Source of the DNA: Naegleria gruberi
Taxonomy: Eukaryota
Strand: one strand, 5' to 3'
Assembly: GCA_000004985.1 (NCBI GenBank)
Contig: GG738898.1
DNA: 64,000 nt
Below are positions 1 through 64,000 of this stretch, piece after piece. Numbering within the stretch: position 1 is the stretch's first letter; every line of letters starts with the position of its first letter. A program made the translations under genes and the position numbers. The notes beneath the pieces were generated by a model, which was not told the DNA's origin, did not search any database, and worked only from the letters and a program-made list of their open reading frames with translations.

Positions 1-426
1 ATTATCATTTGTTAAACCACACACTGCAACGGAGCCATCAGGTTTGAGAGTTAGTAAGTTTTGACCTATTCTTAAATGTTGAGTGTGGATGTTGTTTTCT
101 TTCACTTTAATCATAACGATTTGATTGTCTGCAGTGATTCTTGAGAGCCAAGAAACACCATCTCTTTCATAGTACATTGGTTCATCACTTTGCAACCAAT
201 AGTATTGTGCAGTGCCATTAGCTAGCTTTGTATTAGAGTTTGCTCCATATGAAAGAGTAGTAAGGCACCGACAACTATTCCCTTCTGGATTACAGAATCC
301 TCTTCCGTTACACGATTCTGGTCCGGTACACTTGAATGAAGTACCACCATTCACCAAGCCTACCAACAACAATGAAAGCACTCCAAGGAGAAGTACACCT
401 TGAATTTTCCCCAATGCGAGAGTCAT
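1..426 (-). CDS. secreted Cys-rich protein, partial (3' end lies beyond window start)
   Basis: Minus-strand ATG at 424..426 opens a frame running off the window edge. Product begins MTLALGKIQGVLLLGVLSLLLVGLVNG (classic signal peptide) and is Cys-rich. The ORF track misses it because it has no stop inside the window. Confidence 0.45.
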   Translation of the reverse strand, partial: MTLALGKIQGVLLLGVLSLLLVGLVNGGTSFKCTGPESCNGRGFCNPEGNSCRCLTTLSYGANSNTKLANGTAQYYWLQSDEPMYYERDGVSWLSRITADNQIVMIKVKENNIHTQHLRIGQNLLTLKPDGSVAVCGLTNDN

Positions 427-682
427 GATGAGGCTTTGAGAATTTTTTTAAGGGTATTTTTATAATGCACAAGTTCATTGCATATTGGTGAGAAGCAGAA
501 TAGATATCCAGTAGTGTGCCAAGAATAGAAAGTTGATCCAAGAAGGAGGATTTTAAACAATTTGCTTAATTCTCTCTGAAAATATAGCAGATCTTGGTTA
601 TAATCTTTTTGCATGGATAAATTAACCATCAGCTTTCATTGTGTAGAGCTGGTCTGTTCCTTTCGTTTTTCACTTTAAAAAA

Positions 683-1873
683 ATGGTGAAACTTGTTTCC
701 ATTGCCACTTGTTGCTTGATCACTCTCTTTTTCTATCAAGCTGTGGTCAACTGCCAACAATATGTAAGCAAGACAGTTTATTACACCTCTGAAAATTGCA
801 CAGGAGTTGAATATGCCACTTTCTACGTTGCTTCCCCATCTGTATGTACCTACACAACTCCAGCAGACAAATGTGCCACCCTTCATCAAGCAGACAACAC
901 TACAATCTATTTCAAATATGAATGTGCTGCAGAGGTTCCAACTGTGGCATTATCAAACACATTCAATGCCTATTTATGGAAGAACACAACTGGAATGTGC
1001 GTTGGTAAACCGAATTCAGTCCAAATCACTCCTATCAATAAGTGTGTGCAAAATTTTGGGTCGAGTTTTTATGTTTTCATTGGAAGTACTGAAATGACAT
1101 ACTATTCTGATAGTCAGTGTACAAAAAAGATGTATTCCCTGTCGTTTGAATTGAACAAGTGTTTGACTGGATATTTCATGCAAATTATTGGAGGAAGTTT
1201 ACCTCAACCTTCTCCAACTCCAAATCCTCCAACTCCAGTTCTACAACAATATGAAAGATTGATGTTTTATAATGGAAGTGTTCAAGGAGGATCTTCTTGC
1301 TTGAATGGAGTTAGTGGTCAAGTTTATAGACCTAGTGTAAATAATTCATGTGAAAGTGTCAATTGTCAAGGTGGTTCAAATGGAATTTACCAAAGAAAGG
1401 ATTGTACAACTTCTATCCCAACTGATCCAGCAACTGGTACTTTTCACATAACTACCTATTCAGATCAATCTCTCTGCACCTTACAGAAATCCTTATTGAA
1501 ACTAGAAGTTTATCCAATTGACTCATGTTCTCCATACTCACCACAGGAGAATAATTCAACAACAGTTTTTCCTCAAATTTATATCAAATCAGATGGATGT
1601 AAAACATTAAGAAAGTTCAATGATTCCTCCTGTTCACAACTCCTTGCACAATTTGACTTGAGTGCTAACTTGAATATTTGTGGTTACGGTGGTGTTAAAT
1701 ACACATGTAAGTCAAATACTGGAGGTGGTGGTGGAGGTGGTGGAAATAATGGAGGAATTACTGGAGGAAATAGCACAAGAGCAAACTCTTCCTCTACTTT
1801 CCATCTAAATTCATTCTTTTCCCTTGCCTTAATTTTATTCGCAACCATGCTTGGAATGCTTTCATCACTGTAG
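683..1873 (+). CDS. GPI-anchored Cys-rich cell-surface glycoprotein (PsA/csA-like organisation)
   Basis: 396-aa ORF with ATG in aaaaaaATG context. It has an N-terminal signal peptide, many Cys and N-x-S/T sequons, a Pro/Thr linker (LPQPSPTPNPPTPV), a Gly run, then a Ser-rich omega region and a C-terminal hydrophobic tail (FFSLALILFATMLGMLSSL) typical of a GPI signal. Confidence 0.7.
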   Translation: MVKLVSIATCCLITLFFYQAVVNCQQYVSKTVYYTSENCTGVEYATFYVASPSVCTYTTPADKCATLHQADNTTIYFKYECAAEVPTVALSNTFNAYLWKNTTGMCVGKPNSVQITPINKCVQNFGSSFYVFIGSTEMTYYSDSQCTKKMYSLSFELNKCLTGYFMQIIGGSLPQPSPTPNPPTPVLQQYERLMFYNGSVQGGSSCLNGVSGQVYRPSVNNSCESVNCQGGSNGIYQRKDCTTSIPTDPATGTFHITTYSDQSLCTLQKSLLKLEVYPIDSCSPYSPQENNSTTVFPQIYIKSDGCKTLRKFNDSSCSQLLAQFDLSANLNICGYGGVKYTCKSNTGGGGGGGGNNGGITGGNSTRANSSSTFHLNSFFSLALILFATMLGMLSSL

Positions 1874-2173
1874 GACATGAAAAGGGTAATACATAAATTC
1901 TAATTGTCTGTACATGCCATTCATTAGCCATAATTTCAAAGATGTCATTTGCCAAAGTCCATTCATTCAATAAAACCACTCTTTGAAATCATTTGGAATG
2001 CTCACTGTAGATGTATCCGTTGTGAATCACATATCCCACCCAAAAATCTTCAATACCTTTATAATAATTTTCCAAGATCTCATCCCAATTCTGAATTGTT
2101 TAACATTTTCACTTCTAGAACGAAGCAATTTCTAGCTAATGAACTTGGAAATTGCAAAGAACTTAAAAAAAAA

Positions 2174-4640
2174 ATGTCTTCATCATCCACCACGCGAATT
2201 GTTATTGGTGATGATTTTGGAGGCGATAACGACACGAAGAACAACAAGAATGGATCATCATCATCGGATGAATCCACATCAGAATTACATGATTTGGCAC
2301 AGATTCTTAGGCTCATGTTGATCGCCGAGAATGAAAATGCCTTTAGGGATGTTAATGTTGAAACTCTTGAACAAATGATCATGATGAATGATGAGAGGGA
2401 TTTGATTGCGAGCTTTGAGATGGTGAGTGGAATGAGACCAAGTTCTAGGGTGAATGTTCAACAAATTAAAGAGGAATATAAGAAGAGTAAGAAAATTCCT
2501 TCTTCTTCTACTCTTAATAATAGTGATAGTATTATTATTGTTGATGATGAGGAGAAGAGCAAGACGGATAACCTAGTTGTGGTTGAAAATCAACATCCGA
2601 TTGCTGATGATTCTATTGAAATTATAATGGAAGATTCTGGTGTAAGAATTCCAGAACCACCAGTATTGGAAGTGGAACAAATTCCTATCGCTGTTCAAAT
2701 GAAGTTGAGAGTGTTAAAGTTAAAATTGAACGATGCAGAACTTTTGAAGGAATATTCAGATCATCAACTTGCACAAGTATTGGCAGAACATGAAAATAAT
2801 GTGCAATCTTCAGCTGATTATATCATGCAACAGTATGTCAAGAAGACTGTGCAGAGTACTCTATCCGATAGTGATTCTGAGGACACTGGTAAATATTCAC
2901 AATTCACAAAGGATGTTTTGAGAAAGAGATTGAAAATGGGTGGATTTACCGAATATGAAAATGCAACTGATGAAACGCTATCTATTCTGCTTGATGTTGG
3001 AGGTGGTGATGTTGAATGTGCATTGCAGAATATCAGAGGAACAAATTCAGGAACACCTAATGTTATTCATACTGCAAGATACATTTCAGATCCTAATTTA
3101 CCATGGGACAAAAATCCAACAAAACCAATAACGGAAGAGGGTAAAGAGGCATTACAAAAGGAAGGAAGATCTGTAACCACCATTAATCAACTTCCTTATG
3201 ATACTCTTGAACATGTAAGTTTTAATTCATCAAAATTTGGTTGACACTTTACATAGGTTTTTGAATATTTGGGAAGAAAAGATGTTCTGGTTTCGTCCTC
3301 TGTAAATCAATATTTCAATAAGGTATCAGGCTCTGATTATTTTTGGACTACTAAACAAGAAAAAGGAAAAGCTGGATTGATTGACAATTACGAAATGGAA
3401 AGATATAACACCTTTACAAAAAATCAAACACATTACGGGAATTGGAAACTTTGGAGATTAGATAATTTATTTTACACAAAAATTAAGCAACCACCATATG
3501 TTACCACAGAAAAAGAAGTGACAGAAGAGTCACCAATAATAGAATTAGAGGATGGAAGACCACCATTCAAACAAAAGTATGCTAAATACAGAAAACAAAA
3601 ATTGATTAGAGAAAGAGTTGATATAATAGAAAAGAAAATACGAGATAGCAAATTTAATGAACGACAAAATGTTGGATATGAATTTGGAGAGCATGTATAC
3701 AGATCTTGGATTGGATTTTTAGTGGTACTGGCAATTTCAGCCATTATAGGACTTATATTAGTCCCACTTTCTATGGACGAGTTTATTCCAAACGATATTG
3801 GCACCTACTATTGGTTGATTTCATGGTTGAGTCTTGGTGTTATCACAATTCCTTACTTTTACATAATGTTATTCCATCACTCACACAGATTTGATTTCTA
3901 TCCTATTTGGAGTAAGAGACAGTTGAATGGTGAGGAAAGAATGGATCATGGAGGTGAAATGTTCATTCTCTTCTCTTCAACATGGACTTGGCTTCCATAC
4001 ATTTTCCTTGTTGCAGGTCTGAAATATGCAGTCTATGCGGAGCAACCAATATTGAGCTATATTGCCATTCCAGGGTACGTGTTGGCCATGATGTCTTTCT
4101 TTTGCAGTGCACCAACTTTAGGATCAACGTAAGTTTTTCTTTGTTTGTGTGAAATAACACCCTCAAAGGTTAAAAGGTAGTGATAAGGAGCGAGCAGCAT
4201 TCTTTATTTCTTCATTCTTCTATGGAACCATGTTACTTTCCCTGCAGGTATTCCTCATATTACTCTTTGCTAAAATTGATGGCTTAGAATATGCACTCAA
4301 TATTCCATTCTCAATAGTGTTCATTCCAGGATATGTTTCGTTATTGTGCTTCCCAATGGGATTTTTCTTCACTGCCTTTTTTGCCATGGTAATGGGATCT
4401 GACAGTTGGTGGTCAGCATTATTGTCAGCTTCAGGTTTTGGATTTGTTGTAGCACTCGTTATCAGTCCTCTCTTAATTACAGCTCCATTTGTGGCAGCTG
4501 TTTTGGACTCGTTCATTCTCCAATCCATTTTCCCATTCGTTGCGATCTTTTCCATTACCTATGGACTGGGTATTATAATTCTATGCATTGCTTTGTCTGT
4601 TGTTTGCTTCATTATGTGTGTTTGTAGAGATTATGATTAA
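2174..4640 (+). CDS. multi-pass membrane protein with Ser/acidic N-terminal cytosolic region (possible UBA/CUE-like helices); join(2174..3214,3257..4128,4169..4640)
   Basis: Three track ORFs (1949.., 3269.., 4230..) join through two micro-introns, GTAAGT...TTTACATAG (3215..3256, 42 bp) and GTAAGT...CAAAG (4129..4168, 40 bp). Both are phase-consistent and remove in-frame stops. The likely start is the ATG at 2174 in an aaaaaaaaaATG context. The C-terminal half is strongly hydrophobic with an internal duplicated TM module (AIPGYVLAMMSFFCSAP vs FIPGYVSLLCFPMGFF). Confidence 0.5.
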
Positions 4641-5088
4641 ATTATTGAAATCTTTGTTTCAGCATCAATTTATTTGGAACGTTTCAACTTGATGCCTTAA
4701 AATATCTATTTATGACATTACACAGTATTTCTAATAGTTGTGAAGAATAACACTCTGGAAAGAAAGAATAATCAAGGAAATCAGAGGAATCAAGCCGAAT
4801 TCTAAACCTTAATTACCCATTGTTGTGGATAGGGTCGTGTTGCCAACTCTATTCGAAACAGCACACACAAATTATTCAATTTATAATTGAAATTTATCCA
4901 TAGATATTTATCAGATCAAATCTGATTACATTGCCGATTAATGGTGGAGAAACCTGAACTATTCAACGAAACTAGTCAATTCAAAGATTATTCTCAATCA
5001 GATCCAAAATTTGCCATTTATCTCTCATGTCAACATTGTGTGATATAATTTCTAACATGTCATTACACTTTGAGATTCGACTTTGAGA

Positions 5089-5129
5089 TTGGCTCAGATT
5101 TATGTTTTTACAAAATAAATCTGAGCCAA
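5089..5129. repeat. perfect 15-bp inverted repeat (hairpin with 11-nt loop) in the 5' leader of the WD40 gene
   Basis: ttggctcagatttat (5089..5103), loop gtttttacaaa, then ataaatctgagccaa (5115..5129), an exact reverse complement. An adjacent direct repeat ctttgagatt occurs twice (5071..5090). Confidence 0.7.
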
Positions 5130-5200
5130 TAATTTGTATTACAATAAAGTTGTCAATTAATTGATTGATTCATTTCAATCTAACATCAATTCAATTAACC

Positions 5201-5986
5201 ATGCCANNNNNNNNNNNNNNNNNNNNNNNNNNNNNNNNNNNNNNNNNNNNNNNNNNNNNNNNNNNNNNNNNNNNNNNNNNNNNNNNNNNNNNNNNNNNNN
5301 NNNNNNNNNNNNNNNNNNNNNNNNNNNNNNNNNNNNNNNNNNNNNNNNNNNNNNNNNNNNNNNNNNNNNNNNNNNNNNNNNNNNNNNNNNNNNNNNNNNN
5401 NNNNNNNNATGATAAAAGAATAAAGAATAGACCAATTTCAAGTTATCACCAGAATGGAGAAATAACTTGTTTAGAACGATCCTCAAATGGCCTGTTAGCA
5501 AGTGGTTCAACAAATAATTGTGTTAATGTTTGGGATGAAAGATCCTATAACAAGCCATTAAGCATCTACAAACATCCTAGTGTTGTTGAAAGCATGGCTT
5601 GGACAACAAGCAACATTCTATCAACTGCAATGAATAGAGAAGGAAGAGTTTTATTTTGGGATATTTCAACAGGTAATCTTTCATCAAATTTGCATACTAT
5701 TGACACACGTAGAGCAATTTCCTCTCTCGTTTGGTCAGGAAAGGATATTATAACATCATATAAGGAGTGTTTTTATATTCAATTGTGGGATGGTTTTGAC
5801 CAATCTCAAAAAAACAAATATCAAGCTTGTTTTTTGAAAACACCAAAAAATACCTATTTAACATATGGTCCAGAATCTTCCCTACTAATTGGTGCATCTT
5901 ACAATCAAATATTGTGTTGGTCATGTGAGGATAAAACAAAGAAAACCAAAATAATTGATTCATCCTTCTTAAGAATGTTAAGATAA
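5201..5986 (+). CDS. WD40-repeat protein (body interrupted by assembly gap 5207..5408)
   Basis: ATG at 5201 sits immediately before the N run. Downstream frame encodes WD-repeat-like blocks (LLASGSTNNCVNVWD, RVLFWDISTG, LVWSG) and runs to the stop at 5986. Confidence 0.45.
   Translation: MPXXXXXXXXXXXXXXXXXXXXXXXXXXXXXXXXXXXXXXXXXXXXXXXXXXXXXXXXXXXXXXXXXXXXDKRIKNRPISSYHQNGEITCLERSSNGLLASGSTNNCVNVWDERSYNKPLSIYKHPSVVESMAWTTSNILSTAMNREGRVLFWDISTGNLSSNLHTIDTRRAISSLVWSGKDIITSYKECFYIQLWDGFDQSQKNKYQACFLKTPKNTYLTYGPESSLLIGASYNQILCWSCEDKTKKTKIIDSSFLRMLR
5207..5408. other. assembly gap (202 N)
   Basis: Run of n characters in the sequence. Confidence 1.
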
Positions 5987-6054
5987 TGTTGTTGTCTCCT
6001 TGTATGAGTTGTTTTGTTTCAAGAAAAAATCAAGATGTTAATAAATTCCAATTT

Positions 6055-8052
6055 TCATTGTAAATCAGAAACATAGGTATTCATGGGCAATTTGCAGACT
6101 CCTTGTTTTTCCAAATATATTTCCTGATTGGCTCTATATCTTGGTGTGAAAAGAAATGAAAGTTTTTCATTCGATTTGATGGCATTAAAAGATGTTTCAC
6201 TCAAATGAACTTGTCCTGGTTGACCTGTTGCTTCTATTAATTGTGTTACCAAAACATCACTTCCAAACAAGTCATATGTTCTCTTCATATGTCCAACTAC
6301 AGCTGCTGTCACTCCTCTATGTGAGGTGTGAATACCAATTCTAACCTGTAATGAAGAATCTCCAATCAGATCTGAATTTTTCGAAACCAATTGTTCCAAT
6401 TCTTGAATCATTGACAATCCTGCTCGAACGCAACACATTGTTCCATTGGTACTTGGTATTTCATTTGTGGGTGAGGTTAACATGTTATTTACATTGGAAT
6501 TTGTCTTGGAAATTTGTTTCTTATTATTAGTGGATGAATCATTATCCAATCCAGAAGCAACAAAATAACAATCACCAATAGTCTTGATCTTTTCCAGTGT
6601 TGAATTATGTTGTTTCGAATAAACAATATCATCAAAGCATGAGAAAATATCATGCAACATATGTACAACAATTGAAGGTGATTTTCCATTGGCAAGCTCT
6701 GTAAAACCCACAATATCACAATACATCATTGTGCAATTCTGTAACTCATCAATGACCTTCTCTCCTGCAGTCAACCGATGAACAATATTCTTTGGAAAGA
6801 TCTTTTCCGTAATTTTAGTAATTTGCTCCTCATGTGTAACCATTGATTTGGTATCTCTCACAAATGCAACAAAAGATGATTTCTTACTGATTGGATCAAT
6901 AATTTCTGAAACTCTCAATTCAATTGGAATGGGTTTTCCCTCTTTAGTTTGACCTTTCACAGATCTAACACAATCTACGACTCGTTTCTCTCCGGTTGTC
7001 AAGTATCTCTTCAGGAAATCATCATGGTTCATTCGAATTTTAGGTGTGCACAACATTTTAACATTCTTTCCAATGACTTCCTTTTTAGAATAGTGAAATG
7101 TGGCAGTGGATGCCGAATTGAATATTTGAATAGTTCCCTGTTCATTGATGGAAATAATTGGAATGACTGAAATCTCTGTAATGGCTTCTCCAAATTGAAT
7201 AGATGCCAATTTCTTGATATCTTCCTCACTTTGTTCTAATTGGTTAATGTAGGCAGCAAAGTGAAGTTGTTCTAATTTTCTAAAAACCATCATTTTCAAC
7301 TTGATTGGGAATGCTTTCTTTTGTAAAGTGTTTTTTCCATTTAGGAATCGTGTTTTCATGACTTCTTTCTTTCTTCGTTCCTTTTCTTGTTGACTCACAA
7401 GTACATATGGAATTTTCAAATCTTTCATAGATGTTGACAAGCTCACTGACATGTTCAAATCCAATGATGTATCACCAATGAAATCTTCAATGGCTCTCTT
7501 GATTTCCATGGTTGATTCATGAGATAATAACTCACTCAAATATTCTCCCATGACTGCCAGAGAATAAAATCCAAACACTTCCTCTGCCTGATTATTAAGA
7601 TATTCAATAGTGAGATTGCTATCGAATACAATAATTGGACAACCACACGACTGAAACTGTTCTACCAAATCGTTCAGTAATGAGTATTCCTCAAGAGTTG
7701 TAATTACAAATGCCTCCTCTTCCATTTCATTTCTCTCTGCCTCTGAAGTGCTATCAGTACTGTATTCGGATGATTTATAAGTGCTCGAATAGTTGGATGT
7801 TGACGCAATACTGGAACTATTACTGATTGTACTGTTGGTCTTGTTTAGTTTGCTCAACATTCGAGAGCTTATACCTCTGGAATTGTTGTGTTGTAGCTTT
7901 GCTTGTAAGTTTGGTTTCGAATTGAATTTTGAAGAGCTGACATTGCGTTTGTTTAGTGTTGCCAAGGAGTGTGTGTTTTGATTGGCGACCTCATCTCCAT
8001 CATTATCATTAGTTGTTGGTTTGATAGGAACTAGCTTTTGTTTGCTGGACAT
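6055..8052 (-). CDS. PAS-PAS-class III nucleotidyl cyclase (adenylyl-cyclase-like specificity residues, transition-state residues degenerate)
   Basis: 665-aa intron-less ORF with ATG at 8050..8052 (minus). It has an N-terminal Asn/Ser-rich low-complexity region, two PAS-like blocks (IIVFDSNLTIEYLNNQAEEVFG and IQIFNSASTATFHYSKKEVIGKNVKML...FVAFVRDTK), then a cyclase domain with MMYCDIVGFT, KIKTIGDCYFVASGL and RIGIHTSHRGVTAAVVGHMKRTYDLFG. Confidence 0.85.
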   Translation of the reverse strand: MSSKQKLVPIKPTTNDNDGDEVANQNTHSLATLNKRNVSSSKFNSKPNLQAKLQHNNSRGISSRMLSKLNKTNSTISNSSSIASTSNYSSTYKSSEYSTDSTSEAERNEMEEEAFVITTLEEYSLLNDLVEQFQSCGCPIIVFDSNLTIEYLNNQAEEVFGFYSLAVMGEYLSELLSHESTMEIKRAIEDFIGDTSLDLNMSVSLSTSMKDLKIPYVLVSQQEKERRKKEVMKTRFLNGKNTLQKKAFPIKLKMMVFRKLEQLHFAAYINQLEQSEEDIKKLASIQFGEAITEISVIPIISINEQGTIQIFNSASTATFHYSKKEVIGKNVKMLCTPKIRMNHDDFLKRYLTTGEKRVVDCVRSVKGQTKEGKPIPIELRVSEIIDPISKKSSFVAFVRDTKSMVTHEEQITKITEKIFPKNIVHRLTAGEKVIDELQNCTMMYCDIVGFTELANGKSPSIVVHMLHDIFSCFDDIVYSKQHNSTLEKIKTIGDCYFVASGLDNDSSTNNKKQISKTNSNVNNMLTSPTNEIPSTNGTMCCVRAGLSMIQELEQLVSKNSDLIGDSSLQVRIGIHTSHRGVTAAVVGHMKRTYDLFGSDVLVTQLIEATGQPGQVHLSETSFNAIKSNEKLSFLFTPRYRANQEIYLEKQGVCKLPMNTYVSDLQ

Positions 8053-8504
8053 TGGTGTTTTTTCTTTGTTATTCGAAATTGAACATCACCACAGAGCACT
8101 GCCACTATTTCCCCAACACGGCCAGTACACACCAACTGAGATAGAGATAGATGCTCTAATGCAGAAGGGTCAAAAATGTATCACATTTGTTCCAAATTAA
8201 TGAGCTTGCCCAGAATATTTAAGTTCTCTCTACATGCTGACCAAAAAGATGATGTATGTTGAGTGAATTTATCCACATGTAATTGACAACACATCACGAG
8301 TTGTAAGATGGAGAGTACTTGATATCTTTCGATAACTATCAAATTATGATGTGTTGTTGTGATTTCTACTGATGTTTGGTTGCTTTTGTAGAAAATTATG
8401 AAGAGGTGTTTGGTTTGATGTCTATCAGTTGTAATCAACCTAAATTGGCTAATAATTAACCACTCAATTGTTTAAGAAAGCAATTGAGAGCTGGTTGTGT
8501 ATTT

Positions 8505-9725
8505 TTAAAGATTGCTATAGTAATTTTCATAATAATCATCAACATTCTCATAGCTATAGATATACTGAGAATCGGTAAAATCTTCCTCCCTCTGACTGTC
8601 ATCCAAATAATCTTTAAATACATTGAGAAATGGCTCAATGTTTCCATCTGGATTATGACCTTTCTTTGAGTTGTGATCTTCAATAATGGCAAAGTAAATT
8701 CTATCGAAATAACCTTCATACTTTTCCAGTTGAGTTTTAAAAGCTTTTGCCATCTGATTAGGGTTATTCTTAAAGGCCCCACATCCAAACGCAGACAATA
8801 CCAAATTTCTAACACCATTCAAAATGGCCACCTTGAATATTGCCTCAATAGTTCCATTGTTTCGTCCATCAATTTTTTCTGTATTTTTCGATTTGTTTGG
8901 TACAGCAGCTGCAGTAATGACATCCAATAATCTTGGAACTTGCAAGAGTGGATAACCTTTTGCTTCGCACCCTCTGAAAAACAATACATTTGGTGAGAAG
9001 CATGCACTCTCATGCCCAATAGGATAGCTCCACTTTCTATGTTTATCCAATTGATCAACCTTATTATCCAAACATTGATACAAGTTAGATCTTCTGAATA
9101 GATTTTCCTCCTGAGCTCCACCTATTTTCATTCAAATAACTTGGTTATTAAACTACTTACAACCTGATTGATAACCACCTCCAGGAGTATTTGGATTGGC
9201 CATATTGAGAATGGCTACTCTCTCATTTTGCATCTTTCCACTCTTTACCAATTCATCCTGGATCTTGAATGCAACATCCACACAATCTCCATTAATTACC
9301 AAAACTCTAGTCTTTTCCTGAATACTATTATCAGAAGAATTCAATGTAGGAATCACCTGCCCCTCATTTCTAATAAACAGTGTTCCAACACTCGACTGAA
9401 TCATCAACTCTTCCTTCAATGAAACCTTTTCTACAATTTCATCATCATCAATTCGATTTTTAGAATTTCTATGATTTTTAAAATTGTACAAATAGTATTG
9501 ATCCCTACAAATATCAATCGTTTGTCTCTGAACAAGTATTCGGAGCCTTTTAATTTTCTTATAATCAGCCTTTTCTAGACAATCATCATATTGATTTCGG
9601 AATTGAGAGGGATCATAGGGATAGGTATTAAAAGTTGAATGTTTCTTGTGGAAATCATCAACTTGAAAGAAAGAGGTGGGACAATTCGAGTGTTTTTTGG
9701 TGGAGAAATTGTTGGAGGTGATCAT
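8505..9725 (-). CDS. bacterial-type poly(ADP-ribose) glycohydrolase / DUF2263 macrodomain protein; complement(join(8505..9121,9161..9725))
   Basis: Two track ORFs join through a 39-bp intron (minus strand GTAAGT...AATAG, + coords 9122..9160). Spliced product carries the PARG signature [34 protein letters not shown] (GGG-x3-G-x2-AQEE). ATG at 9723..9725. Exon lengths sum to 1182 nt, in frame. Confidence 0.7.
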
Positions 9726-9842
9726 TGTTGTGATTTTTTTAACTTTGTTTGTGACTGTTGTCGATTTTGAAATTGATTTTGTAACAGTTCAACTATTCAA
9801 TAACTTTAGTTCTCGATGAAGAGTGTAAAGAATGAATGTGAA

Positions 9843-9885
9843 GCGTCGATGGTTTAGTGGTAGAATACGGCGTTGCGGTCGACGC
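9843..9885 (+). other. tRNA-Gly-like 5' half folded back on its own acceptor strand (tRNA-derived remnant or minihelix, not a canonical tRNA)
   Basis: GCGTCGA-TG-GTTTAGTGGTAGAATAC matches the acceptor stem plus D-arm of tRNA-Gly. After ~30 nt it runs straight into TCGACGC, the exact complement of the acceptor stem. No T-arm (GGTTCGA) is present. Confidence 0.25.
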
Positions 9886-10644
9886 AGTCAGAAGTAAATT
9901 TTTAGATAGCTGTATGCACTCTGCTCTTACTATTTTAGAAATCAGTTTCATGCATGTATTTACGTAAATGGGCAAATTTTTAGGTATTGAATAAGTATAA
10001 TTATTGAAAAAATAATCTCGGCTTGATCCTCATTTTTTACTGAAATAGTCCACCTCAAAAAAATTTTGAAAATGCATTTCATACTAAACTGCAAAAAGAC
10101 TACAGCACCACAGGTTCCCAAGTTGTCTCCAACCTCAGTACTGATGTGGCTCGACGATGCTTAACTTCTCAAATCGGACGGGATGAGGTGCATTCATCGT
10201 GATATGGCCGTAGCCATCCATTACATTAAAATATGCAATTTCAATACGTTTTACAATTTTGCAACAATGGTAACAACCAAATTTTGAGCTAATTCGTTTA
10301 AACTGTTGTACCCACCACCAAAGGAATAATAAAATATTGTAATTGAATATTCTATTCAATATTCCTTTTTCTTCCTTGCTTCCTTTTCGCCAGAAGGAAT
10401 TTTATGGCTTTTTTAAACCACCGTACATAAAAAAATAATTTGCCGCTCTTTTTGCACTCCAAAAGGCAAGTTGAATCTTAACTCTCGCATGATAAGCAAG
10501 TTGTATTGTTTTACTGTGTAGTTTAGCACAGTACTGCGGTGCCGGATTTTCTTCGAAGGCATGACCACAATGAGCTCATACCAATCAATGTAACCCAACA
10601 CAAACCTTTCGAAATATTCAACAACAATAGAAAAAAAAAATATC

Positions 10645-12012
10645 ATGACTACTTCCACCACTGTTCTTACATTAATGGAAGATATTTCCAATGATAATAC
10701 TGGTAGCAATGCTGCTGCTGCTCTTAGAAAGCAACCTGCTGTTAATGATGAATTGATTATGAAGAATGTTACTACTACTAGCAATAATAGTAACAAACTT
10801 ATTATCAAGGCAACTTATGAACCAACAGAGGAGTACTTGAGAAAGGTTAAATATGCTGATGAGAATCAACTCTTCCTTTCTGAGAAGGATACTCGTTTGG
10901 CTGTCAAGTCTATTAGAAATACCATCAAGAATGAAGAAGCTCGTTTGAGAAAGAGACATTCTTTCCTTCAATATCAAGATTTGTTAGGATTGACCATCTT
11001 TTTGACAAGTCTTTTGACTATTGTTGGTGTTTCTGCCTTGTATTTGAAGGGAAATCTTCATTGGGCTCTTGCTGTTCCTTTGCTTGCTCTTCCAATTTCT
11101 GTCTTGCATGAATTGGAGCATGATTTGATTCACAATTTGTACTTTAAGACTCACCAATGGGTTCAACATGTTATGTACTTTTTCATTTATCTTGCCAAAT
11201 GTCATGCTTTGCCATGGTACAGAAAGTATGTCCATCTTCGTCATCACGTAACTTCTGGTTCCAAGAGAGACTTTGAAGAAAGAGCTATTGGTGGCGGTTT
11301 GGAAGCTGGCTTTTTGAGATACTTGCTCACTACCAGTCCATGGGCTGTCTTTTTAGCAATTACAGATGTCAAGAGGGATAATCCACAAGATTTCAGTGTC
11401 TTTCTTGCTCTACTCACCAATGCACCTTCCATGATTGGTTTCACTGTTCTCTGGTTTGTATTCACTGCGTACTTGTTCATGTTTGGTGGTTTTACCTTCT
11501 TGTCCACCTACTTGCCAATTGCTTTCTGGCCTTTAGTTAGAGATTTGAGTGTTATTATTGTTTTACCAAATCTTGTTAGACAAACTTGTTTGAATTTGAT
11601 GGCCAGTTATTGTCACTATTATGGAGATGTTCCAGAAGGTGATGTTTTCTATCAAGGTTTGTATTCTTTTATTTTCATAACATTCCAATAACTTTTCATT
11701 ATTTACTTTATTCGAATCTAATTGTGAACAGGACAAGTTATTGATCACTGGTCCATGATTCCATTCCAATTATTCAGTTTCAACTTTGGATCCTCACACA
11801 TTATTCACCACTTTGTTCCAAATCAACCATTCTACATTCGTGAGGCAATCTCAAGAAAGGCCAATGCTGAAATGATTAAACAAGGTGTCAGAAATAATGA
11901 TTGGGGAATTGTTGCTCGTGCCAATCGTTTCCATGACAAATCCAAGCATTTGCTTGAAGCTGACAAGACTCAAGTGATCCCAGCTGATCAATGGGTCAAT
12001 TTGAAGTATTAA
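10645..12012 (+). CDS. membrane fatty-acid desaturase/hydroxylase superfamily protein (three His boxes); join(10645..11656,11732..12012)
   Basis: Exons join through a 75-bp intron (GTTTGT...TGAACAG, 11657..11731), phase-consistent. Product is about 430 aa with several TM helices and His boxes HELEHDLIH, HLRHH and HIIHH. Confidence 0.65.
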
Positions 12013-12334
12013 TTTCATCATTTGTATGATGTAATACTTCTTTTTTTTGTAATGGTTGTATTCATGTTAATTAGTTTTTGTAATAAATATTCAAACCATT
12101 AACAAAAAGCTTTAATTAAAACATACTTCTTCAAGATGGAACAAAAATGGAGAAAATAACAAAATCGGACCGATGATAAGGAAGGTCAAATTGCGAATGG
12201 ATTAAGTTCACAACCAGGAAATTCTGCTCTTTCAATTTACAATGATATTTCATTTGGAATTTCAATTAAACGCATCCATCCTTCGACCCAATAATTTGTG
12301 CATTGCCAAAATTATTTAAGAATTTGTTCCAAGA

Positions 12335-13111
12335 ATGCAATTTTCAAACATAAAGAAAATGCAAAACACAAGAACACTCTTACTGGGCAATAATGCTCCC
12401 ATTAGAAACAATTTACAGGCCAGATTAGGATCCTCTGCAATGGTTGCTGGAGAATCTGATGATTATGAACAAATAGTTAAATCTATTACGACAATAATTG
12501 TAACGAGTATTGAATTGAACACTCAGCACGAACAAGTACTGCAACTAATTCTCAACACGAGCACGAATCACTTATCAATCATTAGAATTGTGTCATTACA
12601 AGATTCGTTACTGACTAGATCAACCAATTCACTGGAGAAAATTCTAAGAAATGGTCAATTGAATGGATTGATGGATGTGATCACTATTCATGCTCCATTC
12701 TTCTATGAAGATCTGATCACTGACAGAGATTCATTCTTCATTAATGACATAAATACTACTTTGCATATTGTAAAATACTATGGAGATGGCGACATGAGAC
12801 TGCCAATCATTTCAAGAGGTGATTTGATTTCATACATTGAATGTTGTTTGGTGCTACTCAATGAAAATCATATTGCAACGACTGAGAAGAAACACTTGTA
12901 CATCAGAGGCGATCTCATTCGATTGGAATATATCATTGCAACTCTCTTTGGAAGAGGATTTCAATATGAAAATGTGAGTGGAAGACCAGGAGAGGAACGA
13001 CTTGCAGTGAAATGCTCTCGTCTTGTACAAAAGTATGAAAGTGTGCGAGTGGATAATCTCCTCTTTCCTTCAGTGCATCCATTGAGATGGATTGAATTTC
13101 TCTCTCACTAA
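12335..13111 (+). CDS. hypothetical protein (possible NAD(P)-binding Rossmann/NmrA-like fold)
   Basis: 258-aa ORF whose codon usage resembles neighbouring genes. A TLLLGNNAPIRNNLQARL segment near the N-terminus may be a degenerate nucleotide-binding loop. The true ATG may be at 12359. No strong motif. Confidence 0.4.
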   Translation: MQFSNIKKMQNTRTLLLGNNAPIRNNLQARLGSSAMVAGESDDYEQIVKSITTIIVTSIELNTQHEQVLQLILNTSTNHLSIIRIVSLQDSLLTRSTNSLEKILRNGQLNGLMDVITIHAPFFYEDLITDRDSFFINDINTTLHIVKYYGDGDMRLPIISRGDLISYIECCLVLLNENHIATTEKKHLYIRGDLIRLEYIIATLFGRGFQYENVSGRPGEERLAVKCSRLVQKYESVRVDNLLFPSVHPLRWIEFLSH

Positions 13112-13377
13112 TATTATAAATCCTAACTTGATATTCAACAATTTTTCATTCAATATATATTTCCACAAACTAATTGTTCCACCAATTCCAAATCCAAAAT
13201 TACTAGAAATACTATTATATTTTAAAGTATTATATTTAATTAGGTTACATTCGTTTAGATTTTTGTTGTTCTTTCACTTCCTCAACCTTATCATACCAAG
13301 CATCTACTCCATTACTCAAATCTTCGAGTTGATATGTTCTTCCAGGCTATTATTATGTGAATATTCCAATAAAACTA

Positions 13378-15160
13378 TTACAATATACTTACTGTTTGAA
13401 TGTGGAACTCTCTCGAATTTTTCTTAACAACATATAATTCATTACTCCATGGTATGATACCCTTTACAATCATCTTTTCTGGGTCAATATAGAGGATACG
13501 AGGTTTATCCGTCAGTATGAGTTGTCTCTTCTTGGCAGTGAATCTTCTTCTCTTAATGACCAATGCAGTATAGACAACATTTTCATTCTTCATCAAGAAT
13601 TTACTCCATCTATCATTTAAAGAGACTGTCAAATCACTACTAGAAGCTCCCGATATTGTGCTTCTCAAATTTCCATCCAGAACAATGCCAGAAGTAGTTG
13701 GTGAAGGAGAAGATGAAGATGCAGTGCTCACTGAAGAGCGGAAATTTCTTACATTGGTATCAATACTGTCATTTGAGACATGAGATCCATTGATAAATGA
13801 AAGATTAGGACCTGCATATCTTTCATTAATGAGTGGTGGAACCATTTGTTGGAGAACATCAAAATTAATTCCCTCAAAGAATGGATGTTGTTTGAGAGAG
13901 CTCATTCCTCCTCTTTGTCTACTTCCTAATCTATTTTCTGCTTCAAATGCACAAACTTGTCTTATAAAATCAACTGCAACTGGATCCAAATCTTCTTCAT
14001 CGTCAATTATCAATCCTTCTCTTTCTATTGCTGTAATCTTTTGGAAAATTAAATATTGTGACTCTCCATCGAATAATTGTTTACCAGTCAAAAAATTATA
14101 TAAAATACAGCCAAGTGCCCAAATATCTGAACTTTCAGATTGTGGCAAATCTTTAAGAATTTCTGGAGAAACATAGTGAGCTGTACCAACAAAAGTACCT
14201 TTCACATAAAGAACTGGTTCTTCAAATTCTTCGCCATCAGATGTTAGTGGTTTTGTCAACTTTAAAATCTTGGCAGTACCAAAATCTGTTATTTTCAAAT
14301 GTAAATCTTCACTCAAAATTAAATTTTCCGGCTAGTTTTCAACAATTGCATATTAGAATCAATATACGAAACTAGAAGAAACCTACTTTTAAATCTCTGT
14401 GCAATATATTCTTCGAGTGTATATGTTCAAGACCCATTATCAATTCGGCCATATAGAATCGTGAAGCATCTAACGAAAGTGGTCCATACTTTTCTATTAT
14501 TCCTGCTAATTCGCCTCCAGGAGCCAATTCCAACACAAAATCTGTTTTTTTCAAAGTATGACGTTAAGTTATATATTTAATTTATATATGATGATATGAT
14601 GATGAACGTAATAATTATTATAATATTAAAGAGTATTATATAGTATTATATTGTAATAAAAATCAAAAAGTTGTTATAATGTTGATGATGATGATGAAAA
14701 TATTCATATTTGGTTATTCCATCATCCACGCAAAAACAAAAAATCATATATAATAGTTTTTTGATCGGTATTATAAACATGTATATTCATCCGCCAGAGT
14801 TTCATCATTACCATCATCATCATTAAAATTATTAAATAATATATTAAATAATATATTAAATATTAAATATATGAATAAATATCACAAAGCCTTTGAAAAA
14901 AACAACAACCTACACAAATGATCCTTATCCTGATAGGTACAAAACAATGAAATTATATTCGGATGACTCAACATGTTGAGAACTTCCTTCTCCATCTTGA
15001 CCGTATTGATTTTCTTCTCCTTAATGACGAAATCCTTCTTGATGACTTTTGTGGCGTAGTGTGTGCCGGATTTCTTGTATTTGGTTAGGAAAACTTCGCT
15101 GTAGGCTCCCTTGCCGAGTTGTTTGAGAAAGTCAAAGTCTTCTCGTGTGTATTTGGACAT
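13378..15160 (-). CDS. pdk1: 3-phosphoinositide-dependent protein kinase 1 (PDK1) homolog, kinase plus C-terminal PH domain; complement(join(13378..14331,14387..14541,14914..15160))
   Basis: ATG at 15158..15160 in an aaaaaaaaaaATG context. Motifs are MSKYTREDFDFLKQLGKGAYSEVF (Gly loop), HRDLKPEN (restored by splicing), DFGTAK, HYVSPEIL and a PDK1-type PH domain (DKPRILYIDPEKMIVKGIIPW). Introns are 14542..14913 (372 bp, GTAGGT...CAG) and 14332..14386 (55 bp, GTAGGT...CTAG). Total 1356 nt, in frame. Confidence 0.8.
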
Positions 15161-15873
15161 TTTTTTTTTTGTGTTATTGCTTAAATGTTGCCGTTGTGAA
15201 GTTGGACGAAAGTGGACGAATTTTTCTAGAGTGGACTTTTTGGGTTTTTGACAAGTTGAATTACGAGAATGTTTTCTTATCTTGGAAATATAGGAAAGGA
15301 GTGTTTCGGAAGAGAATGATAGATCTGGTTGAATGTAGTTCCAAAGCATTTCCACAAAAGTTTATTCGAAACTATAGAAAATATTAAAAATATCAACAGA
15401 TCTATTGTTTTTATGCAAAATGATACATCTATATCTTTGCAGAAATTGGATTTTCAATTTAAAACCTAACAAACTTTCATTCTTTTCCTCAATTTTTGTT
15501 TTAAAAAGAGTTTCGTATCTCTATTGAGCTCCTTAGTGAACAAGAAATTTAAATCTCTTTTGTATAAACATTACCATTGATGTTTCTTCCATAAAATTGC
15601 ATTTGACAGAGTCCATATTTTGATTTTGCTTTACAATTCAAAAACTTGCAAGACCAATAAATCTCTCAAAGATGTTGATTTACTATTTTTAGCTCGCAAA
15701 TTGAAAAAAAAAGTTTAAACGTTCATTGACAATTTTTCTCTCCATGGAATTTATTCAATCTTCTTCTTGTAAATAATAGAACACACATCAGCAATATATT
15801 AAAACAACGACAACAAATATTTGTAGTAGTAACTTTATATTAGTAATTATTAATTTATTAATCGTCTGAGAAA

Positions 15874-16470
15874 ATGATTGGAAAGTTGTTAATGAAAAAG
15901 CAGAGTAGAACCAATTTACTGGATAATTCATCATCACCCTCTAGTAATACTGTTATTCATTCTAATCCTTCGTCACCTTCATTAGATCTTCATTCTAATT
16001 CTTTTCATCACCATCAACAGGAAGCAGCAACATTTGTCAATTTGGTGGTGGATCAGAGTAAGGATTCATCTTCTCTAGAAAAGCAAAAGCGAATAGAAAA
16101 GCTCAAGATACAATATCCCAAATTGTTTGAGGAGGTTTTTGAGGAGGAAGATGAGGCTGACATTTGTCCAATTTGTTTGGAGTTGTATACGAGGGATAAT
16201 CCTCAGATATTGTGCAAGTGCTCTCATGGATTTCATTTTCAATGTAGTGAGGAGTGGAAACAACGTTCGAATGAATGTCCTGTTTGTTTCAGAAAGTTGA
16301 TTTACATGTATGAGGATGAAGAGTTGCCACCAGTTGAAAAGAATCGAAATGAAAAGAAGCAAAACCCAACAATCATGATGAGGGAACCTCTCTATTATAG
16401 TGAAGATAGACCAAGAAGAGGATTCTTTGGAACTATACTTTCAAAGTATGTAATAATTGTCAGTGATTGA
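15874..16470 (+). CDS. RING-H2 finger protein (putative E3 ubiquitin ligase)
   Basis: ATG in aaaATG context. C3H2C3 pattern CPICLELYTRDNPQILCKCSHGFHFQCSEEWKQRSNECPVC. Ser/His-rich N-terminus. Confidence 0.75.
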   Translation: MIGKLLMKKQSRTNLLDNSSSPSSNTVIHSNPSSPSLDLHSNSFHHHQQEAATFVNLVVDQSKDSSSLEKQKRIEKLKIQYPKLFEEVFEEEDEADICPICLELYTRDNPQILCKCSHGFHFQCSEEWKQRSNECPVCFRKLIYMYEDEELPPVEKNRNEKKQNPTIMMREPLYYSEDRPRRGFFGTILSKYVIIVSD

Positions 16471-17063
16471 AATTTACATTTTTCTGTTGTTTAGATTATG
16501 TTGCTGTTGCTTTTAATTATGCGAGCTCAATATGTATTATTGAGATATTAACCTATTTCTATTTATTGTTCATTTCAAACTATTGCAATTTAACACTATG
16601 GATATTATAAGGATTGTGGGCACTTTTCAAATTACTATTATTTTTCAGTATTAATATTGCTTGGCCTTCTGTATTCCTTCTGAAAATTTTTAAATTGTTT
16701 CCAAACACCACAATCTTCTGAATGTTGTTCATTTTCATTGTTCATAAACTTTGGTTTGTAATCCTTGACGATTCTTTCAACATCGTAATTCTTGTATACG
16801 TACAAGCCACTTGCAAATCCAGCAAGAAAGCACCACATTTTATTCTATTCAATTGATTTATTAAGGAGGTATTTTTTTGTGAATTACATTGCTACTTGAC
16901 AGATTAACTATTTATACTTTCTGTAATCTTTGAAAATGATTGAATTATAGGATTGTGAATTTTTGATAGAGGTCAATCTGAAACACGTGTTCTGTTTGGA
17001 ATCATAAATAGAAGCGCACATTAAGCAAACTGTGTTGGAAAATTGAATCAAATTGATAGGTCC

Positions 17064-17546
17064 TTATTCATTCTTTAAGAGTTTATGAATGTGTTGTTGT
17101 AAGGTTACAATATCCTGAGTCAATTCATCAATTCCATCCTTTGCATTGGTTCTGGAATTATCATCATCTGATTGTTTGCTATAATCACCATTTTTAATCT
17201 GATCAATTTCACTTGTTGTAGCAACCTTTCTAATACCTGAATGATATTCCAAATCTCTTTGTAACAATTCAATAGTGTGATCCTTTTTGAGTAATTCAAT
17301 TTCATGTTGATGGTGCACTTGGAGAAGATGAATTTCAAACTCCCTTTGGAGTAGCACAATCTGATGATGAGCATTTTCCAATTGCTTTCTTAATTCACTG
17401 ATAAGAAGTGAATTATCAGCCAATGAATCATTCAATAATTCAATTGAAGATACCGATGATTGCATTCCCATCATAGGATAATTTTCCTTAATGGAAAAAC
17501 AGCAGTTAGTTAGAGTTTCATCTTGCTCTTTTGTTTCAACGATCAT
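17064..17546 (-). CDS. small coiled-coil protein
   Basis: 160-aa ORF with ATG at 17544..17546. It has heptad-like Leu/Glu/Gln periodicity (LRKQLENAHHQIVLLQREFEIHLLQVHHQHEIELLKKDH). Confidence 0.4.
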   Translation of the reverse strand: MIVETKEQDETLTNCCFSIKENYPMMGMQSSVSSIELLNDSLADNSLLISELRKQLENAHHQIVLLQREFEIHLLQVHHQHEIELLKKDHTIELLQRDLEYHSGIRKVATTSEIDQIKNGDYSKQSDDDNSRTNAKDGIDELTQDIVTLQQHIHKLLKNE

Positions 17547-17881
17547 TTTTGTGAGTTTCTTTAAGGTTAATTGAGGATATTTTTTAAATATGAAAATTCT
17601 TCAACAGCTCTTTCACACTGTAATACATCTTATCGGCATGTATCTCTTTAAGAATTGAATTAATTGCTGTTATTTGGTGGAAACTAAAGCTCTATTATTT
17701 ATTTGGCAACGTAAATCACATGGTTTTACAATCAAACACAATATATACAATAAGCAAATACTACTTACCTTTTCAATGTAATGAATTGTTCAAGCATAAC
17801 CAGAATAATGCTCGATTTCAATTATTTCATCAAAGAATCCTTCCCAACTAACCGTTACTCAAACTTAAAATTTGAAAAAAA

Positions 17882-19868
17882 ATGCCGCCAAAAAAAAGTA
17901 AATCTGTTGCTGTTGTTGATAATGAAAATTCTTCATCACCAACCAAGAGAGTTTCCTGTGCAAAGAGTTTTCTTTTTTCTCATGATGAGAGAGGACACAT
18001 CTGGAGGAATTTAATCAATTGGTACGATAATAATAAGAAGGATTTACCTTGGAGAAAAACAATTAAAAGTGCCGATGATGAAGATGATGATGTAAAGGCT
18101 ACGGAAGAACTTCATCAGAGAGCCTATGAAGTGCTGGTGAGTGAGATTATGTTGCAGCAAACTCAGGTAGAAACAGTCAAGACTTACTTTCTCAAGTGGA
18201 TGAAAAGATTTCCGACAGTTAAGGATTTGGCTGATGCTACTGTTGATGATGCTGTTGGAATTTGGAGTGGTCTTGGTAAGTTTTATTCAATGATTTATCA
18301 ATATTAATTTGAATATATATTTAACTATTTAATTATTGCCAATAATATTAAATATATTAAAATTGAAACTCTTTGGAAAATTAATTTATATTAATATTAA
18401 TATTATAATAGGATATTACAGAAGAGCCAGATATTTGTACAATGCTGCAAAGTATATAGTGGAAAAGATTAACAAACCAATTAAAAACGAGGAAATAATA
18501 TCCGATGATGAAGATGATGATGAGGAAAAGAAACGAATCATTTACAAATTACCAGACAATGTGAAGGATTTAATGCAATTACCAGGTGTTGGAAGGTATA
18601 CTGCTGGAGCTATCGCTTCCATTGCATTTTCAAGGACTGCCTCTGTGGTGGATGGTAATGTTTTTCGTGTATTTGCCAGATTAAAGAGGATTGAGGAAGA
18701 TATTGCAGTTAACAAGACAGCCAATACTGTATTTTGGCCAATGGCAGACAATTTAATTCAACACTATAGAGATATTGAAGATACAGTGCTGGAGAAGGAA
18801 GATTTGGAACTCAAACATAGATACAATGTGACTGGAGATTTTAATCAGGCTGTTATGGAGCTGGGAAGAACAGTATGCATTCCAAGAAATCCTAAATGTA
18901 CAGAATGTCCTCTTGCTGAGGTTTGTGAGGCAAATAAGGCATTGGAAAAGGAGGAAATTGCCACTGTTGAAATTTATCCAGTGAAAAACAAAAAGACCAA
19001 AAAGAGAACTCAAGTTGTTTCATGTTGCATTTTCTATAAGGAGGGAGATGTTGATAGTTGCCTCTTTGAAAAACGACCAAAGGAGACTCTATTGGGTGGA
19101 ACGTGGCATTTTCCATTTGTTATCATTCAAGATACCAAAGCAGAGGAAGAAGAAAATGAAGAAGATAGTGAGGATGAAGAGGGATCTAAAAAGAAGAAAC
19201 CAAAAAAGCAAGCCAAAAAGACTAAGGCAACAACAAAAGCAGCAGCCTCCTCATCTGAATCAGAACATTTTATCAAACTGAAAGAATTTCTTGTGAAGGA
19301 GGGATTTGTTCAAGACAAGTCGATACCTTTCGAATATCATGCCAGTGTGGATCATGTATTTACTCATATCAATCAGACAAATCATATTTACAGTTGCAGT
19401 GACAAGTATCTGATAAAGGATTTGGAAGATTCAAACAGTGAAGAAGATCAATGGAAGTGGTTTGCAAACTCACAAAGAAAGAGCCAAGGTATTTCAACTG
19501 TTGCCTCAAAGATTTTCAAACAATTCAAAAAGACTTTCAAGAATCAAGATGCTTCACCAATCACTCCTCCAAAGGTCAGATTCAAGACTAAATCTCCATT
19601 CAAATCAACAAGTGCAGAGACAAAGGAAGAAAATTCAGAATCATCTAGTTCTGATGAAGAAGTAATGAAGGATGATGAAGTTGTGAGGATAAGTAAACAG
19701 GAAGTAAAAGAGAAAGTCAAAGATGAAATTAAGCAAGTCAAGATGGAAACTAGACTGTCCAAAAGAGTTGCTAAAAGAACAAGTGAAGAATCAGCCAATC
19801 AATCTGCCAATGAAACACCATCTAAGAAGAAGAAACAAACCAGCATTTCTTCATTTTTCAAGAAATAG
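17882..19868 (+). CDS. mutyh: MutY/MUTYH adenine DNA glycosylase homolog with Lys/Ser-rich C-terminal tail; join(17882..18275,18412..19868)
   Basis: Exon 1 ends ...VGIWSGLG. After a 136-bp, ~90% AT intron (GTAAGT...AATAG, 18276..18411) exon 2 continues YYRRARYLYNAAKY, restoring the MutY W-GLGYY-RAR motif. Downstream are a HhH-GPD block (LMQLPGVGRYTAGAIASIAF), a Cys cluster (CIPRNPKCTECPLAEVC) and a NUDIX-like MutY C-terminal domain. Total 1851 nt, in frame. Confidence 0.85.
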
Positions 19869-19937
19869 TAACTAGTGAATGTAAATAAACCCTTAATTTA
19901 TTTCTTAAAGGTTTTTTTTAATTCAGAATTTAATCTT

Positions 19938-22900
19938 CTAATGATGATTTGGATCAAAAACGATTGGACCAATACAATTGACAAGATTTTGGTAATTAGG
20001 ATCACGAGTATTGTTTGCATGACTTGCACTGGCCTTTTTCTTTTCACAGGCCTTTCCCAACATCATCATTAAAAGTTCCTTTGAAAGATCTTCATCAGAT
20101 TCATCATCTGGAGCAATCATTTCGAATACTCTTTCCATAATGGAAGGATACAAACGTAAAAGATCGTATGAATCTACAGAATGACCGTACATGGCCTCAT
20201 CGAATGGTTCTCCTTCTCCATAACTGTCACAATCAGGAGCAACAAAGCATAATGGTAAGACACTTTCAATAAATCTCAAAATACAATGTTGATGACTTGT
20301 AAGACCAGTAATTTGCCATGTTGGATGTAATTCATCATCTTTTTCTTGGTCATATCTTTGAGAAGATAATTCTGCTTGTCTCTTTCTTGCATCCTCCTCT
20401 TCAGTTTCATTAAAGAGTTTTTTCACACGATTGGCTTCAGATCTTTCAATTTTAGAAATTATCAATTTGACACAAGTATCATGGAAAATGTAGAGGAATC
20501 TCTTGTGTTTTCTTTCAGATGAAGGAATGGACTTGATCTCAGGGAGATGTTGATACAATGCTTGTTCAGTCATTTTAAAAACACCCAATGCTTTCATAAA
20601 AGATTTCTCATTAACCTCTTGCATTTGCTTCTTTGTGAGCTTGGTAACTCCTTCAATGTAGAGAATTGGAAGATCATTTTGAGGAGCACACTTGCAAATT
20701 CTATCAGAATGTCCAGTACAGCATTTTCTATAAAGATCATGAAGGGACATGTCCGACAAGTGAAGGAATTTACAATTCTTTCCATTACCACATGATTGAA
20801 TAGAACTGTGCTTCATGCAAACCTCGGTCTTTTTTTGAGGAGCTTGAGGTTCAGGAATAATTTCTACAACTTCCTTCTTTTTGCTCTTTGGTGTGGTGAG
20901 TGGAGGAAATTCGTCAGGATGTTCCTGTTGATACTTGATATAGAATGATCTGTCGTGTGAGTATGGGCAAATTCCAGATCCAAATTTACACTTTCCTTTA
21001 AAGTGATCTCTACAAGGTTTGTTATAACCCTCCTCTTTAGCTTCAGTTTTAGTTTTGGTTTCAACCTTTTCCACTTTCTCAGGTTCAGGTTTTTCCTTCT
21101 CTTCCTTTTTAGGTTGTGGTGTTGGTTCATTCTTCTTCTTGTTCTTATTTTTCTTGGAATTTTTGGAAGAAACTGGTTGTGTTTGGGTTTGTTTTTTGGT
21201 AGTCTTTTCACTTGATTGAATTTCTGCAGGAACACTCTCAAGCACACTGAAAGAGTTTGATGAAGATGCTAATGGTATCTTGTCTGGAATTTCCTCGAGG
21301 ACTTTCTTCTTCTTACCAGAAGATGAGGTTGTAAACGAATTATTTTTGGATTTGGAAGAAGTGTCCAAATTTCTCAAATATTCCAACTCAAATTCTCTTT
21401 GAAGCTTTTTAGCCAACTCTTCATCAAGTTTCTCTTGTTCACTCTTTTCCTCCTTCTCTAGTTTTGGTGTTTCCACGAGCGGCTTTACTTCCTGGGCAGC
21501 TTTGGCTTTATCATTCTTTTTCTTGGATTTGGATTTTTGTGAAACTGGTTGTGGCTCTGGTTTTTTCTTGGCTGACTCCTTATTCTTATCACTAGGTGTT
21601 GTAGAATTGATTTCAGGGGTGCTGACTACTGTTNNNNNNNNNNNNNNNNNNNNNNNNNNNNNNNNNNNNNNNNNNNNNNNNNNNNNNNNNNNNNNNNNNN
21701 NNNNNNNNNNNNNNNNNNNNNNNNNNNNNNNNNNNNNNNNNNNNNNNNNNNNNNNNNNNNNNNNNNNNNNNNNNNNNNNNNNNNNNNNNNNNNNNNNNNN
21801 NNNNNNNNNNNNNNNNNNNNNNNNNNNNNNNNNNNNNNNNNNNNNNNNNNNNNNNNNNNNNNNNNNNNNNNNNNNNNNNNNNNNNNNNNNNNNNNNNNNN
21901 NNNNNNNNNNNNNNNNNNNNNNNNNNNNNNNNNNNNNNNNNNNNNNNNNNNNNNNNNNNNNNNNNNNNNNNNNNNNNNNNNNNNNNNNNNNNNNNNNNNN
22001 NNNNNNNNNNNNNNNNNNNNNNNNNNNNNNNNNNNNNNNNNNNNNNNNNNNNNNNNNNNNNNNNNNNNNNNNNNNNNNNNNNNNNNNNNNNNNNNNNNNN
22101 NNNNNNNNNNNNNNNNNNNNNNNNNNNNNNNNNNNNNNNNNNNNNNNNNNNNNNNNNNNNNNNNNNNNNNNNNNNNNNNNNNNNNNNNNNNNNNNNNNNN
22201 NNNNNNNNNNNNNNNNNNNNNNNNNNNNNNNNNNNNNNNNNNNNNNNNNNNNNNNNNNNNNNNNNNATTAAAAGTTGTCCTCCATTTGGGTTATTGTTCA
22301 TTAAACCACCACTAGCCGAGTTACTCACTCCAAGACCATTGTTGCCTGTTGTATTAAATCCAACAAGATTATTTCCACCACCAATATTATTATTCCATCC
22401 AAGAGCACTATTTGTATTGCCCATAGATAGATTTAGATTATTAAATTGTTGTTGTTGCTGTTGTTGAAAGGCTCTATTTCCAAAATCATTGTGAAATGAT
22501 GATAACAGGGAGCTAGAAGGATTGTTCAAATTATTGACCAATCCGCCATGTAAACCACTACTTCCACCAGTGTTTAAATTACCAGTCAGGCCATTATTAA
22601 AGGAGTTGTTACCCAAATTATTATTCACAAGGCCATTGTTGACCATATTTCCCATGGGAGGAGCATTCATTACATGATTCCTTGTGCCAATAGGTTCTGT
22701 TGTAGAGGAACCCAACAAGGACAATCCAAATGGATTTGAATTTGTATTTGTCAAATTACTATTGGATAAATTATTATTATTTCGTAAGAGATTGCTTGCT
22801 AAATTGTTATTATTACTCGGAGAATGAGAGAATAACTTGTTATTTCCCAATAATTGAAAGCCATCATTATGTGGATTATTCGTTGATATTGGTTGTTGTT

Positions 22901-23372
22901 GAGAAAGATTCAACAGAGAGTTATTATTATTCGTATTATTGTTTGTATGTGGCTGTACAAAGTGAGAATAATTCATTCCTGGAATGAGATTATTTCCTCC
23001 CAGAATTGAATTGTTGTTGTTATTATTATTATTACTATTAACATTATGATTGGTATTAGTGTAGAATAGACTACTTTGAAATCCATTCATCATTCCGTTC
23101 GTTGCTGCTGTTGGAGATGAAAGACTTGAATTTGGTGTAATATTATTATTATTTGGTTGTTGTTGATGAAGGCTATCGAGGAGACTTTTTCTATTGTTAT
23201 TCATCATGATGGAGGATGGGGAGGAATTATGTCCAATGATACCTTGTTGTACACCAACATTCAAATGAGGTGTTGTCTGTTGTGTTGGTGGTGCTCCCGA
23301 GATTGCATGTTGTTGTTGCTGATGATTTGGATTTCCAAAGGGATGAAATCCTGCTGTTGAAGGATTGAACAT
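19938..23372 (-). CDS. CCCH zinc-finger protein with N/Q-rich low-complexity N-terminus (contains assembly gap)
   Basis: ATG at 23370..23372. N-terminal poly-Asn/Gln/Gly region. After the gap the frame continues into a Lys/Glu-rich region and two C-x8-C-x5-C-x3-H type fingers (CRDHFKGKCKFGSGICPYSH and CMKHSSIQSCGNGKNCKFLH), then a conserved C-terminal domain. Frame across gap 21634..22266 is unverifiable. Confidence 0.6.
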   Translation of the reverse strand: MFNPSTAGFHPFGNPNHQQQQHAISGAPPTQQTTPHLNVGVQQGIIGHNSSPSSIMMNNNRKSLLDSLHQQQPNNNNITPNSSLSSPTAATNGMMNGFQSSLFYTNTNHNVNSNNNNNNNNSILGGNNLIPGMNYSHFVQPHTNNNTNNNNSLLNLSQQQPISTNNPHNDGFQLLGNNKLFSHSPSNNNNLASNLLRNNNNLSNSNLTNTNSNPFGLSLLGSSTTEPIGTRNHVMNAPPMGNMVNNGLVNNNLGNNSFNNGLTGNLNTGGSSGLHGGLVNNLNNPSSSLLSSFHNDFGNRAFQQQQQQQFNNLNLSMGNTNSALGWNNNIGGGNNLVGFNTTGNNGLGVSNSASGGLMNNNPNGGQLLXXXXXXXXXXXXXXXXXXXXXXXXXXXXXXXXXXXXXXXXXXXXXXXXXXXXXXXXXXXXXXXXXXXXXXXXXXXXXXXXXXXXXXXXXXXXXXXXXXXXXXXXXXXXXXXXXXXXXXXXXXXXXXXXXXXXXXXXXXXXXXXXXXXXXXXXXXXXXXXXXXXXXXXXXXXXXXXXXXXXXXXXXXXXXXXXXXXXXXXXXXXXXXXXXXXXTVVSTPEINSTTPSDKNKESAKKKPEPQPVSQKSKSKKKNDKAKAAQEVKPLVETPKLEKEEKSEQEKLDEELAKKLQREFELEYLRNLDTSSKSKNNSFTTSSSGKKKKVLEEIPDKIPLASSSNSFSVLESVPAEIQSSEKTTKKQTQTQPVSSKNSKKNKNKKKNEPTPQPKKEEKEKPEPEKVEKVETKTKTEAKEEGYNKPCRDHFKGKCKFGSGICPYSHDRSFYIKYQQEHPDEFPPLTTPKSKKKEVVEIIPEPQAPQKKTEVCMKHSSIQSCGNGKNCKFLHLSDMSLHDLYRKCCTGHSDRICKCAPQNDLPILYIEGVTKLTKKQMQEVNEKSFMKALGVFKMTEQALYQHLPEIKSIPSSERKHKRFLYIFHDTCVKLIISKIERSEANRVKKLFNETEEEDARKRQAELSSQRYDQEKDDELHPTWQITGLTSHQHCILRFIESVLPLCFVAPDCDSYGEGEPFDEAMYGHSVDSYDLLRLYPSIMERVFEMIAPDDESDEDLSKELLMMMLGKACEKKKASASHANNTRDPNYQNLVNCIGPIVFDPNHH
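21634..22266. other. assembly gap (633 N) inside the CCCH zinc-finger gene low-complexity region
   Basis: Run of n characters. Confidence 1.
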
Positions 23373-23439
23373 TTTTTTGTGTATGTTTTACAATTTTAAT
23401 TAATATTATTTGGTAAGGAGTATTTGAAAACAATGTTAT

Positions 23440-25846
23440 TTATTCCAATTGATCAAAGAGATCATTATCACCAATCTTTTCATCCTCACTCTCTTCTTGA
23501 ATGACAGCAGCAATAACGGCTTCAGTGAGGAATTTCTTGGCTTCATCTTCTGTTACCTCACTTTCATCACATTCATCTTGAGTGATGAGGGAAATGTTAT
23601 TTTGTACAATGAAGGAACACCAGAAATCTTCTCTCTTACCCTTAGAATAGGATTGTTTGAGTTTCTTTAAGAAGTTATTGAACTGATTAGGTTCAGCTTC
23701 TCTGATACAACCTTCTCTCAATGTCTTGATACAGGCCAAGACTTTTTCATAGTATTGATCTTCAATAGAATCATTGACCAATTTAAATATGACAACTTGC
23801 ATTTCTTGAATGGCTTTATCGACCATATCCACATCCTTTCTGTTGAGCATTTCTGAGAAATCCTTTGTTGGATTTGTTGTCTTGACAGAGTTGGCTTGTT
23901 CCATAAATAAATTATTAAGACCAACACGTTGTTGTACTTCATTGAATTGAGCATCACTCATACCATCATAGGCACCATCCTTGAGACGTTTAACAACCTG
24001 TCCAACATGATCTGATTCCAGAAGGGCTGTGCCTTGTACATTTTCTGCTACTTCTTCCAAATTGTAAGAATCGAGTGTAATTTCATTTTCTCCCATAGCA
24101 AACCAATATTTTCTCTTTCCTAGTTTTGAGTCAGCTTCAACTTCCTTAGTTGGGAATAGTGATTTGAATTTAAGTCTATGTTCCTTAGTTTTTTCCATTA
24201 ATTTGTAATAGAATGATTCTGGATTCATTTCAGGATAACAAAACTTTGTAATGAGTGGTTCAACAGGAGGCAGTGGATCATTAGGTTTGAGAGCTCTCAC
24301 ATGAAGACAATCATAAAAGTGTTGTACAAGTGGATTATAAATACAGGTTGGTTTCATAGCTTCGGATTTTTCACCATTCTCATCTTCATCAGCATCCATC
24401 AAGTCCATTGATTTGATTAAATCTTCAGCTGCTTGAAGTTGTTCCTCAGAATGTTTAACTGTAGAGAAGGATTTGAATGGATACTCTCTGATATCTTCAG
24501 CAAATGGAAGTGCATTGAAATATAAACATTCAGAATTTGTACCAATGTGTGGGTACAAGAATCCAAGTTTAGGTTCAAGATCGTCTCTATATACATATGT
24601 AATAATCATGACCATTTCCAATTCAGAAAGGGCTCTGATAAATGATGATAATGCAATTTGTGCAAATGGATCATCTGGTTTGGCAATGAATGAATAGGTT
24701 TCTGCCATAAAGTGAGATCTATCTATATTCTTTTCATCTGTAAATCCCAATACAGTAATACCCTTAGATGATTTGTATTTGAGTGCCTTTTCGTTAACAA
24801 TATTGAAAGGAACAAAGTTTTTACCATACTTGTATGCTTTAACAGTCTTATCCTTTTCAATTTGATTATCTGGATCATCGTATGAATAGTAACATCTTTC
24901 CATTTGAACATCTCCATCACCACCTGTGTTGGCTCTTCTAGAAACAAGGGAGAGACGTTTAGCTGTTGGAAGAGAGGTCTTTTCGGTTTTTTTGTAAACC
25001 CAAACTGGTATCTTGATATTTCCTGCAATATCTAAATTTCCTCTAAAGGTTGTTCTTGACAAGACCTTTTTACTCTTGAATAGTAAAAGAGTATCGATGG
25101 CTTGTTGAATTGGAATTACAATACCACCAACATTTTTACACATATCACATAAGAAGATTTCATTTCTCAATTTTGGTGTCTTTCCAACAATCTTTCCATT
25201 ATCATCTTCAAGTTTAACTTCTGTATTTACAAAATCCAAACCAATAACATTAACTTTAACATCTTGATTCCTCATTCCTTGATAAATATTTTCTCTAGTG
25301 TCATTATCAACTGAAATTTCAGTTCCACCAGCATCTGAAACAATAACAATTCTCTTGGCATATTTACGTTTACCACATCTGTCCTTGATCATGTCTGTTG
25401 CAACAATAACAGCATCAAATAAATCACCTTCAGGTGACATTCCGATAGTGTCAATATTAATACTATCAACAATTTTAAAAAGATCCAATGATACCGTATC
25501 AATAGCTTGTTCAATATAAATATTTTCATATTCTCCTTCGTATTCATCATTGAGATGATTTTTAGTTTTCTTTGTACCAACAAGAACAAATCCTACTTCA
25601 TCCTTTGGACTATATCTCATCTGTTTCATTCGAATGATAAATAGATATTGATCGTGATGATGAATTTGGTGATGATAATGAATTTCCTATTATTAAATTA
25701 CTAACCTTCATTTTGATGAGAAGAGTAATGGCTCTTTTAGCCTTCTCAAATTCATCCCGCGATCTTGTTCCCAACGATTTACCAACATCAAATATAATAA
25801 CCAAGGCTTCTTTAGCTGGTGGAGGTGCAACCGAAGAAGCGCTCAT
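23440..25846 (-). CDS. ku80: Ku80 (XRCC5) homolog; complement(join(23440..25620,25706..25846))
   Basis: Exon 1 (MSASSVAPPPAKEALVIIFDVGKSLG...AITLLIKMK) is a vWA-like Ku N-terminus. An 85-bp intron (GTTAGT...AAACAG, 25621..25705) joins it to MRYSPKDEVGFVLVGT..., which is collinear with human Ku80 (VFAENKDEIALVLFGT, VLGF, conserved core). The C-terminus EDFWCSFIVQNNISLITQDE...EDEAKKFL matches the Ku80 C-terminal region. Total 2322 nt, in frame. Confidence 0.85.
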
Positions 25847-26123
25847 TTTTTTGTTTTTTGAATTTTTTAAATTAAAACGGATTGTTTTTATTTTCTTTTA
25901 AATGGTGGAAAATATTTGGCGCCAAAGTTTTCCTTTCAATAGTTGAACAAAAAACAATGGATTCAAGTCGGTTGGTTTATTAAGGTGGGACGAATTGAGA
26001 ACATAGAGAAATGACCGTGAAGGAGCAATCCTTGAATCAGTAAAACAAAAAAATATAGTATGAATATAGTATGAAACTATTTCTTCATCAGTTTTATTCG
26101 ATAGTACAACAAATGATGATCTG

Positions 26124-26700
26124 ATGGTCGGAATAGGTTCCCCATTTCCTGATGATATTTGTTATGAAATTGCATCATTTCTTGATTCTTGGTTTATTTT
26201 GAAAAATTGTTTATTAATTTCCAAACAATGGTTTCGAATAATCAAAGAAAATGCGAAACTTTCTCTCACCTTTACCAAATGCATCACCAACCAATCTATT
26301 GAACTATTTTCCCATAGTCCTTTTTTAAAGAATTTAATTTTCTTGAATGTTGAAAGTGTTGGAGGAAATTTCTGGAATTCTCTTTCATTGATTAAAGATT
26401 TAAAAACTTTATTCATAGGACGTGAAAATGTTTGTTTAGATAATTTGAAAATATTGAGAGAATTGAAACAGTTAACGAAACTTGAGATTAAGAAGCTGTC
26501 ATGAAGGAGCAAAGGCAATTGGTGAATTGAATCAATTGACTGAACTTGTAATTGAAAATAATGGAATTAGGAATGGGGGAGCTGGTGCTATTGGTGGATT
26601 TTCTCAATTGAAATCGCTGAATATTAAACATAATTGTTTAGATTAAGAAGGAGCCAAAATATGATAAGAGAAATGAAACAAGTCTTTTCAAATGATGAAT
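26124..26700 (+). pseudogene. F-box-like/RNI-type LRR paralog, truncated, with frameshift and premature stops
   Basis: ATG at 26124. N-terminus DDICYEIASFLDSWFILKNCLLISKQWFRIIKE is paralogous to the intact gene at 27983. The ORF stops at 26504 (LTKLEIKKLS*). The LRR continues in another frame (SCHEGAKAIGELNQLTELVIENNGIRNGGAGAIGGFSQLKSLNIKHNCLD*), then hits further stops. Confidence 0.55.
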
Positions 26701-26759
26701 TTATCCAGTGCGTTCAAGTTGAAGAGGATTTAGAATAAGAAAAGTTAGTTTATTATGAT

Positions 26760-27782
26760 TTAGACGAATTTTCCCTTTGTAAGAGAATCCATTAGTGTAT
26801 CTTGAGGTAAATTCAATTCCTTCTCAATAACTTCAACACCCATTTCGTCTTCATCTTCTTTCGAATCTATCATGTACGAATCAACTTCTTCATGAGCTTC
26901 TTGTTCCAATTCCAAACTCCATTGTTGAACAGTTCTATCATTTGAGTCGAGTGTTGTTCCTATCAATAATAATTGCATTTCCTCAATGCTTAATAAGGAA
27001 GGTGGGTTTGCAGAGTGAAACTTTCTCTCACCGAAAATCTTTTTAATTTCCTCTTCCTTTCCATGAATTGAAATATCTTCTCTTGGATTGTACAAGTTTG
27101 AAGTACTTTGACCTTTCGAATAGTTTAGATTAGTTTGAGGATTTTTTACACTCACTACCATCGTACCAGCATGTTCAATTCCAAATTGAGTTTGAATCTT
27201 GTTTGGAGATTCATTTTCTAAGAATTTCGGAAATTCAATCACATACGAAAGGTGAGTATGATTCTGATTGTGTTCAATCAATTCATACAATCCGAAAGCA
27301 AGTGGTCTACTCGAGTGAATGACTCTATCTCCTCTCGTAAAGGTTTCATAATGTTCTTCTGACAAACTTTCGTTTACAATCGAATCAATAGACGAATCTA
27401 CTTGACTCACAATAGCAAGTCTTTTCTCTCCCTGTTTAGGAAGTGTCTTCTTTGGAATAATAATCACTCTATTCTTCAATTCTCCTTGAGATTGATCTGG
27501 TTTCAGTACCATTAAGAGTTTCTGAACTTGATCCAAATTGTTGACATGTTCTTGCATGACTTTTGGCTTGTAAAAGAAGTAAATATGACCAAATTCTAAG
27601 AGTTTAACGTTGATATGTTGAGGTTGTTGATTGGGAATTTCGATTCGAGGTGATTGTTCAGTGGATTGATTCGAATAGCTGGACGATTCATGTTGTGGAA
27701 CGAGGTTGAGTGGATGTTTGGTATGCTCCTTGTTGTAGTGAGCATGTTTTGGATGATACATGTAGGGATAGGTTGGATTCAT
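26760..27782 (-). CDS. hypothetical protein (His/Gln-rich N-terminus, acidic C-terminus)
   Basis: 340-aa intron-less ORF with ATG at 27780..27782. Composition resembles neighbouring genes. No recognisable domain. Confidence 0.5.
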   Translation of the reverse strand: MNPTYPYMYHPKHAHYNKEHTKHPLNLVPQHESSSYSNQSTEQSPRIEIPNQQPQHINVKLLEFGHIYFFYKPKVMQEHVNNLDQVQKLLMVLKPDQSQGELKNRVIIIPKKTLPKQGEKRLAIVSQVDSSIDSIVNESLSEEHYETFTRGDRVIHSSRPLAFGLYELIEHNQNHTHLSYVIEFPKFLENESPNKIQTQFGIEHAGTMVVSVKNPQTNLNYSKGQSTSNLYNPREDISIHGKEEEIKKIFGERKFHSANPPSLLSIEEMQLLLIGTTLDSNDRTVQQWSLELEQEAHEEVDSYMIDSKEDEDEMGVEVIEKELNLPQDTLMDSLTKGKFV

Positions 27783-27982
27783 TTTTTTCTGGCAGTTTTT
27801 ATTAGAAATATTGAGTTTGGATTTTGAGAATTATTAGAAATTATCCTTATTTGGAAAATTCCAAAATTAGTCGTTCATCATAAATCAGAACTTATTACAA
27901 GAGAGAGGAGGATGATGCAGCTGTCAACTAATATACTATTCCTTCAACAATTAAAATTTTTATTAGAAATTATTAAAAAAAA

Positions 27983-29053
27983 ATGGACGAAACCATCACA
28001 ACCAATTCACACACCGACTCGACACATATTTTCTCCGATGATATTTGTTTTGAAATTTCCACGTTTTTAGATTCGTGGATAGTCTTGAATTATTGCACAA
28101 AAATCTCCTCACAATGGTTTCGGGTTATCAAGGAACGGTGCAAATTTTCTCTCAATTTCGAACATAAAATTAATAATGAACGAGTTGATTACTTGATGAA
28201 AAGCGAATTTTTGGATAATATTATGGAGGTTACAGTTGAGAATCCAGGATTAATTGCAGATGTTCGATTTTTACAAGCTGTGAAAAAATTAACACGGCTC
28301 TCAATTGACTATAATCGAGTTGGAGTGGAAGGAGCAAGTTTTATTGGGGAAATGAAAAATTTAACATCACTTTCAATATTATTTAATGGGATTGGACCAG
28401 AAGGAGCTAAATCAATAAGTAAATTGGAAAATCTGACAAGTCTTTTCATTAATGTCAATCAATTGGGATCAGAAGGAACAAAGTCTATAAGTGAATTGAA
28501 GCAATTGACATGTTTGGATATTAGTGGAAATCATTTGGGACCAGAGGGTACAAAGTATATTGGTAAACTGACTCAATTGACTCAATTAATTATTTGTAAT
28601 AATGAAATTTATTCAGAGAGATTAAAATTTATAGGTGAGCTTAGACAGCTGACAATTCTTAATGTCAGTTACAATTATATTGATTCAGAGGGAGCTAAAT
28701 ATCTGAGTGAAATGAAGCAATTAACCACTCTACGTATTGATTCGAATAATATTGGACCAGAAGGAGCCAAATCAATTTGTACTTTACAAAATTTAACAAA
28801 TTTAAATGTCGATTCGAATGCAATTGGAGATGAAGGAATTCTATCCATAAGTGAAAAGATGAAAAATCTCAAGTATTTGAATGCTTCCATGAATGGAATT
28901 GGAGATGAAGGAGCTCAATCAATTCTCTCAATGACTCAACTGACGAATTTGAATATAAGTTGTAACAAGATTGGAGAAAATGTATTGAAACTATTTGGTG
29001 GAATGAAACAATTGGTAATATTAGAAATAGGTTTCAATAAGAGTGATTATTAA
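27983..29053 (+). CDS. F-box-like plus RNI-type leucine-rich-repeat protein (intact member of local paralog family)
   Basis: ATG in aaaaaaaaATG context. F-box-like SDDICFEISTFLDSWIVLNYCTKISSQWFRVIKE is followed by about eleven 24-28-residue LRRs of ribonuclease-inhibitor type (LT.L.I..N.IG.EGAK.I..L). Confidence 0.75.
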   Translation: MDETITTNSHTDSTHIFSDDICFEISTFLDSWIVLNYCTKISSQWFRVIKERCKFSLNFEHKINNERVDYLMKSEFLDNIMEVTVENPGLIADVRFLQAVKKLTRLSIDYNRVGVEGASFIGEMKNLTSLSILFNGIGPEGAKSISKLENLTSLFINVNQLGSEGTKSISELKQLTCLDISGNHLGPEGTKYIGKLTQLTQLIICNNEIYSERLKFIGELRQLTILNVSYNYIDSEGAKYLSEMKQLTTLRIDSNNIGPEGAKSICTLQNLTNLNVDSNAIGDEGILSISEKMKNLKYLNASMNGIGDEGAQSILSMTQLTNLNISCNKIGENVLKLFGGMKQLVILEIGFNKSDY

Positions 29054-29596
29054 CGAATTGTATATGAACTGATGATGATTATTCCACACTTTCCATATTG
29101 TACTCTCACACACAAACATTCAAAAAATGTTCAAACGTGTTGACTTGATTGAAATGTTTTTTTGTGCGATTTCTTCACTTTCCTTAACAAGACTCATGAT
29201 TAAATAATTTATTTTTGGGTTTTTTCCCCAATTTCCGTGAAGTATTACGTAAACGTGTTAAAACACACCAAATTACCCACACACCAACGCAACACTGAAA
29301 AAAATGTTGTTCAACAATGAGACTCTTGATACAGAGAGTGTTTTTCATTGGTGTGGCATTATTTCTCTTTCGTGGATGATGATTGTGTTTTTCTTCTCTA
29401 AAAAGTCTACCCTGTTTTCCCATCATGAAAAGTTTGCCTTCTCCTTTGGTAGTCTCTTGGAAAGTGCTCGAAGGAATTCTGTAGATCGTTGAGATGGTGG
29501 GAATGTGTTGTTTTTGTGCTCGGATTCATTAGATTTATGGAAATTAGCTTGATCTTTCTATGTTTTTGCATTTGTGAGAGAGTTGTTCATAAATTG

Positions 29597-30943
29597 ATGA
29601 TGGAGATTGAGGATGGAAAAGCCAAATCATCACAAAAAGAAGAAGTGATGACTCGCTTAGAGAAATCAAGTGGAAAATTGCAGAGAACGAACGAAGCATT
29701 GCAAGAACAATTGAAACAGGAAAGAAACAAAGCAGAAGAGCAATACCAAAAGGCAAAACAAGAATTTGAGCAGATTCGTCTTGCAATAGATTCTTGTAAA
29801 AAATCCACGACAAGAAATGATCAACTATTCGCATTGTTAAAGGATGGTTTAGAACAAAAGGTTGAAATATTGCAAGAACAATTGGCTCAGGAAGTTGAAA
29901 AAACTTTGAATCTTGTTGATGATCTGGCACGCAATGAGAAGGAGTGCACTAAACATAGAAATATGAATGAGAATCTCAGTGAAAAAATCAATGAATTGCA
30001 AGATGAAAACAAATCATTGATTCAATCCTCTGAAAAAGATAAGGCAGAATTGAATCTGTTGAATCAATTGTGTGAAGAATTGAGGGAAAAGAATGAAATT
30101 GTTCAAAAGACAGTTCAACTAAATGAAGACCAATTTCAAATGCTGAAAGAACAACAAACTGAGAATTTGAAAAATCTGGAAGAAACTCGTTCTTGGTACA
30201 ATGCACTTATTTCTACAAAAGAAAGTCTTTTTGAATCACGTAAAAATTCGTATCAAAAAATAATTACCGTGCTTGAAAATCAAATTGAGAGTGCAACGAA
30301 AAATATGAAAGAACAAGAGAAGAAAAGTGCCAAATATAAAAAGGCATATTTGGAATTAAGGCAAAAAAACGAGCAGTTGGAAGGGGAAATCAAAGTTTTA
30401 ACACATGCCTCACAAGATAGAGATTTATTGAGAGACAGAGTGGTTGAATTGACCAAAACGGCTGAGAATGAAATGTTGCTTACTACTCAAAACATGGAGA
30501 AGTTAATGACAAGATTTGGTAATTTAGATGAAAAGAGCACTCAACTTGAAACAAGTGAACTCAAAGCTTGTTATGAACGTGATAGATTTGCTGAAGAAAA
30601 CAAGGAATTGAAAAACAAGGTTTCTGATTTAAATAGCAAGTACGAAACACAAATGAAATTGGTGAATGAATTGACTAGTCAACTAAAGTCCTTGAAAAAA
30701 AAGAAGAATGATTATAAGGAAAGCTCAAAAAGAAATCAAGAATTGGTTTTGGAATTGGAAGAGCAAGTCAATAGACAGAATTCTCTGAATTCAATTGCAT
30801 CACCAATTAAGGAAATTCTTACAAATATTGGAAATGATTCACAACAAGAAATTGAAGATCAATCGTTGTGCAATATTTTGTTATCTACTTCCAATCAAAA
30901 CGAAAACAACCAAAATTCACATCATAACACAACTACTGAATAA
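29597..30943 (+). CDS. coiled-coil protein (Glu/Lys/Gln-rich)
   Basis: Long ORF with heptad periodicity throughout (EALQEQLKQERNKAEEQYQKAKQEFEQIRL...). The start is chosen at ATG 29597 (MMEIEDG). The upstream in-frame stretch back to 29489 starts at a TTG and looks like leader. Start is uncertain by about 60-110 nt. Confidence 0.55.
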   Translation: MMEIEDGKAKSSQKEEVMTRLEKSSGKLQRTNEALQEQLKQERNKAEEQYQKAKQEFEQIRLAIDSCKKSTTRNDQLFALLKDGLEQKVEILQEQLAQEVEKTLNLVDDLARNEKECTKHRNMNENLSEKINELQDENKSLIQSSEKDKAELNLLNQLCEELREKNEIVQKTVQLNEDQFQMLKEQQTENLKNLEETRSWYNALISTKESLFESRKNSYQKIITVLENQIESATKNMKEQEKKSAKYKKAYLELRQKNEQLEGEIKVLTHASQDRDLLRDRVVELTKTAENEMLLTTQNMEKLMTRFGNLDEKSTQLETSELKACYERDRFAEENKELKNKVSDLNSKYETQMKLVNELTSQLKSLKKKKNDYKESSKRNQELVLELEEQVNRQNSLNSIASPIKEILTNIGNDSQQEIEDQSLCNILLSTSNQNENNQNSHHNTTTE

Positions 30944-31029
30944 TCACTGAAAATATAAAAATCCTCTCATTGTAATCTTATTCGAATCTAAATCAAAATG
31001 ATGAACTTGGCAAAAAAAATTTAAAAAAA

Positions 31030-32700
31030 ATGGCTCAACATCTACCACACGAATTATTGCACCACATTTTCACATTTCTTCCCAAACACACGGATCACGA
31101 TATTTTACGAGTCTGTAAAAATTGGCATGATTTAACAAATTATGAAATGTTTTGGTTTTCCACTTTGAAATTTCTAATAGCGCACGAATTTTACAAAATT
31201 CAACAAGAAATTGAGGAATTTAAATGGGTGATGAATGAATTGATTGATTTGGAAGTGGAGAGGAAAATGTACTTGTCAAGATTGAGATGGAAAGAGAAAG
31301 TTTTGATTATTGACAGAATGCCATTGAAAAAGAGAAGACAATTGAGTGAAATTTATGGAGATTCGTATAGGAGAGCAACTAGACAGTTTGTAGAGGAAAA
31401 TAGGAGAAGAGATTTACTGTTGGAGGTTATTCGAATGTTAACACAATATCAAATGAATGAAACTAATAAGGGAACGACAATTTGGAAGAAAGTAATCAAA
31501 TTATTAGAAAGTAATCAGAAATATTCTCTCAAGTCAATTGGAAAAATGAAATTTGGTAAATTAAGTTTAGCAGATATTTTCTCTTCGTATTTCGTGCTCA
31601 ATATTAGAAACAGAGATTATAGAACTAGAGATTTGACAGAGATTTTGGATTTTTTATTTAATAAGTGTGAAATTTCAGTACTGAAATGTATAGAGGGTTT
31701 GTTTCGAATGGGTCATTATTCGATTTTTGATAATGAGGAGCTAGGATTACTTCAAAAGTTCAAAAGAGAGTTGAGTGATCGTAAGGGATTTGGAGTTTCG
31801 AATAATTTCTTGAAAACTCTGTTTTCCCGTGCTGACTTGAGAAAGCTACAACATTTAGAGCTTTCGACCAAGTTTGTAGAGTTGGTAAAGAAACGAAACC
31901 CTGAACGATTTAGAAAATACTTACTGGAACCGCACTTTAATAAGTTCATTAGCCAAGCTAATGGATCTTGGGAATCTTTCGAATTTTATTTCAAGACATT
32001 AGAAATTCAAACATTGCCAAAGTATGAAGAAAGTTTCTTTATCAAAAAGTTACTCTCAGACGAAACTCTAAATGATATTTCAGTGTTAAGGAGAGCCACT
32101 AAGGAATTCTCTCTCAAATTAGATTCACTTCCATATTTTATTCGAAACTTTGGGAAATTCAACTATGAAATGCTATTGTTTCTTGTTGAGGAAACTAATC
32201 ATGCTGTGAATGAACCCATTTATGGATGTTCTCTGCTGTGTGAAATGATTTACAATGCACATTTGAATAATATTTCAATAGCAAATGATATTCTCTCAAT
32301 GGTGGAGAAGGGTGCAATAATTTCAATAGAAACTCAAGACGAAAGATATTCAACCGATGAAATTCTAGAATATTTTTACGAAGAAGAGGAATTTTATTTA
32401 CCAATTATGGAAATATTAGTTGATATTTGTGGAGTTAGATTTAAAAAATTGGATCATTTCATACGAAGAGTGGCTAATAATTGTCGAAACTCTAAATGTT
32501 TCTCTCCCACTGGACTAATCTCTGTAATTGAATTTGCTGGTAAATATTTAAATGTTCAATCCATTTCTACAAGAATATTTCAAGATGCTATGAATCATTA
32601 TTATGACATGTATGTGGAAGAGAAATTTAATGAAAAACAAGCAGAAGAATTCAAGAATTATATTAATGGAAAGTTTGGTGGAAATACCTTAATAAACTAA
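31030..32700 (+). CDS. F-box protein
   Basis: ATG in aaaaaaaATG context. Canonical F-box LPHELLHHIFTFLPKHTDHDILRVCKNWHDL at the N-terminus. 556-aa intron-less ORF. Confidence 0.7.
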   Translation: MAQHLPHELLHHIFTFLPKHTDHDILRVCKNWHDLTNYEMFWFSTLKFLIAHEFYKIQQEIEEFKWVMNELIDLEVERKMYLSRLRWKEKVLIIDRMPLKKRRQLSEIYGDSYRRATRQFVEENRRRDLLLEVIRMLTQYQMNETNKGTTIWKKVIKLLESNQKYSLKSIGKMKFGKLSLADIFSSYFVLNIRNRDYRTRDLTEILDFLFNKCEISVLKCIEGLFRMGHYSIFDNEELGLLQKFKRELSDRKGFGVSNNFLKTLFSRADLRKLQHLELSTKFVELVKKRNPERFRKYLLEPHFNKFISQANGSWESFEFYFKTLEIQTLPKYEESFFIKKLLSDETLNDISVLRRATKEFSLKLDSLPYFIRNFGKFNYEMLLFLVEETNHAVNEPIYGCSLLCEMIYNAHLNNISIANDILSMVEKGAIISIETQDERYSTDEILEYFYEEEEFYLPIMEILVDICGVRFKKLDHFIRRVANNCRNSKCFSPTGLISVIEFAGKYLNVQSISTRIFQDAMNHYYDMYVEEKFNEKQAEEFKNYINGKFGGNTLIN

Positions 32701-32745
32701 TAGGATTAATTACTGATTTCAACAAACTGTTTATATTTTGAATTC

Positions 32746-33948
32746 TTAAAAGTATACTGAAATAGATGACGCACTTGTCATTGTAAGAATCAATTCTTCG
32801 TCCTCTTCACTTATTTCATTATCTATCAATGAAAGACTAGATAAATGTTTCAATTCTTGTATAAGGTGGAAAGCTCCTTTTCCAATTAAATTTCCTTCAA
32901 CACTGAGGTTAAAAGTTTCCAATACATTCTGATCCTTCGCGACCAATCATGTTACTAGAAACATCAAGTTTTGTTAAATTTTCGAGTTGGCAAATGTATC
33001 TTATACCTTCCTCTCTTAATTGACAGTATGAAATATTGAGTCTTGTTAAATTGTTCAAATTACCAATGAACTGGGCACCCAAAGCACCAAATTCATTTGT
33101 TCCAATGTCAAGATCCGTCAAATTGGTTAATTTTCTTATTGATTTGGCTCCTTCTTCACTCAAACTATTATCTAACACATCCAGTGTTCTCAATTAAATC
33201 ATCTCAGATATAATTCGAGCTCCAACATCACCAATTCTACATCCTGACATTTTAAGTCTCTAAATTCTTCATTTTACTAATCAATCTCATTCCCTCAATC
33301 CCAATTTCATTGTTACTAACATTGAGGTATCTTAATTGTTCTAATTGGCTAATTGTACTTGCTCTGTCAACATTAATTCCACATTCTTCAACGTCAAGAC
33401 AGGTCAATTGCTTTGGTAGCTTTATGGATTCAATATTCATGCAATTCATACTCATTCTTAATGATTTCAATTGTTCCAGTTTTTGTAAAAACTCTCCCTT
33501 ACGAATACTATTGCAGGAAATTGATAAATGTTCCAAATTTATCATCCTTTCAAGACAATCCAAAAACAATTCACCATCAATTAGTGGCTGATCAAAGTCT
33601 CCATCAATTATTAAATCGACAATATTTTCTAAAAATTGACTCTTTAAGAGGAACGTTGCTCTTTGGTTGTCCATTTCGGAATGCAAATTAAGGCAGAGTT
33701 TTGAATGATTCCTCACCACTCTAAGCCACTGCTTGGATACCAATACAATACTATTTAATATGAACCATGATGATGATGAACTGTCGTTCATGGTTAAATA
33801 GGTTAATATTTCACTACATATTTCATCAGGAACATTAAACCCTAAACAATTAATTATACACAAAGTTATTAATACCTTAAATAATAAACAATAAACAATG
33901 AAAATTACAATTACTTGATGATTTGCTGCTTTCAATTCTAACGACCAT
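32746..33948 (-). pseudogene. F-box-like/RNI-type LRR paralog with 73-bp 5' intron, two frameshifts and one in-frame TAA (track shows three separate ORFs)
   Basis: ATG at 33946..33948 (MVVRIESSKSS) is followed by intron GTAATT...GTTTAG (33842..33914). Next comes RFNVPDEICSEILTYLT...SKQWLRVV, paralogous to 27983. The LRR reading continues across the junctions at ~33250 (KNLET/LKMSGCRIGDVGARIISEMI), ~33200 (TAA inside ...SEMI*LRTLDVLDN) and ~32930 (frame change) only by shifting frame. These cannot be introns because LRR sequence continues uninterrupted. Confidence 0.55.
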
Positions 33949-35198
33949 TTTTCTGATGATTAATTAAATATTTTTTTTATCCACTAATCTGCCGATTAAG
34001 GATCGCAGTAATGTACTAGTGATCGATATTATACTCATTGAGAATTAGGAAGTGCTAGATTGGATAGTATTAATATCATGATCCTTAATATATTCTTTTA
34101 AGATAACTTTATTTCGTCAGGTGTGTGGGAACCAAAGGTATTTAAATTGATGAGTAATCAGTGAAGTGCACAATTAATAATAATCAAATTAAACTCCAAG
34201 CCAATCAAATTATTTGTTCCAAGCTAGATAAAAATCCTAACGCAATTCTAGAATAATGGACATGTTAATTATCAAATAATATGATCAATCATTACTGTTG
34301 ATGAAAACTTGTAGTTTAAATTTACGGAACACAAAAGTTGCAAAATTACCCTGACACAATTAGTTTGGTGAGGAAATTGTTGTCGTTTTCTCAACAAAAA
34401 TCAAGATGAAAATCCAATATTATGTTCAAAATTCTATTCACAATGAAGACATCACATCTAATTCAATTTTTGCATTCTCTTTTATTTTTTAAAACAACAA
34501 AATTAACTTCAGCACTAACAATTATTATGGAACCCCTGAACAGAGCAATGCAGTGGACAACCTTCATGAAGGCTTTTCCAATATATATTATCCAACAAAA
34601 CAACAAGAAAGGAACTTTGATATTTAATGTATTTAAATGGTTGAAATGCAATTACAATCTATACAACAACATTTTCGATATTGAATATTCAAAACCCATT
34701 ATCGCTATGAAGTTGATGATATCTAACCCGATGTCATTTACTGTGGTGTCACCTTATGAAAGTCACAGCTCTTATTGTGCTTTGGTAACCGAAAATAACT
34801 CATCTCACCTGCCTTTAAATCCCTTCCGAATCTTGCCTTCCTATTTGTATTCATTTGGCCAATTTCATTCCTCAATAGAAAATTATCATTTTGCCTCAAT
34901 AAGATAATCATTAACAAAACGGAACCTATTATCAAATATTTGGTGACTTACAAAACCTCAGCGAATCAACAAGAGAAGCAAATTTCAATATCAACCATGC
35001 GAGCTTTCAGTTTCAACCTGTCAGTGTCGGAAATGCAACAGGTTAAAATCCATCATCTATCCCACCATCATGAGGCGAGTCATCCCAAATAACGACTTGG
35101 AATCGTATGAGTCACCTATTAGCTGTTTCCTTTCTTTTAACGGCATCCATTATTATCATAACCATTTCTTCATCATTAAAAAAAAATCAGAATATTAT

Positions 35199-36192
35199 AT
35201 GGCTAATACTGTACTTGGTAGCACAACCGCTGCTAAACATGCAGTTGGTTTCAACCTTTCATTGTTGGTATGTAGATTTCACTTTGTTTATTGTCTGACA
35301 CTTGCTTGCGCACTATACTTTTGACATTTGGCGTTCAATAATTTTTCACACTCCATGCGAAAATGTTTAATATACACAAATATCTATTGCGAATTCGAAT
35401 TAACAGAAAGGTGGTACTATTACCCAAACAATTATTGGTGCAATTATTACAGCTTTGGTAATTGCTTCAACCGTTGCAACCATTATCTTGGTTTCTGTTG
35501 GTGTTGGTTACAATCCACCAGTTGCGTAAGTATTATCTAATTTATTCGAATTAATTTACGAATCTAAATTCTTTTTCACAGTGCCAATGACTTTGCTTCT
35601 ACTTATAAGAGAATGCCAGTCACTGTCGATGTACTCATAAATGATAACGATCCACGTGGTGGTAATCTTACTTTGACTCAAATTGTTAATCAACCAAAGT
35701 ATGGTACTGTCAAGATCCTTTCTCGTTCCCAAGTTGTTTATCAATCCATTGGTTCTTTCTCTGGAAATGACACTTTCAGTTATGAAGTTAGTAATTCCTT
35801 TGTTACAGCCAATGCTACTGTTACTGTTCAAGTTTTGAATAGACCTCCTCAAGCTGTTCCAATCTATAAGAAGATTTCCAAGAATGCTCATAAGGCCCTT
35901 GTCGATATTTTCAATTATGTTGGTGACAATGATGAAAGAATTAGTGATATCGATAATGATGTCTTGTATGTTACTGGCTTCGCTGATCAACAAGTTATCA
36001 GTGGTAATGCTCAAAGTTTGGGATCCATTGAAGTTGACACTTACAATGGTTTCTTGTACACTCCTGTTACTGGTTTCAATGGTATTGAAAAGTTTAATTA
36101 CACAATCTCAGATGGTAATGACACTGCTTCTTCAACTGTTACTGTTGAAGTTGAAAATGATGCTCCTATTGCCGTTGATGATTACTTTAGAA
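35199..36192 (+). CDS. signal-anchored protein with bacterial-type cadherin-like tandem repeats, partial (runs into assembly gap); join(35199..35267,35407..35525,35582..>36192)
   Basis: ATG in ttatATGG context after an A-run. Exon 1 (MANTVLGSTTAAKHAVGFNLSLL) is followed by a 139-bp intron (GTATGT...AACAG). Exon 2 is a TM helix (KGGTITQTIIGAIITALVIASTVATIILVSVGVGYNPPVA), then a 56-bp intron (GTAAGT...TCACAG). Exon 3 encodes ~95-aa repeats VDVLINDNDPRGGNLTLTQIVNQPKYGTVKI...GSFSGNDTFSYEVSNSFVTANATVTVQVLN and ...FNGIEKFNYTISDGNDTASSTVTVEVENDAPIAVDDY. Confidence 0.65.
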
Positions 36193-36558
36193 NNNNNNNN
36201 NNNNNNNNNNNNNNNNNNNNNNNNNNNNNNNNNNNNNNNNNNNNNNNNNNNNNNNNNNNNNNNNNNNNNNNNNNNNNNNNNNNNNNNNNNNNNNNNNNNN
36301 NNNNNNNNNNNNNNNNNNNNNNNNNNNNNNNNNNNNNNNNNNNNNNNNNNNNNNNNNNNNNNNNNNNNNNNNNNNNNNNNNNNNNNNNNNNNNNNNNNNN
36401 NNNNNNNNNNNNNNNNNNNNNNNNNNNNNNNNNNNNNNNNNNNNNNNNNNNNNNNNNNNNNNNNNNNNNNNNNNNNNNNNNNNNNNNNNNNNNNNNNNNN
36501 NNNNNNNNNNNNNNNNNNNNNNNNNNNNNNNNNNNNNNNNNNNNNNNNNNNNNNNNNN
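36193..36558. other. assembly gap (366 N)
   Basis: Run of n characters. A 39-bp island at 36559..36597 separates it from the next gap. Confidence 1.
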
Positions 36559-36597
36559 TCTGTAAACATGACACTTGTGTGAGTATTGACCATCCCT

Positions 36598-36802
36598 NNN
36601 NNNNNNNNNNNNNNNNNNNNNNNNNNNNNNNNNNNNNNNNNNNNNNNNNNNNNNNNNNNNNNNNNNNNNNNNNNNNNNNNNNNNNNNNNNNNNNNNNNNN
36701 NNNNNNNNNNNNNNNNNNNNNNNNNNNNNNNNNNNNNNNNNNNNNNNNNNNNNNNNNNNNNNNNNNNNNNNNNNNNNNNNNNNNNNNNNNNNNNNNNNNN
36801 NN
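36598..36802. other. assembly gap (205 N)
   Basis: Run of n characters. Confidence 1.
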
Positions 36803-37999
36803 GCGAAATTGTTGGGATGTATCCATTTTCGACAGTGGAAATGATTAGAATCCAATCTAAACCATTATCCTTAATGGTTGTCACACTAATTCTCCTACCA
36901 TCATATTGAAAAGATGAACTGTTAACTTTCAATGTCAAACTTTGAATATCATTAACTTTTTTTGAGTTATTTAATCGTAAAATATCACGTTTGTCAAGCT
37001 CGTTTGCTAATCGTTCGTTTCTACTATCTATTTCAGTCATTTGAAATCGTTTTCCATCTACTATATTCGGTTGAGAAAATGAATTCGAAACTAACATTCC
37101 ATTACGCTCAACCAAGACAATATCAATACTGTTGGTGTTCATGTCTAAGTGTCTACAGACTGTATTATTGAGTAATTGATCCATGTAGAATAGATCATAT
37201 TGCATTCCAATTATTTCTTCCACAAGAATCATTTCAGTTCCATTTTTAATAAATATTGGAAAATCCAATTTAGTAACTGCTGAAATTGATGGTGTGTTGA
37301 ACAGGTAGTGAATCCAAATATCTGTCCAAACGTATTGTGGGTATGTGTATTGATTAATATACCAAGGTCTTGTCGTGCAATCATACCCTCCTTTTTCAGT
37401 TGTCGTATTCGAAATTGGTTGAAAGTATTCGTCAAAATCAGACGATTTCAGTATGAGATCAGGTCCACTAGATTGAACTCTACTTCTATTCTTTGAAATT
37501 TCCAAACTAAACAATTGTTTTTGGCTATTTCCATAGGTTATTTCAGAGAAAGTCCTCGTAGACGAAATAATTGGTGCCAATTGACTCACCACTCGTTTAT
37601 AATTCTCAGTAAAATTCCCAATTTCATTGCCATAGATGTGTTGATGTAAAAAGAGAGAAGTTCTCAGATTGGATAAAATCTGTCTCGAAGTATGTACGAA
37701 ACCTTCCACCTCCCTTACAATATTTTCTTCTCTAATTTTGGAAGTGTTTGCAAGAGCTGTTTCTCCACTTTCCAATTTTGGATTTTGATTAAATTGTTGA
37801 AAACTAACCTCGAATAAATAATTATCAGCATGCACCCAATGCAGACGAATGTTTGTATGAGGAAAATTGAAAGGAAAATATTTTGAATGGTGTTACATTT
37901 CGAACAGGGAATTTTCCTTGGTGAAACAATTGTTTTTTCAATGTCGTCCGATTTTTCACAGGAGGACGATTCTGGTGGTGAGGTTATGCTTGTCTGCAT
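36803..37999 (-). CDS. signal-anchored protein with extracellular Cache (dCache-like) sensor domain, partial (3' end lost in gaps); complement(join(<36803..37767,37809..37999))
   Basis: ATG at 37997..37999 in a tacaaaaaaaATG context (track start 38059 is a GTG). Exon 1 is MQTSITSPPESSS... plus a TM helix (IFLSIFLIQTFVCIGCMLIIIY). A 41-bp intron (GTTAGT...GGAAAG, 37768..37808) is phase-consistent. Exon 2 encodes an extracellular domain carrying the Cache hallmark RPWY (CTTRPWYINQYTYPQYVWTDIW). The ORF runs into gap 36598..36802. Confidence 0.55.
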
Positions 38000-38524
38000 T
38001 TTTTTGTATATGTGGGGGAGGTACCGTTTGTCCTTCTGTTGTCCAAAACCATTATCCACTGTTGTCTTTCTAAATATGGAAGTATTCCATTTTGGTTACA
38101 ATCGTTCCACTACCATTTGTGAATGAAATTAATCATATAATTCGGCACAAAAGATGATATCTATCTCTTCTTGATGATATTGCTTTAGAGGAAATGTTTA
38201 GAGGTAATGAAACCCATAAACATGTTTAGTCATGTCCAAATTAAGGTCGGCAAATATCTTAATCAATGTACGTTATTTCTTTGAATTTACTTCAAGTTGA
38301 GATTGAGAATCTTGTATGTTTCCTTTAATAACCAGTTGTATCTCTCTTACTGAGGACTAATGGGGCTCATTAAATGTTTTTCCTTTCGTTATAATCACAA
38401 CATTCGATTAGTTTCCAATAGTTGTTGCATGTGATCACACATCTATGGCATCTAGACTAAATATCAGTTTGACGGACTAACCAAACCAGAAACATGATCG
38501 GCACTCAAAGTATCACTACTAAGA

Positions 38525-38881
38525 TCACTGATTACCACTACTCATCAATGAACTATTAGCACTACTACTACTACTGCTGCCACTATCCACTGACACCACT
38601 GACACCATTGCACTACTACTACTACTACTGCTGCTTGTTATCATTGAAGTGGAAGATTGATTTGGATTGATAATTGGCCGCACAACCATAGCTCCCATTA
38701 CAATTTGAGATTTTGGAGGTTTGTAATTAATTGTTGGCAAATGACTGATTGGTGTTAAGGGAGTAAATGCAATGCAATTTCCCTTTTCCAAATGAGATTT
38801 GAAATCAATCATGTTATCGACCAAGTAAACATGCTTCTTGCATGCTTTACAATATTTGGTAGAGTTTGATTTGGATTTCAA
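38525..38881 (-). CDS. Ser-rich ORF with C-x5-C...C-x2-C zinc-ribbon-like motif; status uncertain (separate small gene or terminal exon of the giant gene)
   Basis: Frame is open from the TAA that ends the post-gap remnant of the giant ORF (ENCEWLYECPLKFEKLKSKSNSTKYCKACKKHVYLVDN...SSSSSSSS...). The track start is a TTG; the first ATG lies at DNMIDF. Coding-like composition. Confidence 0.25.
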   Translation of the reverse strand: MKSKSNSTKYCKACKKHVYLVDNMIDFKSHLEKGNCIAFTPLTPISHLPTINYKPPKSQIVMGAMVVRPIINPNQSSTSMITSSSSSSSSAMVSVVSVDSGSSSSSSANSSLMSSGNQ

Positions 38882-38994
38882 TTTTTCAAATTTTAATGGA
38901 CATTCGTATAGCCATTCACAATTTTCAATAAATTCTGAGCCTTTAAAAGAGGGAAGGACGTGTTTAGTTTCTTGAAATGGAATTTTGATTGAAT

Positions 38995-41900
38995 TTAAAT
39001 GTTGAATTCTCCTTCTAAGAATGTGTAAATAATTNNNNNNNNNNNNNNNNNNNNNNNNNNNNNNNNNNNNNNNNNNNNNNNNNNNNNNNNNNNNNNNNNN
39101 NNNNNNNNNNNNNNNNNNNNNNNNNNNNNNNNNNNNNNNNNNNNNNNNNNNNNNNNNNNNNNNNNNNNNNNNNNNNNNNNNNNNNNNNNNNNNNNNNNNN
39201 NNNNNNNNNNNNNNNNNNNNNNNNNNNNNNNNNNNNNNNNNNNNNNNNNNNNNNNNNNNNNNNNNNNNNNNNNNNNNNNNNNNNNNNNNNNNNNNNNNNN
39301 NNNNNNNNNNNNNNNNNNNNNNNNNNNNNNNNNNNNNNNNNNNNNNNNNNNNNNNNNNNNNNNNNNNNNNNNNNNNNNNNNNNNNNNNNNNNNNNNNNNN
39401 NNNNNNNNNNNNNNNNNNNNNNNNNNNNNNNNNNNNNNNNNNNNNNNNNNNNNNNNNNNNNNNNNNNNNNNNNNNNNNNNNNNNNNNNNNNNNNNNNNNN
39501 NNNNNNNNNNNNNNNNNNNNNNNNNNNNNNNNNNNNNNNNNNNNNGAGTGTGGATAGGAACAGGATTTTCATAGTGATGATGTTCCATATGTAATTCCAC
39601 ATCTGCTGATGAAATTATTGGCTTGTGATGAGAATCATCTTCCACTTGTGGAGTTTGTGGAATTTGTTCCTCTCCTTCCCATGCTCGTTTCACATTGGCA
39701 ACAAATGTTGTTGGAATACCAGTTGCTTGTTGCATAGTACCATCCACTTTGAGTGTTCTTGTTGATGATTGCTTCTCAAAGAGGTTACTAATATTGTACG
39801 TAGTGGTGGTTGTGGTGGCTGTGGTAGCTGTGGTGGCAGGTCTTTCTGAAATACAGTCTTGTGCATTCAAACTTTCCAAATTAACTTTAGAATTAATTGG
39901 TAGGATACTATTGATAGAGTATTTGAGTGATCTTGAAGTTGCTGGTGTTGATGGTTTAGTTGATGATTGACTGTAAATAGAACTAGATGGTTGAATAACA
40001 TGATGGTCAATCAAGTCTATGGAATCAACAACTTGTTGTGGAACAACCGAATTCTTCTTAATCAGGTCCAAATTCAATTCCTTGATAGAAATGACAGAAT
40101 TTGCAGTGGATGGCCTCTTGTCTTCCTCTTCAGTTGGACGAGTTGGTGTAGATGGTATTTCTTGATCGGGATTATATTCCTTTCTAGGAATGTAAAAATT
40201 TCCTTCAATATCTTCATGACTTGGAACAGCAATTTCACTTTCGTCACCATAATGTTTCTTTGAAGGAAGCTTAATCTTTTGTGGTTTGAGGTCATCATGA
40301 GTAACATAGGACAAGTGACGAAGAAGTTTTGGAATAGGACGTGGTCGAATAGGTCTGACCGGTCCAGAACCTTCCTTTGGGTTGGTGGAACCATGCTTAT
40401 TCTTTGAATTCTTGGTATTTCTCTTTCTCATAAAGAAACATACAAGGAAAAGCAACAAGAACATGCAGGACAATCCACATACTATGGCTGCTGAAAACAC
40501 AGCTGCTGCAACGTACATGTACGAGTAGTGAGAAACTGTGGCAGTCTGGATGACAAAGACATTGGTAAAGTGAGAACATTTACAATAGGCATGTGTATCA
40601 TTCTTCAGTTGGAGGGAACATGAGTAGGTAACTTCAGTAGTTCCATCTAAAAAGTCTGCACATGCATAACTGTCTGTTTCCTCTGTAAAATCGAATGAAC
40701 TTGCTGTACTAGATGTAAGAGTACTTGTAGTATTGATGGGAATAATGTAAATGAGGCCATCTTCCTTCATAGGAACACTCAAGTCCGTGAATTCAACCGA
40801 GACAATTGGAGAAATAAGACTTGACGTTCTAGTTGTCGAGGCAGAAAGTTTTTGTGAAAGTTTTAGCTTTCTATCAAGAGAAAACACATCATCTGTTACT
40901 GTCATTACGTACGTGAATGGTTTTTTAACAAGTGATGATACCTTATTTTCAAAAACAAAGAAATTGTCTGGAATTAGAACAGAAGTAGATCTTTCAGAGT
41001 CAGTAATGATATTCTCATAATCATAAATGGTACTTTTACCCATAATCATGGAGAAGAATGGTCCTTTGGTTCTAGTAATAGTACGAGAAATGTACATGTC
41101 TCTGGTTTGAAGATTTGACGACATTTTGAGTGCGGATAATAATTTTCTAGAATTGGAAGTTTGGTCAGTAATGTACTGTCTTTCCATAATGTAGTCATGG
41201 ACAGATTCAACACAAGCATTCAATAGGTTTTGCACACCTGGAGATAATTTGATTTTTCCAGAATCTTGGGCAGTTGTTAAAAACCTATTCAGGGTGCATA
41301 ATGCCTCTGAAATTGTCTTGGAATTGAGGAAATGATAATTAACAAGGATTGAATCAACAGCAAATGAGAGTAGAGAAATGTAATCCTCATTCAAACCATC
41401 AGTCTTATTCATACTTGTAGTAATATCATTTAGGACAGTTAATTTGCTCTTTTGGATGTTAGAAAAATCTCTAATGGAGGTTTCACAATGAGTACCAATA
41501 TATCCATCAGCACACTTGCATTCGCCTGAAACTTCTACACCACTTATACATTGAAGATACTTGGTTGATCTTTCATTTATGGAACGCTTAAATGATAAAT
41601 CTCCAAGGGTTTCTTTCAATAGAACCGAATCTGTTCTAGAAGTAGAGGCAGATTGATAGATGCTCTTACTGAAATGACCTTCGGACATGTAGGTTGCACT
41701 CACCCCTGACCAAGTCGATACAATTTCTTGAACTTGTTCAATGTCTGTTACTGTTGGTTTGGAAATTGTAATATTCTTCTCCATAAGAGTTGTACCGCCT
41801 GTGACAGTATTGATAATTTCAAAGAAACAAGTCACTGTATCACCATAGAATGGTGCAGGTAGTTTGGAGGCAAACACTTCACCAAGGTTGTACAGATAAA

Positions 41901-44900
41901 TCTTGGATCCTGATCTATCATCCAAAAAGCCATACTTAAAGTCAATATTTTCATCTGGATTTTTACAATTGGTACAATAGAAATCAAATTCAGTTTCAAG
42001 TGCAATACCTGTTGATGGATTAATGGAGCAATCACATGGTTTTGGAATGGAAGCCATTGAGAATGCATACGCTGTTCTCACAGTAACACCAGAAGAAGTA
42101 TCTCTTGCTGCAATAGTAAGAGTATTGGTTGAACCCTGCACAAGCAAGGTTGTATCTATGACTCCTGTCACCATTTCTGCAGCACCAACTTGCTGTACTA
42201 TGAATTTAGACTTGTCAAGAATCATTCCATTGAGAACCCATGTGGTTTCTGTGGAGGAAGTTATTTCTGATGAGATTAAAGTTTGAACGGAAAGTTTTTG
42301 CCCAGGAATCAAGTATTGAGTAGTAGGATTAATATCAAGGATATTCACCACAGGTGGAATATTATTAAAGTAAACAATGGTGGACTTTTCCACAATTCTG
42401 TCAGTTTTGGAGACTCTTAATCGAAGTTGAAGTGATGAAGGAACAATCATGCTTCCAAACAGGGCTGAATCAATGGTGAATAGCTTGGCTTTTGTGCTTG
42501 AAATGGATCGAAGCAAACTGAGCAAATCAGGATTGCCACTATCTAAGCAACTCCATGTCCATGTTTCCACTGATTCATAATTGATGGCATCCTCTGGATC
42601 ACTGTATTCCACTTTAATGACTGTATATGTCTTTCTGGATTCTAATTGAACAAGATTTAGATAGAGGTCTGGAGATTTTGTTGTCAATGTCACAGTAGAG
42701 GTTGAGGAGAGTGTTGGATTTGAAGCATAGTAAGCTTTCACTGTGAATGAGTAGCTCACACTTCCAAAAGTTCTCAATCTAGAAATGTACAAATTGTTAA
42801 ACTTGTCTACAGTGAATTCTATGGCAGGCCCTGATGTTTGAGCCCAATCAATTGTAACAGATTCTGATGCACATGTTGACTGAGTAACAACCTTCTTGAT
42901 TGAAGAAGGAAAATCTGTTGTGAGCTTTTCAACCAAGGATGGAGCCATCACTAAAGGAAGAGGTTTCTCAGACTTGACAAATTCCCTCGAATATACATAA
43001 GGACTAATAGTATTCAATGAAGGGCTATGGACCTGAAGCATCATTCTATATCTTCCAGCTGGAAGTGATGCTTCCAACTTGATAATAGCTTGATTGGGAT
43101 AACTATTAGATACAATTTCAAAGGTAGTTGCATCGAGTAAGGACCAATAATAGCTCAATTGCTTTCCATCATTGGAGTGGCTCAGAGTGCCATCTACACT
43201 AATTTCATCACACGAACTAAACATGTCTATATTGGCCATACTAATGAAGGCAGTTGGGGTGTTATTCTGTAAGGGCATGACAACTGGAATGGAAATATAT
43301 TCCTCTCTGGTTGTTAAGTTATTGTATCTATCGTAGACGAGTGTATTCAATTTGATTGATTGACCACTTTCTAATGTATAATCAATTGAACCAAAAGTGA
43401 TCATGAAAGCATAGCTTGCCTTATTCAAATATTTACATTTCACATTAGAGAAGGAACCATAAACATTTCTGGACCTATCTTCTGAACTGATAAGATTCGA
43501 GCACGGAATTTCCACACCAGTAAATGCTGTTGGGAGGTTGAGTTTAAATACTAATCCAGAAAAATCGGAAAGAATAGTGGCAGGTCCTTCAATCTTGGTT
43601 GCACAATTAATTCCATAATAGCCATTCAAACAAGTGTCACATAAGGAGCCATTCCAGAATCCACGTTCAAAACTTGAATAACATTTGCAAGTCAAATCAG
43701 ATTTACATTCTCCATTATTGAAACAATTATTTGCACAAGTACTATTTACAACAGTTGTTGGAGTACTGCTTGAATTATTGCTAGTATTGCTAGTTGCATT
43801 GTTTGAAATCGGTGGAACTATAACCTCGTTACTTGTGTTGTTTGTTGGAGTGGTTGAGTTTTCATTGGGAATGGTAATGTTTGGATGTAATTGTTCTGAA
43901 CAATTAAATCCCAAGTATCCATCCTTACATTTACAAGTGTCAAAATCAGTACACTGACCATTACCAGAACATACTAACTCAGATGTGGATTTAACAGAAA
44001 AGCAAGTTGTGAAATTACAGTTTGGTCCAAAATATGGCAAGTTACAGTCACAATGATTGAAAGATTCACACCTACCACGGGATTGACAAACAAGGGATTC
44101 ATTACTCAATACACCAAAACAACTTGTCACAGAGCAATCACTTCCAAAGCTATTTGGTTCACATTCACAAGTGTCCAAGTCTGAACAAACTCCTCTTTGA
44201 GAACAAACAGTCATATCTAACTTGGATTTACCGTAGCAATAAAAGTGAGAGCAATCTGGGCCAGAGTATCCTTTGTTGCAGACGCACGTATCATGACTTG
44301 TACAACTACCACGGCCAGTACACGTCTCAGAGCTATTGGACGATTTTGAAAAACATGTAGTCAACTCGCAATTCATTCCAAAATAGTTTTCAGCACATTC
44401 ACATTGGTCGAACTCAACACATTTTCCTCTGGAATTACACACAGAAGAGGAATTTGATGGAATATTGTGGCATAGAGGAATTTCACAATTAGATCCAGTA
44501 TATGAAGAATTGCAAGAGCAATGATTTAAGGTGGAACAATTTCCTCTTGAATTGCATACATTTGGATCATGAGAAGAAATTCCAAAACATGTAGTGTACT
44601 GACACCAAGGTCCTGCATACTCTGATGGACAATGGCACTCATCAACCTTTGAGCAATTTCCAACAGAATTACATACTTTGGAAGAGTTTGAGGCAATTCC
44701 AAAACATGTAGCCAACTCGCAATTTCTTCCTGTATACTTTTCATTACATGTACAATTATCTGGTGAATGGCAAGGGCCGTGATAGCTACAAACTGAAGAA
44801 TTACTATCCTTAATACCAAAGCATAGAGAACCAAAGCAATTATCACCATAAGAGCCGTGGTTACAAATACATGTATTCGAATCGGTGCATGAACCATGTC

Positions 44901-47900
44901 CAGAGCAAACACTGGATTGGTTATTCATTACACCAAAGCACTTGTAATTTTCACAATTGGATCCATAATAACCTGATTTACATTCACACAGATTGTAATC
45001 TTTACAAGAACCATGCGCAGAGCAAACATAAGAATCATTAGAAGCAATACCTGCACAATAGCTCTTTTCACAGTTGGTTCCAAAGTAGTGAGCTGAACAA
45101 GAACACTTATCGGCAGAGATACATTGGCCATGAGAGGAACAAACTGAGGAAACATTACTTAAAACTCCATTACATTGTGTTACTTCACAATGCTTGCCAA
45201 AATAATCCTTTAAACATGAGCAAGTCTCAATGTCAATACAAGTGCCCCTTCCTGAACAAACTTTAGTATCGGTACTGAGTGTACCATTGCATTTGAATAG
45301 TTCACATTTGCTTCCTGAGTAACCACTCTTACATGTACAGTTATTGAAATTAGAACAGGTACCATGAGAAGAACAAACTGAAGAGCTATTAGAAAGAGTT
45401 CCATAACATGAAGAAACCTGACAAGTTGAACCATAGTAATTTGCTGAGCAGATACAATTATTGAATGAGCTGCAATAACCATGTGAGTTACAAACACTTG
45501 GAGATGTTGAAAGTTGAGAGCCGCAGGTTGTAATCTCACATCTAGACCCCGAGTAATGATCTTGACACGTGCAAGTGTTTGGGGATGTACAATTTCCATG
45601 TGAGCTACACACAAGAGATGAATTGCCTGTTGTACCATTACATATTGGAATTTCACACCTACTTCCCAATGAATTTGATGAACAAGCACATGTATCAGTA
45701 TCTACACATGTTCCATAACCAGTGCACACTTTTGGAGATGTATTCTTGATGCCAAAACAATAGTGTTCTGAACAATTTTGCCCAAAGTTACCTTGAAGAC
45801 AAGAGCAATTATTAAACTCTCCACAAATTCCCTTTCCAGAACAAACAGAGCTAATGTTTGATAGGAATGAATAGCAAGAAGTAATTTCACATTGACTTCC
45901 CATGTAATTATTCAAACATGAGCATGTATTGAATCCAACACATGTTCCCCTTGATGAACAGACAGATGTATCATTACCAAGTTTTCCGTAACATTTAGAG
46001 ATGGAACAATTATTTCCGTAATAATTATTGGAACAAACACAAGTGTCAATATCCACACATGTTCCTCTTCCAGAGCAAGTCTTGTTCGAATAGTAAGGAA
46101 TGTCGTAGCACTTGTAATCAGAACATGTGCTGCCATAGTAGGTGTGATTACATTGACAATTATTGTAACTAATGCAGGAACCTCTTCCAGAGCATACATA
46201 CTTGCTGTTAGAGAAAACTCCAGAACAAGTAGTCAATTCACACCATTGTCCCAAATAGCCAGTTTTACAAAAACAAGTATCAGGTGCTATGCAACTACCA
46301 TGCGAATTACATACAGTGGTATCATTGGAAAGTGTTCCATTACATTGAACCACACTGCAATCCATTCCAGAATAGCCAATATTACATTTGCAAGTATCAG
46401 GACTAGTGCATGATCCTTGACCACTACAGACAAAGGTAGAATTGGATGAAGAAATTCCATAGCAACTTGTCTCCTCACAATACTCTCCAAAATATCCACT
46501 ATTGCATTCACAAACTTCGTTGGCAATGCATGAACCCCTTCCTGAACAAACAAAAGATTCATTATTACTTAGCATGCCATTGCAAATGTAGAGCGAACAA
46601 TCTGTTCCATAAGCTCCATAATTACACTTACAGCTGTTGTAGTCGATGCATTGTCCATTTCCAGAACATGTACTATTGTCATTGGAGTTGATACCATAGC
46701 ATTTTGTAAAGTTACAGCTGTTGCTTAAATATGGCTCAAATGGATCGAAACTCTTTGGTGGTTCAAATATGACACTCTCTAAAATAACATACGAGTTGAG
46801 AGCCCATATAGATCCAGCAACTGTTCCATGCACGTATAGATAGTCATCCTTGGTGGCTGATATAACAGTACCAGCTATTGGTTTTGTGGAAGAACCCCAC
46901 ACTTGTGATGAAGATCCAACCACCCAGTATAAATTTCTATGTGAGGCACAATTTAAAAAGGTAATACTTGAATTTGCATAATAGAGTGACGGAACCTTAA
47001 TTACTACTGGCTCTGTTCCAATAATAACAATATTTTGAGTTGGTTTTACAAACCAATTTGTTAAAAAACAAAGAACAGCTCCATTTCTAATGATTAGAGT
47101 TGAAGAGACATTGGTTGAGGTTAAGTATTGTGTACATGCCATATTTTGAATGAGATCAATTGATTTTGTCATTTCATCAACAAGCATCTGGCCAATTGGC
47201 TCAGAGGTCAAAACAATTGAAGCATTCTTATTTGGCAAGTACGGGAAGTATGAATATTCTTGTAATTCTAAAACCATACTAGCTGTCAATAACTGATACT
47301 CTCTTCCTATTGAGGAAATGACATGTTTTGAGCAGATCACTTTGTAACCGGCGAATATATCAGTCTTGAGTTTTTCGCAATTTTCACCTCCAAATCTATT
47401 TCCACATTGGCAAGAATTGAAATCAACACATTTTCCATTTCCAGAGCAAACATTGCTATCATTGGATGGGATACCGTGACATGAATTAATTTCACAGAAA
47501 GGACCATCATAATTAAGAAAACATTTGCAAATGTTGTAGTCTGTACAAGTACCATGTGAGCTACAAACTGAGGAAACATTTCCAAGAGTTCCATTACATG
47601 TTGTAATAGAACAATTTAAACCTAATCTGTTAGCTCCACATTGACATGTGTCTGGACTTGTGCATGAGCCATGGCCAGAGCACACTGAACTATTAAAATT
47701 ACTCACTCCAAAACAGTCATAATTGGAGCAATGGTTTCCATAGTATTTGTCTGAGCAGGTGCAATTTTCAAAAGAAGAACATTTTCCATGAGTAGAGCAA
47801 ACCAAAGAATCATTTGAAAAGATGTTTCCACATTTTGTTATATCACACTCCTGTCCATAGTAATGTTCTTCACAAGAACAATTGTTAAATGGCCAACAGA

Positions 47901-50900
47901 TTCCTCTTCTGTGGCATACCTCACTGTGATTGGAGAGAATTCCAAAACACAATGTCATTTGACAGAATTCTCCAAAATAATTTGAGGAACAATTGCACAT
48001 ATCATTAGCTGTACACGATCCATAACCATTGCAAACATTAGTGTCATTACTAAAAGTTCCATTACATTTAGAAATTTCACACTCATATCCAATGTAATGC
48101 TCAAAACAAGAACATGAATCTTTTTGAGAACAATTTCCTCTTCCACTACAAACAAAACTATTATTCATATTACTCACACCAAAGCATTCGAAATATTCAC
48201 ATTCAGAACCCGAATATCCAGGTTGGCAAGAACAATTATTGAAATCATTGCACTGCCCAAATCCCTTACAAACGAGTGAGGAGTTTTGTTGAATACCAAA
48301 GCAGGTTACAAACTCACAATATTTTCCGTAATACCCTTCTTTGCATTGGCATGTTTCTGGTGCAATGCAAGTTCCTCTTTCTCCATGACATTCTCCTATC
48401 GTACCATTACAAAGAGGTATTTCACACTCTGATCCTCCGTAGCCCAAAGTTGAATTGCAAGAACAGTTATTGGATGATATGCATTTACCTCGTTCATTAC
48501 AAACAAGTGGAGAGCTGTATGAATAATTTCCACACACATAGTCAGGCGCAATTTCCAAAATCGTAGTATTGGTACTGTTTGAAGGTTCTGAAATATTAAC
48601 CGAAAATGAACAATTCCCACACAAAGTTTGATTCCAATAAGTTTCATTGAGGGGATTGCTATTATTCGAAACTGTAATGTTTTGCTGCGTATTGGTACTG
48701 TTCATAGTAATGGTTTCATTTGAGAATAGAGTGGAAGAATTTAAAGTATAGTTTTCTGAGGGTGTACTATTGAAACCTAAAGTAGTACTATTGGTTTCCA
48801 CACATGATGAACAATTAGCTGTTGTATTGGAAGAAATACTCTCATTATAGATTGTAGAGTTGGATATTTCTAATGTGCTACTACTGGTTTGATTGTTAGA
48901 GATTTGATTATCAGAATTGTCTTCATGTTTGGTTTGATTGTTAGAATGGCTGGTTTGATTTTCACTTGAGGAGGAAAAATTCGATAGAATATTTGTGGAA
49001 TTATTTGTGAGAGTTTCATTCAAGGTTTGGTTGAATGTTTGAGAATTATCTTCCAATTCTCTTCCAAATTTGTGCGCTGAGTTGTTCAAAGTGCAATTAC
49101 TTCCCACTGGACAGTTTTCTAAAGCTGTCGCATTTTCCAGCAGAGAGCTAGTTGTCTCATTGAGTGATGAGGTATTAAGAGTGGTGGAGTTCTGAGAGAA
49201 TACAGTTCCATTCACTGTGTTATTTGACTGGAAAGAAGTGTTCCACGAAGCAATTTCACTACTGGAATTAGTTGTGCTCTCAAAAGTAGTGTTGAACGTG
49301 AACGTATGATTCGACAGAATTCCAGTGCTGTTCTCCAGACCTGTTTGATTGAAAATAATTGATGAGTTCATGCTGTTATTACAATCGGGAGATGTTACAT
49401 TGAGAGAGGTATTGATCCAAATCGTGCTGTTTCCTCCTTCATACGTATCAGAACTGTTGTAATGTTGAAGGATTGTTCCATTTGAGGTACTAGCATTATA
49501 ATTTTCACTGCTTGTAGTATTTTCCCAAACGGATGAATTGGAAAAGATAGTCGATTCGTTAGAGTAGGAAGTGAAATTCGATTGTGTGCCATTCCCCATG
49601 AACCATTCAGTTGAATTAGTAACAGATGTACTGTTCTTGTCTAAGGTTTCATTTGTACCATAAAGACAAGTATCACATGTGATGTTCAACACTGTGTAAT
49701 TGGAAAAGTTTGAAGAGTTACTAGTCAAACTCTGATTGGTGGCCAATTCGGTGTTGTTAAGACGAACATTTGAAAAATTTCCTGTAGAATTGCTTCCTAC
49801 TTCTAAGGAATTGTTGGTTACATTATTTGTACTGGTAGAATTATCAGAAATGGTGGTATTAGTATTAGTTCCAGTAGAATTATCCGAATCAGTTCCGTTT
49901 GTTTGACCAACAAAGTTAGTTCCATTATTTGATTCAGTAGTATTACTTGAAGAGGTGCCATTTGATGGAGTATTATTAATAGTTGAATTAGTGTTTGTTT
50001 CATTAGTATAAATAGTTCCATTATCCAATTCAGTAGAATTAGAAGAGAAAGGAATGGTTTCATTGAACGAAGTATGTTCGTTTGTAAGATTGTGATTTGT
50101 TATATTACTTTTGGTATTTTCTAACTTGGTTTGATTTACCATATTTGTAGCATTGAGCTGTGTATTGTTTGCTAAATTCGATGAACTATTAAGGGACAAG
50201 CTATTTGTCTCATTTGAAAGGATTGTGGAATTTATGACAGTTTGATTTTCTCCTTGAAATATTTCAGTTACTGTCCCATTATTGAATGGAGAGGTACTAT
50301 TCTCATAACTTTGGTTGTAAAAGCTTTGATTAGTGACAACGGAATAGTTTACAGTGGTGTGATTAAAGTCGTGAGTTATGTTGCCATGTACTACACTACT
50401 GTTGCTCACTGAATTATTCTCAGCCCTTTCAGTTATATTTAACACTGTAGAATTTCCTTCAGATTCACTAACTTTTCCTTTTGTTGGTATTGAATCATTA
50501 AGATTTTCACTGCCATTCTTTGAAATAGGATTACTTGAATTTGTAAGTTCCGTATTGTTTTCTGCTATTAAAGAAGTATTAGAAATACTGTGGTTTGTTT
50601 TTTCATGGTTTGTATTATTCAAAATGGTGCCATTAATTGTTTCATTCAAAGATATAATAGAGCTGTTACTACTTGTAAAGTTATGCATTTCTGTATCATT
50701 AAGCTGAGATCTGGTAATATTATTATAAATAGACTCATTAACAAATGATATCTGTGTTGCATTAAGAGATACAGAATTGTTAGACAATAGAGTATTATTC
50801 TCTTCGGAGTATCTCGTAAAGTTAGCATGGGTTTGATTAAGATTAGTACTATTTATCAGTGTGGAATTATTTTCATTCACTGTTCTATTCAATTCAGAAT

Positions 50901-53900
50901 GGTTATGTGGAGGTGTTTCAGTGCTGTTTTCTACAACTTTGTTTGAACTATTGCTGAATGTTGAATTCCACTGGTCAGTGACATTGAACGAAGTATTTGA
51001 AAGTGGATTTGTTGAATTGAGTAGACTTGAATTTGATACAGTACTTTGGTTGCCAAGGGAGGAGCTGTTCCCAAAGGTTTCTGTTCTGTTTACAAATTCG
51101 TTTGTGTTGTTATCCAAAGAGTTTGATCCTGTTATGTTACAGTTTGTATTATTTAAAGCAGCTGTAGTATTACTATTCTCTGTTGCATTAGCAAATCCGA
51201 AAGTGCCATTAGATAAGGAATTGTTGAAAGTTGCAGTATAACCCAAGTTTAGGGAATTGTTTGAATTTGTATTGGTGATGTTTCCTAATTGTGTACTTTC
51301 TGTGTAATTTAAATCATTCGTAGAATTAGAAGAAGTGAAATTCTGATTTGTACTGTTATTGGTATGTTCATTACTTGTATGGTTTGTTGTTGTGTTATTT
51401 TCCACCAATGAATTATTTAGTGCTGTAGTGTGATTTTGAACAAAAGTCTCATTGTTCAAGGTTTGTGTGTTATTTACACCAAATAAAGTCTCATTATTCC
51501 CTGATTTTCCTTCCAAAGTTTGATTCCTGGTTTCGTTTAAAAAACTTGAATTAGTGATAGCAGTATTATTTTCCAATACTGAAGATTGATTGTGTAACTT
51601 TGTGTTATTCTCAAATAGAGTGGTATTAATTGTCTGAGAATCGTCGATCATAGACGTTGCGTTAGTGTTAATTGTGAGATTCTCATTATTAACTGTAGAG
51701 TTTGTTTCAATACTGGGTACAGATGAGCTATTCTGATTCTCAGTTTGGTTGTACCTACTATGAAGAGACTCGTTCCCTATCATTGTTTTGTTTTCATTTA
51801 TCAGGGTGTCATTATTTACAAGAATTGTAGAACTAATAGATCCATTGAGGTACGTATCATTGAGTTGAAAGGTAGATTCATTAAGGAAGTTTAGACTTGA
51901 ATTCAAATTTGTATAGTTCACAGATATTGAAAGTGTTTGATTTTGTGATTTGATATTGACAAAAATGGAACTGTCATTCCTCAGAGTTTCGTTCAATGTT
52001 ACATTACCAACTGTGGTGACTTTGGTAGAATTTTCTGAAGAATTTCCATTCAAGAAACCGGTTTGGTTACTTATTGCCGTTCCATTTTCGGCAGGCATTG
52101 TTTGCTTTTCGAAAGTTGTAGTGTTGTTTTCAGCAAAACTATTATTTTCGGGCCTTGTGGTATTTTGAGTGGAAACTGTAATAGACATATTGCTAGAAAT
52201 TTCTCTGGTGATGTTGGAGTTTGTCATATTAGGATTAGTATTTGCCAAGTTATTAACCACTGAGCCGTTTTCCTGCAACGTTTGATTTCTTGTTTCCAAG
52301 CTGTCATCAGATCTAGATGTCGAGTTACTAGCAATACTGGTATTTGTTATTGAAATAGTTGTGACATTACTTTGTTCAGTGTTGTTCCAATTGGTTGAGT
52401 TCATTGTTTTGTTGCTTTCAAGGTTTTCTAGTGTTAAGTTCTTTGAAGACGTTTCATTAAGAAAAACGGTTTTGTTTGTAATAGTATCTTGTGAAGAATT
52501 ACCTCCGTTAGTATTATTGCTAGTGGTGATATTGAAAGATTCTGTGCGATTGATAAATAAATCAGAAGTGTTGTTTAGCACAAGCAATGAACTGTTAAGG
52601 TTAGTGGAGTTCTCAAGTGTTATGGTTGAATTGATTGAGATTGTTGAATCATCCAAAACAAACTGGTTTGTATTATTCAAATCTGTTGAATTACTTGTTT
52701 CATTCACCAATAATACGGAGGTATTAGAATAGCTATTGGAGAGTGTGTTATTCTCAATAGCATCAGTTGTATTTAAGCCTGTTGAATTCACAATTGATAA
52801 ACCTGATTCGTTAGAATGGTTTGAATAGTTATCAAACTTTGAGCTGTTGCTCCCGGTTAATGAAAAGTTGGCTACATCATTAAAAGTTGAATTATTAACA
52901 AGACCATGTGATTGACCCGAGGGACCGCTAATTGTTTGGTTTTCTGGGAAATGACTAGTGTTGAGCCTTGTTGTATAATTTGAATCAAGAGTGTTATTAG
53001 AAATAATGTCTGAACTAGCATTATTGGAAATTCTTGTACTATTCCCAGTGGTCATGGTACAGTTATTTGAATCATTAGAAGTAATATTTGAAACAGTACT
53101 ATTTGAAATTGTTGAATTGTTCACTGTTTCATTTCCTTGCTTAGTAGCTATGGTTGCATTCAAATCAACAGAGGAGTTGGATGGAACACTTGGAATATTA
53201 GATTCGTTTGAAAAATTTGTAATATTATCAAACCTAGAGCTGTTTCTCCCATTCAAAGTTGAGTTTGTAAGGTTATTAAATGTTGAATTCTCGAATGTCG
53301 ATAGGTTACTCCCACTCAGTGACGAGTTGGTAACATCTTTTAAGGTTGAATTATTAACTGAAGTAATGTTGGTTTCATTCTCAATACCAAATGATTGATT
53401 TGAGGGACTACCACTATTTGATAATGTTTGGTTTTCGGAGCTATAACTCGTGTTCACACTAGTTGCATTTTTTGAATCAACAGTGTTATTATTAGTCATG
53501 TTTGAACTAGTATTAGATAGTATTGTATTGTTAAAAGTTTCATTTCCTTTTTGTATAACAGTTGAATTCAATTCTAAAGTAGTATAGTATATACTTGTAT
53601 CATTTTGTTCAATAGATGAATTATTTGATAAGACGGTCTCATTTAGAATAACAGATCGATTATTCCAAGTACTGTCACTTGCATTTGTTTCATTTAGTGT
53701 GACAGTTACGTTATATGTCAGACTTGTATTGAAACTGGTCTCATTCTTAATTTGTCCATAAGAATTGTTCATTGAGGATGTTTCATTTGGATGAATTAAA
53801 GTCTCATTAACATTTACATCTGATTGGTTTGATGCTGTGTAAGTACTATTCCTTCCTGGACCAGTAGAGTTATTGAAAGTCGTCTCGTTGTTAGATGTTG

Positions 53901-54945
53901 AATTGTTTGATGTCAATTCACTTTCGTTGAATGTTGTATTTGAAGATGATCCAGTATCGTTTTGTCCATTACTGCTAACATTTAAACTTGTTTGGTTTGT
54001 TAAAGAAGTATTGGAATACATAGAAGAGTTGGAAACTGGTTCGTTAGTAAAGGGTGTATGTTGATCGGTTGCATTGTCCAGTAATGTCGAGTTATTAACG
54101 ACGTACGAGGTAGTATTGCTCTCAAAATAGGATGTATTGCTCTCTACATTTAGCTCCGTAGTGCCATTACTGACTTGTGAATCAGTTGTTTGGTTATCTT
54201 CTCTAAATATTCCAGTACTATTTGTTGAACTAGTATTATTTACAAGACTACTATTATCGCTAGAAATAGTAGCATTATCAAAACTAAAGTTCTTGGCGGA
54301 TGAGGTATTAACTGCCTCTGTGATTGTGGAAGTATTACATGCCAAACCGGTGTATCCATCTGTACAATTGCAAGTATTAAAATCAACACAGGTTCCATAT
54401 CCACTGCAAGTTGATGAGCTGTTCGATTCCACATCAAAACAGTATGTATATTGACAATGTGTTCCAAAGAACTGTTCCTCACATGTACATGACGACGTTT
54501 CATTACTGAGCCAAGAACAGTTACCATGTCCTGAACATGTGATCATGGTACTGTTATTATACTCACTTTCATTCCATGTCTTGGCTATCGAAGAACACTC
54601 CACATACTCGCACTCTTCTCCATAAAATCCCAACTGGCATTCACATTCAGTGTCATTTGTACAATTTCCTCGTCCAGAGCATATATTTATGCTAAGATTA
54701 TCATCAGTGAATAGCCTTAATTTGCAACTGTTGTGTCCCGATGATGATGTAGCAATTACTTTCGATAAAATTGCTCTCTGAATTATTAAGCATTGTATCA
54801 CCAATATTATCATGATCATAATATTTGTTATTGTTGTTATTCGCGTTTTCCATTTTACTCGCCTCCACACTTTGAATTTCTCATCCAAAAAGGTTGCTCC
54901 TTCACACGTATGATGATGAGAGTGAAGATGAACACGAATCGGCAT
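38995..54945 (-). CDS. giant single-pass surface protein (~5,300 aa): signal sequence, 3-4 EGF, ~1,500-aa N-glycan-sequon stalk, two arrays of tenascin-type EGF repeats (>55), REJ/GAIN-like region with GPS motif, TM helix, long cytoplasmic tail (3' end uncertain because of gap)
   Basis: Single ~16-kb open frame with no candidate introns. In-frame ATGs lie at 54945 and 54819 (MIMIILVIQCLIIQRAILS, signal-peptide-like). EGF consensus C.G.G.C....C.C...Y.G..C recurs from ~49600 to ~43900. The GPS-like motif is ...YSCSLQLKNDTHAYCKCSHFTNVFVIQ at ~40545..40600. TM helix YMYVAAAVFSAAIVCGLSCMFLLLFLVCFF at ~40440..40530 is followed by RKRNTKNSK stop-transfer. The tail runs into gap 39035..39545. Confidence 0.85.
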   Translation of the reverse strand: MPIRVHLHSHHHTCEGATFLDEKFKVWRRVKWKTRITTITNIMIMIILVIQCLIIQRAILSKVIATSSSGHNSCKLRLFTDDNLSINICSGRGNCTNDTECECQLGFYGEECEYVECSSIAKTWNESEYNNSTMITCSGHGNCSWLSNETSSCTCEEQFFGTHCQYTYCFDVESNSSSTCSGYGTCVDFNTCNCTDGYTGLACNTSTITEAVNTSSAKNFSFDNATISSDNSSLVNNTSSTNSTGIFREDNQTTDSQVSNGTTELNVESNTSYFESNTTSYVVNNSTLLDNATDQHTPFTNEPVSNSSMYSNTSLTNQTSLNVSSNGQNDTGSSSNTTFNESELTSNNSTSNNETTFNNSTGPGRNSTYTASNQSDVNVNETLIHPNETSSMNNSYGQIKNETSFNTSLTYNVTVTLNETNASDSTWNNRSVILNETVLSNNSSIEQNDTSIYYTTLELNSTVIQKGNETFNNTILSNTSSNMTNNNTVDSKNATSVNTSYSSENQTLSNSGSPSNQSFGIENETNITSVNNSTLKDVTNSSLSGSNLSTFENSTFNNLTNSTLNGRNSSRFDNITNFSNESNIPSVPSNSSVDLNATIATKQGNETVNNSTISNSTVSNITSNDSNNCTMTTGNSTRISNNASSDIISNNTLDSNYTTRLNTSHFPENQTISGPSGQSHGLVNNSTFNDVANFSLTGSNSSKFDNYSNHSNESGLSIVNSTGLNTTDAIENNTLSNSYSNTSVLLVNETSNSTDLNNTNQFVLDDSTISINSTITLENSTNLNSSLLVLNNTSDLFINRTESFNITTSNNTNGGNSSQDTITNKTVFLNETSSKNLTLENLESNKTMNSTNWNNTEQSNVTTISITNTSIASNSTSRSDDSLETRNQTLQENGSVVNNLANTNPNMTNSNITREISSNMSITVSTQNTTRPENNSFAENNTTTFEKQTMPAENGTAISNQTGFLNGNSSENSTKVTTVGNVTLNETLRNDSSIFVNIKSQNQTLSISVNYTNLNSSLNFLNESTFQLNDTYLNGSISSTILVNNDTLINENKTMIGNESLHSRYNQTENQNSSSVPSIETNSTVNNENLTINTNATSMIDDSQTINTTLFENNTKLHNQSSVLENNTAITNSSFLNETRNQTLEGKSGNNETLFGVNNTQTLNNETFVQNHTTALNNSLVENNTTTNHTSNEHTNNSTNQNFTSSNSTNDLNYTESTQLGNITNTNSNNSLNLGYTATFNNSLSNGTFGFANATENSNTTAALNNTNCNITGSNSLDNNTNEFVNRTETFGNSSSLGNQSTVSNSSLLNSTNPLSNTSFNVTDQWNSTFSNSSNKVVENSTETPPHNHSELNRTVNENNSTLINSTNLNQTHANFTRYSEENNTLLSNNSVSLNATQISFVNESIYNNITRSQLNDTEMHNFTSSNSSIISLNETINGTILNNTNHEKTNHSISNTSLIAENNTELTNSSNPISKNGSENLNDSIPTKGKVSESEGNSTVLNITERAENNSVSNSSVVHGNITHDFNHTTVNYSVVTNQSFYNQSYENSTSPFNNGTVTEIFQGENQTVINSTILSNETNSLSLNSSSNLANNTQLNATNMVNQTKLENTKSNITNHNLTNEHTSFNETIPFSSNSTELDNGTIYTNETNTNSTINNTPSNGTSSSNTTESNNGTNFVGQTNGTDSDNSTGTNTNTTISDNSTSTNNVTNNSLEVGSNSTGNFSNVRLNNTELATNQSLTSNSSNFSNYTVLNITCDTCLYGTNETLDKNSTSVTNSTEWFMGNGTQSNFTSYSNESTIFSNSSVWENTTSSENYNASTSNGTILQHYNSSDTYEGGNSTIWINTSLNVTSPDCNNSMNSSIIFNQTGLENSTGILSNHTFTFNTTFESTTNSSSEIASWNTSFQSNNTVNGTVFSQNSTTLNTSSLNETTSSLLENATALENCPVGSNCTLNNSAHKFGRELEDNSQTFNQTLNETLTNNSTNILSNFSSSSENQTSHSNNQTKHEDNSDNQISNNQTSSSTLEISNSTIYNESISSNTTANCSSCVETNSTTLGFNSTPSENYTLNSSTLFSNETITMNSTNTQQNITVSNNSNPLNETYWNQTLCGNCSFSVNISEPSNSTNTTILEIAPDYVCGNYSYSSPLVCNERGKCISSNNCSCNSTLGYGGSECEIPLCNGTIGECHGERGTCIAPETCQCKEGYYGKYCEFVTCFGIQQNSSLVCKGFGQCNDFNNCSCQPGYSGSECEYFECFGVSNMNNSFVCSGRGNCSQKDSCSCFEHYIGYECEISKCNGTFSNDTNVCNGYGSCTANDMCNCSSNYFGEFCQMTLCFGILSNHSEVCHRRGICWPFNNCSCEEHYYGQECDITKCGNIFSNDSLVCSTHGKCSSFENCTCSDKYYGNHCSNYDCFGVSNFNSSVCSGHGSCTSPDTCQCGANRLGLNCSITTCNGTLGNVSSVCSSHGTCTDYNICKCFLNYDGPFCEINSCHGIPSNDSNVCSGNGKCVDFNSCQCGNRFGGENCEKLKTDIFAGYKVICSKHVISSIGREYQLLTASMVLELQEYSYFPYLPNKNASIVLTSEPIGQMLVDEMTKSIDLIQNMACTQYLTSTNVSSTLIIRNGAVLCFLTNWFVKPTQNIVIIGTEPVVIKVPSLYYANSSITFLNCASHRNLYWVVGSSSQVWGSSTKPIAGTVISATKDDYLYVHGTVAGSIWALNSYVILESVIFEPPKSFDPFEPYLSNSCNFTKCYGINSNDNSTCSGNGQCIDYNSCKCNYGAYGTDCSLYICNGMLSNNESFVCSGRGSCIANEVCECNSGYFGEYCEETSCYGISSSNSTFVCSGQGSCTSPDTCKCNIGYSGMDCSVVQCNGTLSNDTTVCNSHGSCIAPDTCFCKTGYLGQWCELTTCSGVFSNSKYVCSGRGSCISYNNCQCNHTYYGSTCSDYKCYDIPYYSNKTCSGRGTCVDIDTCVCSNNYYGNNCSISKCYGKLGNDTSVCSSRGTCVGFNTCSCLNNYMGSQCEITSCYSFLSNISSVCSGKGICGEFNNCSCLQGNFGQNCSEHYCFGIKNTSPKVCTGYGTCVDTDTCACSSNSLGSRCEIPICNGTTGNSSLVCSSHGNCTSPNTCTCQDHYSGSRCEITTCGSQLSTSPSVCNSHGYCSSFNNCICSANYYGSTCQVSSCYGTLSNSSSVCSSHGTCSNFNNCTCKSGYSGSKCELFKCNGTLSTDTKVCSGRGTCIDIETCSCLKDYFGKHCEVTQCNGVLSNVSSVCSSHGQCISADKCSCSAHYFGTNCEKSYCAGIASNDSYVCSAHGSCKDYNLCECKSGYYGSNCENYKCFGVMNNQSSVCSGHGSCTDSNTCICNHGSYGDNCFGSLCFGIKDSNSSVCSYHGPCHSPDNCTCNEKYTGRNCELATCFGIASNSSKVCNSVGNCSKVDECHCPSEYAGPWCQYTTCFGISSHDPNVCNSRGNCSTLNHCSCNSSYTGSNCEIPLCHNIPSNSSSVCNSRGKCVEFDQCECAENYFGMNCELTTCFSKSSNSSETCTGRGSCTSHDTCVCNKGYSGPDCSHFYCYGKSKLDMTVCSQRGVCSDLDTCECEPNSFGSDCSVTSCFGVLSNESLVCQSRGRCESFNHCDCNLPYFGPNCNFTTCFSVKSTSELVCSGNGQCTDFDTCKCKDGYLGFNCSEQLHPNITIPNENSTTPTNNTSNEVIVPPISNNATSNTSNNSSSTPTTVVNSTCANNCFNNGECKSDLTCKCYSSFERGFWNGSLCDTCLNGYYGINCATKIEGPATILSDFSGLVFKLNLPTAFTGVEIPCSNLISSEDRSRNVYGSFSNVKCKYLNKASYAFMITFGSIDYTLESGQSIKLNTLVYDRYNNLTTREEYISIPVVMPLQNNTPTAFISMANIDMFSSCDEISVDGTLSHSNDGKQLSYYWSLLDATTFEIVSNSYPNQAIIKLEASLPAGRYRMMLQVHSPSLNTISPYVYSREFVKSEKPLPLVMAPSLVEKLTTDFPSSIKKVVTQSTCASESVTIDWAQTSGPAIEFTVDKFNNLYISRLRTFGSVSYSFTVKAYYASNPTLSSTSTVTLTTKSPDLYLNLVQLESRKTYTVIKVEYSDPEDAINYESVETWTWSCLDSGNPDLLSLLRSISSTKAKLFTIDSALFGSMIVPSSLQLRLRVSKTDRIVEKSTIVYFNNIPPVVNILDINPTTQYLIPGQKLSVQTLISSEITSSTETTWVLNGMILDKSKFIVQQVGAAEMVTGVIDTTLLVQGSTNTLTIAARDTSSGVTVRTAYAFSMASIPKPCDCSINPSTGIALETEFDFYCTNCKNPDENIDFKYGFLDDRSGSKIYLYNLGEVFASKLPAPFYGDTVTCFFEIINTVTGGTTLMEKNITISKPTVTDIEQVQEIVSTWSGVSATYMSEGHFSKSIYQSASTSRTDSVLLKETLGDLSFKRSINERSTKYLQCISGVEVSGECKCADGYIGTHCETSIRDFSNIQKSKLTVLNDITTSMNKTDGLNEDYISLLSFAVDSILVNYHFLNSKTISEALCTLNRFLTTAQDSGKIKLSPGVQNLLNACVESVHDYIMERQYITDQTSNSRKLLSALKMSSNLQTRDMYISRTITRTKGPFFSMIMGKSTIYDYENIITDSERSTSVLIPDNFFVFENKVSSLVKKPFTYVMTVTDDVFSLDRKLKLSQKLSASTTRTSSLISPIVSVEFTDLSVPMKEDGLIYIIPINTTSTLTSSTASSFDFTEETDSYACADFLDGTTEVTYSCSLQLKNDTHAYCKCSHFTNVFVIQTATVSHYSYMYVAAAVFSAAIVCGLSCMFLLLFLVCFFMRKRNTKNSKNKHGSTNPKEGSGPVRPIRPRPIPKLLRHLSYVTHDDLKPQKIKLPSKKHYGDESEIAVPSHEDIEGNFYIPRKEYNPDQEIPSTPTRPTEEEDKRPSTANSVISIKELNLDLIKKNSVVPQQVVDSIDLIDHHVIQPSSSIYSQSSTKPSTPATSRSLKYSINSILPINSKVNLESLNAQDCISERPATTATTATTTTTTYNISNLFEKQSSTRTLKVDGTMQQATGIPTTFVANVKRAWEGEEQIPQTPQVEDDSHHKPIISSADVELHMEHHHYENPVPIHTXXXXXXXXXXXXXXXXXXXXXXXXXXXXXXXXXXXXXXXXXXXXXXXXXXXXXXXXXXXXXXXXXXXXXXXXXXXXXXXXXXXXXXXXXXXXXXXXXXXXXXXXXXXXXXXXXXXXXXXXXXXXXXXXXXXXXXXXXXXXXXXXXXXXXXXXXXXXXXXXXXXXXXXXXXXIIYTFLEGEFNI
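39035..39545. other. assembly gap (511 N) in cytoplasmic-tail region of giant gene
   Basis: Run of n characters, flanked upstream by a Thr-rich low-complexity tract (TTATTATTTTTTY). Confidence 1.
43900..49600 (-). repeat. two tandem arrays of tenascin-type EGF-like repeat units (~31-33 aa each) inside giant gene, separated by a ~230-aa non-repeat insert (~46700..47390)
   Basis: The same 6-Cys unit recurs: CxGxxSNxSxVCSGxGxCxxxxxCxCxxxYxGxxC. Confidence 0.7.
49650..54300 (-). repeat. low-complexity coding tract: Asn/Ser/Thr-rich stalk saturated with N-x-S/T sequons (inside giant gene)
   Basis: About 4.6 kb in which nearly every 4-6 codons forms N-x-S/T (e.g. NTSSTNSTGIFREDNQTTDSQVSNGTTELNVESNTSYFESNTTSYVVNNSTLLDNAT...). 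Codons are dominated by AAT/ACT/AGT/TCA. Confidence 0.7.
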
Positions 54946-55564
54946 TCTATATTATTATCGTTATGTTGTTTTTATTTGGGCGCTTAATGGTCCAAAACAG
55001 AAGCAACACTTCGTGGTTATATTATTTTTAAGGCTCTGAGGAAAATGAAGATGCGCACTATACCCTTCCTTAGGTTCGAGTTGGGAGAGATGATTTTTTA
55101 CTCGAATGGAAAACACAAGCGATGGTGGTGGTTTTGTTTGTTATTTTCTCTTGTTGTTGTTTATTTCATTATTGATTCAAGTGCAAGATAATGGTTGTAA
55201 CTAACTTAGCCATTTGGTTAAAGGAAGATATTGAGGAAGTTTTGCTGTAGACCTTCGGAAGATGTGCTTAATTAAAGGAATGGATATGGCGAAGTGTTGA
55301 TGAAAGATTCACCAAAAAGGAGCTGAAGGGAAATTGCATTTGGCCTCTTTGAGAAAAATCTAATCGTAGAGGGGCAATTAAATTAAAGATGTGTCGTAAA
55401 GTTGATAAGATTATAAGATACAATCTTGCAAGATTGGAATTCATCACAGCAAAGGTAAATAACCAAGTGAAAAATCAATCAGTAATTCTACAAAGTTTAT
55501 TGGAAAAGTGAATGTGGACATGTTGCAATAGTTTTTGATAATTTCCATTCAATACCACAACCTA

Positions 55565-58121
55565 TTACAGTTTAGAAATTTGTTGTTTTGCAAGATTGAT
55601 CAAGTGAACTTCATCAGGACCGTCAGCAAGTTGCAATTGACGAGCACCAATCCAAACACGAGCAATGCTGAATGCTGATTCTTCGATTGGTGATGTATAG
55701 TCAGCAGGGGATGTCATTAATCCTTCAGCCCCAAATACTTGAATAGCTCTGTCTGCAACTCTTTTAGTGGCTCTTGGAACGGCAATCTTAATCATGGCAA
55801 TTTCAGCACGAGCATGTTTAGCTCCCACCTTATCAATCATGTAAGCTGCCTTTAAAACCAATAGTCTTGCCTGTTCAATGTCAATTCTCGATTCTCCAAT
55901 GTATTGTTGAATGATGGCATGTTGTGAGAGAGTCTTTCCAAATGTTTTTCTGGCCTTTGCTCTTCTAACCATCTGTTCAAATGTTCTCTCTGCCAAGCCA
56001 ATCATTCGCATGGCGTGGTGAATTCTTCCAGGACCAAGACGGGCTTGAGCAATGTTAAATCCTTGTCCTTCCTCGAAAATCAAATTCGATACTGGAACCT
56101 TGACGTTATCAAATGTGATTGACCAATGCCCAGATGGTGCATCATCAAGACCAAATGTAATGGCAGCTCTCTCCAATTTAACACCAGGTGCATCCAAAGG
56201 AATGAGAACCATTGATTGTCTGTGGTGGACGCTTGGATGTTCTGGATTAGTTTGACCCATGAAAATGGTGAATTTACATCTCTTATCACCAGCTCCAGTA
56301 ATGAACCACTTGACACCATTGATAATGTAGTGCTTTCCATCCTGTGTCTTTTTAATGGTGGAACGTACATTGGTAGCATCAGATGAACTGTTATTGTATT
56401 CAGTCATGCTAAAACATGATCTGATTTTGCCGTCCAATAGTGGTTTCAAATACTTTTCCTTTTGTTCTGGTGTTCCAAATTTCATCAAGACTTCCATATT
56501 TCCTGTATCTGGTGCATTACAATTGAATACTGAAATATGAAATAATTATTTAACATTTTCTTAAGAATGAAAAAAACAAACCTTCTGGTGCAATAAATGA
56601 TCTTCCCATAATTTCTGCCAAAACTGCATATTCCACATTTGTCAAGTGTTCAGTTGGATGATGGTGCACGAGGAAGAAATTCCACAAACCTTCCTTCTTT
56701 GCCTTTTCTTTTAATTCTTCGAGAATTGGAGGAGTATCCCACTTGTCCTTCATTTCGTGAATTTGATTTTCAAAAATCTTTTCACCTGGATAAATGTGTT
56801 CATTCATGAACTTTTCCAATTTTTCCTTGAGACGAAGAGCTTTGGTAGAGAGACCAAAATTCAATCCAGAATCACTCACTGTCAAATTGTCCTTCTCTGA
56901 ATTTACAATCAATTCCCAGGCAACATCTGATAATGAACCAGCTAACAAACCAACTTGAAGAGCATAATCACTGCTTGCATTTCCTTGTTTGTATCGTTTA
57001 TAGACTCCCTGAGTAATTCCAACAAGTCTGAAAATTGAAAATGCCAAATAGAAATGCCACTTGTCGATTGGTTTACGCTTGGCAAAGGTAGTGTACAAAT
57101 TTAAGCATTCAGCCTCTGTTAAAATACCAGTCTTTTGGAAGTTTACATCCTTGAGACCAGTAAATCCAGGCATTCTTGGAAAATGATAATACATGCAAGA
57201 GTAGGCCAAATCAGCAATTGGATGACCCAAAGTTGACAATTCCCAATCCAAAACAGCAATTACTCTATTCTCGGTAGGATGGAATATTACATTATCAAAC
57301 TTGTAGTCACCATGTGTAATACATGAAGATTCTGTCAAAGTCTCTTGTGGAATATTTTGAGGCAACCACTTGATCAATCGATTCATAGTTTCATTTTCAT
57401 GAGTTTCAGAAGCAACATATTGTCTAGTCCAAGTTGTAATCTGTCTCTCATAGTAATTCTCCTTCTTTTGTCCATTATTATTATTCAATGATGATGCTGC
57501 CTGTTTATACAATCCATTCAACAATTCAAAATCTCTAAAATTCACACTATGCAATCTGGATAAAGTTTTCACAAAATCAATCATCATTTCTCTTCTATCA
57601 TCGGCAGTCAATTGATCTGGTCCCTTTGCATCTGAAACTCCTCCTCCAACAACTTTATGCATTTGAGTAAAGGTAGCATCCTTGAAAATTCTACCTCTCA
57701 CAAACTCCATCAAGTAAAATTCAGTGCCAATCACTTCAGTTTCCCTGCAATACAAGTACATGTTCGGCACTGGAAATCCAATCGAGTGCAAACTCTTCAT
57801 GATGGCATATTCTCTGTAAATATCGTGAGCTGAAGGTAGGAGTTTTCCAGGTGGTTTCTTTCTTAAAACCAATTCAATTGTATTTACTTGTTGTTGTTGA
57901 TCCTTTGATGATGTTGTTGTTGGTGCTAATTGAATAACAACTTTAAAAGAAGGATTTGATTGCCCATCCGAAAATTGTACAATGCTCTGTAGGGAAAGGC
58001 TTGTTGTATGATGATTATTGTTGGTCTTGTTGAAAACATGAACGTTTTGTGAAAGATATTTGGCAAAGGCCTCCACATTGAACATGTGTTGAGGTCGAAT
58101 TTGAATATTATTGCTGATCAT
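55565..58121 (-). CDS. ACAD10/ACAD11-type fusion protein: N-terminal aminoglycoside-phosphotransferase (APH) domain plus C-terminal acyl-CoA dehydrogenase; complement(join(55565..56529,56582..58121))
   Basis: ATG at 58119..58121. The APH-like region carries HGDYKFDNVIF and VLDWELSTLGHPIADL. A 52-bp intron (GTTTGT...ATTTCAG, 56530..56581) joins ...IMGRSFIAPE to [28 protein letters not shown], collinear with human ACAD10 ([23 protein letters not shown]). ACAD motifs RSCFSMTE, DGPDEVH and GAEG are present. Total 2505 nt, in frame. Confidence 0.85.
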
Positions 58122-58267
58122 TTTGTTTTTATTTGATTATTTTATTATTTGATCATGTTGATGATGGAAGGACAAGTAAATTGATCCGTATCGTTGCTTT
58201 GATTTTCTCTCCGATTCTTATTGAGTACAACAAGAAGAATATTGCTCCGTTACTATTTGTTGTTTTC

Positions 58268-61200
58268 TTAAATATTGCAATTGATGGAATGTTTTTCCAA
58301 GAGTGGAATTAAATCATTCTTAAACTTCTTCTCAAGATAGACACTCATTTGGAGATTTTGCTTACTGACATGTTTTCTACGTTGTGTGAGACCTTCTTTG
58401 AGTTGGTAGGCAAGTTGAGAGAGTCTGGTCTTGTATTTCTCAATTAAGAGTTGATTTTCCTCAGTGAGATTTTCGAGAGCCTCTGGTGATAGGTAGCGTT
58501 CCACATCCTTGTAGATTCCTCCGTGAATTCTTGGATCAATTAGGCCAGTCAGCTCAGAATCAAGAGAGGCTGTTAGTAAATTACTTTCATTCAATTTGTG
58601 GCTAACGACCAATTCCTGAACAGCATGAATTCTCAATTCTAAATAGTAAATGGCCACTTCAAGACTGTTCAATTTGAAGAGCTTCTTTTCACGAACTTCC
58701 TGAATGGTGTACATGTTAGGGAATGGTTTCTTGATGGCAAAGAAGAAAATTGAGCCATCTTGATCATCCATTGATTGTTTTGGTTCATCCATATTGCCAG
58801 CACTTGCTGATTTTTCCTCTGTTTGTTCTCTCTTAACTTTGACTCTTTTGAAAACTTTGATATTGTGACTCTTGTGATATTGTTGAATCTTTGGTGAGAT
58901 AGTTGGATCTAATAATTTGAAACTATCCTCCCCAGTAGTTTCATCCATGAAAGAGTTAATTTCCTGTTGACTGGATGGCTCAACTGGGGCCAAAAAGATA
59001 ACTTGCTGTTCACTGGTTCTGAATTTAGTCTCATCGAAACTGGATGGAATTTCTCTCTTAATAGTAGCTCCCTTGAATTTGAGTTTGATAAAGTTGACAA
59101 AATCTGCAAGTTTTTGATGATGAGCATTAAAGATAAAGTTTGTGTTCGACATGGATTTACCATAAAATCCAACAAAGTAATACTTGTTGTACTCTCTGAT
59201 GGAGGTGACAATCTTCTTGTAGAGCTTACTCTCCTCTGAGTGAACCACTGACAATTCGGCATAATTCATCTTGTTCTTGTAAATGACACGAAGCTCCTCA
59301 TTGAGAGAGATGGCTCTTTCCCAATCCTTACCCTTCTCGAACAAGTCAATAACTTCCTTGTAGAGTTTAATCTTTCTTGTACACTCTGGCTCTTCTGGAT
59401 AATTGTCAGAGAAGAGAGGCAACTCAATGTTACTATTAAAGTTTAACATTTGTGCATGTTGGAAGATGGCAAGACCAGCTTCAATATAACGTTTTCTACT
59501 CTTCTGCATACTAGCCAACAAGTGCAAATACTTGAAATACAATTGAACATTGCTATTCTTCTTGAAGGATTTGAGAGCGTTCTTGAAGGACTTTTCTTGA
59601 TTTTGGAAATTCATGGTATTTGGATCATTGGTGCTGGCAGCCTCGATATCTCTAATTTGTTTGAGCAAGTGATGAAGAGATTCCATTAAAACATCCATCT
59701 TGTTTGCAAATTCATCCTCTGCCTCAGGTCCCAACAATTCTACCATCAGTTCCTTGTAAGATTTGAGCTTGGATTCAACACATGAAATGAATGTTCTCCT
59801 AACTCCTTCAAGACCAGAAACTTCACTGAAAAATCTTTCAGTTGCAGCTTCACACAATGACAAGGAATTTCTAGAAATATGCTCCAATTTCAATAAATCA
59901 AAGAATAAATTCTTGGCCACTGATGCAATTTCAGAGACATGAATCTTGAACAATTTGATTGTCTTTTCGATTAAATCAGGAAGGAGACTTTCTTGCAGTT
60001 GTAGTGGTGAAAAGCTCCAAATACAATCATAAAAGACCTGTAGAATTCCGTGACGAGTATCGTTTTGACTGAGGAAGAGTTTTCTGTCATAGGATGGCAT
60101 CTTTTCTGGTTCAAAACTAAAGATGGCATCAAACAAGTGCCTAACCAACAATTGAGAGAGTTTAACAATTCTATAAACATTAAACTCAGCAGGAGGTGAA
60201 TTAGTTGACACGGATCGTTCTTGTGACAAGTTGTGAATGGTAGTGATGGAGCAACCTTCCATGGTTGTAATGTACTTTTTCAACTTTAGGAAAATCATTA
60301 GAATAATGTTTGCAATTGTGCCGTATTGGTAAATGTTGAGTTGTGTCCAATTCTTTGGGAGTGGGTTCTTCTTGGATAGCACAATAGAAATCAAATCCAA
60401 GAGAAGGTCCTTTGTATCGAGTTCGGCAAGTTGTGAATTTTCATTCAAATTTGCAAAGATAGTATCCAAAACTCCCTTGAATGTTAAAAGATCTAAAAAG
60501 TTAACAATGGTGAGAATAATATCACAACTGATACGTTTGGCTTGGTTGATTTCTGGTTCAAATTTTTTGGCAATCAATGAATTATTTGTCCTGGCATCTC
60601 TAGTAGTGGAATCCAAAGTTTGAGTGGCTGTCTCTTGTTCAGTTCGCTCTCTGGAATATTCTGCCTCCAATTCTTCTGTTCTCTCCAGAGAAACATCAAA
60701 AGCCTCCTTCAACATGCTCAGTAAACCGAAAAAGTCAATCAAACTTGTGGCACATTCTTTCATCTTCTCTCTGTGCTCCTTGCTTAGAAGAGCAGTGTCA
60801 GTTTCCTCCTCACTAACAACAGTCATTCGTTCCGTTTGATGCTCGGAAGTTGTGGAGATGTTCAAATCACCCAGTCCAAAAGTACTCTTAAATGACTTGC
60901 CATCGTGTGACATACGAGTTTTGAAGAGATGAATAATCTTGTTCATGATCGATATTGATTTTGGTTCGAGGAAACATTCACTATAACCCTCAAGTGCCTC
61001 TAAAACTATTGGATAGAGAGTTTTAGATAGTGTTCCTTTTTGGAAAGGTTCTGAGGAAATGATATTATCAAAAAAGTGTAACTTTCGGTAAGATTCTTCT
61101 GCAGGTATGGCAGAGGAAAACTTTTCAATAATTCTTCCTAATCTATGTTCATTGAACAAATCTCGTACTGTTGTGAAAAAGTCTGGTGTCATTGTATCAA

Positions 61201-64000
61201 AGAGGGCATTCTTGACAGACTTGAAGATTGTTATTGTTTCTGTTTCTGGCTTTTGAATGAGCTGGTTAAGTTTTACATTTATCAGAGAAAGCTCATTCTG
61301 GAAAAATCTCAACTCCTCCTCAGCAAATTGTGGATATTTACGTTTAAAGTTGGTGAGGGAACTCTCAGCAATTTTGAGTAAATAATTAAGAGATTTGATG
61401 GCACGTATAAGTTTTTCTTTTGTTCCTACAGTCATATCATCAAGCTTAATCAAATCAAAATGCTTATTCAGGTAGAAAAGTATGAAACGATGACTCAGAC
61501 TGTACTGAAGAGACTTCTTGAAATCCTCAATGATAGAGATGGATGTTTCTGGAGAATCAACAAACTGAGCCAACAAAATACAAATCTTTTCAAAGACCTT
61601 CTGTAAAAGTTGACTCTCTTTGAATTCAAATGAATCACTTGTCTTTGGTTTGCCATACTTGTTGGCAATTCCAAGGAATGATGTCATTATCTCACGGAAA
61701 CATATAGTCGTATCGACTGTCTTGAAGTCAATATTGTTAATAATTGATTGAATGTTAGTTTCATCCATAATATCCCACTTTAAAAAGTCTCTCAGATTAG
61801 GATTGATCGCAATTGAAGTAGAGACAACATTAACAGCAAGACAGAGCTTGGCATTCTTTTGACACTTTTGTTTGATTGGTTCATTTTGGTCAAATTCATG
61901 AATATTCGTAAAGCCCTTTGTGAAATCATAGCATGGAAGAGGATCAATTTGAGTTTCATTTCCAAGTGTTAGAGTTCTGGTTCCATCATCAACATGGAAG
62001 TAAGCGAAAAAGTCTGGTGAAATTTCATATGCATTCTTCTTGGTATTTACAACATAAAATTCGAATACAATGATGGCAGATTGAAGTTGATGAGAATTTA
62101 CATTGACTAACAGAATTTCACTCCATGATGGGTTTTTCATTCTCACAATAGCACTATTAAAGAGTAAATTAAATTGTTTGATTATTCCTACTTACGATCT
62201 GTAAACTCTCTGCTTTCTATTGATATCACATTGAATAGTCATACCATCTTTGCCCTTTATGTACATCTTAGCTTCGACAAAGAGAGTCTTGACATTCTTG
62301 TTCAGAACATTCTTAACATTGATATAGATATCATTTCTAATATCGTCCGATATGATAGAACTGCTGAATCTTGTCATTGGAACGAGAGGAAGTTGAGAAA
62401 GTTGAGGATATTGCTTGTATGCTTTGTGATAATCTCCTGTGACCATACTGAGTGAAACATCAATTCCCATAATATCCTCTCTCTCAAGATTTTGATCATC
62501 ATTCATTACTTGATCGAGGAAGGAATCCAAATTGTCATTGCTCTTGAAGTTGAAAAAGGTAACCTCATGTTTAAGAGTGACACCACCAGCAAGTTCAGAA
62601 ACCACAGACTTGGTAAGTTTTGGTGAAACACCAACCGCCATAGGTATTCTGCAATCCAAAAAGGTCTTTCCATTGACTGGTGTGTCCAATTTAACTCTCT
62701 CCACTCTGAAGGCACGTACAAGAATGAGCATTTGTTCCCTCTCTATGAAAGCTCTTGAAACATCCTTGAAGAGTGCATAGAGATTTTGTCGTTGTCTAAG
62801 AGTTGCATCTTCCTCATCATGGTTGCCTGAGGAATTAATAGAAACATGTCNNNNNNNNNNNNNNNNNNNNNNNNNNNNNNNNNNNNNNNNNNNNNNNNNN
62901 AACTTGTCGCTATCTTCAAAACCTCTTCAGGGCCAGTAACACTCACTCTAGAATGATGCATGCTCGATGTGAAAATAACCAAATCTTCAGAAAGGAATGA
63001 TTTGGTAGAAATATCAAACAAACTAAATCTCCACTCCACTTTCAAATAGTAGGAACAGCCTCCAATTTCTATGGCCAATTGAGAGTTTCCTTCAGGTATT
63101 CTACTATATGATCTTCTCTTAGTCTTTAAAATGCTAAGGGCCAAATTACTCTCCTCCTTGTCAATAGTTTCCCAGTACATTTTGTACAAGTCGAAGAGAG
63201 GAGTATTGAGAGGTGACAATTTTTCGCCATTCTTCTTAATAACAACATCTTCACTAAAGAGAGATGCCCCCTCCTCTCTCAAGCTTACTTGAGATTTGAG
63301 AATTTCCTTCATTCTGGATTTGTAATTTTCCGAATCTTCTCTCCTCTGATAGGAATAATAATCAATGAGATAATTGATCATTCTAGCTTCAATTTCGAAT
63401 ACTCTCATGAATCGATCTCTGTTATCTTCCTGAGTTACCAAGGATTCAAAGTGACTCAAATTCCACTCATACACAGTTTCAATCATGGACTTGCAGAAAG
63501 GAACAGCCAAAAATGGTGAGAACCAATTATCCTCCAAGAAGGGAACAATTTCTCGTTGATAGTGTTGTGACATGTTTTGCAAGATTTCAACACTAGCTCC
63601 CAAATAGTTCGATTGTGCATAAATTTGTTCTGGAAAGACATTTCCAAGAGCTATCAATGCATTCGAAATGATAATATTTGCATTCTTTGGAGCTATGGCA
63701 AAAGCTGCATTGGAAGCAATGCTTTGGCTTCTTTTTCTGTCATGATTGCTACCTTTTGGAGAGAGTAATTTATCATTGTCATTACCACCACTGGAAAAGA
63801 TGTTATCTGCAAGGGAAGAAGTTCTCTGATTGGAAAATTCTTCTCTGCTAGCACTTGCTGAGAAAACATTTGACAAGTTCATACCTGACAAATTCAAACT
63901 AGCTCTCTTATTCTTTGAGGAATCATTGATAATACTTTGTCTCTTATCCACTGTTGGTGTGAGTGGCTTTCTTTCTGACTTTTCTGAAGGAGTTGGTGAT
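58268..64000 (-). CDS. DOCK-family Rho/Rac guanine-nucleotide exchange factor (DHR-1 C2-like and DHR-2 catalytic regions), 5' end beyond window; complement(join(58268..62153,62196..~62850,gap,62901..>64000))
   Basis: The C-terminal 1,290 aa contain a DHR-2-like region (…SLEVAIYYLELRIHAVQELVVSHKLNESNLLTASLDSELTGLIDP...). A 42-bp intron (GTAAGT...AATAG, 62154..62195) joins ...NRKQRVYRS to AIVRMKNPSW. The upstream exon carries a DHR-1/C2-like block (RNDIYINVKNVLNKNVKTLFVEAKMYIKGKDG). The frame changes across the 50-N gap at 62851..62900. The ORF is still open at 64000. Confidence 0.8.
62851..62900. other. assembly gap (50 N) inside DOCK gene
   Basis: Run of n characters; coding frame differs on the two sides. 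Confidence 1.

What the first reader, a model, noticed from the sequence alone, without database searches (positions are those of the whole stretch)
38995..54945. 16-kb intron-less ORF encoding a ~5,300-aa single-pass surface protein with EGF arrays, a glycan stalk and a GPS motif
One open frame spans a quarter of the window. Reading it gives signal sequence, 3-4 EGF, a ~1,500-aa sequon-saturated stalk, ~25 EGF repeats, a ~230-aa insert, ~30 more EGF repeats, a Thr/Asn linker, a ~1,000-aa Cys-containing REJ/GAIN-like region, a GPS-like motif, one TM helix and a cytoplasmic tail of more than 350 aa. It combines metazoan adhesion-receptor and polycystin/REJ parts in a protist, with a tenascin-like repeat unit.
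Basis: partly seen in the sequence, partly recalled or inferred. Interest (0 to 1): 0.75.

Follow-up and report, generated by a model that had tools for sequence, protein, structure and literature searches.

The report
Giant Naegleria EGF–REJ–GAIN surface glycoprotein
This is a real gene, about 15.4 kb with no visible intron, in the amoeba Naegleria gruberi; it encodes a surface glycoprotein of more than 5,100 residues whose membrane-proximal end is the same REJ–GAIN/GPS cassette found in animal polycystin-1 and adhesion receptors, here attached to a single membrane helix.

Summary
The ORF is real: 54945→39546 on the minus strand, 5,133 codons with no stop. Its annotated end (38995) is an artefact, because the ORF runs into a 511-N gap. 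The organism is Naegleria gruberi.

- EGF arrays are very significant.
- Pfam REJ scores 66 bits.
- The GPS motif reads CKCSH-F-T.
- One TM helix follows, then a cytoplasmic tail of at least 292 aa.

- The EGF arrays hold 10 + 24 repeats of 39 aa, not about 25 + 30.
- The sequon-rich region is about 1,930 aa with 303 N-x-S/T sites, 2.2 times the composition expectation. It sits at the distal end, so it is not a membrane-proximal stalk.
- The 222-aa "insert" is a DUF3494/ice-binding-like β-solenoid. It recurs in paralogues.

The gene belongs to a large uncharacterised N. gruberi family (41–46 % identity). Relatives occur in Trimastix, Stygiella and, weakly, vertebrate PKD1L1. GAIN domains in protists and single-TM REJ proteins (sea-urchin SpREJ1) are already known. 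I therefore rate this a new variant of a known kind, with function (adhesion or mechanosensing) inferred only.

The parts
54748..54846 (-). N-terminal hydrophobic segment (aa 34-66): signal peptide or signal anchor. Met43/Met45 are plausible alternative starts.
   Evidence: Kyte-Doolittle scan: one of only two segments above 1.6. Paralogues have N-terminal hydrophobic segments at residues 1-30.
54331..54726 (-). Distal head: 3 EGF repeats (aa 74-205, 18 Cys)
   Evidence: Pfam EGF_2 8.6e-14 and EGF_Teneurin 1.8e-11; Cys count
48535..54330 (-). Sequon-saturated Asn/Ser/Thr region (aa 206-2137, ~1,930 aa, 303 N-x-S/T sites, only 11 Cys)
   Evidence: Over aa 206-2100: 297 sequons against 136±8.6 in 1,000 shuffles, 73 % of Asn sit in sequons, median spacing 6 aa. 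Per-100-aa profile. Totals.
47371..48534 (-). EGF array 1: 10 repeats of 39 aa (aa 2138-2525, 60 Cys)
   Evidence: Regex count and 39-aa spacing; Pfam EGF_2 5.1e-34 and EGF_TEN 1.6e-28
46705..47370 (-). DUF3494 / ice-binding-like β-solenoid module (aa 2526-2747)
   Evidence: AF2 model pLDDT 76.6, pTM 0.80. The top 30 Foldseek PDB hits are all DUF3494 ice-binding proteins, E from 1.6e-5, TM 0.5-0.6. Pfam PF11999 scores 23.7 bits, below the 28.7 cutoff, and is matched by 4 of 9 copies. The PDB profile hit 7bwx has E 1.1e-3. The module recurs 5 times in NAEGRDRAFT_51207.
43894..46704 (-). EGF array 2: 24 repeats of 39 aa (aa 2748-3684, 144 Cys)
   Evidence: Pfam EGF_2 1.1e-90; DNA copies are spaced at multiples of 117 nt and are only 60-80 % identical
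43738..43893 (-). Thr/Asn/Ser/Pro linker (aa 3685-3736, 9 sequons, no Cys)
   Evidence: Read from the translation; counts
43597..43737 (-). Cys-rich EGF-like module (aa 3737-3783, 8 Cys)
   Evidence: Read from the translation; no significant Pfam hit
41551..43596 (-). β-rich PKD-like + REJ region (aa 3784-4465); the Pfam REJ match covers aa 4054-4409 (41719..42786)
   Evidence: PF02010 REJ E 2.4e-18, 66.4 bits against cutoff 25; PKD_4 only 13.2 bits. Paralogues and distant relatives carry K319L-like PKD plus REJ at the same position.
41482..41550 (-). Single EGF between REJ and GAIN (aa 4466-4488)
   Evidence: Weak EGF_laminin and EGF_TEN hits. The AF2 model shows small β-hairpins at model residues 30-48. 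The Cys and Gly are invariant across 9 paralogues. The metagenomic multi-TM relative P0029 has an EGF at the same position.
40528..41481 (-). GAIN domain (aa 4489-4806): helical subdomain A (~4491-4616) and β-sandwich subdomain B (~4623-4808)
40537..40662 (-). GPS motif (aa 4762-4803), ...C-x-C-S-H4792-F4793-T4794-NVFVIQ; putative cleavage between F4793 and T4794
   Evidence: phmmer aligns it residue for residue with the ADGRL3 GPS (E 1.2e-3 for the query alone; 2.9e-5 with the profile of close paralogues only). Pfam GPS is sub-threshold at 15.2 bits against 22.5. Alignment with relatives that carry C-x-C-x-HLT-x-F.
40423..40527 (-). Single transmembrane helix (aa 4807-4841), followed by RKRNTKNSKNK
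   Evidence: Hydropathy peak 2.8 and the only internal hydrophobic segment; modelled as a helix
39547..40422 (-). Cytoplasmic tail, sequenced part (aa 4842-5133, 292 aa): Ser/Thr/Pro-rich, with a PVRPIRPRPIP motif and no recognisable domain
   Evidence: Translation. No Pfam domain and no PLAT. No similarity to paralogue tails.
39035..39545 (.). Assembly gap (511 N) that hides the true C-terminus and stop codon

Best explanation
The interval holds one real gene of Naegleria gruberi, very probably a single exon. It encodes a giant type-I plasma-membrane glycoprotein.

Domain order from the tip to the membrane:
1. A 3-EGF head.
2. A ~1,930-aa region in which nearly every sixth residue is an N-glycosylation sequon.
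3. 10 EGF repeats.
4. A DUF3494-type β-solenoid.
5. 24 EGF repeats.
6. A short glycosylated linker.
7. A conserved juxtamembrane chassis of PKD-like/REJ, one EGF and a GAIN domain with its GPS.
8. One TM helix and a disordered Ser/Thr/Pro-rich cytoplasmic tail.

Shown here: the ORF, the domains, the GAIN fold, the topology signals, and membership of a large N. gruberi paralogue family that has relatives in other excavate lineages.

Inferred:
- The distal region is densely N-glycosylated and extended, forming a glycocalyx 'bottle-brush' that could reach hundreds of nanometres.
- The EGF/β-solenoid rod is the ligand- or substrate-binding part.
- The REJ–GAIN cassette acts as it does in polycystin-1, SpREJ and adhesion GPCRs. 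It is a force-bearing juxtamembrane module that may autoproteolyse at H4792-F-↓T4794, leaving a non-covalently held ectodomain that can be shed under tension.

There is no 7TM or 11TM body, so any signal would have to go through the tail or a partner protein. The most likely role is adhesion or mechanosensing at the cell surface (substrate, prey or cell contact).
For: Organism:
- The neighbouring ORF 6058..8052 is identical to XP_002672408.1 (NAEGRDRAFT_72607) of N. gruberi.

The ORF is real coding sequence:
- It has no stop for 5,133 codons.
- The EGF units have a strict 117-nt period, yet copies are only 60-80 % identical at the DNA level, so this is not an assembly artefact.
- No AT-rich island or intron-like GT..AG candidate lies inside the ORF. 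The neighbouring ACAD10-like gene has a 52-nt, ~16 % GC intron.

Domains:
- EGF and REJ by Pfam.
- The GPS aligns with the ADGRL3 GPS.
- DUF3494 fold.

Topology:
- Only two hydrophobic segments exist, with basic residues after the TM.
- 380 of 388 sequons lie N-terminal to the REJ region, and only 1 lies in the tail.
- Sequons are enriched 2.2-fold over composition, z≈19.

Family:
- 60 homologues were found. The best are N. gruberi 'predicted proteins' at 41-46 % identity over ~1,090 aa, with the same EGF…REJ–EGF–GAIN–1TM layout, up to 4,968 aa and 60 EGF.
- Distant members in Trimastix marina (4,917 aa, 36 EGF, 1 TM), Stygiella incarcerata and metagenomes carry a canonical C-x-C-x-HLT-x-F GPS. 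The weakest listed hit is gar PKD1L1.

Precedents:
- SpREJ1 is a heavily glycosylated single-TM protein with EGF, REJ and GPS (PMC1934368).
- GAIN domains occur in Dictyostelium and Tetrahymena (PMC3321182).
Against: - No transcript, protein or localisation data exist. Glycan occupancy, surface location, cleavage and function are all inference.
- Pfam GPS is below threshold (15.2 against 22.5 bits).
- H-X-S/T is necessary but not sufficient for cleavage: BAI2 has HLS and is uncleaved (PMC13062082).
- The seven closest paralogues have K/Q/S/R/T in place of the His. The subfamily therefore generally looks non-cleaving, and the GAIN domain may be purely structural.
- The C-terminus is hidden in the gap, so further domains or TM helices cannot be strictly excluded.
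- The gene's own product was not found in the protein collections. The best hit is 46 % identical, so it appears to be unannotated or mis-modelled. That also means there is no independent gene model.
Confidence: 0.75

Rival explanations
1. The protein is a passive structural coat (glycocalyx, cyst-wall or mucin-like) protein. In this reading the GAIN domain does not cleave and is only a rigid juxtamembrane spacer, and the protein has no sensing or signalling role.
For: - The closest paralogues lack the catalytic His.
- The tail has no recognisable signalling domain and is not conserved among paralogues.
- The sequon load is enormous.
- H-X-S/T alone does not guarantee cleavage.
Against: - This gene, unlike its closest paralogues, retains H-F-T in exact register with cleaved GPS motifs.
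- The REJ–EGF–GAIN chassis is conserved from Naegleria to Trimastix and Stygiella and to multi-TM relatives. That argues for more than a spacer.
- A 292-aa or longer cytoplasmic tail is long for a mere anchor.
Confidence: 0.2
2. The protein is a bona fide polycystin-1-type receptor or channel subunit, and its remaining TM helices (PLAT plus a 10-TM/TRP-like domain) lie beyond the assembly gap.
For: - REJ plus GAIN/GPS is the PKD1-family hallmark.
- Some relatives in the hit list have 8-9 predicted TM helices (P0029, P0031, P0050) and gar PKD1L1 is among the hits.
- The C-terminus is unknown.
Against: - In PKD1 proteins the PLAT domain immediately follows TM1 (PMC1934368). Here 292 hydrophilic, low-complexity residues follow TM1 with no PLAT hit.
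- All close paralogues end 80-185 aa after their single TM.
- DNA beyond the gap (37.8-39.0 kb, minus strand) has no long ORF and no multi-TM ORF.
Confidence: 0.03
3. The 16-kb ORF is an artefact: a chimera of several genes or exons fused by mis-assembly, or a read-through of unspliced in-frame introns.
For: - The scaffold has six N-gaps in 64 kb.
- No matching gene model was found in the protein collections.
- No transcript evidence is available.
Against: - There are no gaps inside 39546..54945.
- There are no near-identical repeats that could mislead assembly.
- There is exactly one signal segment, at the N-terminus, and one TM near the C-terminus.
- The same module order (EGF – DUF3494 – EGF – REJ – EGF – GAIN – TM) occurs in an independent paralogue of 4,968 aa.
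- There is no intron-like AT-rich island.
Confidence: 0.02

Closest known systems
Sea-urchin receptor for egg jelly 1 (SpREJ1) and the wider PKD1/REJ family
   Same: - A large, heavily glycosylated single-pass sperm-surface protein with EGF, a REJ domain and a GPS just before the TM (PMC1934368).
- The REJ domain here is significant by Pfam, and GAIN/GPS precedes the only TM.
   Different: - The Naegleria protein has no C-type lectin domains, and no PLAT or 11-TM body as in polycystin-1.
- It is about 3.5 times longer.
- It carries 37 teneurin/tenascin-type EGFs, a DUF3494 module, a 1,930-aa sequon region, and an extra EGF between REJ and GAIN.
- Sequence relationship to animal PKD1 proteins is weak (PKD1L1 E 7.7e-4).
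Adhesion GPCRs (latrophilin/ADGRL, BAI/ADGRB, CELSR): the GAIN domain
   Same: - The GPS aligns as C-x-C-x-H-x-T with ~15 residues between the cleavage site and the TM helix.
- An adhesive EGF-rich ectodomain lies upstream.
   Different: - There is no 7TM domain, so the tethered-agonist (Stachel) mechanism has no receiver.
- The −1 residue is Phe rather than Leu.
- Pfam GPS is below threshold.
- A single-pass GAIN isoform does have a precedent, the 1TM Cirl variant in Drosophila (PMC13197933).
Uncharacterised N. gruberi paralogues (NAEGRDRAFT_71231, _75960, _76139, _51207, _71188, _53311 and others)
   Same: - 41-46 % identity across the whole PKD/REJ–EGF–GAIN–TM chassis, with E down to 0.
- The same 39-aa EGF units are present.
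- The DUF3494 module is shared with _51207 (5 copies), _76139, _75960 and _71188.
   Different: - Only this gene has the ~1,930-aa sequon region and the long 292+ aa tail.
- Only this gene keeps His at the GPS −2 position.
DUF3494 / IBP-1 ice-binding proteins (e.g. FfIBP 4nu2, TisAFP 3vn3)
   Same: The predicted fold is the same: a right-handed β-solenoid with one long flanking α-helix. The match covers the full domain, and 30 of the top 30 PDB hits are of this type.
   Different: - Here the domain is an internal module between EGF arrays of a eukaryotic membrane protein from a mesophilic amoeba.
- The sequence match is sub-threshold.
- Ice binding is not implied.
Teneurin/tenascin EGF arrays
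   Same: Six-Cys EGF units with a C-x-C-x(5)-Y/F-x-G-x(2)-C core. Pfam EGF_TEN and EGF_Teneurin match at 1e-75.
   Different: - The period is 39 aa, with a long C1–C2 loop of 12 residues that usually carries a sequon (for the translation, for the spacing).
- Pfam EGF_Tenascin itself scores only 15.4 bits against a cutoff of 25.

Membership tests
PKD1 / REJ family (polycystin-1, PKDREJ, SpREJ) | REJ domain | tested here: met
   Pfam PF02010: 66.4 bits against cutoff 25, E 2.4e-18, covering profile positions 45-427 of 452
PKD1 / REJ family (polycystin-1, PKDREJ, SpREJ) | GPS/GAIN immediately upstream of the first TM | tested here: met
   [not shown]
PKD1 / REJ family (polycystin-1, PKDREJ, SpREJ) | PLAT/LH2 domain after TM1 | tested here: not met
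   No PLAT hit in the 292 aa after the TM at E≤0.1. Sequence beyond the gap is unknown.
PKD1 / REJ family (polycystin-1, PKDREJ, SpREJ) | 11 TM helices / channel-like C-terminal domain (SpREJ1/2 are exceptions with 1-2 TM) | tested here: not met
   There is one TM only in aa 67-5133. Close paralogues are all single-TM.
PKD1 / REJ family (polycystin-1, PKDREJ, SpREJ) | PKD (Ig-like) repeats upstream of REJ | tested here: inconclusive
   PKD_4 scores 13.2 bits against cutoff 27. K319L-like PKD is significant in relatives P0049, P0043 and P0029.
Adhesion GPCR (class B2) | GAIN domain with GPS | tested here: met
Adhesion GPCR (class B2) | Seven-transmembrane domain following the GAIN domain | tested here: not met
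   A single hydrophobic segment follows the GPS, then a hydrophilic tail
GAIN autoproteolytic domains | Catalytic H-X-S/T at the GPS | tested here: met
   H4792-F-T4794 is in register with HL|T of ADGRL3. The consensus is H-X-S/T according to PMC13062082.
GAIN autoproteolytic domains | Actual self-cleavage | not testable with these tools
   This needs expression and a Western blot with H4792A/T4794A controls. The motif is not sufficient, and paralogues lack the His.
EGF-like (teneurin/tenascin type) | Six-Cys EGF signature in tandem | tested here: met
   EGF_2 1.1e-90, EGF_Teneurin 1.5e-75, EGF_TEN 2.9e-75. There are 3+10+24 units with 6 Cys each.
DUF3494 / ice-binding-like (PF11999) | Sequence match above the Pfam gathering score | tested here: not met
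   23.7 bits against 28.7. Four of 9 family copies match, best E 1.4e-6.
DUF3494 / ice-binding-like (PF11999) | β-solenoid plus a single long α-helix | tested here: met
   AF2 pTM 0.80. Foldseek top 30 hits are all DUF3494 IBPs, TM 0.5-0.6.
N. gruberi EGF–REJ–GAIN–1TM paralogue family | Full-length similarity of the PKD/REJ–EGF–GAIN–TM chassis | tested here: met
   Seven hits have E≤1e-208. Identity is 41-46 %, and four of the seven span ~1,075-1,090 of the 1,101 query residues. All those looked up are N. gruberi.

The most novel reading that the evidence does not exclude
The PKD/REJ–EGF–GAIN cassette on a single TM helix may be an ancient, pan-eukaryotic 'tension-release' module. It would predate both adhesion GPCRs and 11-TM polycystins. 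It is present in Heterolobosea, Jakobida, Preaxostyla and animals.

In Naegleria it has been expanded into a family of giant modular adhesins. This gene is the one close-subfamily member that still has the H-x-T catalytic site. It would therefore be a cleavable, sheddable half-micrometre glycocalyx sensor whose N-terminal fragment is released under force, independent of any 7TM receiver.
Probability: 0.25. Interest if true: 0.65.

Novelty: new variant of a known kind. Interest (0 to 1): 0.5.

Why it matters
REJ and GAIN/GPS are the disease-relevant juxtamembrane modules of polycystin-1 and adhesion GPCRs, and their mechanical and proteolytic function is still debated.

A free-living amoeba that carries dozens of REJ–GAIN proteins on a single TM helix shows that the cassette works without a 7TM or 11TM body. 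Relatives in Trimastix and Stygiella push its origin towards the root of eukaryotes.

The family also offers a natural experiment: one member has H-x-T and its closest paralogues have lost the His. This lets autoproteolysis be separated from the structural role.

The 303-sequon region is an extreme case for studying oligosaccharyltransferase capacity and glycocalyx building in protists.

In practical terms, the gene seems to be missing from the published N. gruberi protein set and is truncated by an assembly gap.

Tried and rejected
- The search for homologous proteins was run three times: with the REJ-to-tail region, with the GAIN region, and with the DUF3494 alignment. It returned nothing each time. 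The last query alignment contained proteins that are themselves in the collection, so these negatives are uninformative. The exhaustive HMMER search supplied the family instead.
- The Foldseek afdb50 library was unavailable.
- Exact-sequence look-ups aimed at recovering the annotated gene models around the ORF all failed. Seven of eight neighbouring ORFs are not in the collection as read from the first ATG. The DOCK ORF and paralogue P0005 are not on record. I therefore could not see whether JGI called a model for this gene.
- Tandem Repeats Finder finds no array in the EGF region because the copies are too diverged. The period was obtained from protein regex matches and seed-extension repeats.
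- The tail and the sequon region have no detectable homologues among the 60 family members.
- Literature searches for Naegleria together with REJ, polycystin or GAIN found no description of this family.
- I considered and rejected three readings: a polycystin-1-type 11-TM protein (no PLAT, hydrophilic tail), an adhesion GPCR (no 7TM), and an assembly chimera (no internal gaps or near-identical repeats; the same module order occurs in a paralogue).
Full report

The ORF listing reports one ORF at 38995..54945 on the minus strand, 5,316 codons. Apart from two short ORFs of 195 and 159 aa on the same strand in other frames, nothing of 150 aa or more overlaps it on either strand.

The translation and the raw sequence show that the 3' end is not real. 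Positions 39035..39545 are 511 N. They are translated as X, and the terminal 'IIYTFLEGEFNI*' lies in an arbitrary frame.

The genuine uninterrupted coding sequence is 54945..39546, which is 5,133 codons. An in-frame TAA sits three codons upstream of the first ATG (read). A stop-free stretch of 15.4 kb in ~36 % GC DNA cannot be chance.

**2. Organism and context**

A neighbouring ORF (6058..8052, a PAS–adenylate cyclase) is identical to XP_002672408.1 / NAEGRDRAFT_72607 of Naegleria gruberi, on a 310-kb scaffold. The other neighbours are ordinary eukaryotic genes: Ku80, DOCK, F-box/LRR proteins and an ACAD10-like APH+acyl-CoA dehydrogenase.

The ACAD10-like gene contains a canonical 52-nt GT..AG intron with ~16 % GC. 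Inside the giant ORF no 51-nt window drops below 19.6 % GC, and no intron-like GT..AG candidate with low GC exists.

The EGF units keep an unbroken 117-nt period. The sequence therefore supports a single exon. Transcript evidence was not available.

**3. Anatomy (amino-acid numbering from the first ATG; window coordinates are listed under 'parts')**

*Hydrophobic segments.* Only two exist: aa 34-66, which is a signal peptide or anchor (Met43/45 are plausible starts), and aa 4807-4841.

*N-terminal head.* aa 74-205 holds three EGFs.

*Sequon-rich region.* aa 206-2137 is 21 % Asn, 18 % Ser and 16 % Thr.
- Over aa 206-2100 there are 297 N-x-S/T sequons, against 136±8.6 in 1,000 composition-preserving shuffles.
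- 73 % of all Asn lie in sequons. Median spacing is 6 residues, and the largest sequon-free gap is 18.
- The whole region has 303 sequons and 11 Cys.

*EGF arrays.*
- aa 2138-2525 holds exactly 10 EGF units and aa 2748-3684 exactly 24. Each unit is 39 aa with 6 Cys.
- Pfam scores are EGF_2 1e-90 and EGF_Teneurin/EGF_TEN 1e-75.
- At the DNA level the copies are only 60-80 % identical. Tandem Repeats Finder does not see them. They are old diverged repeats, not collapsed or expanded assembly.

*The 222-aa insert (aa 2526-2747).*
- It is a recurring module, with five copies in NAEGRDRAFT_51207 and others in three further paralogues.
- An AF2 model built on nine copies has pTM 0.80.
- Its best 30 PDB matches are all DUF3494 ice-binding-type β-solenoids.
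- Pfam Ice_binding is just below threshold but is hit by 4 of 9 copies.

*Linker and chassis.*
- A 52-aa Thr/Asn/Ser/Pro linker and a Cys-rich EGF-like module come next.
- aa 3784-4465 is β-rich and contains a significant REJ domain (66.4 bits against a cutoff of 25).
- One EGF (aa 4466-4488) follows.

*GAIN domain (aa 4489-4806).*
- The AF2 model (21-sequence alignment, pLDDT 82.5, pTM 0.75) shows a helical bundle followed by a β-sandwich that runs straight into the TM helix.
- Foldseek finds BAI2, BAI3, latrophilin-1, CELSR1 and CD97 GAIN domains at E 1e-12 to 1e-5, over 286-350 alignment columns.

*GPS motif.*
- The GPS reads …C-K-C-S-H4792-F-T4794-NVFVIQTATVSH, and the TM follows immediately.
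- phmmer aligns it in exact register with the ADGRL3 GPS at E 1.2e-3 for the single sequence.
- A profile of the nine closest Naegleria sequences only gives E 2.9e-5. The 21-member family profile gives E 9.8e-13.
- Pfam GPS alone is sub-threshold at 15.2 against 22.5 bits.

*Cytoplasmic tail.* After the TM come RKRNTKNSKNK and 292 sequenced residues of Ser/Thr/Pro-rich tail. The tail has no Pfam domain, in particular no PLAT, and no similarity to paralogue tails.

**4. Family**

An exhaustive HMMER scan of 1.84 billion representatives with aa 3760-4860 gave 60 hits.
- The best seven have E 0 to 1e-208 and 41-46 % identity. The six of these that were looked up, and the next ones checked, are all N. 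gruberi 'predicted proteins' on other scaffolds.
- They share the layout: variable N-terminal modules, then PKD-like/REJ, one EGF, GAIN, one TM and a short tail. Sizes reach 4,968 aa with 60 EGFs.
- Variable modules include DUF3494 and NHL propellers (P0013). In the jakobid Stygiella they include VWD.
- More distant members come from Trimastix marina (4,917 aa, 36 EGF, REJ 204 bits, single TM), from Stygiella incarcerata and from metagenomic eukaryote contigs. Some of the metagenomic ones have 8-9 predicted TM helices. The weakest listed hit is gar PKD1L1.
- No hit exceeds 46 % identity. The product of this very gene therefore appears to be absent from the collections. It is probably unannotated or mis-modelled because of the gap. 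I could not check the JGI models directly.

**5. The catalytic site**

Distant relatives have the canonical C-x-C-x-H-L-T-x-F. The seven closest paralogues have K, Q, S, R, R, K and T in place of His, and one also has Gly in place of Thr. The window gene is the only member of that close subfamily with H-x-T.

The literature gives H-X-S/T as the consensus but shows it is not sufficient, since BAI2 carries HLS and is uncleaved (PMC13062082). Cleavage is therefore possible for this protein but not predictable.

**6. Mechanism**

Shown: a type-I topology signal pattern, the module order, the GAIN fold, and extreme sequon enrichment confined to the ectodomain. Of 388 sequons, 380 lie N-terminal to the REJ region, 7 lie in the REJ–GAIN region and 1 lies in the tail.

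Inferred from established knowledge of PKD1/SpREJ proteins and adhesion GPCRs:
- The distal Asn-rich region is densely N-glycosylated and extended.
- The EGF/β-solenoid rod presents binding surfaces.
- REJ–GAIN is the force-bearing juxtamembrane unit and may self-cleave and hold the ectodomain non-covalently.

With one TM there is no receiver for a tethered agonist. Output would have to be shedding, or signalling through the tail or a partner. The sequon region is N-terminal and distal, so 'stalk' is a misnomer.

**7. Comparison with known systems**

The closest described architecture is sea-urchin SpREJ1, a heavily glycosylated single-TM protein with EGF, REJ and GPS (PMC1934368).

GAIN domains in protists were reported for Dictyostelium and Tetrahymena (PMC3321182). 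A 1TM GAIN isoform exists for Drosophila Cirl (PMC13197933).

The protein fails the PLAT/11-TM criteria of polycystin-1 and the 7TM criterion of adhesion GPCRs. It should be filed as a REJ–GAIN single-pass protein, not as either of those.

I found no paper describing this Naegleria family.

**8. Verdict**

The numbers needed correcting, one module was newly identified, and the ORF end is a gap artefact.

It is a new architectural variant, and apparently an unannotated member, of a known kind of protein. Function remains inferred. Interest is moderate at 0.5: useful for the evolution and mechanics of REJ/GAIN modules, but not categorically new.

Noticed in passing
window 55565..58121 (-), intron 56530..56581: This is an ACAD10/11-like gene with an APH kinase-like domain plus an acyl-CoA dehydrogenase domain. 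It is split by one canonical 52-nt GT..AG intron of ~16 % GC. Splicing restores the frame and gives an 834-aa product with the motif APEVFNCNAPDTGNMEVL.
   Followed up: yes
family alignment, GPS column (proteins P0002-P0008 against window aa 4792): The seven closest N. gruberi paralogues have replaced the GPS catalytic His with K/Q/S/R/T. The window gene and the distant relatives (Trimastix, Stygiella, metagenomic sequences) keep it. This is a natural cleavable versus non-cleavable series.
   Followed up: partly
P0005 = NAEGRDRAFT_51207 (4,968 aa), residues 104-343, 889-1089, 1656-1851, 2246-2479, 2670-2912: This paralogue carries five copies of the DUF3494-like β-solenoid interspersed with ~60 EGF repeats. 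Other family members swap in NHL propellers (NAEGRDRAFT_53247) or VWD (Stygiella). The chassis is fixed and the N-terminal modules are shuffled.
   Followed up: partly
window 35613..36190 (+), continuing into gaps 36193..36558 and 36598..36802: This ORF has bacterial-type Ig/cadherin-like repeats (Big_9 4.5e-22, Cadherin_5 5e-15). It is another likely surface adhesin gene, broken by two assembly gaps.
   Followed up: no
window 36803..37835 (-): This ORF has a very weak dCache_1 match (16 bits against cutoff 45). It runs into the same gaps on the opposite strand from the cadherin-like ORF, so one of the two overlapping readings through the gaps must be spurious.
   Followed up: no
window 6058..8052 (-): This PAS–PAS–adenylate/guanylate cyclase ORF is identical to NAEGRDRAFT_72607. 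It was the only one of eight neighbouring ORFs whose first-ATG reading exactly matches a deposited protein.
   Followed up: yes
whole window: There are six N-gaps: 5207-5408, 21634-22266, 36193-36558, 36598-36802, 39035-39545 and 62851-62900. Several 'ORFs' in the ORF listing are read-throughs of these gaps, for example 19938..23372, 35613..36848 and 36132..37835.
   Followed up: partly
tool behaviour: the search for homologous proteins returned no hit even for an alignment containing proteins that are in its own collection.
   Followed up: yes
window 43894..48534, EGF units: The long C1–C2 loop of the 39-aa EGF unit (C-x-G-x3-N-x-S/T-x-V-C) usually carries its own N-glycosylation sequon. There are 53 sequons in the 34 array repeats, so even the EGF rod is predicted to be glycan-coated.
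   Followed up: partly
window 38525..38881 (-): A short ORF just beyond the gap has a Cys-rich start (KYCKACKKHVY…) and a poly-Ser tail. It has no Pfam hit. It is unclear whether it is a separate small gene or unrelated to the giant ORF's missing C-terminus.
   Followed up: no

What the first reader, a model, noticed from the sequence alone, without database searches (positions are those of the whole stretch)
40545..40600. GPS (GPCR-proteolysis-site)-like motif immediately before the single TM helix
...ACADFLDGTTEVTYSCSLQLKNDTHAYCKCSHFTNVFVIQTA fits the GPS consensus (four Cys, C-x-C-x-H-[LF]-[ST]-x-F-x-V). It sits ~15 residues before the TM helix, as in polycystin-1/REJ proteins and adhesion GPCRs. 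This predicts autoproteolysis at HF|T, giving a non-covalently attached ectodomain in a single-pass protein.
Basis: partly seen in the sequence, partly recalled or inferred. Interest (0 to 1): 0.6.

Follow-up and report, generated by a model that had tools for sequence, protein, structure and literature searches.

The report
GAIN/GPS domain in amoeba surface protein
The flagged motif is the end of a real GAIN ("self-cleaving") domain next to the single membrane anchor of a giant Naegleria-type surface glycoprotein, an ordinary new member of the polycystin/REJ kind, and whether it actually cuts itself is doubtful.

Summary
The quoted peptide is aa 4761-4802 of a 5,316-aa ORF on the minus strand (nt 40540-40665). 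It has four Cys and an H4792-F4793-T4794 tripeptide about 14 residues before the only C-terminal TM helix.

The predicted autoproteolysis is not secured:
- His at -2 occurs only in this copy. The paralogs have Q, S, R, K or T there, and two have Gly at +1.
- By sequence register, the Phe (first Cys +2) and the Gly-Cys found in cleavage-competent human receptors are Asp and Ser-Cys here.
- Position -1 is Phe rather than Leu/Ile, and the GPS tryptophans are absent.

Single-TM REJ-GPS proteins (sea urchin SpREJ1/8/9) and protist GAIN domains are already known. Verdict: new member of a known kind; cleavage possible but unproven (about 0.3).

The parts
38995..54945 (-). Giant ORF (5,316 codons as listed) encoding a type-I surface glycoprotein. 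In order it has an N-terminal hydrophobic signal, an N/S/T-rich region, EGF arrays, REJ, an EGF-like module, GAIN, one TM and a tail. Only 39546-54945 is reliable, because an N-run (39035-39545, 511 nt) interrupts the tail.
54748..54846 (-). N-terminal hydrophobic segment (aa 34-66), a signal peptide or signal anchor.
   Evidence: Kyte-Doolittle scan
41719..42786 (-). REJ domain (aa ~4054-4409).
   Evidence: Pfam PF02010, E 4.7e-18, 65.5 bits against a cut-off of 25. P0001 also hits REJ.
41485..41550 (-). Single EGF-like module (aa 4466-4487) between REJ and GAIN.
   Evidence: Weak EGF_laminin/EGF_TEN hits. Its Cys pattern is invariant in the two N. gruberi homologs aligned there, P0001 and P0002.
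41098..41475 (-). GAIN subdomain A: five long alpha-helices (aa 4491-4616).
   Evidence: AF2 model m42a8b2932fee, helices at model residues 3-128. Aligned to GAIN structures.
40522..41076 (-). GAIN subdomain B: a beta-sandwich of ~13 strands (aa 4624-4808), including the GPS.
40540..40665 (-). GPS motif (aa 4761-4802) with four Cys (4762, 4776, 4788, 4790) and an N-D-T sequon.
   Evidence: Aligned in register to the ADGRD1/ADGRL3 GPS.
40564..40572 (-). H4792-F4793-T4794 tripeptide. The putative scissile bond is F4793|T4794. [quoted passage not shown]
40423..40527 (-). Single transmembrane helix (aa ~4807-4841).
   Evidence: There is one TM after the GPS in all eight homologs.
39547..40422 (-). 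Cytoplasmic tail (aa 4842-5133, up to the assembly gap). No recognisable domain and no PLAT.
   Evidence: Pfam scans with no hit

Best explanation
The motif is the C-terminal GPS part of a genuine GAIN domain (aa ~4491-4808). The domain forms the juxtamembrane module of a giant, heavily N-glycosylated, single-pass type-I surface protein of a Naegleria-type (heterolobosean) amoeba. The membrane-proximal cassette is REJ, one EGF-like module, GAIN, one TM helix and a domain-less tail. This is a polycystin-1/REJ-type ectodomain without the PLAT and multi-TM channel part.

Shown:
- the GAIN fold and the REJ domain;
- four conserved Cys placed for the two GPS disulfides;
- H-F-T in the turn between the last two strands;
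- the last strand (TNVFVIQTATV) running straight into the TM helix.

Inferred: the domain works mainly as a folded mechanical coupler, with the final beta-strand clamped inside subdomain B so that it links the ~4,800-aa ectodomain to the membrane anchor. This copy has the H-x-T triad needed for cis-autoproteolysis. In that reaction His4792 deprotonates Thr4794, Thr attacks the Phe4793 carbonyl, an N-to-O acyl shift follows, and the ester is hydrolysed. However, it lacks the second-shell features that make the reaction efficient in animal receptors, and the family does not conserve the His.

I therefore expect cleavage to be absent or partial rather than constitutive. About 0.3 for efficient cleavage, and about 0.45 for any detectable cleavage.

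If it is cleaved, the ectodomain would stay non-covalently bound and could be shed under force. There is no 7TM or 11TM domain for a tethered agonist to act on.
For: GAIN fold:
- The AF2 model from a 9-sequence alignment has pLDDT 80.6 and pTM 0.80, with 5 helices and ~13 strands.
- The eight best Foldseek PDB matches are all GAIN domains: BAI2 8oek E 1.3e-13 (TM 0.62), BAI3, CL1, CELSR1, ADGRL3 and CD97.

Sequence:
- Family profiles hit the ADGRD1/ADGRL3 GPS in register.
- REJ Pfam E 4.7e-18.
- There is a single TM in the query and in all eight homologs.
- The four Cys plus N and V at +2/+3 are invariant in the 9-member family.

Doubt about cleavage:
- The -2 residue is H only in the query. 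The paralogs have Q, S, R, K, K, R, T and K, and two have Gly at +1.
- CL1 H836S, L837A and T838G abolish cleavage (PMC3321182).
- The H-x-S/T motif is not sufficient. Phe at first-Cys+2 and Gly-Cys are conserved in cleavage-competent receptors. BAI3 R855H alone gives 6.5% cleavage (PMC13062082).
- The query has D4764 and S4775-C4776 at those positions.
Against: - The triad is complete (His base, hydrophobic -1, Thr nucleophile) and sits in the predicted tight turn, so efficient cleavage cannot be excluded.
- The equivalence of D4764 to the pi-stacking Phe rests on sequence register from the first Cys. I could not check it on model coordinates. The invariant aromatic F4765 next to it, or an Asp-His pair, might substitute.
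- BAI proteins with Arg at -2 are reported to be cleaved in brain (PMC3321182), so the K/R paralogs might also cleave.
- Rules derived from human aGPCRs may not transfer to a protist family.
- Pfam GPS is below its gathering score, and the two canonical Trp are absent.
- The model rests on only nine sequences. A 3-sequence alignment gave an unusable model (pLDDT 38).
Confidence: 0.55

Rival explanations
1. One reading: the GAIN domain is fully active. The protein is constitutively self-cleaved at F4793|T4794 in the ER and is displayed as a non-covalent heterodimer. That heterodimer is a ~4,790-aa glycosylated N-terminal fragment plus a C-terminal fragment made of the last strand, the TM helix and the tail. 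The ectodomain can be shed by force.
For: - Complete H-x-T tripeptide in the turn between the last two strands of a confident GAIN model.
- Four Cys for both GPS disulfides, and a hydrophobic -1 residue that alternates L/F across the family, so the pocket accepts Phe.
- REJ upstream. REJ is reported as required for PC1 GPS cleavage (PMC1934368).
- SpREJ3 and PC1 are cleaved at the GPS.
Against: - The His is unique to this copy among nine family members, and two members lack the nucleophile.
- Phe at first-Cys+2 and the Gly-Cys motif are both missing.
- BAI2 (HLS) and ADGRG5 (HLT) show that the motif alone is insufficient.
- Phe at -1 lies outside the Leu/Ile consensus (PMC13197933).
Confidence: 0.3
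2. Chance resemblance: the CxCxH[LF]T string is a fortuitous match in a Cys-rich EGF protein, and there is no GAIN domain.
For: - Pfam GPS is only 15.9 bits, below the gathering score of 22.5.
- The ORF has 272 Cys and 41 CxC motifs.
- The Trp residues of the motif are absent.
Against: - About 0.03 chance matches are expected.
- The motif and its position before the TM are conserved in eight paralogs.
- Profile hits to the aGPCR GPS are in register.
Confidence: 0.03
3. The gene is really a multi-pass PKD1-like protein (TM1, PLAT, then more TMs) whose remaining exons are hidden in or beyond the assembly gap at 39035-39545.
For: - The 511-nt N-run lies inside the tail. Its length is not a multiple of 3, so the listed C-terminus is unreliable.
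- REJ plus GPS is the hallmark of the PKD1 family.
Against: - All eight N. gruberi homologs end 39-184 aa after a single TM.
- The 290 aa of tail before the gap carry no PLAT domain. In PKD1 proteins PLAT follows TM1 directly.
- No further hydrophobic segment is present.
Confidence: 0.05

Closest known systems
Sea urchin receptor-for-egg-jelly proteins with one TM (SpREJ1, SpREJ8, SpREJ9), PKD1 family (PMC1934368)
   Same: A REJ domain followed by a GPS directly upstream of a single transmembrane helix, in a large modular glycosylated ectodomain.
   Different: No C-type lectin domain was detected and only a weak PKD-like hit (in homolog P0001). Instead there are teneurin-type EGF arrays, a ~1,900-aa N/S/T-rich region and an ice-binding-like module. 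An EGF-like module is inserted between REJ and GAIN. The organism is a discoban amoeba, not an animal. No sequence relative was detectable outside Naegleria.
Polycystin-1 (PKD1) and PKDREJ
   Same: A REJ-GAIN/GPS cassette immediately before TM1. The PC1 site is H-L|T and this one is H-F-T.
   Different: No PLAT/LH2 domain after TM1, no 11-TM body and no channel-like last six TMs. There is therefore no membrane domain for a stalk or tethered agonist.
Adhesion GPCR GAIN domains (ADGRB3/BAI3 4dlo, ADGRB2 8oek, ADGRL1 4dlq, ADGRF1, CELSR1, ADGRG6, CD97)
   Different: - No 7TM domain and no HormR.
- 9-14% sequence identity.
- The GPS tryptophans are absent.
- The loop between the first and second Cys is 5-6 residues shorter.
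- The post-cleavage sequence is TNVF rather than TxFxxLM.
Protist GAIN domains reported by Arac et al. 2012 (Dictyostelium discoideum, Tetrahymena thermophila; PMC3321182)
   Same: A GAIN domain outside animals, placed immediately before the first TM helix.
   Different: Different supergroup (Heterolobosea/Discoba). I found no paper linking GAIN to Naegleria. Here it is combined with REJ and a single TM. The cleavage residues are not conserved across the family.

Membership tests
GAIN domain (GPS-containing autoproteolysis-inducing fold) | A ~320-residue fold with an alpha-helical subdomain A and a beta-sandwich subdomain B that ends in the GPS strands | tested here: met
   [not shown]
GAIN domain (GPS-containing autoproteolysis-inducing fold) | Four conserved GPS cysteines (C...C...CxC) that form two disulfides | tested here: met
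   C4762, C4776, C4788 and C4790 are invariant in all 9 family members.
GAIN domain (GPS-containing autoproteolysis-inducing fold) | Two conserved tryptophans in the GPS motif | tested here: not met
   There is no Trp between the first and second Cys in any member. Phe (first Cys +3) and an aliphatic residue occupy those places.
GAIN domain (GPS-containing autoproteolysis-inducing fold) | Domain immediately precedes the first TM helix | tested here: met
   T4794 is about 14 residues before the TM at aa 4807-4841. The same holds in eight homologs.
GAIN domain (GPS-containing autoproteolysis-inducing fold) | Pfam GPS model (PF01825) above its gathering score | tested here: not met
   15.9 bits against 22.5, E 0.019. 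It is the top family but sub-threshold in 6 of 9 members.
Cleavage-competent GAIN domains | Tripeptide His(-2)-Leu/Ile(-1)-Ser/Thr(+1) | tested here: inconclusive
   The query has H-F-T, so -2 and +1 are met but -1 is Phe. The paralogs have Q/S/R/K/T at -2, and two have Gly at +1. Consensus taken from PMC13197933.
Cleavage-competent GAIN domains | Aromatic residue at first-Cys+2 (F S10.49) that pi-stacks on the His, and a Gly-Cys at the second Cys | tested here: not met
   D4764 and S4775-C4776 by sequence register. Criteria from PMC13062082. Not verified in 3D.
Cleavage-competent GAIN domains | Observed autoproteolysis into N- and C-terminal fragments | not testable with these tools
   Needs a Western blot, N-terminal sequencing or proteomics.
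PKD1 / polycystin-1 family | REJ domain | tested here: met
   PF02010, E 4.7e-18, 65.5 bits against a cut-off of 25.
PKD1 / polycystin-1 family | PLAT/LH2 domain after TM1 | tested here: not met
   No Pfam hit in the 290-aa tail. About 170 aa are hidden in the N-run, but the homolog tails (39-184 aa) have no recorded PLAT either.
PKD1 / polycystin-1 family | Eleven TM helices with a channel-like C-terminal six | tested here: not met
   One TM after the GPS in the query and in all homologs. Single-TM members (SpREJ1/8/9) are nevertheless counted in the family.
Adhesion GPCR | 7TM domain after the GAIN domain | tested here: not met
   Single TM only, and no 7tm Pfam hit.

The most novel reading that the evidence does not exclude
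A functional self-cleaving GAIN domain operates in a single-pass adhesin of a discoban amoeba. It would use a non-canonical environment, with Asp4764 beside His4792 instead of the animal Phe pi-stack, giving an Asp-His-Thr arrangement, and Phe at -1. The REJ-GAIN cassette would then date back to near the eukaryotic root as a force-releasable ectodomain anchor that existed before it was coupled to 7TM or 11TM signalling bodies.
Probability: 0.15. Interest if true: 0.6.

Novelty: new member of a known kind. Interest (0 to 1): 0.35.

Why it matters
The finding extends the REJ-GAIN juxtamembrane cassette to Heterolobosea (Discoba). It was previously known in animal polycystin/REJ proteins, adhesion GPCRs, and some amoebozoan, ciliate and stramenopile proteins. 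This supports an ancient origin for the cassette that is independent of GPCR signalling.

The family offers a natural set of variants at the -2 and +1 positions (H, K, R, Q, S or T at -2; T or G at +1). These lie on a common single-TM scaffold that lacks the Phe and Gly second-shell residues. Such a set could be used to test what a GAIN domain needs in order to cleave, and what it does when no 7TM partner exists.

None of this changes current understanding unless cleavage is demonstrated.

Tried and rejected
- **Word-index homolog searches.** The GAIN-region alignment A2 and the GAIN region alone returned nothing. The first search found P0001 and P0002. The family was only recovered by the exhaustive HMMER search.
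- **First structure prediction.** The 3-sequence alignment gave an unusable model (pLDDT 38). Only the 9-sequence alignment gave a confident model.
- **AFDB fold search.** The library was not available, so nearest predicted structures such as PC1 or protist GAINs could not be ranked.
- **Metagenome scans.** No orthologs from other species were available to test conservation of the His.
- **Exact-sequence look-ups.** Three window proteins and P0001/P0004 were not on record. The source species and synteny could not be established. The query is about 43% identical to each N. gruberi paralog, the same distance as the paralogs are from one another.
- **Literature.** No paper in the library pairs 'GAIN domain' with Naegleria. 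Papers that mention both Naegleria and polycystin were not relevant.
- **Chance-motif idea.** Rejected on the fold evidence.
- **Hidden multi-pass PKD1 body.** Judged unlikely from the homolog topology.

Full report
**Observation.** The window region 40300-40900 and the ORF table show that the quoted peptide is encoded on the minus strand. It lies inside a 5,316-codon ORF (38995..54945). The peptide ACADFLDG...NVFVIQTA is aa 4761-4802, nt 40540-40665. The coordinates given (40545-40600) cover only its C-terminal half.

The four cysteines are C4762, C4776, C4788 and C4790. The tripeptide is H4792-F4793-T4794, nt 40564-40572. A hydropathy scan finds only two hydrophobic segments in the whole ORF. 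One is an N-terminal signal or anchor (aa 34-66) and the other is a TM helix at aa 4807-4841.

One detail is inexact. After Thr the sequence is N-V-F-V, so the Phe is at +4 and not +3. The canonical GPS tryptophans are also absent.

The core pattern C-x-C-x-H-[LFIM]-[ST] occurs once in all six frames of the window. About 0.03 matches are expected given the 41 CxC motifs of this Cys-rich ORF.

**Sequence-level family evidence.** Pfam finds many EGF_2 and teneurin-type EGF repeats in the ORF. It also finds a REJ domain at aa ~4054-4409 (PF02010, E 4.7e-18, 65.5 bits against a cut-off of 25).

The Pfam GPS model is the top hit for the motif segment but is sub-threshold (15.9 bits against 22.5, E 0.019). 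It is likewise the top weak hit in 6 of 9 family members.

A profile built from the query and two homologs hits PDB sequences only at the GPS of adhesion GPCRs, and in exact register (CxCxHLTNF). With the TM included, ADGRD1 scores E 2e-5 and ADGRL3 E 2e-3. The nine-sequence profile without the TM gives ADGRL3 E 4e-3.

**Relatives.** The first homolog search returned two Naegleria gruberi predicted proteins at 45% and 40% identity. An exhaustive HMMER search with the GAIN-region profile against 1.84 billion representative proteins found only eight relatives. All eight are N. gruberi paralogs annotated as predicted or uncharacterised proteins.

The query is about 43% identical to each paralog over this region. 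That is the same distance as the paralogs are from one another. The other genes in the window are eukaryotic: Ku80, a DOCK DHR-2 protein, an F-box protein and a PAS-adenylate cyclase. The source is therefore a Naegleria-type heterolobosean. The exact species could not be fixed.

Every homolog has the same C-terminal layout: REJ-like region, one EGF, the ~320-aa region, the GPS, one TM, and a 39-184-aa tail.

**Fold.** A first AlphaFold2 run on a 3-sequence alignment failed (pLDDT 38). With the nine-sequence alignment A5, the 321-aa model reached mean pLDDT 80.6 and pTM 0.80. It has five long helices followed by about 13 strands, with pLDDT 84-93 over the GPS.

The tripeptide falls in the turn (model residues 303-306) between the last two strands. 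That is the geometry described for the GAIN scissile bond (PMC3321182).

That test is passed: the GAIN domain is real.

**Is it cleaved?** The family alignment weakens this prediction. The residues at -2/-1/+1 are:

| Protein | -2 / -1 / +1 |
|---|---|
| Query | H-F-T |
| P0001 | Q-L-T |
| P0002 | S-F-T |
| P0003 | R-L-T |
| P0004 | K-F-T |
| P0005 | K-L-T |
| P0006 | R-F-T |
| P0007 | T-L-G |
| P0008 | K-L-G |

The general-base His is therefore unique to this copy, and two members lack the nucleophile. The four Cys and N-V at +2/+3 are invariant.

In latrophilin-1, H836S, L837A and T838G each abolish cleavage (PMC3321182). The accepted consensus is His-Leu/Ile-Ser/Thr (PMC13197933).

A recent structural study shows that H-x-S/T is not sufficient (PMC13062082):
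- BAI2 (HLS) is only 2-4% cleaved, and ADGRG5 (HLT) is not cleaved.
- Cleavage-competent human receptors carry a Phe two residues after the first GPS Cys. It positions the His by a T-shaped pi interaction.
- They also carry a strictly conserved Gly before the second Cys.
- BAI3 R855H alone gives 6.5% cleavage, rising to 24.5% when the Phe is added.

By sequence register the query has Asp4764 and Ser4775 at these two positions. ADGRD1 and ADGRL3 show the canonical C-A-F and G-C in the alignments. I could not verify this register on model coordinates. The adjacent invariant aromatic F4765 or an Asp-His pair might compensate.

My estimate is about 0.3 for efficient cleavage and about 0.45 for any detectable cleavage.

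**Mechanism proposed.**

Shown: a REJ-EGF-GAIN cassette whose last beta-strand (TNVFVIQTATV) leads directly into the only TM helix. This sits at the base of an ectodomain of about 4,800 aa with 388 N-glycosylation sequons.

Inferred: the GAIN domain clamps that strand and so couples the ectodomain mechanically to the membrane anchor. If cleaved, the usual N-to-O acyl shift at F4793|T4794 would leave a non-covalent heterodimer of the N- and C-terminal fragments that can be separated by force. A tethered-agonist mechanism is not possible because there is no 7TM or 11TM body. Across the family the conserved function cannot depend on canonical His-dependent cleavage.

**Comparison with known systems.** GAIN domains outside animals are already reported in Dictyostelium and Tetrahymena, always immediately before the first TM (PMC3321182). 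REJ with GPS and a single TM is known from sea urchin SpREJ1, 8 and 9 (PMC1934368). REJ plus GPS also occurs in a brown alga (PMC4700764).

The present protein differs in several ways. It has no PLAT domain and no multi-TM body. It has an EGF-like module between REJ and GAIN, a shorter loop between the first and second Cys, and no Trp in the GPS. Its ectodomain is of a different make-up: teneurin-type EGF arrays, a mucin-like N/S/T region and an ice-binding-like module.

No paper in the searchable library links GAIN domains to Naegleria. The homologs' precomputed Pfam annotations list REJ or EGF but not GPS. The finding is therefore a new member of a known kind.

**Caveats.**
- The model rests on nine sequences from what may be one or two species.
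- No orthologs were available to test conservation of the His.
- The AFDB fold library was unavailable.
- An N-run (39035-39545, 511 nt, not a multiple of three) lies in the cytoplasmic tail. The listed stop codon is therefore unreliable, and up to ~170 aa are unknown. The homolog topology argues against hidden TM helices.

Noticed in passing
window 39035-39545 (also 5207-5408, 21634-22266, 36193-36558, 36598-36802, 62851-62900): There are runs of N (assembly gaps or masking). The 511-nt run lies inside the cytoplasmic tail of the giant ORF and is not a multiple of 3, so the ORF's last 13 codons and its stop at 38995 are unreliable.
   Followed up: partly
window 46708-47373 (-), aa 2525-2746 of the giant ORF: A ~220-aa module between EGF arrays (FAGYK...NCASHRNLYW...) gives a sub-threshold Pfam Ice_binding (PF11999) hit: 23.8 bits, E 4e-5, against a cut-off of 28.7. 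The same module is repeated several times in N. gruberi P0003 and P0004.
   Followed up: partly
window ~48646-54348 (-), aa ~200-2100 of the giant ORF: A ~1,900-aa Cys-free region that is 50-60% Asn/Ser/Thr. The ORF carries 388 NxS/T sequons in total, which suggests a mucin-like, heavily N-glycosylated stalk.
   Followed up: no
window 35613-36192 (+): The neighbouring ORF carries bacterial-type Ig and cadherin-like domains (Big_9 E 2e-22, Cadherin_5 E 5e-15, Cadherin_4). It is interrupted by two N-runs. It may be another surface protein, or a gene of bacterial ancestry.
   Followed up: no
window 36803-37835 (-): An ORF on the opposite strand with only a weak dCache_1 hit (E 0.009, 16 bits against a cut-off of 45). 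Its apparent overlap with the + strand ORF is an artefact of reading through N-runs.
   Followed up: no
window 6055-8052 (-), 23440-25629 (-), 27983-29053 (+), 31030-32700 (+), 55565-56497 (-), 56550-58121 (-), 58268-62146 (-): Long intron-poor eukaryotic genes: PAS-PAS-adenylate/guanylate cyclase, Ku80, an LRR protein, an F-box protein, acyl-CoA dehydrogenase (C-terminal part), an APH-family kinase and a DOCK DHR-2 protein. None is on record as an exact protein in the public collection.
   Followed up: partly
[not shown]
   Followed up: no
N. gruberi P0008 (aa ~1030-1062): The most divergent paralog has the aromatic residue at first-Cys+2 (Tyr) and the Gly-Cys motif that the query lacks. However, it has K-L-G at the cleavage tripeptide, so it has neither a His nor a nucleophile. 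No family member combines the canonical features.
   Followed up: partly

What the first reader, a model, noticed from the sequence alone, without database searches (positions are those of the whole stretch)
49650..54300. ~4.6-kb coding tract that is essentially a continuous array of N-glycosylation sequons
About 1,500 residues are almost entirely Asn/Ser/Thr, with N-x-S/T recurring every ~5 residues. That is potentially hundreds of N-glycans forming a mucin-like stalk that would hold the EGF/REJ ectodomain far from the membrane. Being imperfectly repetitive, it is also likely to vary in length between strains.
Basis: seen in the sequence. Interest (0 to 1): 0.5.

Follow-up and report, generated by a model that had tools for sequence, protein, structure and literature searches.

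The report
Giant N-glycan sequon array, Naegleria surface protein
A 1,934-residue stretch carrying 304 evenly spaced N-glycosylation motifs forms the outer part of a giant surface protein of the amoeba Naegleria gruberi. The protein appears to be missing from public protein sets, and the stretch most likely works as a sugar-coated, mucin-like brush built from N-linked rather than O-linked sites.

Summary
On the minus strand, one intronless ORF (38995-54945, at least 5,133 codons before an assembly gap) contains a 1,934-aa tract at window 48535-54336. The tract has 304 N-x-S/T sequons, against about 138 expected from its composition (z about 20).

- **Pattern:** NxT outnumbers NxS 2:1, and spacing is regular (mode 6 residues). 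The enrichment stops at the REJ module and the cytoplasmic tail.
- **Organism:** Naegleria gruberi, which has the full N-glycosylation machinery according to the literature.
- **Architecture:** signal peptide, 3 EGF, sequon tract, about 35 EGF with an ice-binding-like beta-solenoid domain, REJ, GPS-like motif, one TM, tail.
- **Position of the tract:** it is distal to the membrane.
- **Repetitiveness:** it is not a tandem repeat. I found only one old duplication, so slippage-driven length polymorphism is not predicted.
- **Family:** at least 8 N. gruberi paralogues carry shorter tracts (74-512 aa), the six analysed showing the same grammar. It is therefore a recurrent, length-labile family module.
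- **Annotation:** the gene itself was not found in public protein sets.

Glycosylation and function are inferred, not shown. I rate it a new variant of a known kind, of moderate interest.

The parts
38995..54945 (-). Giant intronless ORF of 5,316 codons as read. Only residues 1-5133 are real sequence, because the 3' end runs through an assembly gap. Predicted type I membrane protein with about 558 kDa of peptide before the gap.
   Evidence: Kyte-Doolittle scan finds only two hydrophobic segments, at residues 39-65 and 4809-4838.
54751..54831 (-). N-terminal hydrophobic segment (residues 39-65, ITNIMIMIILVIQCLIIQRAILSKVIA). Probably a signal peptide if translation starts at Met43 or Met45. An uncleaved signal anchor is not excluded.
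   Evidence: Paralogues with complete N-termini have classical signal peptides.
   Evidence: Pfam EGF_2 8.6e-14 and EGF_Teneurin 1.8e-11. Cys count.
48535..54336 (-). Sequon tract, residues 204-2137. It has 304 NxS/T (198 NxT, 106 NxS), modal spacing of 6, and a loose hexad N-x-T-h-h-x. Pro is 1.4%, pI is 4.2, and the peptide mass is 209 kDa.
   Evidence: No Pfam family. AF2 single-sequence mean pLDDT 36.7.
52829..53515 (-). The only detectable internal duplication, covering about 125-150 aa (residues roughly 460-600 against 625-760). 14 of 22 sequons are conserved in position.
47326..48534 (-). EGF array 1, about 10 teneurin/tenascin-type EGF repeats (residues 2138-2540).
   Evidence: Pfam EGF_2, EGF_TEN and EGF_Teneurin. 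61 Cys.
46711..47358 (-). Non-EGF insert (residues about 2530-2745) with an ice-binding-protein/DUF3494-like beta-solenoid fold and a flanking helix. It is a family domain, present 5 times in paralogue D2VPE3.
   Evidence: Weak Pfam Ice_binding hit, 6.8e-4. Paralogue copies. AF2 on an 8-sequence alignment gives pLDDT 85. The Foldseek PDB top 31 hits are all ice-binding proteins, TM up to 0.70.
43846..46620 (-). EGF array 2, about 24 EGF repeats (residues 2776-3700).
43738..43893 (-). Short sequon- and Pro/Thr-rich linker (residues 3685-3736) just before the REJ-homology region. The paralogues carry their long sequon tracts at this position.
41719..42786 (-). REJ domain (residues 4054-4409).
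   Evidence: Pfam PF02010, E 2.4e-18, 66.4 bits against a cutoff of 25.
40555..40584 (-). GPS-like motif CKCSHFTNVF (residues 4788-4797), 12 residues before the TM helix. It has H-F-T where the canonical site is H-L-T.
   Evidence: phmmer against PDB matches ADGRL3 GPS plus TM1 at E 7e-4. Distant family members have the canonical CxCxHLTxF.
40432..40521 (-). Single transmembrane helix (residues 4809-4838), followed by MRKRNTKNSKNK, which fits the positive-inside rule.
39547..40431 (-). Cytoplasmic Ser/Thr/Pro-rich tail, at least 295 aa. It holds only 1 sequon. Its end is lost in the gap.
39035..39545 (.). Assembly gap of 511 N that interrupts the 3' end of the ORF. The true C-terminus and stop codon are unknown.

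Best explanation
The tract is a translated, extracellular, non-globular segment of a giant type I membrane glycoprotein of Naegleria gruberi.

**Architecture.** Signal peptide, 3 EGF, 1,934-aa sequon tract, about 10 EGF, an ice-binding-like beta-solenoid, about 24 EGF, REJ, GPS-like motif, one TM helix, cytoplasmic tail.

**What the sequence has been selected for.** The selection is for N-glycosylation acceptor sites as such. The tract follows a loose hexapeptide grammar, N-x-T/S-hydrophobic-hydrophobic-x, with a site about every 6 residues. NxT is favoured, and there are no N-P-S/T motifs.

**Proposed mechanism (inferred).**
- During co-translational translocation the OST scans the chain and adds a glycan at most of the ~300 sites.
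- That would add roughly 0.4-0.6 MDa of carbohydrate to 0.21 MDa of peptide.
- Steric crowding would force the chain into an extended bottle-brush several hundred nm long.
- The brush would form the outermost layer of the cell coat and carry the small EGF cap at its tip.
- It would act like a membrane-tethered mucin: a hydrated barrier, an adhesion regulator or a glycan-presentation surface.
- The juxtamembrane REJ/GPS module may allow cleavage or shedding.

**Shown.** Coding status, sequon excess and regularity, domain order and topology logic, recurrence in paralogues, organism.

**Inferred.** Actual occupancy, extended shape, surface location, function, GPS cleavage.
For: - **Coding status.** The tract's frame has 0 stops in 1,934 codons, against 63-278 in the other frames. 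N/S/T codon usage is mixed, so it is not a simple DNA repeat.
- **Sequon excess.** 304 observed against 138 +/- 8.5 expected, with out-of-register controls at background.
- **NxT bias.** NxT:NxS is 198:106 although Ser outnumbers Thr. OST prefers NXT, and closely spaced NXT sites are glycosylated better than NXS sites (PMC6761772).
- **Regular spacing.** CV 0.40, against at least 0.54 in 1,000 shuffles. There are no gaps longer than 18 residues.
- **Topology-specific enrichment.** The tract has 15.7 sequons per 100 aa and the EGF arrays 4-7. REJ-GPS has 0.6 and the cytoplasmic tail 0.3. Lumen-specific sequon selection is the known pattern (PMC5562741).
- **Conservation in the duplication.** In the one internal duplication, sequon columns are 73% conserved against 34% elsewhere. 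The alignment is partly driven by N/S/T matches, so this is biased.
- **Recurrence in paralogues.** At least eight N. gruberi paralogues carry tracts of 74-512 aa; in the six analysed in detail there are 14-17 sequons per 100 aa, a median spacing of 6, hydrophobics at +3/+4/-2, Pro 0-3%, and NxT exceeds NxS in all eight. These tracts are not alignable to this one.
- **No fold detected.** No Pfam family and AF2 mean pLDDT 36.7.
- **Organism and machinery.** The window is N. gruberi. That species has the Alg1-14, Stt3, Ost1/2/3, Wbp1 and Swp1 genes (PMC4973528 Table 1).
- **Domain context.** Pfam EGF and REJ hits, a single TM helix, and a GPS-like motif.
Against: - There is no expression, protein or glycan evidence. 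The gene is not in public protein sets.
- 22% hydrophobic residues with almost no proline is atypical for a disordered mucin domain. It leaves room for some regular secondary structure.
- The AF2 result is single-sequence and therefore weak.
- OST efficiency at about 300 consecutive sites is unknown. Yeast OST handles closely spaced sites less well than metazoan STT3A.
- The N-terminal hydrophobic segment could be an uncleaved anchor, which would change the geometry.
- The C-terminus is lost in a gap.
Confidence: 0.6

Rival explanations
1. The tract is a folded, regular beta-rich structure, such as a solenoid or fibre with Asn/Thr ladders. The N-x-T-h-h-x hexads would be structural, and glycosylation would be sparse or secondary.
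For: - Hydrophobics are enriched at fixed offsets from the sequon Asn: +3, +4, -2 and -3 at 0.31-0.40, against 0.22 overall.
- Pro is very low.
- AF2 draws scattered short strands.
- The same protein contains a genuine beta-solenoid domain, the IBP-like insert.
Against: - There is no long-range phase coherence. Autocorrelation of hydrophobic or Asn positions is at most 0.11 at lag 6 and decays by lags 12-18.
- Sequon spacing varies from 1 to 18 residues.
- There is no Pfam hit, including hexapeptide or LRR families.
- AF2 pLDDT is 36.7, whereas the real solenoid insert reaches 85.
- The NxT over NxS bias and the register specificity point to OST recognition.
Confidence: 0.12
2. The tract is essentially a Ser/Thr-rich, O-glycosylated or phosphoglycosylated mucin-type domain, and the sequons contribute little to its function.
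For: S+T make up 34% of residues. Mucin-like O-glycosylated stalks are the usual solution in EGF-TM7 receptors and membrane mucins (general knowledge).
Against: - The strongest signal is the Asn-x-Ser/Thr register, not S/T abundance. 74% of Asn residues are in sequons, at z = 20.
- S/T runs are short, at most 5 residues.
- Pro is 1.4%, unlike PTS domains.
- The two modifications are not mutually exclusive.
Confidence: 0.1
3. The tract is neutral low-complexity sequence produced by AT-biased mutation and slippage, like the Asn-rich tracts of Dictyostelium and Plasmodium. It would carry no selection related to glycans.
For: The genome is AT-rich, with window GC 0.24-0.38. Asn is 21% of the tract.
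Against: - The longest Asn run is 3 residues.
- Lys, Ile, Tyr and Phe are not inflated. Lys is 1.3%.
- The sequon register is enriched 2.2-fold over composition while shifted registers are not.
- Spacing is regular.
- Codon usage is mixed and there are no DNA tandem repeats.
- The same grammar recurs in at least six paralogues without alignable similarity.
Confidence: 0.04
4. The tract is a membrane-proximal stalk that lifts the EGF/REJ ectodomain off the membrane.
For: - In paralogues the shorter tracts lie between the EGF array and the REJ module.
- If the N-terminal hydrophobic segment were an uncleaved anchor, the tract would begin about 140 residues from a membrane anchor.
Against: - In this protein REJ, the GPS-like motif and the TM helix are contiguous at residues 4054-4838, and the tract is at 204-2137.
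- Family N-termini look like cleavable signal peptides.
Confidence: 0.04

Closest known systems
Naegleria gruberi EGF-REJ-TM paralogue family. All members are annotated 'predicted protein', for example D2W3J2/NAEGRDRAFT_75960, D2VD89/NAEGRDRAFT_48552, D2VYQ4, D2VPE3 (4,968 aa), D2V6Z6 and D2VH84.
   Same: - The REJ-to-TM region is 41-46% identical over about 1,000 aa, with E from 0 to 1e-208.
- They share EGF arrays and IBP-like domains.
- At least eight members carry sequon-dense tracts; the six analysed in detail have 14-17 sites per 100 aa and a median spacing of 6, and NxT exceeds NxS in all eight.
   Different: - Their tracts are 74-512 aa and sit directly N-terminal of REJ. Here the tract is 1,934 aa, about 4 times the longest, and sits near the N-terminus. 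Only a 52-aa linker occupies the family position.
- This gene itself was not found in the protein databases.
Membrane-tethered mucins (MUC1, MUC4, MUC16)
   Same: - A giant type I membrane glycoprotein.
- A huge distal glycan-bearing, non-globular domain.
- Folded modules, including EGF in MUC4, and an autoproteolytic module next to the membrane (SEA there, GPS-like here).
- The expected bottle-brush physics is the same.

This comparison rests on general knowledge.
   Different: - The glycan acceptor is the N-linked sequon, not O-GalNAc on PTS repeats.
- Pro is 1.4%.
- There are no tandem repeats or VNTR.
- There is no sequence homology.
Chlamydomonas FMG1B/FMG1A ciliary glycocalyx protein, described as an N-glycosylated 'mucin orthologue' (bioRxiv 10.1101/2024.09.28.615573)
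   Same: A protist protein of more than 4,500 aa that is membrane-anchored and carries N-glycans rather than O-glycans. It is proposed to form a protective, adhesion-regulating coat.
   Different: - FMG1B is built of 34 folded beta-rich repeats, with 25 confirmed glycosites in about 4,545 aa.
- Here there are 304 sequons in 1,934 aa with no detectable fold.
- There is no homology.
Polycystin-1, sea-urchin REJ and PKDREJ proteins
   Same: A REJ module followed by a juxtamembrane GPS motif and a TM helix (PMC4810088).
   Different: - One TM helix, not 11.
- No PLAT, PKD, LRR or C-lectin domains were detected.
- The motif is H-F-T instead of H-L-T.
- Those proteins have no sequon array.
EGF-TM7 adhesion GPCRs (CD97/ADGRE5, EMR2/ADGRE2)
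   Same: N-terminal EGF repeats, a glycosylated Ser/Thr-rich spacer and a GPS next to the membrane. This order matches the paralogues in particular (general knowledge).
   Different: - No 7TM domain. There is a single TM helix.
- The spacer is N-sequon based and 10-50 times longer.
- In this protein the spacer lies distal to most of the EGF repeats.
Asn-rich low-complexity regions of Dictyostelium and Plasmodium
   Same: A high Asn content in an AT-rich protist genome.
   Different: There are no poly-Asn runs (maximum 3). Asn is locked into the N-x-S/T register, and the tract is extracellular.

Membership tests
Mucin / mucin-domain glycoprotein (PTS tandem-repeat type) | A long domain rich in Pro, Thr and Ser | tested here: not met
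   S+T are 34% but Pro is only 1.4%. Asn, at 21%, is the commonest residue.
Mucin / mucin-domain glycoprotein (PTS tandem-repeat type) | Tandem repeat (VNTR) organisation | tested here: not met
   TRF finds only arrays of up to 35 nt. Self-BLAST and the repeat finder find one diverged duplication.
Mucin / mucin-domain glycoprotein (PTS tandem-repeat type) | Dense O-linked glycosylation | not testable with these tools
   This needs glycoproteomics or lectin and enzyme assays.
Mucin / mucin-domain glycoprotein (PTS tandem-repeat type) | Secreted or type I membrane protein with the glyco-domain outside the cell | tested here: met
   There is an N-terminal hydrophobic signal and a single C-terminal TM helix with positive charges after it. 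The tract lies between them. This is a prediction only.
REJ-module proteins (polycystin-1 / suREJ / PKDREJ) | REJ domain (Pfam PF02010) above the gathering score | tested here: met
   66.4 bits against a cutoff of 25, E 2.4e-18, residues 4054-4409.
REJ-module proteins (polycystin-1 / suREJ / PKDREJ) | Juxtamembrane GPS motif with Cys pairs and an H-L-T/S cleavage tripeptide | tested here: inconclusive
   The motif CKCSHFTNVF lies 12 residues before the TM helix. ADGRL3 GPS plus TM1 matches at E 7e-4. No Pfam GPS hit at E <= 0.01. Leu is replaced by Phe, and cleavage was not tested.
REJ-module proteins (polycystin-1 / suREJ / PKDREJ) | PLAT domain and an 11-TM polycystin channel-like region (PKD1 type) | tested here: not met
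   There is one TM segment. Pfam finds no PLAT or PKD_channel domain. The C-terminus beyond residue 5133 is unknown because of the gap.
Adhesion GPCR (EGF-TM7) | Seven-transmembrane domain after the GPS | tested here: not met
   There is a single hydrophobic segment after the GPS-like motif, followed by a hydrophilic tail of at least 295 aa.
N. gruberi EGF-REJ-TM paralogue family | Homology across the REJ-to-TM region | tested here: met
   Exhaustive phmmer gives 24 hits at E < 1e-30. The top hits are 41-46% identical over about 1,000 aa and are all N. gruberi.
N. gruberi EGF-REJ-TM paralogue family | Sequon-dense tract with the shared grammar: about 15 per 100 aa, spacing about 6, NxT exceeding NxS | tested here: met
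Asn-rich low-complexity / prion-like regions | Homopolymeric or near-homopolymeric Asn runs with no register constraint | tested here: not met
   The longest Asn run is 3. The sequon register is enriched specifically.
Hexapeptide-repeat left-handed beta-helix | Strict 6-residue periodicity of aliphatic residues, plus a Pfam Hexapep match | tested here: not met
   Autocorrelation at lags 6, 12 and 18 is at most 0.07 for hydrophobic residues. No Pfam hit. AF2 pLDDT is 36.7.

The most novel reading that the evidence does not exclude
This is a previously undescribed type of glyco-domain, an 'N-linked mucin'. It is non-repetitive but obeys a grammar: N-x-T-hydrophobic-hydrophobic-x, about one site per 6 residues.

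- At 304 sites over 1,934 residues it may be among the longest and densest natural N-glycosylation arrays. I could not check that ranking against a database.
- It would have evolved and expanded within a Naegleria-specific family of EGF/REJ/GPS surface proteins.
- It sits in a gene missing from the reference annotation.
- It would form a brush about 0.5 um long, possibly high-mannose, on the amoeba surface.
- Its function could be adhesion control or capture of mannose-binding (for example FimH-bearing) prey bacteria. This last point is pure speculation.
Probability: 0.3. Interest if true: 0.7.

Novelty: new variant of a known kind. Interest (0 to 1): 0.45.

Why it matters
If most sites are occupied, this would be a natural polypeptide with a glycan roughly every 2 nm over hundreds of nm. 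Mucin-like cell coats would then have evolved independently using the N-linked pathway, in a lineage very far from animals.

- **OST processivity.** It would be a stringent natural substrate for asking how OST copes with about 300 consecutive sites, and which flanking residues make sequons efficient. The conserved hydrophobics at -2, +3 and +4 are candidates.
- **Naegleria cell surface.** It gives a concrete molecular candidate for the Naegleria surface coat. This matters for adhesion, phagocytosis and comparison with the pathogen N. fowleri, whose relatives of this family are highly divergent. The closest relative identified outside N. gruberi, from N. lovaniensis, is 27% identical.
- **Annotation.** It flags a gene of at least 16 kb that seems absent from the reference proteome, and a whole paralogue family annotated only as 'predicted protein'.

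Tried and rejected
- **Word-indexed protein searches.** Three searches found nothing, not even the protein itself: the REJ/tail part, the tract and the IBP-like insert. The third had only 130 candidates and shows the gene product is not in the collection.
- **Metagenome scan for orthologues.** It returned one weak locus, L001, at 21% identity. That gives no allele or orthologue, so length polymorphism could not be tested.
- **AF2 on tract residues 400-700.** No confident structure, pLDDT 36.7. I use this only as weak support for a non-globular segment.
- **Tandem and direct repeat searches and self-BLAST.** These reject the 'repeat array' description. One search returned only the self-hit and was redone in chunks.
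- **Left-handed beta-helix or LRR idea for the hexad grammar.** Rejected on autocorrelation and Pfam.
- **AT-bias low-complexity explanation.** Rejected.
- **Literature searches.**
  - Naegleria with REJ, GPS or polycystin: nothing relevant.
  - Naegleria N-glycans, surface glycoproteins or ConA agglutination: nothing specific.
  - One hit, PMC11964265, matched 'eGFP' rather than EGF.
- **Intron hypothesis for the tract.** Rejected because the frame has 0 stops, against 63-278 in the other frames.
Full report
**Source and gene.** The window is AT-rich (GC 0.24-0.38) and contains six runs of N, so it is a scaffold. One ORF, 6058-8052(-), is identical to N. gruberi EFC39664.1 / NAEGRDRAFT_72607. 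The window is therefore Naegleria gruberi NEG-M. Neighbouring ORFs are typical eukaryotic genes: PAS-adenylate cyclase, Ku80, F-box, LRR, a DOCK-like protein and APH + acyl-CoA dehydrogenase. The finding lies on the minus strand inside a single ORF, 38995..54945, read as 5,316 codons. Only residues 1-5133 are real sequence, because a 511-N gap (39035-39545) interrupts the 3' end.

**Checking the observation.** I delimited the tract by the last Cys of the N-terminal EGFs (C203) and the first Cys of the next EGF array (C2138). That gives residues 204-2137, window 48535-54336.
- The tract holds 304 N-x(not P)-S/T sequons, or 15.7 per 100 aa.
- 2,000 residue shuffles give 138 +/- 8.5 (maximum 169), so z is about 19.5.
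- Shifted registers are at background: [ST]xN 126, N[ST] 150, Nxx[ST] 117.
- 74% of Asn residues are in a sequon.
- NxT outnumbers NxS 198:106, although Ser (341) exceeds Thr (315).
- A density-based detector gives a similar extent: residues 172-2170, 309 sequons.

'Almost entirely N/S/T' is overstated. N+S+T are 55%, hydrophobics 22%, D+E 8.5% and Pro 1.4%.

Spacing has a mean of 6.3 and a mode of 6, and is under-dispersed. The CV is 0.40, against 0.64 when sequon tokens are shuffled (minimum 0.54 in 1,000). 62% of gaps are 5-7 residues against 31% expected, and the longest gap is 18.

The coding frame has no stop in 1,934 codons, while the other five frames have 63-278. Codon usage for N/S/T is mixed. 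The tract is thus under coding constraint and is not an intron or a simple DNA repeat.

**Not a repeat array.** TRF finds only trivial arrays of up to 35 nt. The repeat finder finds only 70-79% identical remnants of one roughly 400-490-bp duplication, 52829-53023 against 53225-53515. Chunked self-BLAST with composition correction finds that single duplication (E 2e-8) and nothing else. The uncorrected scores are only modestly above those of shuffled chunks. Within the duplication, 14 of 22 sequons keep their position. Sequon columns are 73% conserved against 34% elsewhere. The alignment is partly driven by N/S/T matches, so this is a biased comparison.

**Architecture and topology.**
- Pfam finds EGF_2/EGF_Teneurin in residues 74-203, and massive EGF arrays in 2138-3700 (E 7e-113).
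- Pfam finds a REJ domain at 4054-4409 (66 bits against a cutoff of 25).
- Pfam finds nothing in the tract.
- Hydropathy shows only two hydrophobic segments, at residues 39-65 and 4809-4838. The second is followed by MRKRNTKNSKNK.
- Twelve residues before the TM helix lies CKCSHFTNVF. This resembles the GPS consensus CxCxHLTxF, which the distant family members carry in canonical form.
- phmmer against PDB aligns this stretch to the GPS plus TM1 of ADGRL3 at E 7e-4.
- In polycystin-1 a REJ module is likewise followed by a juxtamembrane GPS that is cleaved at HL*T (PMC4810088).
- Paralogues with complete N-termini have ordinary signal peptides.

The most likely topology is type I. The order is signal peptide, 3 EGF, tract, about 10 EGF, insert, about 24 EGF, a 52-aa sequon/Pro linker, REJ, GPS-like motif, TM and a tail of at least 295 aa.

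The sequon excess follows this topology. The tract has 15.7 per 100 aa (z 20) and the EGF regions 4-7 (z 4-5.5). REJ-GPS has 0.6 (z -2) and the tail 0.3. Lumen-restricted sequon selection is the known signature of real N-glycosylation (PMC5562741).

The tract is consequently the distal part of the ectodomain. About 2,670 residues of folded domains lie between it and the membrane.

**The family.** An exhaustive phmmer of residues 3760-4860 against 1.84 billion representatives gave 60 hits, 24 of them below 1e-30.
- Thirteen of the twenty hits looked up are N. gruberi 'predicted proteins', including the nine best, which are 41-46% identical over about 1,000 aa.
- N. lovaniensis reaches only 27% identity.
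- Weaker hits come from Stygiella, Trimastix and metagenomic eukaryotes.
- Eight paralogues carry sequon-dense tracts of 74-512 aa, always directly N-terminal of the REJ homology.
- The six tracts analysed in detail share one grammar: 14-17 sequons per 100 aa, a median spacing of 6, hydrophobics enriched at +3/+4/-2 and Pro 0-3%; NxT exceeds NxS in all eight (for example 42:2 in D2VYQ4).
- The tracts are not significantly alignable to this one.

The module is therefore recurrent, evolves fast and varies greatly in length between paralogues. The present copy is about 4 times the longest other copy and sits at a different position.

**The gene appears unannotated.** No hit of 50% identity or better exists for the REJ region. 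A search with the non-repetitive insert domain had only 130 candidates, so it was not capped, and it did not recover the protein itself. The N. gruberi proteome is in that collection.

**Is the tract folded?** AF2 on residues 400-700 (single sequence) gives a mean pLDDT of 36.7. The non-EGF insert of the same protein (residues about 2530-2745) was modelled with 7 paralogous copies and reaches pLDDT 85. It matches only ice-binding-protein/DUF3494 beta-solenoids in the PDB (31 hits, TM up to 0.70). Autocorrelation of hydrophobic or Asn positions is weak (at most 0.11) and loses phase by lags 12-18. That argues against a hexapeptide beta-helix. A partly ordered, beta-rich structure cannot be excluded, given 22% hydrophobics and almost no proline.

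**Mechanism (inferred).**
- N. gruberi encodes Alg1-14, Rft1, Stt3, Ost1/2/3, Wbp1 and Swp1 (PMC4973528 Table 1).
- OST prefers NXT. Adjacent NXT sites can both be modified, whereas NXS sites need at least 2 intervening residues (PMC6761772).
- The typical layout here has 3 residues between sequons, NxT favoured and no N-P-S/T. That is what one would design for maximal occupancy.
- If most sites are used, about 300 glycans of 1.2-1.9 kDa would add 0.4-0.6 MDa to a 209-kDa peptide.
- By analogy with mucin bottle-brushes at about 0.25 nm per residue (general knowledge), this would give a rod-like segment roughly 0.4-0.5 um long.
- The segment would project beyond the EGF/REJ base and carry a 3-EGF cap.
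- The likely role is that of a membrane-tethered mucin: a hydrated barrier, adhesion regulation or glycan display. Shedding or mechanosensing through the REJ/GPS module is possible.

None of this is shown experimentally.

**Comparison with known systems.** The tract works like a mucin domain but fails the defining features of PTS/VNTR mucins (Pro content and tandem repeats).
- The membrane-proximal part meets the REJ criterion and has a GPS-like motif, but it is neither PKD1-like (one TM helix, no PLAT) nor an adhesion GPCR.
- The nearest functional precedent in a protist is Chlamydomonas FMG1B, called an N-glycosylated mucin orthologue. It is built from folded repeats, with 25 confirmed sites in about 4,545 aa.
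- The tract is unlike the poly-Asn low-complexity regions of Dictyostelium and Plasmodium. The longest Asn run is 3 and the enrichment is register-specific.

**Verdict.**
- I rate it a new variant of a known kind: a mucin-like glyco-domain built from a non-repetitive, evenly spaced N-sequon grammar. It sits in an apparently unannotated member of a Naegleria-specific EGF/REJ/GPS family.
- Interest is moderate (0.45). The feature is striking in scale and could be tested directly, but every functional statement is inference.

Noticed in passing
window 38995-54945 (-): The giant ORF does not seem to be represented in public protein collections. There is no hit of 50% identity or better for its REJ region among 1.84 billion representatives. 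The word-indexed database gave no self-hit for the insert domain, although the N. gruberi proteome is included. It is probably a missed gene model, perhaps because of its size and the gap.
   Followed up: partly
window 46711-47358 (-), ORF residues about 2530-2745: A roughly 215-aa non-EGF domain sits between the two EGF arrays. It folds (AF2 pLDDT 85) as an ice-binding-protein/DUF3494-like beta-solenoid with a flanking helix. It is present 5 times in paralogue D2VPE3 and also occurs in D2VQD7, D2W408 and D2W3J2. Its function in a mesophilic amoeba is unknown; it may be an adhesin-like surface.
   Followed up: yes
window 40555-40584 (-): A GPS-like motif, CKCSHFTNVF, has Phe in place of the canonical Leu of the HL^T cleavage tripeptide. 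The close N. gruberi paralogues did not match the regular expression C.C.H[LFIMV][ST] at all. Distant homologues (Stygiella, Trimastix, metagenomic) have the canonical CxCxHLTxF. Autoproteolysis may have been lost or altered in the Naegleria expansion.
   Followed up: partly
window 39035-39545, also 5207-5408, 21634-22266, 36193-36558, 36598-36802 and 62851-62900: Six assembly gaps (runs of N). The one at 39035-39545 cuts the 3' end of the giant ORF. Its length of 511 is not a multiple of 3, so the C-terminus and stop codon as read are artefactual.
   Followed up: partly
window 55565-58121 (-): Two adjacent ORFs, APH phosphotransferase (56550-58121) and the acyl-CoA dehydrogenase middle and C-terminal domains (55565-56497), are separated by about 50 bp. 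They look like one ACAD10/11-type fusion gene split by a short intron.
   Followed up: no
window 6055-8052 (-): A PAS-PAS-adenylate/guanylate cyclase, identical to NAEGRDRAFT_72607. This protein identified the organism.
   Followed up: yes
window 23440-25629 (-), 58268-62146 (-), 18336-19868 (+): A Ku80-like protein, a DOCK (DHR-2) protein fragment and a MutY/EndoIII-NUDIX glycosylase ORF. The exact ORF translations tested (Ku, F-box, LRR) were not in the protein collection, which suggests the published gene models differ in start or introns.
   Followed up: no
ORF residues 3685-3736 (window 43738-43893): A short Pro/Thr/Asn linker with about 8 sequons lies exactly where the paralogues carry their long sequon tracts. 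The family-typical tract position is therefore nearly empty here, while a much larger tract exists at a new, N-terminal position.
   Followed up: partly
L001 (metagenome contig Ga0256407_10008617) 9208-10638: This was the only metagenomic locus recovered with the REJ-TM query. It is a weak relative (21% identity, E 9e-6), presumably from another eukaryote.
   Followed up: no
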